Numbered from the stretch's first letter, positions 1-64,000 are shown. The stretch is 64,000 nt of DNA from Azolla caroliniana (GCA_043228905.1 JBHGNT010000008.1:7688001-7752000), one strand, 5' to 3'. Program-made: numbers and translations. Notes: generated from the sequence alone by a model not told the origin.

Positions 1-668
1 GTGTTTCATAGTTCTCTCCTCGAACCCTATCACGAGAGCACTATCCCAGGACGTACTATACAACCACCACCTCCTATCGAGCTCGAAGATGGACCTGAGT
101 ATGAGGTCGCTGCCATCCTCGATTCCAAGATTGTTCGCAACAAGCTCTACTATCTAGTCGATTGGCTAGGATATAGTCCCAGCGAGCGTACTTGGGAACC
201 GATCGAGAATGTGACCAATGCTCGTGCTCTTCTAGAAGACTTCCATCGACGATACCCCGAGAAACCGGGTTCTCAATCCAAAACGACTCGTGGAACTCGT
301 CGTTTTAAAGGGGGGATAGTGTCATAACTAGACTCGAACCCATAACCTTTTGTTACACGGGTCGAGACTTTACCATTAGGTTATGAATTGTAATTTGAAG
401 GATATTATTTTCATTTAGGTTTTATTGGGAAATTGATGTATATTCCAGATTTCTCTGGAACATTCTAGAAACTTCAGGAGTATTCCTGAAGACACTATAA
501 AAGGAGGCGCAAGGCATTAGTTCGAACCAAATCGGTTCAACGCCAGTCTTAAGCCTTCTAACTACTGTTGTATATCTTCCTTCATATAATACATATATCT
601 TTCGCATCATCATTCTCTCTCTCTCTCTCTCTCTCTCACTCACTCATTCCTTCTCTCAAAGTTCGACA
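1..668 (+). mobile_element. 3' end of a Ty3/gypsy chromovirus (Tcn1-like): integrase C-terminus with chromodomain, PPT, 3' LTR 320-668
   Basis: YEVAAILDS..YLVDWLGY..ERTWEP chromodomain; PPT AAAGGGGGGATAG; LTR TGTCA...CGACA. Confidence 0.9.
457..502 (+). promoter_or_regulatory. Four-unit heat-shock element and TATA box in LTR U3
   Basis: gGAAcaTTCtaGAAacTTCa at 457-476; TATAAAA at 496. Confidence 0.7.
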
Positions 669-680
669 CCTCTCATAGTA

Positions 681-1970
681 CTAATCCTTCTCTGTCTTAG
701 TACTATTCCCCAACAATAGTACTAATCCTTCTTTTAGTACTAATTCCTTCTCTGCCTTAATAGAGTTCCTGACAATGGCAGCGCTCAGGCCGTCGGCAAT
801 CATTACCGGCCAATCCACATGTACTCCCTCGTAGGTGGCTATGATCAAACCAGCTCTATTCCTGGGCATCTCCAGTGGTCGAGGGTACACATGGCGATAC
901 TCGTGGAGTACCCGAGCAATATCCCGAAACAAAAGGTCTTCACCGCCTTGCGTACGGTATGCCTTGCTGCCCAGGGAGTATTCCCCAAAATACCTTGTCA
1001 GCAGCTCTTGTGAAGGGTTGTCGATCGAGTGGATTCCCCCTTCCGGTAGGTTGGTCATGGCTCGGATGGTTTCCTCGGTGATGACCTCCGTGTCGATGTC
1101 TTTAACGACATTTTTCGCATCTCCGTGTGACGGTGCTTCGACTATTCGCAAGAATCCCTTTAGACTGTGTTGCTTCAGCCATTTCTTAGCCACTTCTGAG
1201 AGTACCATGCATTCCATGTTGTCTTCGGCATCGGTAGGTGGTGGTAAGATGGGTGCGTCTGCGTGCTCTCGCCTGATCACTCGTACTCGCCTATGCACGC
1301 TGAGATCTCTATGTTCGCGAAATGAAAGGGACTCTACGTGGCGACGGTTTCCTTTCTCCATGCGTGGCGCCTTTTCTTGATTCCCACGCATGCACGTCCT
1401 GTACTAACATAGCAGTCGGTTGACACGTGGTGCGCCTGTTTTTAAAGGCTTTAATTAACCACCCACCACACCTTTTCAAAGTGCACGTTTGCTCCTCGCC
1501 TCTGCATGATGACTTTTTGTTTTGTTTTCTTTTATTATTATTATTATTATTATTATTTACAGATTGTGTTTTAGTTAATCGGAAGCACCGGGTCCGTATC
1601 TCGGTTTTTCCCCATCTTCACGTTTCCAGGTAACGCCGGCTCTGCCTGCTTGTCGGGTAATTTTTTCCTGCTTCCTACTGTTGTATCAGCCTTCGTCTGC
1701 TTGAACGGATTTTGTGGCATCGGTCCACAATATGGTTTGAGTCGAAACCCATTGACCCATTTTCCCATTATGTCACCGGCGAGCATTCCCAGCTGGTATG
1801 AACCGTTAAATTCCCGTGTTATCCAATATGGTCCAGTCCACCGGAACCGTAGCTTTCCCAGCATCTGACCCATCCGGGTCTGGAACACCAGTACCGGCTT
1901 GGCGATCCCGAACATCTTCTCATTGCCCTTCCGGTGCTGATCAACAAACGTCTTCGTTCGTCGTTGTTCC
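681..1970 (-). mobile_element. Non-chromovirus gypsy 3' fragment: integrase C-terminus plus additional downstream ORF (681-1391)
   Basis: GKLRFRWTGPY...VNGFRLKPY, followed by a same-strand ORF that has a diverged homologue at 32954-33424. Confidence 0.75.
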
Positions 1971-1971
1971 C

Positions 1972-3250
1972 GTGATCACTAATATGTATCGGTTGCCCTG
2001 AAGTGAAACTGGAAATGGCCCCATGAGGTCCCAACCGACCATCTCAAAGGGTTCTTTCACAGTGATCGGCGTTAGTGATCCGCTTATGGATTGTGGATTC
2101 TTCACAGCCTGACACGTGGGACATGATTGGAGGAACGCCGATATGGATTGTTGCAGCTTCGGCCAATAGTACACGGAGTGTATTCGATGGAGAAATTTAT
2201 GGAAACCGAAATGACCAAATAGTTGGTGGCTGTCATAGAAGTCAAGGTATGTCACTTGCAATGCTTCGGGACATCCCTGGCTTACATAATATAGAACATT
2301 GTCAATCATGATAAAATTTCGGTTTAATTGTGCATCATGACTTGCCTGAATTTGTAAAATAATTTTTTGTATTGTGGGGTCTTGTTGTTGCATCTGTTTT
2401 ATTTGATGTTGATGTAGCGGAAGATCAATCACACTTACTTGAGCAACTTGATATTCCATCCGTAAGAGGGCATCTGCCATGACATTGGATTGGCCACGTC
2501 TATAGATCATCGTGAATTTGTATTCTTGCAAAGCCAGAGCCCAACAAAGGAGTCTTCCTGGTGGTTGTGTCTTCTGAGTTAGGGATATCAATGGCTGATG
2601 ATCTGTCTCCACCTGAACCGTTGTGCCATGTAGGTATGGATGGAATTTCTAAAACGACCATACTACAACCAAAAATTCATTTTCAGTTGTTGAATAATTT
2701 TGCTCTGATTTTGTTAGTCTGCAGCTGATGTAAGCAATCGAGTGCCATCTATCATTGTCATCTTGTCGCAAAAGGACTGCCCCAATTCCAAAACTGGAAG
2801 CATCTATCTGTCGACGGAAAATCTTGCTGAAATCAGGGAATGCTAATGTTGCTGCTGAGGTAATTAATTGTTTGATTGTCTGAAAACTTTTCTCGCACTC
2901 CTCAGTCCACTGGTATGGTTGATCCTTCTTTAGTAGGTTTCGTAATGGTGTTGTAATTGTTGCTAGACAAGGAACAAACCTGAGTGAAAAATTCACTAAT
3001 CCTAGAAAACCCTGTAGGGACTTGATGTTGGATGGTTTCGGATATTCCGCGACAGCTCGTGTCTTTGTTGGATCTAGTTATATTCCTTGTTCTGATATCA
3101 TGAACCCTAAAAATCGTAGTGTTGTTGCACCCCACTACAATTGCAGGTTTTATTTTTGAACGCGGAGGAGGACTTCACGTAATATCTGAATGTGTTTTGG
3201 CCAGCTATCTGTGTGAATCAATATGTCATCTAGATAGACCAAAACAACAC
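1972..3250 (-). mobile_element. Degenerate gypsy pol fragment (RT end, RNase H, integrase start)
   Basis: DASSFGIGAVL, NYSTTENEFL, TDHQPL, H..GHFG/CPTC zinc finger, PFEMVGWDLMGP; stops and frameshifts. Confidence 0.85.
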
Positions 3251-3251
3251 C

Positions 3252-3903
3252 TTGAAAAATCAAGCCTTGGAAAATATCGTTTCCCATCCTCTGAAATGTG
3301 TTGCAAAGTGTGTGTTCGGAGTAACAAGCGGTGCATTGCTAGGCCATCTTGTCAGCAAGGACGGGATCGCGGTAGACCCCGATAAGGTGAAAGCAATCTT
3401 AGAAGTCCCAACACCATCCACGGCCAAAGCTTTGAGTCGGTTTCTAGGGCAAATCCGGTGGCATAGCCGGATGCTTCGATATTTGGCCGATCTTGCTACA
3501 CCATTGCATGTCGCGGTTCACCGGACACCGTTCCAATGGACAAATACGGAGGAGGAAGCTTACCGAGCACGGAAAGTACTGCTATCACAAGCACCAGTGG
3601 TGCAACCACCAGATTGGTCAAAAGAATTCCACGTGTTCGTTGATGCGTCCGACATAGCTATCGGTAGCGCACTAATGCAAATGACGGAACCGAAATGGTA
3701 TCGATCGGTCTATTATGCTAGCCGGAAACTATCCTAGGCAAAATGAAATTATTCAACAAAACACTCCAAAATATCCTACAAAAGATCGTCAATGAAAACC
3801 GAACTGATTGGGATACCAAGTTGCATAGTGCACTATGGGCATACCGAACAACATACAAAACGAGTATCCGATCAACACCATTCCGGTTAGAATTTGGGCT
3901 AGG
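3252..3903 (+). mobile_element. Internally deleted gypsy pol fragment (RT/RNase H and integrase)
   Basis: LLGHLVSKDGIAVDPDKV, FVDASDIAIG, DWDTKLHSALWAYRTTYKT. Confidence 0.85.
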
Positions 3904-6898
3904 CGACAGGAGCCATTCACTTATGTGACACCAATCCAAACCGAGGCACTGTGTGTACATCACTTCAGGTGGGAGTACCTGAACAAGGATTGAGTGGTCA
4001 TTGTATTCTGTCTTGATGTTACACACGCAGGTTCCAAGGCAACATGTTGTGGAACCATCAAAGCCACAGAAGTTGTCATTGCATACTTCAAGGTCTAGGC
4101 AACCTAGACGTCCCCATGTTTCGAAGGAGAAAAGGGTTAGTGATGCTCCTGTGTCGATTACCGCCGTTAAAGGTATGCCGTCGGCGAAGCATGGTAGTTG
4201 CATTGTCCTGTCATTAGAGTTGACTGCCTTAGCCATGGCTGCCGAGTGGGTGTCCCCATGTCATTTCAATTTCAGTTGCACATTGCGAAGGTCGTTTTCA
4301 AGTCGGGCCATTTGGCCTTCGGATGCCTTAAGTTTGGCTTCCACTTCTCGTTGTCGGGTTGTGAGTAGAGCTTTGAGGGTGAGGGGTCCGTGGTAACGTT
4401 TGAGCTTGCTCCTATCTTGGTAATCTTTGAGACCACATATGGGCCTTCACCACGTAATTTAAACTTCTTTTTGTGCCATTAAGAGGTGAATTTGAGAGCC
4501 ATGTCTCCTTCAGCGAGATCTTTATCTCTTACTTTGTTGTCGTGCCACGCCTTTCTATTGCCTTTCTCTGCCAAGAGTGCTTGGAATGTGAGAAGGCGAG
4601 TTTCGGTCAGCCGTTCTAGATTCTCTAGATGTGACGGGAGGGGGTCCCCTCCCATTGTTCTTGTACGGCTATCCTGAAGCTGGAGACAAGGAACTCGATG
4701 GGCAATACCGCTTCTTGTCCATATACTAGTTTAAATGGCATGTGTCGAGTTGCAACTTTGTAGGAAGTGCAGAAAACCCATAACAAGGGGCAACTTGTCC
4801 GTTGCACCAAGGGTAATAAGGGGAACTCTTGCGGTGTGTCATGTGAAAAAGAATAACGTGCGGAAGCAATAGAAAACCAGACACAAAAACGTAGGTTTAA
4901 TGGAGAGCGTGGACATACAGTACGGGGGAGAGATAGACAAAGAGAGAGAGAGAGAGAGAGAATGCACACAAACTCAATTCAAAGATGATACACAGTCCGT
5001 ACATAGGATGTGCTCAGGGAGCACTTTTATACAACTCCATACGGACTGACAGAAGTATTGACACGTACTTCAGTGCTCATAAATGAGCTATACACTAACT
5101 CCCAAAATATATTCCTATGCGGAATATCTTTCCAACGGCCTCACGCTTTACGCACCGCTACGGCTTCTTGTTGCGCACCGGTTTACGCACCGGTCCGGCC
5201 TAACCGATCTGTCCCAACCGATCCGGTTCTCAGCTTGCACAGCCGACAGGCCAATGTTTAGCTTGTATCTCAACAATCCCCCTCAAGCTTAACTTGAGGC
5301 CCCATCTGCTCTTCCGGGTCATGTTCCGGTTCCTTCTGGCTTCACGCCTTGTGGGCGCTCCTCGACCTGTTCGATTCTGCGTGCCTCGACCCTTCCGGTC
5401 GTCTTGCATGCTCATGCGGCCCTTCTCAGCTGCGTTGTTGTCGCGGTGTTGGCACTTCTTCTATGGCCTTCTCTTCCGCTTGGCCCTCAGTTGATTCGGC
5501 GTATTTGAATCGAACATCCGATCGGTTTTCACTTTCGTCCGAGTTGACTCGGCTTCTTCCGATCGGTTTTCACTTTCGTCCGAGTTGGCTGTCTCCAACT
5601 CGTCTTCGGTCTTCTCACCCTTGATGGCTTCATTTTCGGAATCTTCCACGGATCCGCCCTCGACTTGTTCAGCCGAGCCAAAATCAAATTCGTCATCTGA
5701 CTCGGCGTCGCGGTCTTCCGAAACTTCTCTTCCCCTTCTGTGGTCATTTGGGGCGTCTCTCCCCCTCAAGTTCGGCACGTCGAGGTGACGCAACCCAAGC
5801 ACACCCGAGAATTGCCACAACTTGTCCAGACCAAAAGGCTTGGTGAAGATGTCGGCGATCTGCCTATCCGTCAGAACATACTGAAGTTCGACTTCACTGG
5901 AGAGGACACGCTAACGAACAAAATGGTAGTGCACCTCAATGTGCTTAGTCCGGCCATGGAAGACGGGGTTCTTTGCTAGCTGGATGTTGTTGAGGTTGTC
6001 GTAGTAGATTGTTGTTGGATCGGATACCTCCACCTGCAGATCCTTAAGTAGCCGTTTCAGCCAAATGACTTTGCACGTAGCGATAGTCACCCCTCGATAC
6101 TCAGCCTCCGTGCTCGACAGTGCTACTATCGGTTGTTTCTTACTGCTCCACGCATTCGGCGCACTTCCAAATGATTTTGTCCAAGTCGGCAACGGCGATG
6201 ACTAAATCATCAACATATAGGAGACTAACCGGTCCGTGTTGACCTTGCCAAACAAATAGAGAAGATTCTGATTTCGACGTTGTAAAGCCCATCCTACACA
6301 GCTGTTGCGTAATCTTCGTGTTCCAGGCTCGCGGGGCTTACTTAAGTCCGTACAGTGACTTCTTCAGTTGGCAAACTGCTGAGGTGTTTTGTGCAGATAG
6401 AAATCCGGAGGGCGTACCATGTACACCTGTTCCTCAAGCTCACCTTGTAGGAACACATTCTTGACATCCATTTGATGTAAATGTCACCCCTTCGCCGCTG
6501 TTATGACTATCGGAACACGCATGGTAGACATCTTCGCGATAGGCGCGAAGGTCTCGTCATAGTCCACGCCGTGCTTCTGCGTGTAGCCTTTCGCTACTAA
6601 CCGAGCCTTGTATCGGTTGACCGAGTCGTCGGTGTTGTACTTGACCTTGTACACCCACCTACATCCGATCGGCTGCACACCTTTCGGTGCGTCAACCAGG
6701 TCCCAGGTTTCATTCTCCGCCAATGCGCCCTCTTCCTCCATTGCGGCACACCAATTTGTGTCCTTCGCCGCTTCTGCGTAGCTCTCCGGGTCACGCACTT
6801 CCGCTACACGGGTCATGTACACATAGTGATGTGCCATGTACTCATTGTATCTGAACCGCACAACAGGGTTCTTCTGGCGGGTAGATCGGTGTAATTGC

Positions 6899-9800
6899 TG
6901 TTATAGGTTTTTAGGGTTAGGGTTAATGAGAATGATAATGATGATGATTGATGATGACGAAGATAGACATGGTGAAATAGCAAAGATGATGAAGAGTATC
7001 ATGGTGAGAGAGATTGACATGATGTTGAGAATTATTGAGAAGCATCACGGGGTAAGGATGACATTGATGAGCATTGCGGGGTGGGGGGTGGTGCCTAGAA
7101 TGGCTCCACCCCCCTCCCAAGGGGGTTCAACGTTGAGGGGGGGAGAGAGAGAGAGAGAGAGATGAAAAGAGAGATAGAGAGAAATGTTCATTCATGTTTC
7201 ATTCATTCCCCATAAGGGGTTAAATAGTACAAGAGGGGTTAGATACATAGGGGTGTAAGCCCCATTGAGCATTCATACTGGACACTCACTCACACCTCCT
7301 CGTATCCATCCACATGCACACACGTGTGCATGTGTTCACATACGTATAGACTCACAATTACATTTATGCCTCCTACACATACACAACAACATCATGATAA
7401 CATTTGACCCTCGATCATCACACTTGACTCTCTGTACATCTCGTACGGGGTAAGACAATATGGCATGCCCGTGGGAAAGTGCCTTGCACGTCGATCCCAC
7501 ATGCCTTGATGGTGATATTTCTTCGACCGGAACTTCCATCGGCCCTTTCATCGATCGACTCCCTCGATCGGAATGCTTGACTCGAACATCTTTGTCGGTC
7601 AGCAAATCGTCCGCGACACAAACATTCTCGTTCTGTCGGCTTACGAACTTCATCATGGGTCCAAAAGCATGTTGTGTGTATGTGTGTTCTTCCTTTAATT
7701 TTGTGTGAGTTGTCGTTGTTGATCACATCCATTTCTTTAGGTGGATGAGTTTTTACAATTTTGTCGGTGCCCTCAAGTTTATGAAATTTTAGGTTGCTAC
7801 CCTTTGTTTTTGAAATATTATCAAATACCCTCATGTTTTAAAATTATGTTCCATACCCCTATCATTCTCTCTTGCCCTTTCTCTATTTTTCTTCCCGTCC
7901 TATCTTCTGCTTCAATTTCGTCTTTATCCATTCTTGTCTTCTTGTTTTTGTAATGCTCTGACTTCGTCTTTATCTCTAGGTTATTGTTGTGGTCCGTTAT
8001 TGCACTCTCTCTAGTGCGTATCCCTCATCTTTTTCGTCTTCTTTCTGCTTTCGTTTCCCGCTTCTCTTCTTGTCGTCATTTCTCTCCTCTCTCCATCCTC
8101 TGTTCTGTGCCTTCTCTTCTTCTTCTATGTTCTCTTCCTGCTACATTCTCTTCTTCTTTTCTCTGTTTTCTTTCTATTTCTTCTGCGACCACCACTATTT
8201 CTTCTCGGTGTGTCCATTGTTTGTTCTACGTCTGTCCATTGTTCAGCCGATGCCACCACCGCCACTTCATCCACCCGCCTTCTTACAATCGAGCCGCTGG
8301 TTCGGTCGCTCTAACCGTTCTCTGGCCACTCCCTATTGCCATCACTTTGTGGCATCTGTCACTATTCGGCGTCTGCGTCGCCGGCATAGTCGCCATCTCT
8401 GTCCGGCCCGTCTGGCTGGCTGTTTCCGTCTCTGTCATCGCTGTCTCCATCTCCCTCGCTTTGTCTTTTGCTATGTATGTTTGTCCGGCCCCGCCATTGT
8501 CGTCGTATGTGGTCATTGTCCGGCGCCTGTCTATCTGGCCCTGTCCGGTCATCACCGTCTCCATTTGTTGTTGTCGCCGGCCTTGTCAGCCATATCCGGC
8601 AAATCTGCAGTCGGCCGTCTGTTTTGGCCGAGGTCCATCGCTTGGCCGCTTTGTTCAGTCGTCATCCTGGCTTTGTTGCCGTTTTGGCCGCTGATTCTCC
8701 GGCCGTTGTCAGGCGTCTTTGCCGTCTCTATCGGCCCTGTCCAACCACTTCGGTTGTTCTTCATTGTCCGATATGACTGTGTTCGTCCGATCTGGCTCGT
8801 CCACTGTTCGGGCGCATGTCCGACCATCTCCGTCGTTGTCGTTGTGTCTATCGGCCCGTCCAGCCGTCGCCATCACTGTTTTTCCCTAGGTCGGCCGTCA
8901 TCCGGTTGTCAGTGTCCTGCATCGCCGCCATTTGGATGTCGTCGTTGTCGGCCCTATCCGACCAGTCTGCACTCGGCCATCTACTCTAGCGAGCTTTCCA
9001 GCGTCGTCCGGCTATTACGGCCGCTTCTGTCGCTGTTTAGCCGTCGTTCCTGTCACTCTCCAGCCACACCACTGTTCGGACGTCATCCCGGCTTTGTGTC
9101 CGTTTCTCCGGCCTTGTCCAGCCCTCCGGCCGCTTCGGCTGCTCCAGCCACTGTCCGGATATTTCGATCGGTTTCCGGCCCTTCTAGCCGCTCTTCGGCC
9201 GCTCTGGTTGCTCCTGTCCGGTCACCGTTCGGCCTATCCGACCGCTCGAACTGCTGTCCGGTCGTCTCCATCTTTGTTATTGTTCGGCACAAATGGCCAT
9301 GTCTTTCCGGTTGTATCCGTCCGGTTCATTCCGTTTTTTTTTTTTCCGTTTCTTCTATCCGGACCATTCCATCATCGTGTTTATGTGTTTTTCTCTAGCC
9401 CCCGTCTGTGGTTTTTTTGCATCACGTCGTCTCATCTGACTTCTCCATTTCTGGCTATGTCGTGTCGGTGTCTTTGTCTCTGTCTGGGTTTGCCAGTCGC
9501 CTCTGTCGTTCTCTGTCGACTGCCCATTTCGTCTGACCGTTTGTCTGATCTAGTCCGGTCCTTCGTTTTTTTGGCTGTGTCTGTCTGGCTGGCCATGGCC
9601 TTCCGGGACTTTGTCTCTGGTTCCGCCATTCTGCATTGCCCATGGTCTTTGTGTGATATCTCTATCGCAGTCGACATCCATGTCTCTGTTTGTCCGGTGG
9701 TCTTCTTCTTTGTTAGGTGTCTCCGACCGTGTCTTTCCGGTGCTGTTGGTTTCTCTGGTCGTCGATGTCTGGTTTGCGTTTGCATCTCTTCTCTGTCTTT

Positions 9801-10690
9801 TATGGTCCTTCGGTGTTAACCAACTCTAGTTCTTGTTCTGATTCCGGTTCCGACTCTCTCCGCGTTGTTTCTTCTGGAACCATTGCCCGTGCATTCTCAG
9901 CACATCCTACCGGTCTCCGCTCCACACACTGCGACTTTCTCCGCAGTTTCCTGGTGGGCTTCTCTTTCCGGTCGTGTTGGCACCGGTTCCCTTTGCGTTG
10001 CTGTTTATCCAGCCGTGCATCTTGCACCACGCTTTTGAGAACACGCACATTGTCACTAACCGCTTTCGGAAACACGCAAATGGACACTAATCGCAACCTC
10101 GCCCAAACATTGTTGCCATTCATGCATTCCTCCATAGACTTACTCCAACATATTCACCGTCATTTTCGCGTTTCACCATTTCCTGCACTTAGTCGCTATG
10201 GCTTGCACATCCGCGTATCATTCTTTGACTCCATCTCCAAAGGGGGGTCGCCTTAGTGGTTGCCAAAAGGTGTGTTATTCTCTTAGCCGGACAAGGCCTA
10301 ACACAAGGTGTCACGGAGACACTTCACCAAAGGGTGATTACGGCATAGGATTAAGATTCGACGATTACACCGACTTACGTAGGTTACACGATTAAATTGC
10401 TTTGGTTAATTACACGCGTAAGATATAACAGTAATTACAGAACGGAAATCAAGACAGAAATACAAACATCATAAGCTCTATTAATTATCCGCTGTCATTA
10501 CAATGGGGTCCGGGCCTTTAAATAGGTTTCCGGCCCGTAATACAAAACGGTGCCTCTCGCACCTATTCGGGATCCGTCCGGATCTGGAACGGCATACCGT
10601 TTCCAGTCCGTCCGTCCACACTATGCTCATTTACAACCATCTAATTAATTCCTTCACTCCGTATTTTGGACTCCTTGCCGGCCGGTAACA
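6899..10690 (-). mobile_element. Non-coding LTR-type insertion (3.8 kb) in copia pol, TSD ATTGC
   Basis: TGTTA...TAACA ends; ATTGC at 6894-6898 and 10691-10695. Removal restores copia ANEQLHRSTRQKNPVVRFRY. Confidence 0.85.
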
Positions 10691-13404
10691 ATTGCTCATT
10701 AGCCGATGTTGAGGCTTTCTTGGCCGATGGGAACTTTGCTCTCGGAGTCGGACTCGCGTCGATCCGACTCGTTCCTACCTGTGCCATAATCCGAGACCTT
10801 CTTCTTCCCTTTTTGCTTGCACATAAGCCGTCTCCTCGGCTTCCTGCGCGGGGAATGCACAGCCAAGTCTCCACTACTCGCCGACTCTTCTTCGGACTAG
10901 TCAAACCGACTCAGTCGTCCATTCGGTCCATTTAACCGAAACAAGATCGGACTCTTTTCAAGGGTCCTGAATTCACCCTCATCTGGAGGCACTTCAGCCT
11001 CACTGACCTCATCGTCAAAACTCGAATTGGAGTTGAGGTACGGAGTCGGAGGCAAGTACCAGGACGCGGACTCGTCAAACACAACATTGCGGCTCACGCA
11101 AGCTTTTTTGGTTCTGGGGTTATAGCACTTATAACCCTTATGCTCGTCCGAATAGCCGACTAAGAACACTTCTCAGCTTTCGCGTCCAACTTCCTCTATT
11201 TCTCCTTCGGCACATGCACATACGCAATGCTACCGAAAACTTTCAAGTGTCATAGATTCAGCTTCCTTCCGAAGTACAGCTCATGTGCCGACACTTTGTC
11301 TCCGATCCGATTCTGGATGTACACCACGGTTCGTACCACCTCGGCCCAATAGAAATTGGGCAAGCTCTTTTCTTCCAGCAATGCCCACGCCGCTTCCACA
11401 ATCAACCGAATTTTCCTTTCGACCACGCCGTTTTGCTCCAGCGTATATCTGCAACTAAATTTGCATCGAATTCCCATCTGTTGCAAATACCGATTGAATT
11501 GACCGGAAAAGTACTCTTGTCTGCCATCCGACCGCAAGCACTTGATCTTTCTTCTTGTTTCCCTTTGACGAAGTTCTTGAGGTCCCGGAAACAGTCGAAG
11601 ACTTCACTCTTCTTCTCAATGAGGTAGATCCACATGTGCCGCGTATAGTCGTCGATGAAGGAGACGAAATATCCACTCCCGCCAAAACTAACATTCTGTT
11701 CCGGCCCCCATACATCGGAATGTATCAGGTCAAGCTTGTTCCGGCTTCGGTTACACTCATTAGGGAAAGGAAGTCGGTGCTTCCCTAGCTGGCAGGCTTC
11801 ACAAATTTGTGTCTTCTGGCCACTAAATTTGGGCAATCCGAACACCACCTGTTTCGATTACAGGTCCTGAAGCCGTTGATAGTTGACGTGACCTATCTGC
11901 TTGTGCCATAAATCGATATCTGACTCGAATTTTTGTCCTTTCACGAACATTGCAGTGCCACCGTCATTAGATTCGAGGATAAACATCCTCCCGTCTCTGC
12001 GCCCTTGTGTAATAACTCAGCCTTCTTCCTCGATGAAGCACCTAAGATGCGTGAACCGGACTTGCATCCCCTGGTCGACGATCTGCCCGACCGACACTAG
12101 ATTCTTCGTGATTGTCGGGACGTGTAACACGTTCATGAGTTTTCCTTTTGCCTGACATGGCTCAGGGGAACTTCACAGACATTCGCGATTTGATGTGGAG
12201 TGTCTTCTCCGATTGCGACTACTCCCGGTTGCATCGATTTCTCAAGGTATGAGAACCACTCCTTATGGCACGTCATGTGGTTTGATGCGTCGGAGTCAAC
12301 GTACTAGACCTCGTCCAATTTCGGGGTGGACTTCTTCATCGAGTTCGCTTCGTGTCTCATCACGAAGGTTGACCCTTTTCCGGCTTTTCCAGATCCTTCA
12401 GCATAGTGTGATCGTTGTCGATTACCCTTGTCGGTTTGTCCGGAACCTGATCCGGATCCGGTCCTCTCCGAATCGACGCGCCTCTTCCAGCATTCCGCTG
12501 CGGGTTTCCCTTGTTGGTTCTCGTCGCCTCGACTCCCCTTGTTTCTGGAGAGTTCGGAACTGCTGTCGGCATCACTTCAGTGCCTTCTTTCTTGATCCCG
12601 TCGGCCGCTTCCATTGCGTACCGACTCGCCTCAAATGCGAGGACCATGGGGCCTATCTCCCTCCGTGTACACCATCTTGTTGTCGACATGCATGCTCGTC
12701 GACGCATCCGCGTGGTTCTCCTCTATAAGGAGCATCGACTGTAGGTCGAAAAACGACGACGTATTCTCTCGTGTACACACAGTAGTTCGGAACGCTCCGA
12801 ACTTCGACACCAGTCCCCCGAGATAGATATGCACCATCTCGCCTTCCTCGATGTTCACATCAATAGAGGCTAAGGAGTCGCATATCTCTTTGATCTTCGA
12901 GGTGTAATCAGCCATCGACAGGTCGCGTTGTCGTAAGTTGCTCAGCTCCTATCGGAGTTGAAGCTTCCTGGTTGCGTGGTGCTTGCGGCGAAAATCTTCT
13001 TCAGATTTCCCCAAGCATCTTTCAGCGTTTTTGCATCCCGAATATAGCTCTAACGTTGTTCACCCATACAAGATGCGAAACAATAGAGAACTCTGCTCGC
13101 CGACTGTTCCCAAGCCGGGAAGTCTTTGTGTGTCGAATCAGGTGTTGTGTCATTTGCTCTAGTAACCATGCCCGAGCAGGTACTGGTGCATCTTGGAAGA
13201 CCAAGATGCGTAGTTATTTCTGTTGGAAGCGAGCTAGCCATTGTCATGATAACACTCACATCATGCATCGAAAGGATCATGACACTCACATTATGACTCG
13301 AAAGTATTTGAACCCCCGACCTTGTTGTACATATGTCAAATCCTTAACCATTGTATTAATATTCTTATATGTATAGTCTCTAGAATATGAAATCTAATAT
13401 CATA

Positions 13405-13562
13405 GGAATATTCTATATTACTCTACATTCTAGAATGACCTAGAATATTCTAGAGTGTTCTATACCACTAGAACCTTCTAGAATACTCTAGAGATCTTCT
13501 AGATTACTCTACATTCTAGGATAACCTAGAATATTCTAGAGTGTTCTCTATTACTTATAAAT
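13405..13562 (+). promoter_or_regulatory. Heat-shock element array and TATA box in chromovirus LTR (repeated in the 3' LTR)
   Basis: aGAAccTTCtaGAAt at 13470-13484; aGAAtaTTCtaGAGtgTTC twice; TATAAAT at 13556. Confidence 0.7.
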
Positions 13563-13962
13563 AGGGATCTATCACCCATCCCAAACCTAAATTGGTTCAA
13601 CGCCATTTTGTAGCCTACTCTTTGTAATCCATTTTATGCTTCAATTTCATAATTATCTTTCAATTATCTCTCTATCTCTTTTTCTCTCTCTTTTTCTCTC
13701 TCAGTCTTGACAGTTTGGACCAATTTTTTTCCTTTCATCTCTTCGTCTTCCACAAACCCTAACAAGTTCTCTTTTTCCTTCTCCTCTCCCCTCGTAAGCT
13801 ATGGAGTCCGTGAGCAAACAAGAATACATGTGTGTTCTTTCTGAGCTCGACATGCTCACGAATAAATTTGTGGCATTAGAGCATGAGAATCAAAGGCTAC
13901 TTGGAGATCTACAACACGTGAGCGCCGAAAAAGCTCAACAATATGAAGAGTTATCACAGCGG

Positions 13963-15014
13963 TGTCGTGAAGTACGAAAGCTTCACATTAAAAGTCTACA
14001 ATAAGATAAATACGTAACTAAAATAACATTTGATAATGTTTTATATATAAAGATAATATTAACAACACATATGATAATATTATATATATATAAAGAAAAT
14101 TTATATATATATATTAGTATATTATATTACACGAACAAGAGAGGACTTGAACCAATAACCCCACCCTATGACTCTCAAATCTTACCATTTACTCTATACT
14201 AGTAATATACATAAAATAAAGCATACTTTATATATACTTTATATTACATAAAGGATTTGCTTCATGATATAAAAGTATAATATTTTGAGACTTGAACCCA
14301 CAACCTCATACACCAAAATCAACACACCTACCATTAGGCTAGGCCCTTTCTCTTTAAGATTCTTTTTTCATGTTTATTCTTATTGCATATATTGTTTCAT
14401 ACATAAAAGCTCAAATGAGTGAGATGTTTATCATGCATCACATGCATTTCATGCACTACATGCATGACTTGTACCCTCCAATGCATCATATGCATGGGGG
14501 CACCTATTTAAATGGTGAAAGAGAAGATCAAAGGGAGATATGTATGAGATATCAATCAAATTATGTATTATATAAGAGATAACATAACAATTATAAACAT
14601 GGAGCTCTAGCTTGGTGGTCGTGGTGGTCAACTCTCAACAAGAGGGAGGCGGTTCGAGCCTTATCTTCATCAAAATATTGAAGTGAAGATTGTAGTGGTC
14701 TACGATCAAGAAAGAGAAGAGCGATTGCCTTGCAAGACGAAGTTCGGAGGTTCAATGACGTGCACAATCATTTTGTAACTCTTTCATGAAAATGATTATA
14801 AATTTCATACACTTTCTCATATATTATTTTGTATCTTATCTTGTCTTATCTTATATTCCTTAAAAATTCTATTTTGTCATATCTTATTGATCTCTATTCA
14901 CTCCATCTCTACTCTTTCGTCTCTTCCGTCCATAATCCCAGTGATTCCTTCCTCACTTTCACGTTATCCTTTATGTGCGCAACGGTACGCTTCTAGGCGA
15001 GCCACGTCACGACA
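13963..15014. mobile_element. Solo LTR (1052 bp) inserted in chromovirus gag, 4-bp TSD GCGG
   Basis: Terminal inverted repeat TGTCGTGA...TCACGACA. Excision with one GCGG restores in-frame gag EELSQRVHQLK. Confidence 0.88.
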
Positions 15015-18000
15015 GCGGGTTCATCAACTCAAGGCAACTATATTGTCATTACGAGAGCAAGCGTCGGGGGCTCAGAACTCCCCTAGAGAGCCAAAGATCA
15101 GCCTCCCTGCCAAGTTTGTTGGTACGAGGTCTTTATTTCGAGGCTTTTTGAATCAAGTTCGTCTAGTTATTCCGCTACATCCCAATCGGTATCCAACTAA
15201 TGCAGCTCGTGTGGGATTAATGGGAACTTTGCTATGCGATACGACGTTAGCATGGTTCGCACCACTTCTCGAGAAGAAATCACCATTGCTGGAGGATTTC
15301 GAGGCATTTGTTAAAGAGTTTCAAGCTAGTTTTGGAGACACCGACAACACTAGGACAACGATAAACAAGATTCGAAGGCTCCAACAAGGAGATCATCCTG
15401 CGTTGGCTTATGCAGCCGATTTCCGTCTCTTGGCATGCGATATCCCTTGGGATGAGGCGGCCTTAATGGATCAATTCCGTCAAGGTTTGAGAAATGATGT
15501 CAAAGATCTTCTTCTTACTTTCCCTAAAGATCCGAAGTCACTTACAGAAGCCATTAGTCGAGTTGTGCGATGTGATAATCGCCTATTTGAGCGACGTTTT
15601 GAGTGCCAACAAATGTTACGCCGCCAACCTGAGCAGACTTACGCTTCCGTAGTCGTAACGCCTCCACAAGTTTTTAGACCCATTACAAGGGATGGCCCAA
15701 CTCCGATGGAAATAGAGTCAACACAATGTCGTGGGCCGTTATCAGATGCTAAGAAGCAACGACGTTGAGCGCATCGCCTCTGCCTGTATTGTGGCGGTCC
15801 AGGACATATAGATGTAAATTGTCCACATAAACCTAGGCATCAACTATACCAAGTAAGTGCCCATGAAAACCCTACATCGAGTTCTATTGTTACTTCTAAT
15901 AACATAAATAAGCCTCATAGTCCATGCCATGAGAATAGATTTGATGTCTTGAGTCAATTAGAGGATGTGTTAAACAAGTAAGTCCGGCCAAAATAGGAGC
16001 CATTTGGTTGGACCATTCTAGCTATGTAGAGTTAGTTCCTAGTCGTGCTTCCATTTCATCAAATCAAGTGAGTCGAGTTTTTTCAGCACAAGTCGAGCTT
16101 ACCACATCTACATGTCATCGAGTCCTAGCCTCTGCCCTTCTAGATTTTGGAGCCAACTCTTGTTTCATGGATCGTGAATTTGCCTTGTCACAAAACATCC
16201 TCTTGAATAAGCTTCCTAGCCCAGTAGTCGTAGGAGTCATTGATGAACGTCCCATAGCATCAGGAGATATAGTTGAGGAGTCCGAGCCAATTAGGATAGT
16301 TCTTGGCAATTTGGCAAGCATAATCTCTTTCAACATTATTTGTAGTCCAGAACACCCAATAGTTCTAGGTCTCCCTTGGTTTGAACGCCATAACCCGAAG
16401 ATTGATTGGATGAAAAGAACAATTGAGGAGACCCAGGAAAAAAGCACAAACCCTGCATCCCTCTCTCCTATATGTGATAATAGATCCCCAGAGTTATCGC
16501 CCATCTCTTTACGATAGTTGCGGGAGGAAGGGGGAACGAGGCCATGTTCGTCTTCGCAATAATAGCAACTCCATCATCCACTTCACGTGAAGTGGACATT
16601 AAACTACCAGAGAAATACAAGGATTTTTCAGATGTCTTTGATAAGGTGAAGGCCAATACATTGCCGGAGCATCGGCCATACGACTGCCCTATTGACTTAC
16701 AACCAGGGAAAGAACCTCCATGGGGACCAATTTATAATCTCTCCCCTGTAGAGCTAGAGACTTTGTGGGAATATATTGATGAGAATCTGGCAAACGGATT
16801 CATTCGGCATTCTAGATCCCCTGCTGGTGCACCTATCTTCTTCGTTAAGAAGAAGAATGGGACTCTTCGGTTGGTCGTGGATTATCGAGGGCTAAACAAA
16901 GTGACTATCCGGAATAGATATGCTCTACCATTAATCCCGAATCTTTTGGAACGTCTCAGTGGTGCAAAATATTTCACGAAGTTGGACCTTCGCGGAGCAT
17001 ATAATCTAGTTCGGATTCGCCCAGGGGATGAATGGAAGACAACTTTCCGCACTCGCTATGGACATTTTGAGTATACAGTGATGCCATTCGGTCTCACGAA
17101 TGCACCTGCTGTTTTCCAACATATGGCGAACGATATTTTTCGAGATTTTCTTGATATCTTCGCTATAGTTTACCTAGATGATATTTTAATCTACTCAAAG
17201 ACCCAAGAGGAGCATGACGAACATGTTCGTCAGGTACTGCGTCGACTCCGAGAATATGGTCTCTACGCAAAATTAGAAAAGTGTAGTTTCGGCCAGAATC
17301 AAGTGGAATTTTTGGGGTATGTTATATCGTCAAATGGTATTGCTATGGACCCCATGAAGGTACAAGCAATTTTAGACTAGCAAACGCCTTTTTCAGTGCG
17401 TGATGTGCAATGTTTTCTCGGGTTTGCAAATTTTTATCGAAAATTTATTAAAGATTATTCCAAGGTTGTGCTTCCGCTTACTCAGCTCACACATAAAGAT
17501 CAACCATTTATATGGAGTTCAGATGCAGCCGAGGCATTCGAAAGCTTAAAACGAGCATTTCCAACGGCACCTATCTTAGCACATGTCGACCCAACAAAAC
17601 GCTTCATCCTCGAAGCCGATGCATCCGATTTTGCACAGGGAATGTCCTCTTGCAGACTGGAGATGATGGACAGCTACACCCTGTCGCCTTTCATTCACGA
17701 AAGTTTGAAGCTGCAGAGATCAACTACGAGATCCATGATAAAGAGCTTGTTGCAATTGTGGATTCGTTTCAACAATGGTGACATTTCCCAGAAGGTTCTT
17801 CTCAGCAGATCATTGTCTACAATGATCATAAGAACCTAACTTATTTCCAAAATGCTCCAATCTTGAGTCGGCGACAAGCCCGGTGGGCACAAATTTTGAC
17901 TCACTTCGACTTTATCATCATATATCGCCCTGGGATGCAGCAAGGCAAAGCAGATGCTCTTTCTCGGCGCTCTTATATGGAACTTCGTCCAGGGGAACCT

Positions 18001-20278
18001 GCATTTGAGCATCAAAAACAAATACTTTTGGGTCCTAATCGATTACGATTAATGGTAGTTAACGCCATAACAACTCTTGAAAATTCCACTCTTCTTGATT
18101 CCATTCGAGATCATATGGCCATTGATGATTTCACCAAGGATGTTTTGGATCATAGCGTGCCTGATCGTGTTTCTTGCTCACGGTCGAAAAATCCTCGTAA
18201 TGACTATTGTCAGTTCTATTGGCATGGTGGTTTTCTATTTCGACAAAATTTATTGTATGTTCCTGATGGTCCCCCACGGCTACAAGTTTTGCAACATTGC
18301 CATGTCTCACCAATGGCTGGTCATTTTGAAGTTCACAAGACTCTAGAATTAATTTCTCGACGCTATTGGTGGCCTCGCCTTCGTCATTTTGTTGAGGAGT
18401 ATGTTCGGAGCTGTGATATATGTTGTCGATCAAAGAATCCTCGTCACCGTCCCTATGGCTTACTACAACCACTTCCCATTCCGGAAACTCCTTGGAAGTC
18501 TATATCCTTGGACTTCATTACTGATCTCCCAGTTTCAAAAGGTTTTGATGCAATTCTCACAGTGGTTGATCGATTTACCAAAATGGCACATTTCTTGCCA
18601 TGTACAAAGTCGATTACTAGTCAAGAGGCGGCTGATCTCGTTATGCGGGAGGTATTTAAGTATCATGGTCTGCCTGATGATATTATTAGTGATCGTGGTC
18701 CACAATTCATCTCAAAGTTTTAAAAGCACTTGTTCAAACTTCTCCACATTTCAGTTAAGCTTTCTTCGGACTATCATCCTGAAACAAATGGCCAAACAGA
18801 GCGTACCAACCAGACATTGGAACAATATCTTCGTTGTTTCATCAACTATCAACAAGATGATTGGGTTGATTTTTTGCACTTGGAGGAATTCGCGTACAAC
18901 AACTCAGCCCATTCTTCTACAGGATATTCCCCATTTTTCGCAAATACGGGTTGTCATCCGCAGTGGACGATGAATACACATCCAGAAGTTCCTACCAACC
19001 CTGCTACCGAGGATCGTCTTAGTCGCCTCCAATAAATTCAAGCTAACATTCTCCACAATTTGCACGATGCTCAATTTACACACAAGAGGCTTGCCGATCG
19101 TCATCGTCTAGACTCCTCAAAAAAGTTCCGCATTGGGGATCATGTATAGCTTCTCCAACACAACATCAAGACCACTCGACCTTGCAGTAAATTGGATTAC
19201 CAACGTTTTGGCCCTTACATGATCACTGGTAAGATAAGTGATATTGCATTTCATCTTGACCTCCCTCCGCACATGCATCTTCATCCGGTGTTTCATGTAT
19301 CCCTTTTGGAACCTTACACTACAAGTTCAATTCCGGGCCGTCTTACGACACCCCCACCACCTGTCGAGTTCTTGGATGGGCCTGAATTTGAAGTTGCTGT
19401 CGTTCTTGATTCTAAAATCGTGCACAAAAAGCTGTATTACTTAGTCGATTGGCTAGGCTATACCCCCAATGATCGAACTTGGGAACCTACCGCAAATCTT
19501 TCCAATGCTGCAGAACTCGTCAATGCATTTCATCGCCAATATCCTTGTAAACCTGGTCCTAATACAAACCCTACGACCGGTGAGACATGTCGTCGAAGAA
19601 GGGGGATAGTGTCATGATAACACTCACATCATGCATCGAAAGGATCATGAAACTCACATTATGACTCGAAAGGATTTGAACCCACGACCTTGTTGTACAC
19701 ATGTCAAATCCTTAACCATTGTATTAATATTCTTATATGTATAGTCTCTAGAATATGAAATCTAATATCATAGGAATATTCTATATTACTCTACATTCTA
19801 GAATGACCTAGAATATTCTAGAGTGTTCTATACCACTAGAACCTTCTAGAATACTCTAGAGATCTTCTAGATTACTCTACATTCTAGGATAACCTAGAAT
19901 ATTCTAGAGTGTTCTCTATTACTTATAAATAGGGATCTATCACCCATCCCAAACCTAAATTGGTTCAACGCCTTTTGTAGCCTACTTTTTGTAATCCATT
20001 TTATGCTTCAATATCATAATTATCTTTCAATTATCTCTCTATCTCTTTTTCTCTCTCTTTTTCTCTCTCAATCTTGACAGCCATGCCTCTATCCATTTTG
20101 TTTTTCCTATTCTTTACGAAGGTTAGGTTTTCTTCTTGAGCTAAGGTCGGCTACAGAGGTTCTCAACCCTCGCGCTTTGATACCATGTGAAAAAGAATAA
20201 CGTTCGGAAGCAATAGAAAACCGAACACAGAAACGCAGGTTTAATGGAGAGCTTGGAGACACAGTACGCGGGAGAGAC

Positions 20279-20328
<50 letters not shown>

Positions 20329-23300
20329 TGCACACAAACTCAATTCAAAGATGATACACAATCTGTAAATAGGATGTGCTCAGCGAGCACTTTTATACAA
20401 GTCCATATGAACTGACAAAAGTACTGACACGTACTTCAATGCTCATAAATGAGCTCTACAGTAACGAGTCCCAAAATATATTCTTATGTGGAATATCTTT
20501 CCAACAGCCTCGCAGTTTACGCAACGCTACGACTTCTTGTTGCGCATCGGTTTACGCACCGGTCTGGCCTAACCGATTCGGTTCTCGGCTTGCACAGCCA
20601 ATCCGGCCATTGTTGAGCTTGTATCTCAAATGTCACCATAAATTCACCTAGTAGATGTGCTATCACTTCATTGAGGAAATGGGAGTCGTGATCGCTAATG
20701 ATCTCGAGAGGACATCCAAACCGTGATATGACGTTTTTGTATAGGATTTTGGCGGTGTTACGTGCGTCGGCATCAACGCAAGCTTTAGCGTCCACCCACT
20801 TGGTAGCGTAGTCAGTTGCAGTTATTATGTATCGATTGAGGTTGGAAGCTGGGCGAATTGGGTCGATAAAATCGATACCCCATTTCTCAAACAGTTGGCA
20901 TGCCACCATCGGGTTTAATGTGTTGAAATTTGCTTTTAGCGGATGTTTGAAATGTTGGCACTCATCACATTGGCGTACATACTTGTATGTGTCTTTGAAC
21001 AGTGTTGGCCACCATCGGCCGGACTGGAGGATCTTGTGTGTGGTGACCTTGTTATTGAAATAACCGCTTCCGCTTCCGCAATGAGCTTGTTCGAGGACGG
21101 CGACGACGTCATGGTTCGTTACACACCTCCGAAGTACATCATTGTTACCTCTTCGGTACAAGTTGCCTCTGAGCATCCTGAAGGGGCCACATTTCCTTAA
21201 CAAGACACGTGCATGCGCCCGGCTTAGTTGTTTTAGGAAGGACGCCCCTTCAGTTAAGACGCGAACAATGTCTGATGCCCATGCTAGTACGGTGTCGATC
21301 GTGAATAATGTTGCATTTGGTGTTTCATCATCGACCCTAGTGGCTTCTTCTTCGTTTGGTATTTGGGAGAAATGATCTGCAAGTACATGGGCTTTTCCTT
21401 TTCTCACCACCACCTTGAAGTCGAACTCGAGTAACGTTACGATCCATCATGATATGTGTCTTGTGGCGTGAGTTTTGTTTACCAAGTAGAGGAGGGCTTG
21501 ATGGTCTACAAAAACGAGAAACATGACGCCAAGAGGTAATGGCAGAATTGTTTTACGTTGTAAACCATGGCCAAAGCTTCTCATTCTGTTGTGGAGTAAT
21601 TTCGTTCCACGGCGTTAAGTTGACGACTAGCGAAGGTGATCGATAGGTCGAGTGCCCCTTCGCCAGGTTAAGCTACCACTACACCAATCACGAAGGCAGA
21701 AGCATCGGTGTGAACATGGAATTCTTTGGTCCAGTCTGGGGATCAGAGCATGGGGGCTTTAGTTAGGCACTCTTTCAAGAGCTTGAACGAGTGTGTGCAC
21801 TCTTCCATCCAAGTGTACTGCTTTAGTAGGGCGTAGAGTGGTCTGGCCTTGTCTGCGAACATCTTAATGAAGCGTCTATAATAACATGTGTATCCCATCA
21901 ACCCTTGTAGTTGTTTCTCGTTTGCAAGAAGTGGCATGTCGATGATGCATTTTACTTTTGCCTCATCAGACGAGATTCCATGTCGGGACACAACATGACC
22001 AAATACTAGTTTGTGTTTGACCCAGAATTGACACTTGAGTGGGTTGAGGGAGAGTTTATAGGCCCTGCATTTTCCGAACGTCAAGCGGAGTAGCGCCAGG
22101 TGGTCATGCCATTTCGAATGGCAACATAAATCGTCGATATAGGACTCCACCCCTTGTCGTAACCTTGCCGCGAAGATATGGTCCGCCGCCCTTTGAAAGG
22201 TGCTCAGGGCACTTGTGAGCCCGAAAGGCATCTGCTTATACACGAACGTACCAAATTCGGTGGCGAAGGCCGTCTTGTGTTGATCCTTGGGCACCACCGA
22301 GATTTGGTTGTACCCTGAGAAGTTATAAGCTTTGGCTTCTGCGATTCTTTCGAGTAAATGCTCAATGTAGGGTACCAGGTAGTTGTCCTTGATGGTGGCT
22401 TCGTTGACTTGGGGTAGTCGTCACATATGCAAATTTTGCCATTTTTCTTCGGGAAGACTACTATCGGGGAGAGCCAAGTGGTTCATTCGATCGGGTAGAT
22501 GATGCCTGCATCTAACATTTTGTTGATTTCGGCTTTTACTTGTTGGGCATAGTTAGGGTTCATTGGGCATGGCCTTTGTCGGATTGGGCGGGTGTCGGCT
22601 CACATGGGGATACTATGGGTGACGACCTCAGCCAGAACCCCTTTCATATCTACATACGACCATGCGAACATGTCGCTAAATTCCGTGAGGAGGGTGATCA
22701 AGGACGTCTCCTCGTCCAACCGGAGATTTGTGGCTATGAACATTGGTTTGGAGTCAATCCCCTTCCCGAGGTTGATTTCTTTAACCCTCGCCGGTTCGTC
22801 GCATACCTCACCTAGGCTTTGAGGGGTGCGTTGTGGTCTCTTACAAGCCACTGCCTGATTCCCTTGTTCATAAAGTTTGAATTGCTCTAGGAAGTCCACC
22901 TCTCTCGAGGTCTTCCGAGTGGTCGCAACCTCATCTCGTTGTGTCAGGTCTTCGTCTTTTACGTGTACTTGTTTTCGCTAGGGTACGAGGGTGGTGACGT
23001 TAAAGCAAGAGATTGTGTCTCCATCCTCATCACAACACTTTGTGCCAATGGGATACATTGCGTCGTTCATGGCGAGAGCGTGTACCCAATTCATCTTTGA
23101 CGTATCGGAAGCTATGGATTGGTCTTCTCTTTCTTTTGCATTCTCCGATTTAGGATTGACGGATTTTTGGGGGAACGGTTGGCCCCTGGCCAAGATCTGA
23201 ACTGTTTTTGTGGGGTTGCACGCTAGGAGTTGGTCTCGAACTCGGTGATTTCTGACCAGTCATCCACGAGAGGGCTGCCCTCTTGTTCATGCACTTTTTG

Positions 23301-24590
23301 TGTGTATGCTTTGATGCGAAAGGTTTTGTTGTTTTTATGCATATATATTGTATCATTCCCAAAATCCATTACCAAGTGGCTTAAACGTAGGAATGGTCTT
23401 CCTAGTAAGCACTCGTAGGCCACATGATTGGATGATCTTGTGACAACGAAGGTGAGATTGAACTCGAATCCGTGGACAATGAAGTGATGTGCAGGGATAA
23501 TGCCTTCCGGCTGTTCGATTGACCGATCTACCATTCGTAGTTTGACATCTGAAGGAAGCATTTTTGGGCTTGCCCCCTTACACCAACATTCGTAGCTGAC
23601 GATACTTACCCCTGCTCCGGTGTCAATGATTGCATCACACGTCGTACTGTTGACGGAGATGGGTAGAGTGAAACTAGTATCGTTGCTCTCAAAGTGAGCT
23701 TCGCGTATATCGACTAGTGGTCCTTCGGGTTGCTTGAGGACTGTGGACGTATGAGGAATGTGGGTGTGTATCTTTTCGCCATAACCTGCTGATCGGCTTC
23801 CATTGAGGCTGCGAAGGACGTCGTGCCAAGGTTGGATGTCGAGTTTGAGTAGTTCTACAAGTGTGAACTCTATTTCCTTAGCGAGTAGAGGTCGTAGTTG
23901 GTGGTTTTCGGCCACGAAGGTGCCAGTGTAGCTCTGTACTTCACGTAATGTGAGTCATAATCTTAAATTTAATATTTGCTGGAGCAGGGTTGTGTTGACC
24001 TCTTTGATTGGGTTAGGATGGCAGGTGGGGGTCTCGGTTGATGTGACGACAAGGGGAGGTGTATCCATGTGTTGGGGTGGGGGGTTTACCCATTCTTCAA
24101 GTTGGTCGAAGTTTAAGCTTGGGAGACTAAGCGATTTTTCGAACTGTTCGTGGCGTATGAGTTTAATGTACTCTTTGACCTTTTGTTTTTCAGCCGCTGG
24201 GTTTTGGTATGCTACTAGGTGTGCCGGTAGCTCTTGGTTACGTCTCCCTCTAGTTCTTGATCTTGTTTTGAGGCTTGCGTGGATGCATTTTTTCTGGATT
24301 TTTGTCTCTTACACGTAGCTGCGGGGGGGCTTTGATCTTGGTGTGATGACGTTGGCGTCAACCGTTGATGGTACGATAGATAACAAATTTGTGCCTATCC
24401 TTTTCTTCCTTTCTGGGCAATCAGGTACTAAGTGCTCCTTACCACACCCTGGGCATGATGCTTCTCTTTGGAACCACTCGATAAGGTCCTGTGACTGTTG
24501 GGTGAGACTTTACGCCAGTGGTTATGGGGGTGTTTCGAGTGAGGGGTGTCGTGGTTGTTGTGCCATCCAATTGTAGTATTCATGTTTATT

Positions 24591-25172
24591 TGTGAAGAGA
24601 ATATGCGGAATAATGCTCGGTCACAACCGAGTCTTCAATCACTTGATTGAGAATTACAAACACAGAAATGGGAATGTGGAGATAAATGCACGTATACACA
24701 AAAACTGTAAACAAGAGAGTACACGAGATGTTAACGTGGAAAACCCTGAGAGGGAAAAACCATGGGAGCCCACAAACTCCAAACTATCACTATGTCAAAG
24801 AATACAACAAGGGACACAGAGGCAATGACCTCGTGCTCACTCTCTTCGCCTGGCGACAGTTACAATTGAGAATCACATTGTGTTTCTCTCTCTCTCTCTC
24901 TGTTACGCTCTGTATAACAGTTACACCAATAACTCTATACCACAAAATAACAACGACCACATAATAATCCTCTCTGTTTGCCCTAGGTCATATTTATACT
25001 AATATGACTTTCGGGCTATTTACAAATATAGCCACAATGGGCTAACAGAAACATATGTGCATATATGCCCCTTCATCCGATGAGGTTCTCACCAAGCCTG
25101 CGTCATCCGGTTCTCACCAGGTCTTCCTTGCCGGGTACTCATATCCCATCCGGAGGGACCGAAATCCTAACA
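24591..25172. mobile_element. Solo LTR in Athila-like gag
   Basis: TG...CA ends; shares GATGTTAACGTGGAAAACCC and CCCATCCGGAG...CCTAACA with 28314-29225; no clean TSD. Confidence 0.7.
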
Positions 25173-28100
25173 AGTTGGGCACTCGCTAACCATATGTGGG
25201 CCTTGGCAATTAAAATATTTCAATTCTGACCTCCTTAGACCATTATTGTTGCGATATCCCATTGACGGCCCCCGGTATTTGGTCACCTTCGAAGTCGACA
25301 AAGTGGGAGAGCACCTCTTCTTCAAACCCATACCCCTGGTATGCTTCATATTCGGGGGTGCCCCCCCAACCTGACTTTGGTTATCAGTGGTATATTCTAG
25401 TTTGGTGAGGCGAGTACCGATACGCGGTAGTGGGGGTTGTTGGGGAAGTATTGTTGGTAGTTGTGGGCAGCTAAACGGTGGAGGTGAGTGTGGGTGCTCT
25501 ACCATTGGTGTTTGGCTATACCTTCCATTTGGGGCTTGCCAGCAGTTCTCTTCAGAATGCATCACGAAAGCTTTGCACCACTTACAGTGTTGCGGCCGTC
25601 GTTGGTGGAGGAGGGGGCACTCGTGCCCCGTGTGATGGCCATGGCATACTGTACACCTTACATTTTCTCTTTGGGCGTATGCTTGGGGTTTTTCTATATG
25701 GGGTGGTCTCGGTGGCGTGGGTAGAGTGGGATCTGAGGGCTTCTCACGGTTGTTCGTAGGCGCTTGAGTGGGTATCCGTAACCCGCTCATTGAATCCTCG
25801 AAGGTCGTCTCTACCATGCAAGGTTCAGCGAACGACCAACACATCCTGGCAATTAGGAAATTTTGGGACATCTTGTCGCTCGGGCTACAACGATGGTGCA
25901 GGCTTTTCGTGTGGCGTATGTAGTCCCTGACCGTCTCATTCACTTCTTGCTTGAGGGCGAAAAGTTGGTCGATCGGGTTCCATTTATTTCCTCGATGAGC
26001 GAAGTTTATCAAGAAATCTTCGATGACATTGTCGCGATAATCCGTGAGTACGTGTAGGATCTTAGGCTGGACCACGAGGGTCTTGGACTAGGGAGTAGAG
26101 GAGAAAGAATACGACATGAAATGGAAGCTTAGCTCACGAGAAGAAGAGAAAAGAATAAGACAATAACATAGAATAGACGGAGGCAAGATACCTCAACAAG
26201 ACAAGATACACAAGCAAGTTATATTATGAATCTGCAAATGAATACAACCATGGTGGCATAGGCCAAAACCCAATGACTACATGCACGTAGGCTTGTTCGA
26301 CCCGTCGATAGGTCATTCGCTGCGATCCTGTAATGCACGTGCTTTCCCGTTGGCACTTCTTTCGACCACATGCATGCTTCTCGTTCCTTTCGATACACGG
26401 TGTCCTCCGTCCGAGGAGCACCCGTAATGGCCCGCTTGGCCTCCGTCGACCTTGGCGTCGTCCCGATTCTCATTCCGGGCTGATCTCCACTGCCTTTGTC
26501 CCCTCGCCGCCACCTACCTTCTCCTTGGTCTTATGTTGCCACAGCGGCTGAACGGCCAAGGTCTCCGAAACCAATGTCGAGGTTCCCTCTCCAGCCTTCT
26601 CCACGAGATCACCAGGACCTTGTATTCCCGCTTTGGCACCTCCGTGTGCCACGCATTCCCTTCTCATGTTCAGCTCCGCCCGTGCCGAACTACAGTTATT
26701 TCCCATGCACGCGTTGTTGACCCTCGCCCGGCTAGATCGTGCATCACCGCTTCTCCGCCTACCGGTGTCCTCAGCATACGAGGAAAACCCCGTGTCGGCC
26801 CGCTTGGCCCCTTTCGTTCCGTGCAGCTGACCTTGGTTTGGCGCCATGCATTTGCCACCGTCCCCTCACCCCCACCAGCTTGTTATCTCGGGCTTGGCTT
26901 GCCACGCGAGTCGTTGCCACTCCGACTAAGCCACCGAGATCTCAGAAGCAGGTGTGGAGGATCCTCCTTCGATCACCGATACCGTTTCCGGCTACCAACC
27001 CATGCAGCCTATCCATCTTCCACCTTGCTTGCTCAACACCGCCTATGTCGAACACCGTCCCATACTCATGCTTCGCTTTGGCCCTTGATGGCCACTCGCA
27101 CGTCTCTTGCTCCGTGCCCTGCTTACCCCTCACCTGCTTCCCTCCAAAATCGCAACCGGTCGGTAAGGGTTCGTCCTTTGTCAACTCTAGCCTCACCGGC
27201 TCCCAGTCCGCTCTTCCTACATCGCCGGTTCCCGTTTCCTACTGCCACCATCCTTCTCACTCAGTCTCACGTTGCCATGTCGGCGTCGACTCGAACTACC
27301 GGTGTCTCCGGATCAGTGTGAGGATCCCATAGGACAGTCTTCCTTTCTCTCCTCCCGTCTTCCGCGTTGTCTTCCGGCCGGGTCGGTTCCCGACTCTCCC
27401 TTTGTTTCTTACTAGAAGGCCCAGTTTCGGTTAGTGGTTGCCTTGCCGTCCTGATACCGCCATGCCCACTCGTTCTCTCTTCCCGCATCGCTGGTTCCAT
27501 CTTCAGCCTTCTTCATTCGGCATCGTTTGTGCCGAACACCGTCCCGTACCCGTGCTTTTGCTTTGGCCCTCGATGGCCACGTGCATGTCTCACGTTCTGC
27601 TTTCGGGTGTGCGCCTTCCCGGCTCGACACACCACTCCTTAATCGGGTGTCCCCGGTAGCCTACAAAAGGATCACCCTTGCCGCGTCCTAGCCCGCATGG
27701 CCTCCTTCGTTCACGTAACACCTTGGCTAGTCGGTGCTTCTGTTGTTGCCACCTTCATCTCCTTGCCGCCACCTTCCATTACCCTCGGTCTCACGTTGCC
27801 ACATCGGCCAAATTGCCAGGGTCTTCGGACAGGTGTGAAGGATCCTTCTTGGGCCTCCGATTTGTTCGGTCACTGACTCGTGTACTAAGAACATCTGATC
27901 TTTGTCTTACCGACTCTGTCATTCGGGTCCGTATATGGTTTGTGGCCGCCTAACTGGCCTCATACCTCTTTTCACTCTATTTTCCGCTTTCCGTCGTCCG
28001 ATCACGTTCTCTTGCCGCCACCGTCCTTCTCTCTAGGTATCACGCCGACTCTCATTGCCGGCTACCGAAGTCTCTGGATCGGTGTGAGTGTCTTCATAGA

Positions 28101-28313
28101 CCACCCATCCGCAGTCCTTTGCCTTCGTCCCCTCGCTGCCACCGTTCGTCACTCTAGGTCTCACGCCAGCTCTCGGACCGACCGCCGGAGTCTCTAGAAC
28201 TGGTGTGAAGGATTCGCCTCGGGCTCGTCTTATCTCTGACCCTTATCCCGGGTCATCTTTCTCCGCAAGTCGAGAGGGTGGATCGCTCCACACCCTCTCC
28301 CATGGTACCGACG

Positions 28314-29225
28314 TGACAGGAACACACACTCCCGATGAACAACGCTCGGCCACAACCAAGCCTAGGATCAAACAAAGAAAACGAGTAATGAACGCACGAC
28401 ACAATGAAGAGAAGAGTACACAGGATGTTAACGTGGAAAACCCAAACTAGGGAAAAACCACGACAGCCCACAGACTGCAAACTATCACTATTTCACAATG
28501 TACAATAGTAAATCACCGAGGTAACGACCTCGAGCTTGCTCTCTTCGCCACAGGCGGCGGTTACAACAGAGACAATGACCTCTTCCTCTCTCTCTCTCTC
28601 TCTCTGTACACAGTAATGCACTCTAATCTTGCACCAACAAGAATGACGACTACTAATACTACTAAGTTTGCCCTAAGTCATATTTATACTACTAATATGA
28701 CTTTTTGGCTATTTACAAATATAGCCCCGATGGACTCTCAGAAAACATATTTACGAATATGCCCCTTCATCCGGTGAGCACTTCTCATCGGGCCTTCACC
28801 ATCCGGCTCTTGCCGGGTACTCGTCATCCGGTTCTCACCGGGTCTTCCGTTGCCGGGTACTCGTCATCCGGTTCTCACCAGGTCTTCCGTTGTCGGGTAC
28901 TCCTCATCCGGTTCTCACCGGGTCTTCCGTTGTCGGGTACTCCTCATCCAGTTCTCACCGGGTCTTCCGTAGCCGAGTACTCCACATCCGGTTCTCACCG
29001 GGTCTTCCGTTGCTGGGTACTCCTCATCCCGTTCTCACCGGGTCTTCCGTAGCCGGGTACTCCACATCCGGTTCTCACCGGGTCTTCCGTTTCCGGGTAC
29101 TCGTCATCCGGTGAGAACCGGGTCTTCCGTAGCCGGGTACTCCACATCCGGTTTCGGCCTCGGCCGAGTTTGCTCATCAACACTGTTCTTCTCACTTCCC
29201 ATCCGGAGAGACCTGTTTCCTAACA
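28314..29225. mobile_element. Solo LTR carrying a 40-bp tandem array
   Basis: TG...CA; TSD CGACG/CGACA (one CpG-type mismatch); related to 24591-25172. Confidence 0.75.
28811..29152. repeat. 40-bp minisatellite, about 8.5 units
   Basis: Unit TCGTCATCCGGTTCTCACCGGGTCTTCCGTTGCCGGGTAC starting at 28821, 28861 ... 29101. Confidence 0.95.
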
Positions 29226-30156
29226 CGACATACCGTGTTCCCGGCCTCTCCGTAGGCCTGCTCTCTCCTCCCTCCCCGATCGGTTATTTGGAAGTCCGCT
29301 CCGCCCGGTTCTCGTCTGGGTCAGTCCATCATTCTCTGGATTGCCAAGTCCCATTCTCTTGCCGCCACCGTCAGTATCTTGGTCTTACGTCGGATCCGAT
29401 GCTAATCGCCGGAGTCTCTAGCCCGGTGTGAGGTGACCCATAGGACCGGTCTTCGTTCTCCGCTTCATCCCTTGTACTTCTCCCGGACTCATTGTCACTC
29501 TCCTTGTTGTGCTCCCACCTCCATCTTCCATCTCTTTCGGTCTCACGTTGCCACGCCGGCCGAACTGCCGAAATCTTCAGTCAAGATGTGGGGACACCGA
29601 TCTTATAACGACTCCCGACGACTCATCCGGGGCCACCGACCCTTTTAATGGTGTGAGTGGAAAGCATCCGCTCTATGATTGATCAAGCCCCGCTTGGGCC
29701 TGATTCTCCAATATCCGGAGTTTCGGCTTCGATGCCGATCCTATCAGACTTGTTCCGTACCCTCGATCATCTTCTTACTGATTCCCGACCTTTACCCAGT
29801 CGGTCTTTCTCCCCATGTAAAAGAGGGTGGCTCGTCCCGCACCCTCTCTTGTATCGGCACCGTCGTGCCCCGCTTGGCCTCTGGCTCGACCACGTCTGTC
29901 TCGTCTGTGTGCCCGCTTCCCGTTGTGATGTCATGTCATCCCACGCCGCCTTCATTCTGCTTTGGGGTGACCACGCTCTGTGAGCTGCACGGAGCTCCTC
30001 CTCTTTATGCTGGACGATCAAGCCTTCAGCGAAACTCGTGGGACTCCGTCCCAGTTGTAATGGTCGACTTCTTTGACCTTGCCCATCTCGATGCGCCGCT
30101 TTTCGACTCTCCTCCTCGAAGTCTTCGACCTCGAACTCCATCCTTCCTTGCCGCCC

Positions 30157-30174
30157 TTCACGTCGGGTTCACCA
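30157..30174 (-). promoter_or_regulatory. Primer-binding site complementary to tRNA-Trp
   Basis: Plus strand TTCACGTCGGGTTCACCA matches the recalled 3' end of plant cytosolic tRNA-Trp; 8 nt from the LTR. Confidence 0.8.
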
Positions 30175-31711
30175 AATTATTATGTCGCGATAATCCATGA
30201 GTACGTGTAGGATCTTAGGCAGAACCGCGAGGGTCTTGGACTAGGGAGTAGAGGAAAAAGAATAAGACATGAAATGGAAGCTTAGCTCATAAGAAGAAGA
30301 GAAAAGAATAAGACCATAACATAGAGTAGATGGAGGCAAGATACCTCAACAAGACAAGATACACAAGCAAGTTATATTATGAATCCGCAAAAGAATACAA
30401 CCATGGCGGCATAGGCCAAAACCCAACGACTACAAGAAACCCTAACCTCCTAAGTAAAGAAGAAGATAAAGAAACCCTAGAAGAAACCATAAACCGAATA
30501 GAGACCCTCGACCTAAGTGGTGTACCTCTCTCACTCAAAATAGGCAACCCCTTTACAAAGGGCGCTCCCTTCCTTTTATAGAACAAGGAGAGGGATGCGT
30601 AACGATGTGGGATAAATCCCTTATTACATGGGATCCTCTGTCCCGAATTAACTACTGTCCAGCGCCATAATGGTGCCCCTATTATTTACACAATTTGTAC
30701 AAGGGTGAGTGCACATGATGCACCCCGCCGATTCTTCCGATATTCCCCGGTTTCTCACTATGGCCTAGAATCTTCACGACAACGTACTTGAAGTCCACAA
30801 CGATGTCCTCATTCAAGGTTCTAAACCAAATTCCGGCTTGGTCATCGAGTGTAAGCCCAAATGCGGCTACTTTGGTGGTCTCGGTGAGAGGTTCATAAGT
30901 GCGACAGATCTATTTGAACCTCTTGACGTGATCATAGGCGTCACCGAGACCGAGAAAACGGGGTACTAGTTTAGAAATGGAAGCACTCTTCCTACTATCG
31001 TTTGTATTGTTTCTCGAATGTTCCATGGGTGCTCGTTCTTTTTCCATCAATGCCACGAGGGTTTGGATGGATTGTAACACTAGTGTGAGTTCGGTGTTTG
31101 GGGATGTCGAGGCAGTTTGGTCGGGTGTAGGGGTCGTGTCCATACATGGTGGTGTCAAGTGTCGTTGCGTGTGGGCTTCGTTTGGATTGTCACCCGTTGT
31201 GCTCGAATGCGGCGTAGGGCTGCGCTCACGGCCTCGTTGGTGCGTATGCGACGATGCTTCTAGGAGGTGAAGTTTTTGTTGCACTCGTGTGAATCTATCT
31301 TTCCTTTCTACCAAAGCAGCTTCGATATCTCGAGTGATGCTTTCCGGTTGTCCTCCTTTCGCGAGTTGTACCGTCCATATATTGATTTCTTGTTCTATCA
31401 CCTATAACTCTTGTGCGGCATCCCGTATGTGTTGCTCTACGCTAAGCGGGTCTGCCATTGGGCTCTCCTGTAGTGGGGGTGTGTTGAGAGGTGCTTTAGT
31501 TGATGGGCTCGATGGGAGGTTCATGTTTGGTAGCGTCCCCGGTGTTAATCACCCTTCGTGGTATCGAGTTGGGTTACATGGGTCAACACCGTGTGTTTGG
31601 TTTGTTTGGGTGGACTCCTCCTGGCGTGTGGGTCGGGTTTTGAACATGTTTGTCCATGAGGATCTGGCCATGTTCTCTTGTCAAGCTTTGCGGGTTCGTT
31701 GAAAGATGATC

Positions 31712-31965
31712 CTTCGTCGAACTTTGTGGATTTGGTAGACTCTAATCTTTCGTCGAACTTTGTGCGTTTGGCAAACTTGGACCTTTCGTCGAAAGGTGTG
31801 GGTTCGTCGAGCTTTGATCTTTCGTCGAAGAATGTGGGTTCGTCAAACTTTGATCTTTCGTCAAAGGATGTGGGTTCGTCGAACTTTGATCTTTCGTCGA
31901 AGGATGTGCGTTCATCAAAAGATGTGGGTTTGTCGAACATTGCTCTTTCGTCGAAAGATGTGGGC
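31712..31965. repeat. 18/36-bp minisatellite in the 5' gag region
   Basis: TTCGTCGAA recurs every 18 bp; the minus strand reads (FDEPTSFDERSK)n. Confidence 0.9.
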
Positions 31966-32211
31966 GTTGGCACCAACAAATTCAAATCTCAACAATGCTT
32001 AGCGTTAACCAAACGAATGGCTTACTAATGTCTGGGCAATTAAGGAAAGGTAAATTAAAACTAAAAAAAACAGAAAATTAACTTAATTAAAATGTGAAAT
32101 AGCAAGCATATAAAACAGAAAATAGTGGTTTCCTTTCGATTTCTTCCCTCGTTAAGTGGGTTGCCTACGAGTGTTTGACCACTCGAAATCGGCTTCAAGC
32201 GTCGGTCGTGT

Positions 32212-32228
32212 CCTTGGCAGCGGCGCCA
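32212..32228 (-). promoter_or_regulatory. Primer-binding site, tRNA-Asp type
   Basis: TGGCGCCGCTGCCAAGG next to the LTR end; resembles the Athila PBS TGGCGCCGTTGCCGGGG. Confidence 0.75.
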
Positions 32229-32953
32229 AATAGATGTGTAGGATCTATGTATCGATGAAGTTAACTCCTCGATGTTGTTTGCGGAGTTCGAACCGGCGTA
32301 TACCCTTTTGATGGCGAATCGGGCGGAGATGGTTGTCGGACACCTCCGAGCCTCACACTCACTTAACGATTAATAGATGATTAAGCACGATATCTCTCTC
32401 ACTCTCTCAAGCTCGCTCTCATAGACAATAGGGTAATGAATATAGACAATAAGAGTAATGAATATGTTTCTTAACCCTCTTTGCTAAGAGGTCTAGCACC
32501 AACAAGGAAGAGATATTAGTGTTCTCTAACTAAACACTTCACTAATCTATCTTAAGCTTAAAGGTTACAAGAAGGAGGAGACGAAGCTCTAGCTCTTAAT
32601 CAATAGGGAGATCTTTACAAATGGAAGAACCCTTACAAAGCCACCACCATGTGGTTTATATAGCATTTACATTTAGGGTATGGGCCTTTCACACTTGGGT
32701 GTCCCTTAGCCCTCTTTCCTCTTGCCATTCCCTCTTCATAGGTCCTTTAGCCATACTACGTCCTTGTTGATGCGCTCTTCTTCATTCCCTATCGTGGTGC
32801 GATCCAAGCACTTAACAAACACCGATCAAGGCTCGAGTCCGTCTCAATCCCTTCACTCGGGGGTGGTCAGGTGGATCGACATCCTTCTTTCTCTCTCTCT
32901 TGTCTTATTTCATATATATTATATCCTTATCATATGCTTACATTAGATCATCA

Positions 32954-33424
32954 CTCTAATAGGAAGGGTTTCTTCGGGTAGCGGATGCGTCGCCACACAA
33001 AGAACCAGAGAAGATCGCAACAAAGATTGACCTCGAGGAGATCTCTAAAGGCACCGTCCGAGCTCTCATTGGGTTACCGGTCGGGAGACTGTATTCCATC
33101 GAGAACCCCTCCACAGAAATCTTGACTGAATACTTCGGGGAGTATTCCATCGCCAGCAAAGCATACCGAACACAAGGTGGCGAGAATCCCATGTTCATGG
33201 AGGTGGCTCATGTTTTATTAGAATACGGATTTGTACATCCTCCACCCCCAGCCATGCCAAAGAATCAGGCTAGATTTATCATAGCAACATTCGAAGGCTG
33301 CAAGGTGGATTGGCAGGTAATTATAGCCGAATCTCTACGAACAACAATCGCATCCGTAGTGGACGGGAAGAAGGCATGGTGCGGGTTAGCCCAGTGGCTA
33401 ACATTATTGGTACCCCCAACACAC
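32954..33424 (+). mobile_element. Fragment of the gypsy additional ORF (homologue of 681-1391)
   Basis: EGFLRV...YFGEYSIASKAYRTQGGE...IIATFEGCKVDWQVIIAESL versus KGFLRI...YFGEYSLGSKAYRTQGGE...IIATYEGVHVDWPVMIADGL. Confidence 0.85.
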
Positions 33425-36400
33425 TGTTGTTTGTGGGACAATTTTGTAAATTAAGTATGAAACGAATCCAAAGGTAGGCGAAGTAGGTAAAGGCAACCGA
33501 AATCAGGAAGTTAAAGAAGAACACAGCGAGCCGAAATACATGCAACCGAAAACGAGGGAAGACTGAAGCAAGTCGAGCGAGAAGAAGGAAAAGAACTATA
33601 AAAACGTGGAGCAGAACGAAGAAAAGAGGGAGAAGATCTTATTAGCTGAGATAGCATATTCTGATACATAACTATATTTACTCTGTCATAATTCCGGTCG
33701 TGAGTCGTGTAATGTATTTTTTGGGAATCGTAGTACATATACAATTTTGGGTCCATATTATGCACTGTGTTAAGATCAATATACATAATTATCAATTATT
33801 GAATTAAGATCTTGTCTACGACCGAGTGCGCTACACGTTCATTACACGGACGGGTTGCAAAGCAATCCCACACGTATTTTGTGTGTCCACCACGTAGCGC
33901 AACCCCCTTGGTCCAATTTCGGTAAGAAATCGAAGGTGTTGCTTCCGAAAAGGGAGATAACACAATTTGGCACGCCCGGTTCACGTTGTGCATCACAACG
34001 AACAAACGTCGGTGGACGCCCCTAGCCGCTAGCCGCCATTACGGCGCCCAATCGCCTTAGCCGCTCTTGGCTCCCTTCCCGCCGCACCAAGCTAGCCGAA
34101 GATATCATTGACTCTGCGATCACTCAGCACTCATCACCCGAAACCCCGGAATCGCAACCCACACCCATCATCCTCGATACAGAATCACGCACCAGCCCAG
34201 AACTTGTCACTCCTCCGAGTCCGCCAACAGTCTCTCAACAATCCAGGTTCAACCCTTTCCCAGCCCTACCGGACAACTGAGATCTCAACGCAATGTCGTA
34301 CCACTCCTATACCCGCTATACGGATAGTCCCGACGCGGAATCTCACATCCGCTCTTTTCTCTCCACATGGCAAGCCAATCATTCCACGCAACGCCTCACC
34401 GCTGCGGAGGTGGACGCCTCAAAAATCACGGAATTTACCCTTTCGTTAGACAACCCCCCTACATGGTGGTATTCTCACCATGATCTGAGGGAGTTTACAA
34501 CATTCCAAGATGTTCGCACACAATTTTTGGAGTTATTCCACCGGGAGATCCCTAAGCGCGAATTGCTCCACCAATTCTATACCATTGCCCAGGGACCCAA
34601 TGAAACGGTTTCCCAGTTTACCATCCAATTCCAAGCCCTCCACCGGCAACTCGCACAAGATGTATCCGCCAGCTATTTAAAATATACGTTCCTTGCTGGA
34701 CTTCGAGAGCCGCTGAGCACGACGTTACGTTCGCACACAATTTCTGGAGTTATTCCACCGGGAGATCCCTAAGCGTGAATTGCTCCGCCAATTCTATACC
34801 ATTGCCCAGGGACCCAATGAAATGGTTTCCCAGTTTACCATCCAATTCCAAGCCCTCTACCGGCAACTCGCACAAGATGTATCCGCCAGCTATTTAAAAT
34901 ATACGTTCCTTGCTGGACTTCGAGAGCCACTGAGCACGACGTTGGCCCTCACAGATTTTTCCCAACACACTATCGAACAAGTGGTTGCTCATGATCTCAC
35001 TTTAGATAAGGCTCATCATAACAATTCCTCTCCATGGGTATGCTCCAAGCTGCCTTGCCAACAACCGAGGAGACCCAGTTTCGGCAAGCATTGCAATGCA
35101 CGGCTTGTGCCAAATCCGGTCATTTGGCGATCGATTGCCCTCTACAACCACATTTCCCTATCTGCCATTCTAGAGTACATACGGTTGAGCAATGTGAGTA
35201 CAACATGCTCAATCGTACGAACTCGGTTCCTGTACAACAAATCGAGCTACGCCACGATCATTCGCAATAGGATGAGCGACTACCACCACAGAACAGAGAC
35301 GTTGAACAATCCTGGGAAATGAGCGGCTTCACCACCACGATGGTTATCACCCAGAACCGGATCACTATCACCGGGAGCCACCACACCATCACAATCAGTC
35401 ACGCTATTACCATGATGAGCGTTATTTTCCGGAGGACCCCTATTACCATGATGACTACAATCGGGGAGACTATTACGAACCCCGATACCCACGGCACGAT
35501 CGACGGCCTCCACCTCATAATCGCGGCATGCGGCATTCGGGGAATAACCGACGACCCTTCGACAACCGTTGTCACAACAATCCGCACAATGATAATCGGC
35601 GACCTCCCCAAGCCGAGTCTCGTGGCAACCCTCCACAATCCTATCCCCCGTCGGCTCGGGAAGATCAACCCCGCAACCTCGCAACCTCAATTCAAGCAAG
35701 GGGAGCCCAACAATTTCGCAACTGTAACTTGCTTCAACTGTAATCAACCGGGCCATTACGCTACGCAATGTCCGACGAACAATTGAGGTAAAGCACTAGC
35801 CGTGAATATGATTGCGCTTGATGTTCAGCAGGTTACCACCCGAAGTAAGGCCCACCAGTCACAATGGGAGATTTAGGACGAAGTTCGCCAAACCGCTAAG
35901 TAGTGTATCATATGCACACGAAAATGAAGGAGATCAGTCACGGGCCATCACCACCCTCAACCTTGACTGCACAAACCGATAATCACCCGGTCTGGTAAGC
36001 CCTAACCAACTGCCAAATCTCCATGCCCCTGCATAAACTATTGCAGTTGCTGTCACGCTTCAAAGAAACACTCAAGTCCCGTATTGTCGGTCTGGAACTG
36101 ACTACCTCCTCCGTATGTCTCACGACGTTGGAACCCGGGACCCCACTCATGGATTCCCAAAATCCAACGGTAAAAATATCGTCATTAAAGGCCGCGAGGT
36201 CCATGGGTGCATTATCGATGGTGGCTCAAGAGTTAATGTAATTAGTGAGGTGACATGTCACGATCTGGGTCTCACGCAATGGGAGACGTGTCCATTTTGG
36301 CTTCGCATGGCAGATACGCGATCAGTTCGACCGATAGGTTTAATCCGAAACCTTGAGTTTATACTCGGAGGGCATACCTTTATGGTGTCCACGGTAGTAT

Positions 36401-36650
36401 TACGATTGGATGCCCCTGGAGCGTACTCGCTGCTGTTGGGACAACCATGGTTACGCACAACTAATATAAAGCAACATTGGCAGCACAACATGATCTCTTT
36501 TCGTCGGGAAAAGACGAAAGTGCGAATCGTCATGGCAAAACAAACCACGACACCCCCCGACAACTGTCTGATGTATGCTAAAGGAGTTCATATGCTCAAC
36601 GGTCTCGGCGACAATGAGATGGATTCTTTTTTTAGACGGGCACCCCACTA
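33425..36650 (+). mobile_element. 5' part of a gypsy element: probable LTR about 33425-33962, PBS 33968-33980, gag 34293-35786, protease about 36150-36650; 3'-truncated
   Basis: PBS TGGCACGCCCGGT; CCHC CFNCNQPGHYATQC; IIDGGSRVNVI...LLLGQPWL. LTR start is tentative. Confidence 0.8.
34512..34943 (+). repeat. 217-bp tandem duplication that frameshifts gag
   Basis: Near-identical copies start at 34512 and 34729. Confidence 0.92.
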
Positions 36651-37685
36651 AAACTATTTCACACATTATGTGTAAAATTGAGTGGGGATTCTCAATGTTC
36701 AAGAATTTTACAAATAAACTTTGCAATTTAGAGTGAACATTGAGTAACAGCATGAGAAATATGTTGTCGTATTATATTGGATTGATAAATTGTGAAAAGC
36801 CAACTTAAATGTGGTTGACAATAGAGTATTTATCGAAGTGTGACACTCATACCTGTGAACTTCCTCATTACAAAATAAGTGTAATCGATGTCTTATTGTT
36901 AGTGTCCCAATGCCCATCTCTTTTGGCCCAAGAATCTTAAACTAGAAGGCCATTTACACCATGCCAACATTAGTTTAGCATTATTAGGCGTGTGGTCAAT
37001 CCATAATAAGTGGCAAAGGGAACCATTCACCAACTAATGGTGCAAATAAATGAGCAATGAATGCACGATCCATGACAAAAGCAAGTGAAACTTTCATTCA
37101 GCTACATTCATGAGTTCCCATGGGGGAGGTGACCAACGCACTAATGTATAGCAGACGTCAATTGCTGCTGACATTAATACTAAGGAAAAGCAGGAATAGA
37201 TCTTTAGTTTATTTATGGATTAAAGATGCCACAATTATGGCAGTATTCTGTTGCTTGCATCATCTTGCCCATTGCACATTACTTTCATGTTGTGCAGTTG
37301 ACCAACAAGTTCCTTTAAATTTAAGTAGAGGACAATTATGTGTACCAATTAAATCCTTCATGACCTGCAGTTTGTGCGTGATTGTTAAAGCCTAAAATAT
37401 AATGCAATCTTTGTTTGAATTGACATCTGCAGTTTGTTGTGGTTCAGATATGCTGCTGGAATATTTTGCAATTCATTATCAGTTTTCCAGAAAAACTAAA
37501 TAGAAAGAAATCTCACATTAATATATAACCATAACTCAATTGAGAACTATCTCCAAATTAATCTATATGCAGCAATTTTGGAGCCTCACTAAAAAGCTTT
37601 TGTTGTTCGAAATTGTCATAACACAATCACCATTCAGCATTAAATATAGCATTTTAGCCTCACTTTGTTTAGGCCGCGCTATAGA

Positions 37686-37994
37686 ACCTAAACATAGATT
37701 CCAGATGGCTGTGTTCATTTTGTTGGTTGTGTTGATTTGGGTTAGTCTGCATATGCAAAATCCCACTTTCATTAAACCAAGACTTTCACTTTTCCACTAA
37801 ATAGTTATATGAACCATAATGTCAGATGCCAGTAATCATACCTAAATATAGATTCCGGATGGCTGTGTTCATTTTGTTGGTTGTGTTCATTTGGGTTAGT
37901 CTGCATATGCAAAACCCCACTTTCATTAAACCAAGACTTTCACTTTTCCACTAATAGTTATATGAACCATTATGTCAGATGCCAGTAATCATAC
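37686..37994. repeat. About 154-bp tandem duplication, intergenic
   Basis: ACCTAAA.ATAGATTCC...GCCAGTAATCATAC occurs twice. Confidence 0.92.
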
Positions 37995-38766
37995 GTTGAT
38001 TCATGTTTGGTTACATGCCTTGAATCTTGAGATTGTACTCCTTGAACCATAAAATTACATGAATTGAATCATTACATCTTTTGAACCACAATTACATACA
38101 TTGAATAATGTTGCATGCATTGAATCATAGTATTGGTTTGCCTTGAAACAATTCAGTGAATCATAAAATTGCAAACCTGAATCATAAAGTACTATAATAT
38201 GCATGACCCTAAAGCTTGACAAGCTTAAACGAATCTGGATAATAAGATTCATGATTGGATTTTCCATCCCTTGCATCTAAGATGTCTTCAGAATTTGTGC
38301 TGATGCATCAAGCCATTGCAATGGCATCATTGAAACGACTTTTGGTAATATTTTCAACAAGAAAAGAGTTGATCTATTAGGTTATTTAACATGATATCAT
38401 TATGGTTTGCAATTTCAAGTTTTGAATTTCTACATTCAAGTCATGACCCTGCGCTCTTAGGAAGATGTTTTATTTCAATTAGTATAATCTCAATGAAAAA
38501 TCATCAATCAGTTTTTAAGAGTAGCCTAACACAAGCTTCTCACTGTCTATGCTATTATGCAAATATAATCTAGTATTCAAATATCAAGTCATGCTTTTCT
38601 GAACACATCATGACACCCAGTTCATTATAATCCTAGGTTTAAAAAAAAAGTAAATGCAACTCAAACATGACAAATCAGCGACAACATGGGAACATAAATT
38701 GAATTTCCTAGAATGATTGGGCATATTGCTTAAATTTCCATTCTGTGTTCATGAATAAGCAATTAA

Positions 38767-39620
38767 CTAAACAATGCCCGCATACAAAAAATCGAAACTT
38801 AAGGAGAGCTTTGGAACGCATACCCAGGTTGTTGCAACTGTTGCTGAATCAATGCATATATGCTTGTGGATAGGCATCTTAAAATATGGCTCCTTTAATT
38901 TCAATTTCCCTGAAGAAATCCCTGCCACAGCTTGAACAAATGCACCCACCCTACACCTTGATTGAAAATGAGATGTGAAAGGTTCAAAGTATACATTTCA
39001 ATAGCACTATCTTAAAATTTTAAAATCTTCAAGGTCAGGGTTCTTAGTAATATCTCAAATAAAAAGAAATACAATCCAATTTTATTAACCAGAAATGGTG
39101 AGGCTCAATGCATACCCTTGTGCACTGCAAGCAACCACGTTCAAGTGCCTTGTTAGTACTTATCTAGCAATAACAAATATAGCTGAGTAGAAGCCGATGC
39201 AACTGGATGGTGACCAGATTTATAAGAAAATTATTTAATGCATTTTGCACCTGGAGAAATATCTTATCTTCATTTTAAACTGAAACTCTTCTCTTATATT
39301 TTCTGTTATCTCCGTGGTAGTTGAAAGTGAAACTAGCACAATCACTATGGAAACTCCAATAGATACATACATTCCACAAAGAATATTCGACAAACGACAA
39401 TGCACTATGTTAGTCTGTTATCAACAAATATTCGATTAAGATTGAGTCTGCACGCACACCTGAGAAAATGCCCATTGAAGGCCATGTCATGCTGAAATCC
39501 CATAGCAATTATCTTCTTGTCAGAATAAGACCAGTATTGAATTAGCCCAAGAAAATCAGCATTAAATTTTAGTCAAATTACCAGATTAAAAGCTTGAGAA
39601 CGAGCATCCTCATTCCTCTA
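38767..39620 (-). pseudogene. Decayed 3' exons of the ancestral PRMT4 gene
   Basis: LF*QEDNCYGI..FSQ|gt (about 39460-39535); LTRHLNVVACSAQGYALSLTIS|gt (from 39090); KV*G..GISSGKLKLKEPYFKM (38767-38965). These match PRMT4 ALFWQQQNYYG, GRLHLIAHSAQSYTINLTLS and KMWG..SSCKLDLKEPYYRM, with stops and frameshifts. Confidence 0.85.
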
Positions 39621-39825
39621 CAGTATTGGGCAAGCAGCAGTAGCAGCTTGTTGTCAACTTTGCAAGCACCTGTCTTCAATTTTAAATCTGATCTCCCATT
39701 TTGCATTGAAAACATTGAAACGCTTTTCACAATTCCCATATTAATTGAAAGAAAAACCAGCTCAGATAAATAAATAGATTCTGCTATAAATAATATTGAC
39801 TAAGGTTTAGTGTGCAGTCATTACC

Positions 39826-40115
39826 TGCTTCACTAATGCAATCAATCTAGCCACTATGGGGCCACATCAAGGCTGGAGTTTGGCCTAGTGTACCAATTTC
39901 CATAGGACAATGGGATGACCTTCTGGAATATGCTTTATGCCAATAACAATTACAGATTTTGACTAAAGTTTATTAATTTAATATATTGTTTTAGAGAAAC
40001 TCCTTCACTAATGCAATAAGAGCACATCAGAGCTGGAAGTTTGGCCTAGAGCTCCAACTTCCATAGGTCAATTGAATCACCTTCTAAAATATGCTGTATG
40101 GGAACAGCAATTGCA
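39826..40115. repeat. Diverged tandem duplication (about 177-bp period) downstream of the MULE stop
   Basis: CTTCACTAATGCAAT...GTTTGGCCTAG...TTCCATAGG...AATATGCT occurs twice. Confidence 0.7.
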
Positions 40116-40797
40116 TACCTCAACGTGAGCTAAGCCCACAAAAAAATGATTACAATGAGATGACCAGCAGGTCACAAAATCCAAGAAAAGAAAAAGGGCA
40201 TATATATGTTTCTCTATATCATATGAAACATAGCCGATAGATCTCTATCAAGTTTCAACGGCTTCCCGGCGTATGATCCAGGTCTAGTGAAACATGAAAG
40301 TAAACCTTCCGTTGAAAAGGGAATCAAAACAGCAAGTAACACCATGAACATGAGTACAATTGTTATGGTGGAACTCAAAGGACTCATATAACTCCTGAAA
40401 CCAAAAATATCATATTTTAAACAAAATATATTCATACTATAGTTCCCAAATTTATATTCCTGTTATAACAGAATGTAAATCAATATTTATTCCAAAGAGC
40501 TCCTGAAATGAAAAACCATGTTCGAGACGTTGTACTCCAATGAAACAAAAGGGGAATCCAGAATGGTCTTTCCAGTATTTTCTATTTCAGAATGATTAGA
40601 AAAGATGACCAGGAATTGAGAAGAAGTACAATTACAGTGTAGTTTCCAGTTAAGAGTCAAGACCAAAACCACATCAAATAGCAGAGTACAAAAGTTCTAC
40701 AAAAGATGAATTATGTATCAAGATCCAAATTATAAGTATGGAGGCAACCCATTTTCTCGTCATGAATTCTTTGATATGAAGGTAACACTGACTTGAA

Positions 40798-42376
40798 TCA
40801 ACCATCCAGTAACATTGGTGCCCTGCATGTGCGTGCATTATGGCCAGTGCCTTTGCATCCGGTACAATGATGAACCTCTTTCGATACTTCTTCAATGTGG
40901 ATTCTTTTGCTCTTTGGGCGTCCTGGCGATCTTCTGGTTGCTGGAGCTAGTATATCACTTAGTGTAGTAGGGATAGTAACAGGATGCATCTCCTCTTTAT
41001 ATGTTTCATAATATGAAGTGAGAAAGAAAGCTCCATGAACATAGCTATGAACACTCTCGTTCCTACACAGTATTGCACATGCAGCATGAGAACAAGGAAC
41101 TCCAGATTGTTGCCATCTGCAGCACGAACATGTCTTTGATCCCAAATGCACAACTTGAGGTTTTGTTGACAGTACTTCAAATTCCAAATCAGATTTAGCT
41201 ATTATACGATATGAACGCCCAAGTTCACATGCTTTTCTAACATCCTCCTCAATGCGAGAGGTCAACCGCAAATATGCTTGTTCTCTTGCATCTATCACTA
41301 GAGAATGTGCCTCTTCTCTACGCTCAGAAAACCATGCCATGAGTTTATGCCTGATCATTTCTAACATGGCTAAAACAGGTAGCTCTCTTAACGATGAATT
41401 CAAGGATTCTGCAATATTACAGGTCATGTGGCCATACCTTTGGCCAATAAACTTTGAATTTGCCCAATAAATAGGATCAGCAGCAGCAAGAATCCATGTA
41501 GTAGCCTGGGGATTGGCTGCATGCATTTCCTTCATAATATCATCATAGTCTTCAACATTATTTGCATGTGCTGCATTCCATAGCAAATGAGCAAGTTGTG
41601 TGCTCTTGAAAGCCTGTCTAAAGTTCTCAGATAAACGCCACATGCAATAAGCATGTGGTGTACCTGAACCAAATACTGACTCCACACCTTCAACTAATCC
41701 CTTTTGCCTCTCAGATATAAAGGTTACCCTTTCTGAATGATGCAAGCAATCTTTCAAGCATTGGAGATACCAAACCCAATTATCGTCATTTTCAGTCGCG
41801 ACCACAGCAAATGCAAGGGGGAAGAGACCATCATTACCATCTATTGCTGTTGCTGACAAAAGGGTACCCAGATACCTTCCTTTAAGATGTGTACCATCTA
41901 AACCAACCACTGGTCTGCAATAAGAGAAGCCTTTCAAACTGGCATTGAAGGCAATGAAACATCGAGAAAATCTTCCTTCTGATGTTCTCTGTACAAAGGC
42001 TATGCTTCCTGGATTGGTTTTCAAAATTTCCTCACAATAACCCTCAAGTTTCTTGTATGCTTCAGTATGGTCACCATGAATAGCAGAATGAGCAGCTTCT
42101 TTTGCTCTCCAAGCCAGTCCATATGAAATGGTGACACCTTTCTCCCTGTGAATGTCTCTAATGAGATCTTTTGGTTTTAAACTTGGTTGATCTCTGAACC
42201 TATCAATAGTGTGCTTTGCAAGGCCCCTCGTACAAGCCTCTTTATTACCAGTACGAACAATACCCGCACAACAATGGATACCATTTAACTTCTTTATTGC
42301 ACACTGAGGACCTCCTTCAATAATAGACGCATGAAGACGCCATTTGCAATTCTCTGAGCTACATTTTACTGTGTAT
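40798..42376 (-). CDS. Exon 9, MULE transposase: MuDR zinc DBD, DDE domain, SWIM finger, CCHC knuckle
   Basis: RYTVKC..ENCKWRLHAS; VVGLDGTHLKG; FPLAFAVV..ENDDNWVWYL; NIAESLNS; CSCCRWQQSGVPCSHA; RRSPGRPKSKR; CTGCKGTGHNARTC. No stops. Confidence 0.95.
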
Positions 42377-45300
42377 CTACAGATTTGCAATAAAAACTTG
42401 TCTGGTGAGGGCTTCAAATGCGCACTGGCCTAAGAACAAAGAAATTTGGCAAATAGAACAAGGGAATGCTTTTGAAACCAGCAAAGCTTACCTCTTCTTG
42501 TCAGCTTTAAGAACGCGCAGTTCCACATGATGTGAGATTGCATGATCTTTGACTTCCATTTTCAATGCCTCCAAGGAGGCCCAAATTGAACCTTGTTGCA
42601 ACATCCCTGGTCCAACTGCACTACCAATATTTGGATAAAAAAGTCCAGTATACATCTCAGAAAATTGCACATTGCAGAAAAAATGAAATATGCAGTCAAA
42701 TGAAGTAACATAAAAGTGAAAAAGATCATGGAAATTACAATATTACGATAGAAAGAGAAAAAACAATATGTACACAGGCTTTGGTTGGTGTGATCTCTTG
42801 TCATGCTGAAGTTACATTGACAAGGGAGAGAAATTCTGTTGAAAAGAAGAGAAATACATGTATATGCTATATTCATTGACCTACAGGTGTATGGAGAAAT
42901 ACAAACCACCTACGAAAGAAAGAAAGGTATATTAACATATTTTAAGAAGCCAAAATGGCCTATAAGACCAGACAAGGGATTACATCTTAAGTGTTATCTT
43001 ATCTTTGAGAACAACCAAAATAAATGTTACTAAGTAAAAAATGTGACTAAAGAATCTTATTGTAATATTCTCAAGTCAGATATATTGTAAATTTTGTCTT
43101 CGAAAGATCTCTAGCATAGGTCGATCCAGAATGGAGAGGTCTCAGAAATGAGGTAAGCACCTGCAATGGCGGGTGATAGCAGGCCTTTATCTTTCGATGA
43201 CAAGGGGGTGAGATTGTGGTTTGGAGGCACAAGGAAACTTAATGAAATAATTATCAATATAAGGGCATTTCTGAGTGTTTCTCATTTCAGGCAGCCTTAT
43301 AAAAATGACATTGTCGAGAAAACTATGCTTTATGATGTTCCACAAAAGTAATAAAACCTTCAGTGAATGGAAACATATTTCAACCTGTATTTAGGAAATT
43401 ATCCCTTAAAATGATAAAAGACTTGACCATGAGTTCATTTACAAGTAAATCTATGGTCACAACTCTAAAATACCATCAAATTTGAGATCAGAAATAATCA
43501 GCAGTAAAACATTGGCATTCAACCATCCAAAATTTAAACATATGGGCATAAAAAACCACAAGATGTCATACATTTCATATTGACCAAGTCTCAAAATTCA
43601 AATATATGTAAAAGTATCAAATTCCTCACCATACACATAAAGAAGTAGCTCAACATTTTTCTGCTTATAGACACAAAACAAAAAGGACAGTTTCATTACC
43701 ACTTACCCATGGGTGCTGAAATCGACATATCAGATTTCTCAGGAGTCTCAACCTCTTCTACTTTCCCACGGAATACCTATGATCATTAAATCTATAATCA
43801 ATATTTGAAAAGCTATCTGCTAAAAGCATAATATATGGACAGAACCTACAGTAATGGCAGAGCTCAATCCAGGGTTGTCTGCAATAGGTTTGGCCTGTTC
43901 TGACATTCCTGATGCCTCTGTTGAATAAACATATTTTGCCCCTGGCTGTTCAAGTGCAACAAAGAGAAGAATTCATATAAGCCATTACTGTATACCTCAA
44001 AAAACAACATGTGTTAGCACCTGCATCTCTGATTTTTGCTCTATCAGAAGTCCAGGTTAAATTAAATAATAAAGTTGGGAGGCATACAAAAGTTCATTAC
44101 ATTTTATGCAAAGTAAAAGACAAGATTTGCGAAAACAATCAAATTACCATTTACCAAAAATAAAAAGATAAGAACGGTTTTCTATCATTCTCATGAACAG
44201 TTGTCCAGAAGAACATTCTCCTATAGTGAGATGAAAGGTAAAATTAGCCATTCCTCATTCTTTTGGAATGCAAATATCAAGACCAATGCGTAGTTTAGGG
44301 TACTCCATAGATCTTATACAGGTTAGCTTTGTGTGTTTCAAAATTCTTGACTTACCTCTATCATCTTCCCTAACATATTCCAAAAAGGGAAATATCCTAG
44401 TGCTTGGATACTCCTATTTCATGCTTCATGCAAAGTATGTTTATTAATAAGGTGTTCGTTAACATTCAAAAAGATAGAGCTGGGGTTACAATTAATCTCA
44501 ATGAACTTTGCGTATATCAAGGCCTGAGCCTCAAGAAAATATAGTAGCCAAACCTGTAAAATATACAAAAGGAGGAAAAGAAAAATATCCTAATGCTTAG
44601 ATACTTCCTATTTCATGCTTCATGTAAACTATGCCTATTAACAAGGTGCTTGTTAACATTCAAAAAGATACGGCTAAGGTTACAATTCATCACAAATATC
44701 AAGGGCCCCTGCTTCCAAAAAGTACAGTGGTGAAACCTGTAAAATATACAGGAGAAAAGGAAAAAATTCATCATAGAATTTCCTCACTTTTCTCCACTTG
44801 AATGAGAGTAGGACCAATGAATTAAATTAAATTGCACATAGATACAAACTAGTACACAATATGAAGGTACTTCTCAAGCGGCCAAAGTTTTCCTATGGCC
44901 TCACTTATTGAAGGGTATACTTTCCTATTTCTGAAATCAAGTGTATACTTTTGTTTAATTTGTGAACTTCGTAAGTTTTCTCTTTCATGCCACTGATGAC
45001 ATACTCATAATTGAAGTTATCTTACTATTTTTGACATATCTTAAGCTATTATAATTACATAGAATTGTGCATATTCCAAGTGAATCAAGCTTGATTAGAC
45101 AACTCAGCATCTCAAAGGACATCATGTAATCACACAAATCTCGTGAATGACTACTGCAGGTGTAAGGCTTCATAAAAATTGAGAACATGAAAATAGGAAA
45201 ACATCCCTTTTTCCTCAAAATATAGGTCCAGGGTCTCTAACCCTATCAAAAACATTGCCATGAGAAATGGGACAATTCCAGAAAACAAAAAAAAAACTTA

Positions 45301-48300
45301 CAGCTTCCCAAAAAAAAAAATGAAACTTTAATACAAACATACTGCTGTTCATTTTGTAAATGACTCCAGCATTTAACTCGGAAACCACAAAACATAGCAA
45401 GTTCTACGTACAGAACAGATGGTGAAAAAGAGATACAATAAGCCAATAGCACTTCGGTATGCCATGCAATCAGGACAAAATCTGACCACCAACCACCATA
45501 TCAAGGATAAAATTAAGCTTCTGCTAGATATGAACTATGACCAGCCTGCTTGTCACTTCTGATGAAACTAAATTCACAGTCACATAAAGCAATACGTCTA
45601 ATTCTAAGTATCATGATTCTCGTTTTCTTTTGAGCAAAATTTATTTGCATCTATCTTTATATTATGAAATGATAAAGAAGCTCCAAACATTCAAAAAATT
45701 ATTGCCCATCAAATAGTCAGGCATTACCTGAGAAGCAAAGAGTGAAAGTATTCCACCCCCTGCCCCAACATCAACTACCACACGTCCTTGAAAATTGGGA
45801 TTTGCTAAAATTGCTGTATGGTACAAAGATAAGAAAAGGTATAATGAGCTAAATAGTAAATATACAACTGCAACTTCAATATAATCTATAAATTACATGG
45901 TAAATACAATGTCAAAGTTATTCAGTAATCATATATGTAGGTCTACCAATTCATGAATAGGTAATATACCCGTTTTCACATAATCTAAGGTAGTATACCT
46001 GTTCTCACATAATCTTGAAGCATGTTTTGCTGACGAAGAAGCTGCCCATAACAATGAAAGTATAGTTTGGCAGAAGATTTATCAGAGGTGCTTGCAGTTT
46101 TCAAAGGTTCAATAGCACCATTTGCAAATTTATCGTCTGTTATATCAGAAATTTTCAGTATGTTACATGATTGCATCAAGCTATCAGAAGAAGCAATATT
46201 GCAAAACAGTAGTTCCAAACTCCATGTTACCTACCGTATTTAAATTCATTTCCAGCAAATTTAAGTAAAGCCTATGGATCATCATTATATTTTTTTGACA
46301 TTCAATATCCCCTCCAGAGATGAATGAAAACAAACACATACATGTATCTTGTCTCCATACACATGAAATTACAGCATAGACATCACATAATTATACACAC
46401 ATTCGAAGAAATGTGTGCCTTTGCATGTTCAGTGTATTTACAACTAGCCAATAGATCTAACATGCATCTAGATACACATAAATACGTATACATACATGTG
46501 TACGTTTCCGGATCAGAGTTTGTATACACATGCATATATCCTCCTATGCAAATGTGTATGTCTGTGTATTAACGGTGTCCAATATGCATGGGTGTATGTA
46601 TGTATTTACAAGAAGATACACATGTGTATTGTACAGATAGGTGTCTCGACTGTGAAGGCTTCTGTCTCCTCTGGTTTCCCAAATATATAAATTTTATGAG
46701 TATTCAAGAAATCATGACAAAGGCAGTAGAATAGATACAAATTTTCCAATAAATTGTCTGCTTTGAAAGATTGAAAATCAATATACAGAACTCTTTGAGT
46801 ATCAACTGCAATGCATATTAGCAATTGAAAAACTCTTTGAATCTCAAATCATCTATACTTCTATAGAAATTCTTGCTTGCACAGAAGATAAGATAAACAA
46901 AGAAAAGGTATGAACTTGTTATACTGTTATTATACTTAATCTGAGAAGAATATTATCATTATTCCAATCATGGAAAACTAGAGGGTAATACCTCCGGTTT
47001 TCCAAAAAAGGAGCTTTTGCAGTTCTCACTCATGCAGAGGATAAAGATAAACAGTGAAAAAGCATGAACTTGTTAAACTGCCGCTATACTTAATCTGAGC
47101 TGAAAATTGGCATTATTCCAATCAAGGAAAACTGGAGAGTGATACCTGTAGACTTCCATTCATGAAAAGCTGTAAATAATGAGTTGCTTGCTTCCTCTGA
47201 CTTGAAACAAACTGCAAAGGCACTGGTGAATGCTGCCTATAGGTAGTTTAAAACCAGTGCAACAATGTTACATTTCATTAAAATATGCAATGACTGGTTA
47301 TCGTTTTATTAAAATATAGAATAAATGGTGATTCCAAAAATTCAAAAGAAACTCTTATAAGATCACTAATTCGCAAAAAGAAAGAGAGAGCACCAACACA
47401 AAAACACACTAAGGAGATTAAAAATTCCAAAGAAAATTTTAATTTTAAAACATAGTTCAATTAAAAAGAAAAGTGTGTCACAAAAAAGTCTTTCTGCCAT
47501 AGCTTCCTAAAACTAAATGTCTTGAAACGTGACCATGACTACAAATAACCAGGTTTGCTGCCTCTTTGATGGAACTGAAATTGTTGCCCTCTGAAAATAT
47601 TACAATGGAGTATTCCACTCTGGAAAATAAAGTTTGGCAGCACAAAAAGGGTATCTCCATGATGATGGTTTTGCTCGTACGATGTTATGTGCATCAGAAT
47701 TGTGGTTCTGGTTGGCTTTTCCAACTACAACAACAAAGAGAAATCGCTTTAATTGTCATGCTTCATCTGAGCTGTGAATTATCTTTGGCCACGACGTTTG
47801 CTTGTAGAAAGGAAGAAAGTTAGATATATTCTTATATCAACAAAGGCTGGGGAGAGCAAGAGATTTGGAAAGATGTTTCAAGAGGCTAAAATGGCCAAGA
47901 AGACCAAACAAGAGATTACATCTGAAAATGTTGTCGCATCTTTGAGAATAAAAAATCAAAATAAATATAGCTACGTAAAAAAAAGTAAATAGAATAGAAC
48001 AAGACATGACTAAAGAATCCCAATATCTATTCATGTAAAATTCTAGCAGATCGAACATGAGATTGCATCTTGAAATAGAGTTCTATCTTTAAGAACAAAC
48101 CTGAATATTCTGAACTTAGATAGACAGAAACTTTTGCCTTCAAAGGATCTCCAACATGGGTCAATCCACTATGGAAAGAAAGAAAGAAAGAAAGAAAGGT
48201 ATATTAACGTCTTTTAAGAGGCCAAAATGGCCTATAAGACCAACAAGAGATTACATCTTAAGTGATGTCTCGTCTTTGAGAACAACAAATCAAAAAATTA

Positions 48301-51300
48301 AGTAAATAATATTCCGTAAATATAAAAGTATATACGATAAAAAGAAACGAGGGAATCTGGTTTTCGGCACATGTGAGATTCTCAAGTTCGATATATTGTA
48401 GCTTTTGTCTTTGAAAGATCTCTAGCATAGGTCGATCCAGAATGGAAATGTCTCCGAAGCGAGGAAAGCACCTGCGATGGCAGGAGATAATGGCTTTTAT
48501 CTGTTGATGACAAGGGTGTTGCGGTCGTGGTCCATGGGGCCGGGGCCTACGTGCACGGCAAATTGTTATTGCCCAATCAATTGTAACCCGTTTGTTATGT
48601 CCTGGTCAGGAGCCCATTTGTGTATCCATGATTGAATTGTAGCATTAGTTGAATTGACGGGAGTGACGGGGCTAAAGAAAGTTGTGATTGTTTTTTGTGG
48701 ATGAGCTTGTGTGGCTGTATTCTTCAATAACTTTTCCTGATGTCTATTGTATTCTTGGAGAGATCTCCAAAGTGAGGCACGCACCTTCAGTGCGGGATGA
48801 TAATGGCCTTGATCTGTTAATGGCACAGGTAACAGGAAAATGATGCAGATGGTTTGGCCTATGTGCATGATACATTGCTATTGTAGAATATATCGTAACC
48901 CCTTTCAAGTGTTCTGACCAAGATTTCACTTGTGTTTCCCTTGATAGACTGGTAGCCTGTGAAGGTGTGATGGAGCTAAAGAAAGTCATGATGGTTCTTT
49001 GGTAATGAATTGTTGTGGTTACATTGTTGTCCTTCAACAGCTCTCTATGTCTCTTGAGTTCTAATGAGAACAGGCCCAAGCGTCATTGGTATTCATATTT
49101 CATTATCTTGTAAGATGGGTTAAAGTTTGTTTGAGAAGGCAATGGTCTCTCCCTCTTATTTCACAAGAAACAACATAATGGCAAACATAGTGTTCTTTTG
49201 ATTCCACTCCCCGATGGTATAATGGGCAGATTTGTTCTTCATGACACAATTGGCAGATTCATTCTTCCATAGGTTTGTGTGCATATCTACCTATCTCGCT
49301 TTCTGACTGATGTGAAAAGGGGTCCTGAGTTGCTCTATCACACAACAGAGCACATGAGACAGATGTGTATCAATATAAGAAGCTTGATAGGAAAAGAGTT
49401 CTATGGATTGGGCCATCTTCCTACCAAGTGATGTTGTTGGGTGGATCCATGTTCTTTTACTATCCAATTTAGTGATATCAGCTCAGATCATTATCCTTTT
49501 CCATTTTAGTCATATTTAGGTGTGGCCAATCCAGGCTATATGGCAATGAAGATGGTGCATTTATATTTATGCTATGCAATGAACCATTCTTGCATTTCTA
49601 AGACAGTTTGTACTATGATGAAACGCAACTAAAATACAGTTAGCTCCAGCATGTAGTGATTGGAGACTTTACTGTGAAATGACTGATTACACTATGGAGC
49701 ACATGAGATAGATGTGTATATATACAAGAATGCCTGATGATAAATCCATCTTACTATGTGTAAAAAGAGCACCTCATTTCTACCAAGAAATGTCGTGGGG
49801 ATGATCCATGTTTCAGTTCAGATCAATCAATTCTTTTTCACTTGGTCATGTTTAGATGTGAACAATCCAAGCTATATTGCAATGGGGTGGTGCATTTATA
49901 TTATGCTATCCGATTGGAACTATTCTTGCATTTATGCATACCAACAATGATTATCTCCATTTTCAGCATACTGTCCTGATGAAATAAGTGCCAATCTTCA
50001 GTACCTTTTGCTTAGCGAGGTTCCAAGTTCATTGAATACCAGTCAATACTAGGAATAATGCCTTGGCTGGGTGGGTGTGGTGTGAAGGTGGTTTGCATGA
50101 ACACTGCAGATTCTGTGGGCATCTGGGTTATCCTCTCCTGAGTAGCATGTGTGTATATGGATCTGATTAACTTGATCTGTCAGAGTCTACGGCCCATGCT
50201 CCTCTCCAGGCATCTGCTATGGTCACATGTAACAAGGTTTGGAGATGTGATGACCCTTGAATGGAATCAGAGAGACGAGACTGTCTTTTCCCCCTTGGTA
50301 CATCTGTGGTATATATCAATGACTCAAACTCAATCAAACATAAAATGATCTCTAAACTCCGTGATATGTTGAAGAGCTGCAAAATGCATGAAAAACCTTA
50401 GGATGTGGGGCACTCTGCCATCCCTTTATAGATAATGAGAAAGTGTGAGATATCTAGACAGAGTGGATGACACCCTTAAATAGTGGCACGAGCCTTATCT
50501 GTTGAGATTATCAATAGAATCATCATCCTTAATTGTGTGGAAGTTGTGGATCCCTGATGTCACGAATTTCACACGTGGCAGCCTGCTCTGGCATTGAATT
50601 CCCCCAAAAGGAAGGCGTTCCAAGAATAAGGTATTTCATGATCCCCTTCATTAGGCATGTGTATGTGTGCTCCCCATTTCTGCATTCCTATCATGTTGTA
50701 GCAAATCTAGAGCCTGTGGAGGAAAAGTAACCTTGGGCAATGTATAAAGTTTGATCCATTGTAAGCTCTAAAAGATCCACAACAAACATGCCTCTGGATA
50801 TAATGCAACTATTTGAGTCCAGCTCTATAGTTTCCTTCTAAAGAGTATGGACATCCCTCCTAATCTTATTGATGCATAAAGACTCCCATTGAAAGCCTTA
50901 TATCTCCAGTATCCCTCTCTGGGTTCTCATGGGTCTATCTTATATATCCCACACAGGAATAAACCCTTATATTACCACACTCAATGCAATGACAAATGCA
51001 TCATACTAACTTCTTCTATAGGCCAGGCCCTCCACTAACAAACAACATGCTAGGAAATCACCATAGATCAAGCAAAGGCATGCTGACAACGAAGACAGTG
51101 AGTACTGAGATACAAGAGCAAGATCCTGGGGATCATTGTTCACTATGTCCAACTGCCCTGACAATGAAGACAGTGAGTACTGAGATACAAGAGCAAGATC
51201 CTGGGGATCATTGTTCACTATGTCCAACTGCCCAAGGACACCCAAATGCACTTGATGAAAATCCTCATAGCCCACTCCACTGCACCATTCAACCTTCCAT

Positions 51301-54300
51301 ACCATGTCCCCTCACCCCTACTCATCCCATACATATTAGTTATACTCTTTATGCTTGTAAACCATCTCAAGAAGCATTCCACCACATGCACTAAGGTCAT
51401 TAACATGGATCATTAAGAAACATGGAGACCGAGTCTTAACAAGGCAAATCATTGGAAAGATTTAGAGAGACCTTTAATGTCAATGATTGCTCGCATGATA
51501 AGGAGCAAAGCATCGGTGCCCCACGATATAATCTGGGCAGAGATGGGAGCAATAACCGAGGCATTGTTCTGATTAGTGACATTTATCCAACATCTTTGGG
51601 AGCTACCTAAACGAAGGTACCCAAGGTTGGCACTTATGTCATCAAGACAACTAGCTGAAAATGGAGACACTCATTGTTGGTATGCTGAAATGCAGCAATG
51701 GTTCGAGTCACATGGCATGAGTATAAATGCTCTATCGTCGTTCCAATATAGCTTGCACTGTCCCCACCTAAATATGACCAAAGTGGAAAAGAATAGAGTG
51801 ATCCGGACTGATATTATTAACTTGGAAAACAAGATAACATGGATCAGCCCCAAAATACCACTTGGTACAAAGATGGCCCACTATAAAACGCACTTCATAC
51901 ATACATCGGAGGATGGATTCGTCATCAGGCCACCTTATATGGACATACATCTACCCTATGCGCTACGTACTGTGATAGGACAGCTAAGAACTTCATCACA
52001 TCAGCTATAGATTGAGGTAGGCAGATATACATGACTACCTCTAGAAGAGAGAATTTGCCAATTGTGTCATCAAGGAGTGGAATCTGAGGAACACTATGTT
52101 TGTCATTGTAGTGTCTTTTATGAAATCAAAGGGAGATACCATTGCCTCTTTAAACAAGGCTTTGGCCCACTACGCAAGGTAATGGAATATGAAAACCAAC
52201 GATGCCTAGGACTTTTCTTGCTAGAGCTCAAGAGACATCGGGAAAAGTTGTTGAAGAATACAGCCACCACACAAGCTCATCCACAAAGAACAATCACAAC
52301 TTTCTTTAGCCCCATCACTCCTACAAGTTCATCACGGGATACACAAATGGGCTCCAGACCAGGACATAACAATCGGGTTACAATTGATTGGGCAATAACA
52401 ATTTGCCGTGCACGTAGGCCCCGCCCCCATGGACCACGACCTCGACACCCTTGTCATCGATAGATAAAAGCCATTATCTCCCGCCATCGTAGGTGCTTCC
52501 CTCGCTTCGGAGACATTTCCATTTTGGATCGACCTATGCTAGAGATCTTTCAAAGACAAAAGCTACAATATACCTAACTTGAGAATCTCACATGTGCTAA
52601 AAACCAGATTCCCTCGTTTCTTCTCTTTTCATCTTATTTACTTTTATATTTACTGTGTAGTATTTATTTTATTTTGATTTGTTCTCAAAAACGAGACAAC
52701 ACTCAAGATGTAATCTCTTATTTGGTCTTATAGGCCATTTTGGCCTCATAAAAGACATTAATATATCTTTCTTCTTTCTTTCTTTACCCCACTCTTACAC
52801 AGTTACAGAGGCAACGATGTCCAACTATAATAATGATACAACCTTACCTTAAAGTTTTCCCTAGTTGTAATTATACTTATACAACTTTCTGGCCATTTAC
52901 AGATATAGCCCACATGGGGCACATTCAGACTATTTACATATATGGTCTCCCGATTTCAATTTCAATTTTCGATCTCAGCCTCGGCCGAAATACTCATTTA
53001 CTCCATCCGATTCAGTTCCTTCTCTTCCCATCCGGAGGGACCTGTTTCCCAACATAATTGTAGCCATCGTGTGTCTCATACACCAATTCTGTCCTCAAGT
53101 AGACATTAATCTCTTTTTTCCTTCCCATGGATAATATCACATCTTGACCACCATCACCTCATCCATAGATCCCCATTATAGTATTAGAAAACTTCCTAAT
53201 ACTATGTCCACAGGCTTCGAGTTCCCATAGCATAGGATTGCCATCAATGATGAGTAGACTATCACAATAGGTGGTTCTCTTCCCACCTGTGTTTTGTATA
53301 CTATAGGCATGCACGTTCTCCCACAAGTAACTTGCAATTTGATCAAGTCATCATCAACATAAATAGATGAATCATTCAGACCACATAGGATTACCTGCTT
53401 GTGGATGAAGGTGGTTCTTGCCTGCTCAAATGGGAACTAGAAGACGAGGTACTCTCTTTGGCTGTCTTCACATGCTCTCAATGATTCTACAAATGGGAAA
53501 GCTCTTCATTCTTGAAGCCAAGTTGAATGCATTGTTCTCTACCTCGACATCAAGCATTGAGATTTTCCAACAATCCCAGCCCAAGTGAACATTTCGAATG
53601 GAGGGGCATATTGATTTTCAATCTGTCCTTACTTCTCTCTCAACCTCAATCCAATCCTTCTTCAGATCATCTTTGATATCACAAAGGTCCAATTCCCTTC
53701 ATCATCATGTTCATGTAAGTTTTTCTTACTCTTGACTTTAAAACTTGAGGTTCACTAATATGATTACTTGGTTTACACAAGTGAATTTAGGTAGCTTTCT
53801 AAGTTCTTGATATTTCTAGAGAGTTCAAATGTTTTTCAAGAGCAACAAACCTAAGGTAAGAACACTGAACCGGAAGAGAGTCACCTCTTTCTTGTTCTCG
53901 GAAATTAGCTCTCAGAGAATATCTTCTACTTTAAAAAATTGATATTCTAATTTGCTTGTCATCCTAAATAGATTATGAGGAATCATGTTTAATTAGATGG
54001 AGGAGAGGATGATGATAGTCTTATTTTTCACAACCACACGATTATTAACCTCTTTACTTTCTTAAATGACTGCAAATGAAGATGTTTACCCTCACACCCA
54101 CACTCTACATCTTCAAAGACCAAGGCTTCTCAGGTTACTTTTGGTCTTTCCTATGTAATCAGTAGTGGTCATGTCAGCTGGTGCTTTGCAGATACGTAAT
54201 TTTCATATTGTACATAATATAATACCTTTAACTAGAAAAAGAAGAGAGGAAAAGGAATTGTCACCTGGTCAAATTGCAAGACGTTAATTTTCAAGCAAAC

Positions 54301-57300
54301 ATTGGACCTTTCAAGAACTAGTTTTTAGAATTCCTTACAACAATCAACACTAAAACGAAACATCAATGCAGTAAATTTTTTGAAACATTACCTTGGATGT
54401 ACTGCTGATAGAGCTATGATCCACCATCCAAATTTGAGTGCTTGGTCCCATTTTGTATACCTAGAAATAAACAAGGTGAAATGTTTCACAATGCAAGACA
54501 AGTAATCCATCAGAAATGTGTGTGATGTGCATGTAGTCTGTTTTGAAAACAAACTTCATTCAGGTCATGAATCCACATGCATATGCTTTCACTCATTTAT
54601 AAGCATAAAAATTAAGATTAAACTTGAAAGAATTTGCATCTTAACTCTCGACTAATGTCTAAAGTAAGAGAGCATAGTGTATAAGATAGATAGATTATTG
54701 TCATATTCGGAAGTCAAATATGACCCGTAAGACCAAACATATAACATTTTTCACACAATACACATGAAAAATGAGTAGCGACTCTTGATGTTTAAGAACT
54801 TTACTAATGAATGTCAAAATTGAGAGTGCATACTATGAATGTGAGTAAAATTCGTGCAAGGATTGGGTTTGGTCAAAGATATGTGAAAAGCATTGTTGAA
54901 TGTGGTCCAAGCCAAAGAGCATTGTATCGAAGTGTGAAACTCAGACTCCCGAAATTGTTTAGAGCAAAGACTGCACAATCGACTACTCTCATCACTTATG
55001 CTCCAATGCCCTATCTCACATCGTGGCGGGTGTAAGATAAGTCGTATTGGGGCAATGGTTCAGATGGTAGACAATGGAATGGGCTCTAACATCTATTGAT
55101 GTGCGTGGTTTCCCCATTCAACGAAAAATATGGTTTTGTTGTTAGGTGCAACATATGCAATATAATGTTGAAAAGTGTTACATTTTTCCCATGTTGTGAT
55201 ACCTTGGAATTGCAAAAGGGCCTCATTGACAAAGGAATCTATTGATGCATCATGAATCAAGTACGTTGGATACCCATCTTGCAAATCATTTTTCTATATC
55301 TTGTATCCAACAAGAACACAAAATTTTGCTTTTTTTCTTGACTTAGAGAAACTTTTGAGGTTCTATGCAATGCAAAATCACTATTGGATATATTAACATT
55401 TCACATTTAGAGTTACACTAATTTGCTTCACCTAATTAATAAGGCCTAGACATCCATAACTCTTTAGGAGTGCCTTTGATGGCACTAAAGAGATATTGTC
55501 CTTGTATCAGTCACTTTAATGGTCAGCTTTCCAGGTTTGAAGATAACATGAAGCCACAAAACAAAAAGTTCTTTAATTAGAAAACAACCATGCATACTCT
55601 CTAGAAGTCATCATAGCTTGTATAGTGTACAAGTAGATAAGAGGACCATGATTGGTCGCAAACAAGTGGAAACCATTGCGATTGAAATTGTGTAAATGGG
55701 TGGTGAACCTTCAATTTTTGGGAAACAAAACTAATTTCCATTTCCAACATTGCCTCCACATGCATCTAATTCCCCAACTTTGGTGGATCTTATCATATCG
55801 ATGTCCATGACTTTCAAAGGAACCCTCTACTCCTCCATGCTAGTACATACTTTCATCTGTTTTGCCAAGTATTTTGATGTGTGCATGCTTGGGCTAATGA
55901 AGCAACTAAAAACCCTTCGAGTCCCAATAGATATGCAATGGGGTATCTATGTATTGTATGAATCAATATCATGAAAAATATACACTTCTTTTGGGCATGT
56001 CTTCAAAACTGGAGTTAAGTAAGGATAACCACTCTCTTCAACCTTTATATGGATGAGCTATCTAATTACATAGAGAGTGCAGGTTTAGGAGCATGCTTAG
56101 AAGGGGGTAGCCATACCAATATTACTATATTGTCAATGACATTCGTATCCAAATATCCGGAGGAACTGCAAAGACATCTAAATGCTTTTAAGTCATTTTG
56201 AGTAGATAAAGATTGGTCGGTCGACCTTGATAGAACTAAAGTAATGATGTTTAATACCACTCAAGCATGAATAACGAGATTAGAACTGAATTATTCTTGG
56301 TAGAGGCAAATGTGGCGTACATACAAACCTACACATATCTAGTAACAACATTCATATGCCCTCGGTTCTCCCTACATGAGTTTGCATGTGCTCGACTTCC
56401 CCCTGGATATCAATCCTTCTATGCCCTTAGAGACAACATGCAAATATACAATTCTAAGAACCACAAACTGAATTGTGATTGTTTGCTATACATGGAACAA
56501 AGATTGGGGCATCAAATATTCCATTTGCTTCAGCGTGGAGGGTGGGAAGAGATGAGTCTAGAGCTAAAGCCCTTATCATCCACTTCATGGATATTGACAA
56601 GAAAAAAGCTTTCCTATCTAAAAGAAAGGCACTCAAGGGTGGAAAAATATACTTAGATGACGATCTCACTCCAGCCCAAGTGGCACACCACAAAGAAAAC
56701 ATGCCACGAGTGCTTGATGCAAGAAAGGAAGGAGAATGGGCCGTATATAGAGATGGCAAGGTCATTATTACAGAGAAGAGAATCGCATGATGATATATGG
56801 CCTATGAGACCCTACGCATGACCATATGGAATTGCAACGGCTCTCTAGGGCCAGATGTCGGATATTTTGAAGACACCTTCAAAAACACAGATATTGCTAT
56901 GTATACAGAGACCCACCAATGCATGGCTAGGAAACTCCCTGAGGTACAAGGATATGGATGGAAGTCAATTCGTCGTCCCCAACCAAAGACACCAAGAAGC
57001 ACTAGAGGTTCGGGAGGAGTGGCTGTGCTATATGAAAAGGAGCTCCACGATAGAGTGCATGTTGTCCATAAGGATGTAGATGCTACATGTGGATACGAAT
57101 CAAAAGAGGGGATCTTATTGCAATTTGCTACTTTCCACCTGCCTACTCAAGGTTTGCACCTCTAGGTGAATCATCATATCTACCATTATATGATGATATC
57201 ATAAGATTTGCTACTATGGGGGACATAATACTATTAGGAGATTTTAATGCGCGAACCAAGGATGAACAAACAACTAAGTTTAACACCAACGAGGCTGTCT

Positions 57301-60300
57301 ATGGAGAAGTTATGGTAGAAGAGGTTGGTCTAAAGCGACAAGCTCAAGATATGAGTGCTATAACTGTATGAGAAACACTTTCTAGCCTTGGGAAGTGTGC
57401 ATGGATTTGTGATATATAATGGCTTGTCACAATGGCCTGGATCAAATGCTTTGACATGTTGGAACCCAAAAGGAGGTGCAAGCACAATCGATTATCTAAT
57501 GGGATCTCCATCTCTTATACCAAAAATAAAAGAGTTCACTATATCAGGTAGACCTATTGGCTTGGCAGCAGATCATGCATATCTACGCTTTGAGGTAAAG
57601 GAAGGATGCACAAAGGATGTATATGCTAAGGAGAGGGGGCTGGCTAAGTATCTATTTACTCGCAAGACAATTGATGTGTATAGTTCTGGTGTATACAATG
57701 GCATGCTCGATTTGGATCCTTTCGCACCCCTTGAAGAACTTACCCAAGGATTGTCAAAATCATTGCATAAAGCTGCCACATGCCTTTCCTCACACAACAG
57801 CCAATCCCCCCAAACTTGGTCGAGTAATACAAAATAGTTGGTATGATGAGGAATGTCGTGATACAAAGAGATGCTTGCAGCATGATGTAACACGGGGCAT
57901 TTATACACACAAACAAGCGAGAGCAACCTTCCAATGCCTCGTAAGGAAGAAGAAGAGATTGTATTTGGCTAAATTTGAAGATCATTTGTATCGCTTGTTT
58001 CTAGGACAAGAAAGTAAAAGAGCATGGAAAATGTTTAATGAGAGGCAACCTACCACACAACTGACCTCACCTCAGGTGTGGCATGAATATGCAAAGGTTC
58101 TATATGATATCCCAGGGCAACCTCCTCTTCCCCACCCACATGCCCACATGAATCAACCTTTTTTACTCCACAAAATGTAAGAAATGCCATTGATTGGCTA
58201 CAATTTGGGAAGCCCAAGATCATGATGGTATGCCCGTGACACCTTGCTCCCATTGCTAGCGCACATCTTTAATAGAGCCATGTGTGAAGGTTTCCCTACT
58301 AGATGGACTCAGCATACCATTGTGCCAATCCTCAAGAGTAGAGACCCCATGATGCCAAGCAACTATAGGACAATCATGATTGACCATTACTTGGCTAAAC
58401 TATATGGCTTGATTCTAGAATCAGAATTGAGTATATTGGCTGAGCAGAATGGCTGCCGTTCAGTTGGACAAGCAAGCTTTCGGAAGGGGTTCACAACTTT
58501 GGATCACATATTCACCCTTCGGGCCCTTATTGAGGAGGGCAAAGCCCATAATAAGAGGATTTACTGCTGCTTTGTGGATTTCCGAAAAGCCTTTGACATT
58601 GTTCCACGTGCTCGGCTTATGTTGCGGCTAGAAGCCCTTGGTGTTCCTACATATATGCAATGGGGAATCTATGCACTCTATGAATCCGTGTCAGGAAAAG
58701 TGCGGTCTTCCAAGGGTTTGTTAGAGGCGGTGGCTAGCACAATCAGAGTGAAGCAAGGATGCCCACTATCACCCACTCTCTTCAGTCTCGATATAGATGA
58801 GGTAACACATTACATAGAGAGATTCGGTGGTTTGGGAGCACGCCTAGCAGGTATAGCTATACAAATATTATTATATGCTGATGTTATTGTGCTGATTTCT
58901 AACTCTCCGGAGGGACTCCAAAGACATCTAAATGCCTTAAAACTATTTTGTATGGACAAAGGTTTTGTCAATCAACATGGATAAAACTAAAGTGATGTTG
59001 TTTAACACCACTCAAGCATGGGTAACAATCAAAACCAAAAATCTTCTTGGGGGAGGAAAGGTGGAATACACACACTCCTACACATACCTAGGAGTAACAT
59101 TTACAGGGTCTAGGTTCTCCTTACAAGAGGTTGCTAGTCCAACCAACCTCATCCTATCCAACCCCATCATTACCCACTGCTAACATATAGAGATGAACAC
59201 ATACAATTTGTTCAAAGCTTTGAATATCTTAGTATGGATGTACCCGCCACAAATAAATGGAGTGCATGCTTTGATTCTAGGATTCAAGCCAGTTGGAAAT
59301 CGTATTACCTTTTGGAGAACCAATGCAACCAAAGTGATACTTGTGGATGGAAAGTAGAACTAATGTTCAATGCCATGGTATCTCAAGTATTGCTTTATGG
59401 AGTAGAGGTATGGGGTGGCACCATCCCTCTTAATGCATGGAATGAGATTGAGAAAATTCAAAAGATGTTTTTGAGGAAATTTAGGAGTTAAATGCACTAC
59501 CTCTTACCAGGTTATGCTCTTGGAAACAAGTGTTTGGCCCATAGAAATATTGGCACTCCAAAGAGTATATAGATACATTCAAAGTTCAAGAATATGCCGA
59601 ATCATCGATTACCACATCTTGCTTGGAATGTTGGATGTAAGCTACAAAAGAATCATAAGAGTAAAATTCTCACATACGGTTGGGTTGTTGATATAAGAAA
59701 ATGATTTAAATGATGGGGTGTGGATGATCTTTTAGAGCTTTCGGGTGATACTATGCAATATGTAATGATTGAGGAAAGGCTGGTGGAATCATTAAGGATG
59801 AAGTGGGAAGATGTTAAGAAGACAAAGTTAGAATACTACATTGCAAATGTCAACCCTGAATGTTGGTCTCAATATACAGCAAGAATGCCTAGATCGTATC
59901 CAACCTTATCTCATTACCGATCTGAGTAATAATGCTTGTAGCGCCCTTACACTACTTCGCACTCGATCTCACAGGTTAGGCATTGAAGTTGCATCATGGA
60001 ATCAAAATGCAATGAATTTGAAGGCATATAAAGTATGCAATGAAGGCATGGTAGAGGATGAATGTCACTTGCTCTTCACATGCTTGGCATATAGTGCAAT
60101 TCATTCAAGATATGTTGACATACTAAGAGAGAGTGATAACTTAAGTGCCATACTTAAGACACCACCCAGAAGGTTGAGCTCATATGTGTATGCTTTATTC
60201 ACGCATAGAGACTTTTTACTTCAATGTCTGAATACCTCTTTTTAGGAAGGAGACACATATCAAGAACACATGTATACTCTAATCCCATAGGTCAATTTTG

Positions 60301-63300
60301 GCCTTTTTATGGACGATAAAAATTCCAATTCTAATTCTAATGATTTCATATGACTAAATGACACATGATCTCCACTCCTAACCCTAGAGTCACTCTTCAA
60401 ACATGATCCATCCACACCAGGCGACTATGATCTGTCCATGGGAAGTGGTCTTCCTAGTTTGGCTTCCATACCCTGACAAGACATTTCCTGTATTGTCAGC
60501 TTACATAGTTGCTTTGCTTCAAAGCCTCGTCAAGCTCAATAGCACATTGCAAATCACAATATCTATCTGGCACCTCCACATGTAGCATTCTATATCATCA
60601 TGAGTAGACCAACTTAATGGTGCAATTCTGATTAAGCCTGAAATCCTAATATTCATCCCTCTATTCGTTAGTTTCTAGCCATGGTTCAGTGCCCCTAATC
60701 TAGAGCAGCAAACATCAACCAATATTTGATCTTTCATTTGCAGAAATTGAATAGTGAGCCAGTTGTTACACTTCATGTGACGCAATTGCCTCTGAATTAT
60801 TATGCCAACAATCTAGAGCTACCATTATCTATTATGATAGCCAAAGCTGCACTTGTGTTGCACGGAATCCATGTTTAATACCCACACAAAACACATCAAA
60901 GTACAATACCATAATATTCCTGGGATTGTGATCATTGGAAATCTTCTAACATATTGTCCCTCTTTTGCTCATGTATCAGCCACAATTTATTCTCAATCCT
61001 CTATTGCGTCTTCTCAGCCATCAGTATTTGAGATTTTTCTCTCCAATGGTAATTATCTCACACACCTAATCAATTATTTTGTTGTTGGGAGCTTCAAGCC
61101 TATCTGTACTTTGTCTTCTCTATTTAGTTTTGAGTTTATTTATTATGTTTTGAGGGTCAGTCTTAAGTTCTTATCAACTGCTTTTTCCATCTCTCTATCC
61201 TCGATCACAATCTCTCTACAGAGGATGGATTCATCATCAGGCCATCTTATATGGACATACATCTATTCTATACATTGTGCAGTGTGATAAGGCAGCTAAG
61301 AACTTCATAACATCAGTTAGAGATTGAGGTAAGGAGATATGCATGCACACCTCTAGACGAAAGATTTTGCCAATTGTGACATCAGCAAGTGGAAATTGAA
61401 GAGCACTATGTTTGTTATTGTAGTGTTTTTTACAAATACGAGGGAGATACCATTGCCTCTTTAAGCAAGGCTTTGGTTCACTAATCAAGGTGATGGAATA
61501 TGATGGCCAGCGGTGCTTGGGGTTTTTCTCGATAGAACTCAAGAGACACAGGGAGAAGTTGTTGAAGGACACAACACACACACACAAGCTCATCAACAAA
61601 GAATAATCACAACTTTTTCTTTAGCCGCATTACTCCTACTCATGCTACAAGTCAATCAAGGCCCACACAAATGGGCTCCTGGCTAGGATATAGCAAAGGG
61701 GTTACAATAGATCAGGCAATAGCAATTTGCCATGCACGTAGGCCCCGGCCTCATGTACCACAATCTCACCACCATTGTCATCAGCAAATAAAGGCCATTA
61801 TCTTCCAAATTACAGGTGATTCCCTCACTTCGGGGACCTCTCAGTTCTGCATCGACCTATGCTATATATCTTTCAAAAACAATATAGTATATGTGACTTG
61901 AGAATCTTGCACATACCAAGAAGAAGATTCTTTAGTCACTTTTTATCTTATTTACTTAGCAACATTTACTTTGGTTCGTTGTTTTCAAAGACGAGACACC
62001 ACCTAAGATGTAATCTCTCGTTTGGTCTTATAGGCCATTTTGGCCTCTTAACGGACGTTAATATGTCTTTCTTTCTTTCTACTAAATTTCTTTCACTACT
62101 ATTTCTTGAGTTTCTCAACCTTATCAAGGAGGGCAAAGCCTATACAAAGTGGATTTATTGCAGCTTTGTAGATTTCAGAAAAGCCATTAACAATGTACTA
62201 TGTTCTTGGATCATGCAATAACATGAAACGCTTGGTGTTCCGGTAAGATATGCAAACAAGGAGTAAACCAAGGATGGCACGTATTGTTGATTCTGAGGTA
62301 TCACTTACATAGAAAGATTTAGCAGTTTATAGCCACACAAAATTACTCTATGTTGACAACATTTTGCTTATCCCCGACTCTGTAGAGGGACTATAAAGAC
62401 ATCTAAAAGCCTTTAAAACATTTTGTATGGATGGTAAACCTAGAAAAAACTAAAGTGATGATCAGAACCAGAAGTCTTCTTGGGAGAGAAAAGGTGGCAT
62501 ACACATGATCCTACTCATAGCTATGAGTAACATTCACAAGGCCTTGGTTCTCCTTATAGGAAGCAACTTTTGCTTGACTTCTCATGGATATGCAACCCTT
62601 GATGCTCTTGGGAGACAATGTGTACATATACAGTTCCAAGAGCCACAAACTAAATTGTGGCTATTTGATATACTTGTCATGCCAAATCTTCACAAGGCAA
62701 ATAAGTGGAAAGATTTGGAAAGACCTTTAGCCTCAATGATTACCCACACGATAAGGAGCAATGCATCACCATGATATAATTCAGGCAGAGATCAGAGCAG
62801 AGATGAGGCATTATTCTGATCAGTGACCCATATCCTACAACTTTGGGAAATCCCTAAACGAAGATGTCATCGACACAACTTGCTGAACACAAAGATAATC
62901 ATTGTTGATATGACGAGACACAACAGTGGCTTGAGTCACATGGGATAAACATAAATAAACTACCCTCTGTTACAATATAGCTTGGGTTATCCCCATCTGA
63001 TCGTGGCCAACACGGAAGTGAATAGAGTAATTCGAACTGATATGATCAAAATTGGATAATGGAGAACATGGAGCAGCCCCACAACATCTCTTGGTACAAA
63101 GATGGCCCACTATAAGGCACACTTTTTTCACACATCTGAGGATGGATTCATCATTAGGCCTTCTTATATCAACATATATCTATTGCACGTGTTGTGCAGT
63201 GTGATAGGGCAACTGCAGAACTCTTAACATCAAGTAGAGATTGACATAAACTTATATGCATGCACACCTCTTGAAGAAAGAATCTACCAATTATGGCATC

Positions 63301-64000
63301 AGGGAATGGAATCTGATGTAGTTATACAGATGATTCCATGCGTGTTTCTTTCAACCATGAAACTTGAAATTTGAAACTCTCAAACTCGTTTTGACACATT
63401 TCTCTGACATTATGTATAATAAAGTACAGTGCAATACATTTACAAAGAAGTGATATCAAGTGATGAAATAATATTGTAACTATGGCATTAAACAATACAG
63501 TTCAGTACATACAATATAATATAATATACAAGCAAGATTTTATAGCTATGGTGCTGTATAATACAATTCAACACATAAATTTATGATGAAAAAAACAATA
63601 CAACTCAACACAGCACAATTTAATAAAATCATGACAAGAAATGAGGCAAGATTTTGGAACTACAGTGTTGAATGATACAACACAATACAAAAATTTATGA
63701 AGAACAACTGACCCAAAAGGATGAGTGCTTACATGAGTATGATCCAAATGGCAACGAAACTTAGAGCTTTCATCATCGAGAACCGCCGTTTTCTTACGCT
63801 TTGAAACTGTTGGTTTGCTCGGCTCGAAAACCACAGTCTTCCCGCACTGATCTAATGTGAGAATTGCAATGGCGGGAACAAGGGGGGACCACGAAAGGGG
63901 AAATTCTTTAGAAGGAGGAGAATGCAAAAGAGGAGGGGGGGTAGAATGTGACGGAGGGGGAGGAGAAGAAGGAGAAGAAGGAGAAGAGAAAGGAGGAGGA
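40798..64000 (-). CDS. Chimeric PRMT4/CARM1 N-terminus + MULE (MUSTANG-like) transposase gene, 9 exons, 5'-partial: 63733->64000, 54392-54460, 47146-47236, 45999-46136, 45728-45813, 43850-43945, 43707-43776, 42492-42615, 40798-42376
   Basis: All eight introns are GT-AG with matching phases (0,0,1,1,0,0,1,2). The spliced frame is stop-free for 2520 nt including the stop (839 aa visible). Exons 1-7 follow plant PRMT4 order; exons 8-9 are a MULE transposase. Confidence 0.82.
42492..42615 (-). CDS. Exon 8, start of the MuDR DNA-binding domain
   Basis: tgcag|VGPGMLQQGSIWASLEALKMEVKDHAISHHVELRVLKADKKR|gtaagc. The phase-1 acceptor fits exon 7 and the phase-2 donor fits exon 9. A second in-frame acceptor lies 9 nt downstream. 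Confidence 0.8.
42915..43235 (-). mobile_element. LINE 3'-end fragment in intron 7
   Basis: Matches the 3' ends at 48175-48520 and 52440-52785; (TTTC)n tail. Confidence 0.85.
43707..43776 (-). CDS. Exon 7, PRMT motif II and start of the double-E loop (E>A)
   Basis: catag|VFRGKVEEVETPEKSDMSISAPM|gtaagt; compare VIKGKIEDIELPEKADVLISEPMG. Confidence 0.9.
43850..43945 (-). CDS. Exon 6, PRMT post-I motif
   Basis: aacag|PGAKYVYSTEASGMSEQAKPIADNPGLSSAIT|gtaggt; compare AGAKHVYAVEASEMAEYA. Confidence 0.9.
44388..44755. repeat. Diverged tandem duplication (about 194 bp) in intron 5
   Basis: AAATATCCTA.TGCTT.GATACT...AAACCTGTAAAATATACA occurs twice. Confidence 0.8.
45728..45813 (-). CDS. Exon 5, PRMT SAM-binding motif I
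   Basis: tacag|AILANPNFQGRVVVDVGAGGGILSLFASQ|gtaatg. Confidence 0.92.
45999..46136 (-). CDS. Exon 4, PRMT4 YFxxY helix region
   Basis: aacag|DDKFANGA...SSAKLYFHCYGQLLRQQNMLQDYVRT|gtata; near-identical to the CARM1/PRMT4 signature YF..YG.L..QQNM.QDYVRTG. Confidence 0.92.
47146..47236 (-). CDS. Exon 3, PRMT4 N-terminal domain
   Basis: ctatag|AAFTSAFAVCFKSEEASNSLFTAFHEWKST|gtatc; resembles SFSRGVVIKF..E.DS..F...FEEWK. Confidence 0.75.
47820..50050 (-). mobile_element. Cluster of 5'-truncated LINE 3' fragments in intron 2 (best copy 48175-48780)
   Basis: LGLFSLELKRHRELL; shared 3' UTR; (TTTC)n tail at 48175-48198. Confidence 0.85.
51083..51233. repeat. 75-bp tandem duplication
   Basis: CTGACAA.GAAGACAGTGAG...CAACTGCCC occurs twice. 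Confidence 0.92.
51420..52785 (+). mobile_element. LINE ORF2 C-terminus and 3' UTR (RTEX-like)
   Basis: GQLRTSSHQL.IEVGRY...ICQLCHQGVESEEHYVCHC zinc knuckle; (TTTC)n tail. Confidence 0.85.
52790..53054. mobile_element. LTR fragment related to 24591-25172 and 28314-29225
   Basis: Ends CTTCCCATCCGGAGGGACCTGTTTCCCAACA; shares ATTTACA.ATATAGCC. Confidence 0.7.
54392..54460 (-). CDS. Exon 2, PRMT4 N-terminal domain
   Basis: ttctag|VYKMGPSTQIWMVDHSSISSTSK|gtaatg; resembles recalled plant PRMT4 LFKLGP...SISSAKE. Confidence 0.75.
55850..60340 (+). mobile_element. Composite RTEX-like LINE in intron 1: older RT remnant 55850-56480, ORF1 end 56490-56790, APE endonuclease + RT 56797-59135, second 3' piece 59136-60340
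   Basis: IYLDDDLT (ORF1); WNCNG, LLGDFNAR, STIDY (APE); FVDFRKAFD, KQGCPLSPTLF, LYADV (RT); RTRSHRLGIE..VEDECHLLFTC; (ATTCTA)n tail. Clade call is inference. Confidence 0.88.
60780..60930 (+). mobile_element. Highly decayed copia RNase H remnant
   Basis: YDSQS...HTKHIKVQYH. Confidence 0.5.
61220..63320 (+). mobile_element. LINE fragments in intron 1 (3' end 61220-62080; decayed RT-to-C-terminal piece 62100-63320)
   Basis: Same family as 51420-52785; FVDFRKA motif; (TTTC)n tail at about 62067-62080. Confidence 0.8.
63733..64000 (-). CDS. Exon 1 (partial): Pro/Ser-rich N-terminus and start of the PRMT4 PH-like domain
   Basis: Frame open to the window edge (PPPFSSPSSPSSPPPPSHSTPPPLLHSPPSKEFPL...FRCHLDHTH). 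Donor CAT|GTAAGC is phase 0 and fits exon 2. Confidence 0.65.

Follow-up and report, generated by a model that had tools for sequence, protein, structure and literature searches.

The minus strand of the 64,000-nt stretch of Azolla caroliniana DNA that we analysed (hereafter, the window) carries exons derived from a PRMT4 (CARM1) gene, followed by the exons of a Mutator-like (MULE) transposase gene. Assembled RNA contigs from four public runs, which belong to four studies and bear three organism labels, join these exons in the order 45999 and beyond, 45813-45727, 43944-43847, 43773-43707, 42615-42492 and 42376-40811. All the joints (45813/45999, 43944/45727, 43773/43847, 42615/43707 and 42376/42492) are of the GT..AG type, and the two on either side of the first transposase exon, which a preliminary description had predicted as 43707/42615 and 42492/42376, occur in all four runs. 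Individual contigs of 1951-1972 nt in runs X2, X16 and X17 each cross five GT..AG joints including 43707/42615, and a 459-nt contig with one mismatch in run X1 crosses the same five. Depth in the introns is zero in the RNA contigs, except over one dispersed repeat. Since assembled contigs are evidence for presence and not for absence, minor isoforms with an internal start could also exist. A contig of run X2 reaches 610 nt 5' of 46140, which places the start of the messenger outside the window. When the exons are joined, which we did only for the analysis of frame, ATGs and codon changes (homology searches were run exon by exon), 839 codons can be read without interruption between the window edge and the stop at 40798, the only one in the frame. 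These findings show that a chimeric PRMT4-MULE mRNA is real, in frame and found in several relatives. An Rfam search of 38-48 kb of the window gave no match. The features, in the order of transcription, are the following.

63733-64000, running past the window edge, minus strand: predicted exon 1, with donor CAT/GTAAGC at 63733 (sequence and frame analysis)
54392-54460, minus strand: predicted exon 2 (VYKMGPSTQIW...), from splice sites, phase 0/0, with the first in-window in-frame ATG at 54451
47146-47236, minus strand: exon 3, last part of the PRMT4 N-terminal PH-like domain (contig loose end and profile matches)
45999-46136, minus strand: exon 4, ...SSAKLYFHCYGQLLRQQNMLQDYVRT, helices over the SAM pocket (joint 45813/45999 in four runs; tblastn)
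45727-45813, minus strand: exon 5, motif I VVVDVGAGGGILS (joints in four runs; PDB matches)
43847-43944, minus strand: exon 6, AGAKYVYSTEAS... (joints 43944/45727 and 43773/43847; tblastn)
43707-43773, minus strand: exon 7, FRGKVEEVETPEKSDMSISAPM plus G, last PRMT4-derived exon in the messenger (joint 42615/43707, CT..AC on the plus strand, in four runs)
43296-43448, minus strand: fossil of the next PRMT4 exon (LLVNELMVKSF...), with two stops and a 9-residue deletion (tblastn)
42492-42615, minus strand: exon 8, with 11 nt that were once transposase 5' UTR (now read as VGPG) and the first half of the MuDR DNA-binding domain (joints on both sides)
42377-42491, minus strand: 115-nt phase-2 intron within the DNA-binding domain (joint 42376/42492 in four runs)
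40798-42376, minus strand: coding part of exon 9, with the rest of the zinc finger, MULE core, SWIM and CCHC (Pfam, RNA contigs)
40308-40397, minus strand: fossil PRMT4 beta-barrel exon, downstream of the transposase gene (tblastn E = 3e-4)
38875-39216, minus strand: fossil PRMT4 C-terminal exons, with at least five stops (tblastn)

PRMT4-derived exons, kept and decayed

Seven PRMT4-like exons had originally been proposed. Five of them (47236-43707) stand, by homology and by joints or a loose end for every edge bar 47236, while the two most 5' ones (54460-54392 and the one ending at 63733) have good splice sites and compatible phases without significant PRMT4 similarity. The main frame of predicted exon 1 is the sole stop-free one of the three, and an out-of-frame ATGATG lies at 63776-63771; this frame used as a query found no match, and a protein-guided scan of JGI metagenome contigs for the 5' end found no relative. 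Predicted exon 2 weakly resembles the FKLGP stretch of the PH domain of PRMT4, with E about 4. The 3' end of exon 3 is set by a 30-nt contig loose end beyond 46140 that maps uniquely to 47150-47179. This exon matches positions 77-104 of Pfam PH_PRMT_N (E = 0.004, below cut-off) and an HMM of plant PRMT4 N-termini (E = 0.002), and its PH-like part is 26% identical to PRMT4. Exon 4 is clearer, with a tblastn E of 9e-11 against PRMT4 proteins and 105 PRMT4-like matches, and the best PDB matches of exon 5 include CARM1 chains (E = 3e-4). A cryptic acceptor is in use in exon 5, dropping four ancestral residues (GTYH).

We then compared the motifs in these exons with those of PRMT4. SAM-binding motif I (VxDVGxGxG) is retained as VVVDVGAGGGILS in exon 5, and the post-I acidic residue as YSTEAS in exon 6. 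The double-E loop (ISEPMG...E) is broken. Exon 7 ends, as first described, in ISAPM plus a G before a phase-1 GTAAGT donor, so the first glutamate has become alanine, and the second falls in the skipped, decayed exon, where LLVNERMLE has become LLVNELMVK. The THW loop, beta-barrel and dimerisation arm are coded only by stop-bearing fossils outside the messenger, and the PRMT4-derived part ends after the fourth strand of the SAM-binding fold, with the catalytic loops gone. Since the double-E loop, the THW loop and the beta-barrel with its dimerisation arm are missing, the PRMT4 part would be unable to methylate. The N-terminal part may not fold, given a methyltransferase fold that breaks off past its fourth strand and a PH-like part with no more than 26% identity to PRMT4. 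In this respect the "CARM1 PH-like/SAM-binding module" of the preliminary description says too much, since the PH-like part can barely be recognised, the methyltransferase fold is incomplete, and translation is putative. That the remnant is a folded, non-catalytic module that binds SAM or arginine substrates and is tethered to DNA sites by the MULE zinc finger seems to us unlikely. Were it true, the fusion of enzyme and transposase would have given rise to a chromatin regulator that senses a metabolite or antagonises PRMT4 as a decoy.

As had been noted, the PRMT4 exons that the messenger lacks are broken. Stop-bearing fossils (43448-43296, 40397-40308 and 39216-38875) flank the transposase gene on either side in collinear order; the one at 40308-40397 is 42-45% identical to PRMT4 with a 3-residue deletion, and the one at 43296-43448 shows no RNA contig depth beyond the edge of the adjacent repeat-rich bin. 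Neighbouring transposable elements had also been described as broken, and the LINE in the first intron is indeed fragmented. This arrangement on both sides of the element fits a MULE that inserted into an intron of a duplicated PRMT4 and was then captured by splicing, the origin first proposed for this locus, and the chimeric mRNA supports it as well. As for PRMT4 itself, a separate paralogue is transcribed, since the RNA contigs have a loose end at 46078 with a sequence that the window does not contain.

The transposase half, its relatives and selection

The large exon had been described as a stop-free 1.58-kb MULE-SWIM-CCHC exon. It is indeed open over 1579 nt (42376-40798, minus strand) and encodes the second half of DBD_Tnp_Mut followed by MULE and SWIM, all three of them Pfam domains, with a CCHC motif at the C-terminus. 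The stop codon is at 40800-40798, and the 3' UTR extends as far as about 40450 or beyond. As had been claimed, the MuDR DNA-binding domain starts in exon 8, which holds its first half (DBD_Tnp_Mut positions 6-40) and the ancestral transposase ATG at 42604-42602. The cysteines and histidines of the zinc finger, SWIM and CCHC are all retained. The motifs that we take, from the MULE literature, to be catalytic (LDGTH, FISERQKG, NIAESLN and CxxH) are changed in part. LDGTH retains the first D and NIAESLN the E, but the second D has become E (FISDRQKG to FISERQKG), the H of CxxH has become R (CMRHL to CMWRL), and three residues are deleted after NIAESLN. Self-comparison found no inverted pairs longer than 33 nt or above 85% around the transposase gene.

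To place the transposase, we used a tree, in which it is sister, with 100% SH-aLRT, to a multi-copy MULE family with 175-bp inverted repeats; the 175-bp terminal inverted repeat (TIR) of this sister family has no match at the window locus. It falls in an eight-row clade of unnamed ENA/JGI (metagenome-derived) proteins, outside both angiosperm clades. A related TIR-bearing element (L002) has an intron at the same position as 42377-42491, and the start codon of the related TIR element aligns one residue before ATG 42604. Judging from this shared position, the 115-nt intron is inherited from the transposon, and the tree places the captured element in a lineage-specific MULE clade, not MUSTANG, so that it is not an orthologue of angiosperm MUG. 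We also looked for the near-identical TIR-flanked copies expected of an active element. None was found: the window holds no second copy of the transposase segment, the best-matching protein apart from it has 52% identity, a query made of the large exon's first 200 residues recovered only 46% relatives, and contigs of the fusion locus have a single-copy-level coverage of 1.4-1.9x, where those of the related MULE family with TIRs have 5-10x in the same series of assemblies.

Next, we compared the locus between relatives. Exact look-ups of 13 window ORFs found one, leading to contigs L006-L010, the other 12 being absent. In a diverged relative (about 8-10% non-coding divergence), genomic contigs L004 and L005 hold exons 3-5 with the frame intact, and contig L006 holds the transposase 3' end, the stop and the downstream fossils; the flanks are identical in arrangement across relatives at 1-10% divergence. 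The transposase half (exons 8-9) shows 23 synonymous versus 7 non-synonymous differences, over 372 versus 1332 sites. The resulting dN/dS is about 0.09 (binomial p = 2.5e-10), and not the value of about 1 that the preliminary description had named as refuting the fusion. Since the TIRs are lost and catalytic positions altered, yet purifying selection is strong, we regard the transposase as domesticated. The missing TIRs, the lack of a second copy in the window, the shared flanks and the single-copy-level coverage show that this half is immobilised at a fixed locus. For the PRMT4 part, coding constraint is borderline. Exons 3-5 of the diverged relative differ at 10 of 315 sites versus 178 of 1848 in the introns (Fisher p = 5e-5), changing three times more slowly than their own introns, while the comparison with a close relative (L001, about 1% divergence) is without power. 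Codon changes in the PRMT4 part number 5 non-synonymous and 5 synonymous against the diverged relative, with a borderline dN/dS of about 0.29 (p = 0.05), and 3 and 2, respectively, against organisms B and F.

Proposed origin and competing readings

We consider it probable that the locus is a transcribed host-transposase fusion gene of the SETMAR / CSB-PGBD3 kind. Its history would begin with duplication of a PRMT4 (CARM1) gene, introns included. A MULE would then have inserted, in the same orientation, in the intron after the exon that is now the fossil at 43448-43296, and the 3' splice site that lies 11 nt before the transposase start codon is now joined to the donor of PRMT4 exon 7. This splice skips the next PRMT4 exon and reads in frame into the complete two-exon transposase gene. 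The PRMT4 exons outside the messenger have decayed, and the element has lost its TIRs and changed conserved catalytic positions, its protein being kept by strong purifying selection. The predicted product, at least about 750 residues long, would carry at its N-terminus a truncated PRMT4 without catalytic activity (PH-like remnant and SAM-binding motifs to the fourth strand), and would have a body made of MuDR zinc finger, MULE core, SWIM and CCHC. By analogy with FHY3/FAR1 and MUSTANG, it is most likely a sequence-specific DNA-binding regulator. We infer that translation starts within the PRMT4-derived exons and that these have a role beyond supplying a promoter and 5' exons.

It is possible, but considerably less probable than such a fusion protein, that the PRMT4 exons provide only promoter, 5' UTR and upstream ORFs, and that the protein is the 563-residue transposase starting at ATG 42604. 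This ATG is indeed one residue past the start of the related transposon and near the starts of stand-alone homologues (574-603 residues), the PRMT4 part is truncated, lacks catalytic residues and is under borderline coding constraint, and the ATGs met first inside the window, in modelled exon 1, lie outside the main frame, where they begin an upstream ORF of 79 codons that extends over the first in-frame ATG. However, at least 276 codons are open upstream of 42604 over seven splice junctions, while unused PRMT4 exons of the same age are riddled with stops, and half of the changes in the slowly evolving exons 3-5 are synonymous. Six in-frame ATGs precede 42604 when the modelled exons are included, the first being 54451 (context AAAATGG), and by scanning each would give a fusion protein, whereas behind a leader that exceeds 800 nt and holds 13 upstream ATGs (in its modelled part) the downstream ORF would be translated poorly.

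A stand-alone MULE gene nested in the intron of a PRMT4 pseudogene, with its own promoter and the chimera as minor read-through, is very unlikely and largely refuted by the RNA contigs joining exon 7 to exon 8. Starting at the in-frame ATG 42655 or 42604, the protein would have 580 or 563 residues, the size of homologues, but the exon 8 contig runs on into exon 7 in four of the four runs. When a transcription start within intron 7 was looked for, no contig, each a record of presence only, started in that intron upstream of 42615; none extends from 42615 into 42616-42700, which puts ATG 42655 outside the assembled messenger, and depth is zero in bin 42701-42891. Finally, we find it scarcely credible that the locus is a still-transposing, Pack-MULE-like element with transduplicated PRMT4 fragments, even if transduplicated host domains are documented in MULEs (PB1, peptidase C48; PMC4948706) and the nearest relative is a multi-copy TIR-bearing MULE, since the PRMT4 exons extend over more than 20 kb of LINE-filled introns, the fossils flank the transposase in gene order, TIRs are missing, coverage is at single-copy level, diverged relatives have the same flanks, and purifying selection acts between orthologous copies.

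Comparison with known systems

Vertebrates offer well-documented host-transposase fusions that arose by splice capture (SETMAR, CSB-PGBD3 and KRABINER), while plant transposase domestications such as FHY3/FAR1 and MUSTANG are mostly whole stand-alone genes or transduplicated domains. The transposase half described here resembles MUSTANG (MUG) and FHY3/FAR1/FRS proteins in its DBD_Tnp_Mut zinc finger, MULE core and SWIM, in the loss of TIRs and catalytic residues and in purifying selection, and it is about 39% identical to 583-residue MUSTANG-like angiosperm proteins. In contrast, none of these has PRMT-derived exons. No MUG genes have been identified outside angiosperms (PMC4948706). The locus represents an independent MULE domestication outside the angiosperm MUSTANG clade. 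MUGB genes of PB1-MULE origin also have a host-type domain N-terminal to a domesticated MULE transposase, but there the PB1 domain was gained by the mobile element itself, through transduplication, prior to exaptation (PMC4948706), whereas here the host exons still lie where their own gene had them, and splicing joins them to the transposase. KRABINER (Cosby et al. 2021; cited in PMC12062965) is one of the tetrapod fusion genes that were born when a DNA transposon in an intron was taken up through alternative splicing or exon capture. KRABINER likewise combines a host domain with a transposase DNA-binding domain, but in another kingdom and with another transposon superfamily, and the host part here is an inactivated enzyme fragment rather than a KRAB-like regulatory domain.

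Full-text literature searches retrieved no paper describing a PRMT-MULE fusion, in line with what had been stated at the outset, and a fusion of PRMT4 with a Mutator transposase seems not to have been described before. A whole birth record can be read at this one locus: host exons that were kept, skipped and decayed exons on both sides of the element, a 5' UTR turned into a linker, an ancestral start codon that was kept, inverted repeats that were lost, and a sister family that would still be mobile. The locus is thus a testable case of whether an inactivated methyltransferase fragment came to have a function or gave a promoter only.

Two further parallels, both cited in PMC12062965, are CSB-PGBD3 and SETMAR. 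In CSB-PGBD3, a same-orientation piggyBac element lies in an intron of human ERCC6, and a 3' splice site just upstream of its ORF joins the upstream exons in frame to the entire transposase. The locus described here shares with it an N-terminal host part, a complete transposase part and splice capture in frame, but it belongs to a plant, its element is Mutator-like instead of piggyBac, and what remains of the host protein is a truncated enzyme fold. Furthermore, since the downstream host exons have decayed, the fusion would be the sole product of the locus, unlike CSB-PGBD3. SETMAR unites a SET lysine methyltransferase with an Hsmar1 mariner transposase that has been immobilised and conserved. 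In both cases, the 5' exons come from a protein methyltransferase gene and the 3' part from a DNA transposase that includes a DNA-binding domain, but the SET domain of SETMAR is active, whereas the PRMT4 part here would be inactive.

Splicing of PRMT4 and transposase exons

The transposase sequence occupies two minus-strand exons, and four stop-free pieces matching PRMT4/CARM1 lie upstream of 42615.

42615-42492, minus strand: exon with the first half of a MuDR DNA-binding domain (Pfam)
115-nt intron upstream of the large transposase exon, minus strand: borders GTAAGC...TGTAG
42376-40798, minus strand: large transposase exon, 1579 nt, stop-free
PRMT4/CARM1-matching stop-free piece: SSAKLYFHCYGQLLRQQNMLQDYVRT
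PRMT4/CARM1-matching stop-free piece: VVVDVGAGGGILS
PRMT4/CARM1-matching stop-free piece: AGAKYVYSTEAS
PRMT4/CARM1-matching stop-free piece: FRGKVEEVETPEKSDMSISAPM

Pfam assigns to the large exon the rest of the MuDR domain, the MULE core, and a SWIM finger; the exon ends in a CCHC knuckle. Exons were searched one at a time and joined in local scripts solely for frame bookkeeping. For comparison we used the PRMT4 protein P0157, which contains both PH_PRMT_N and PRMT_C and matches CARM1 structures with E = 1e-111 (1e-52 for other PRMTs); by sequence, it is a true CARM1 orthologue.

Our initial favorite was a stand-alone nested gene, because translation from an in-frame ATG at 42655 or 42604 would yield 580 or 563 residues, the size of stand-alone homologues (574-603 residues), but it was refuted by contigs of four runs spliced across to the PRMT4 exons. 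These public contigs, from four studies and under three organism labels, were aligned to 40600-46300. All four runs (X1, X2, X16, and X17) follow a single path: 45999+, 45813-45727, 43944-43847, 43773-43707, 42615-42492, and 42376-40811. The path contigs measure 1951-1972 nt in X2, X16, and X17, and 459 nt, with one mismatch, in X1. All skipped stretches are flanked by CT..AC on the plus strand, i.e., GT..AG on the gene strand, including both junctions foreseen in the preliminary description (43707/42615 and 42492/42376). That description had taken a lack of reads linking exon 7, the last PRMT4 exon, to exon 8, the first transposase exon, as refuting the fusion; contigs of all four runs cross this junction, which itself was observed in closer relatives only. 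Among the contigs of these runs, which are uninformative on transcript starts, abundance, and rare isoforms, none continues from 42615 into the adjoining intron. Apart from a dispersed 310-bp repeat, intron bins are uncovered, which indicates that the runs are RNA (the library type itself is a guess). A 30-nt loose end past 46140 matches 47150-47179, and this unique placement fixes the position of the next exon upstream. At a second loose end, 46078 (X1, X16, and X17), contigs align to 46004-46078 with 6 mismatches, and beyond this their sequence has no counterpart in the window; they probably derive from transcripts of a separate PRMT4 paralogue of the ordinary kind, with an exon starting at the equivalent of 46078.

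Several other features of the locus were recorded. The ~310-bp repeat lies at 42914-43220, in the intron that separates exon 7 from the transposase sequence, with further copies at 61757-62079, 48186-48519, 52433-52778, and 47870-47982 (73-77% identity between copies). It is SINE- or MITE-like, separate from the MULE, without an Rfam match, and highly abundant in RNA contigs (summed depth up to ~1700). A 29-bp tandem duplication at 45970-46027 comprises the exon 4 end and donor (GATTATGTGAGAACAGGTATACTACCTTA); it is present in the window and in L001, a genomic contig of a close relative, and single-copy in L004 and L005, contigs of a more diverged relative. The donor in use comes from the first copy. 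At the 3' end (40767-40861), X2 and X16 each contain two sequence variants, with 1 vs. 5-7 differences per 95-164 nt, and the more diverged variant shares changes with L006, of the same series as L004 and L005. The likely explanations are that two copies, homeologues or alleles, are expressed or that the samples are mixed.

Reading frame and the PRMT4 half

The confirmed exons form one frame whose sole stop is terminal. Two further 5' exons were modelled, 54460-54392 and one ending at 63733, each with good splice sites and a phase that fits its neighbours; including them leaves the frame open over 839 codons to the window edge, and in modelled exon 1 it is the only stop-free frame of three. 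The 9.3-kb first intron of this model contains an antisense LINE (56267-60245, plus strand), with endonuclease and reverse-transcriptase pieces split into at least eight ORF fragments. Of the seven PRMT4-like exons described previously, the downstream ones match PRMT4/CARM1, but neither significant PRMT4 similarity nor supporting reads were obtained for the two most 5'. An X2 contig reaches 610 nt upstream of 46140, which exceeds the capacity of the window under modelled exon 1, so the true 5' end, possibly with the start codon, lies beyond 64000. Within the window, the first ATGs (ATGATG, 63771-63776, modelled exon 1) are not in the main frame; the upstream ORF that they start has 79 codons, runs through exons 2-4 to 46103, crossing three splice junctions on the way, and overlaps the first in-frame ATG. 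The latter, at 54451 (AAAATGG), predicts a product of 747 residues. The main alternative, with a probability of roughly one in four in our estimate, is that the PRMT4 exons provide promoter and leader alone, with translation from the ancestral transposase ATG at 42604.

We prefer the fusion reading. In the messenger, PRMT4 sequence goes no further than strand four of the SAM-binding fold. It retains motif I and the post-I acidic residue, the first double-E glutamate is replaced by alanine, and a cryptic acceptor at exon 5 drops four ancestral residues. The messenger lacks the second double-E glutamate, the THW loop, and the barrel including its dimerisation arm, so its product cannot act as an arginine methyltransferase. 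Unused PRMT4 exons flank the transposase gene on both sides, in gene order.

43448-43296, minus strand: PRMT4 fossil exon, two stops and a deletion
40397-40308, minus strand: PRMT4 fossil exon
39216-38875, minus strand: PRMT4 fossil exons, at least five stops

The PRMT4 3' exons are thus broken, as had been noted, whereas those used in the messenger have zero stops. In the more diverged relative (L004 and L005), the frame of exons 3-5 is intact; these exons differ from the window at 10/315 sites vs. 178/1848 in introns (Fisher p = 5e-5), with five synonymous and five non-synonymous changes (dN/dS ~0.29, p = 0.05). L006 holds the transposase 3' end, with CCHC and stop conserved, joined to the downstream fossils. 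Both halves are therefore older than that divergence.

Origin of the transposase half and selection on it

The closest match of the transposase half is only 52% identical and falls in a 69-sequence cluster drawn from ENA metagenome assemblies. Contigs of this cluster hold an element of classical form, whose terminal inverted repeats (TIRs) are 175 bp long and 91% identical.

L002:963-4530 (ENA ERZ1034401 contig), also L003: apparently intact MULE, 175-bp TIRs, two-exon transposase

This element has the two-exon structure of the window transposase; its intron falls at the matching codon and, in the alignment, its start codon lies one residue ahead of ATG 42604. Its family, which comprises at least 69 protein variants that are more than 90% identical, occurs in an assembly series that also contains this plant's DNA, including a contig 98.3% identical to the window locus, and was probably recently active in this lineage. 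Coverage is 5-10x for TE-family contigs vs. 1.4-1.9x for those of the window locus. A maximum-likelihood tree places the window protein as sister to the TIR-bearing family (100% SH-aLRT), in a clade made up of unnamed ENA/JGI proteins and separate from the angiosperm MUSTANG-like clades. This half of the gene is a domesticated MULE of local origin.

Among the observations that the preliminary description named as speaking against a fusion gene were many TIR-flanked copies and a dN/dS of about 1. The window copy lacks inverted repeats, and its coverage is that of a single-copy locus. Between the window and contigs of organisms B and F, the transposase half shows 23 synonymous and 7 non-synonymous differences (372 and 1332 sites), a dN/dS of ~0.09 (p = 2.5e-10); this constraint between same-locus copies is host-level selection. 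Relative to its relatives, the window transposase has changes at conserved core positions (FISDRQKG to FISERQKG and CMRHL to CMWRL) and lacks three residues beside NIAESLN; its zinc-finger, SWIM, and CCHC ligands are all intact.

Proposed birth and comparison with known systems

A MULE most likely inserted into an intron of a duplicated PRMT4, a capture already proposed in the preliminary description and in keeping with the spliced messenger and the flanking fossils. An acceptor 11 nt upstream of the MULE start codon would then have taken the exon 7 donor, in phase. The downstream host exons, dispensable because another PRMT4 was present, would have decayed, and the element would have lost its mobility and been kept for a role in the host. 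If FHY3/FAR1 and MUSTANG are a guide, this role is probably to bind specific DNA sequences and regulate transcription.

Full-text literature searches found no described PRMT-MULE fusion. MUG genes are reported from angiosperms only, and their PB1 domain was acquired by transduplication, a route that differs from the origin of the window fusion (PMC4948706). CSB-PGBD3 shares both the architecture and the mode of birth of the window fusion, and SETMAR likewise pairs a protein methyltransferase with a transposase, although in the window gene the enzyme part is dead.
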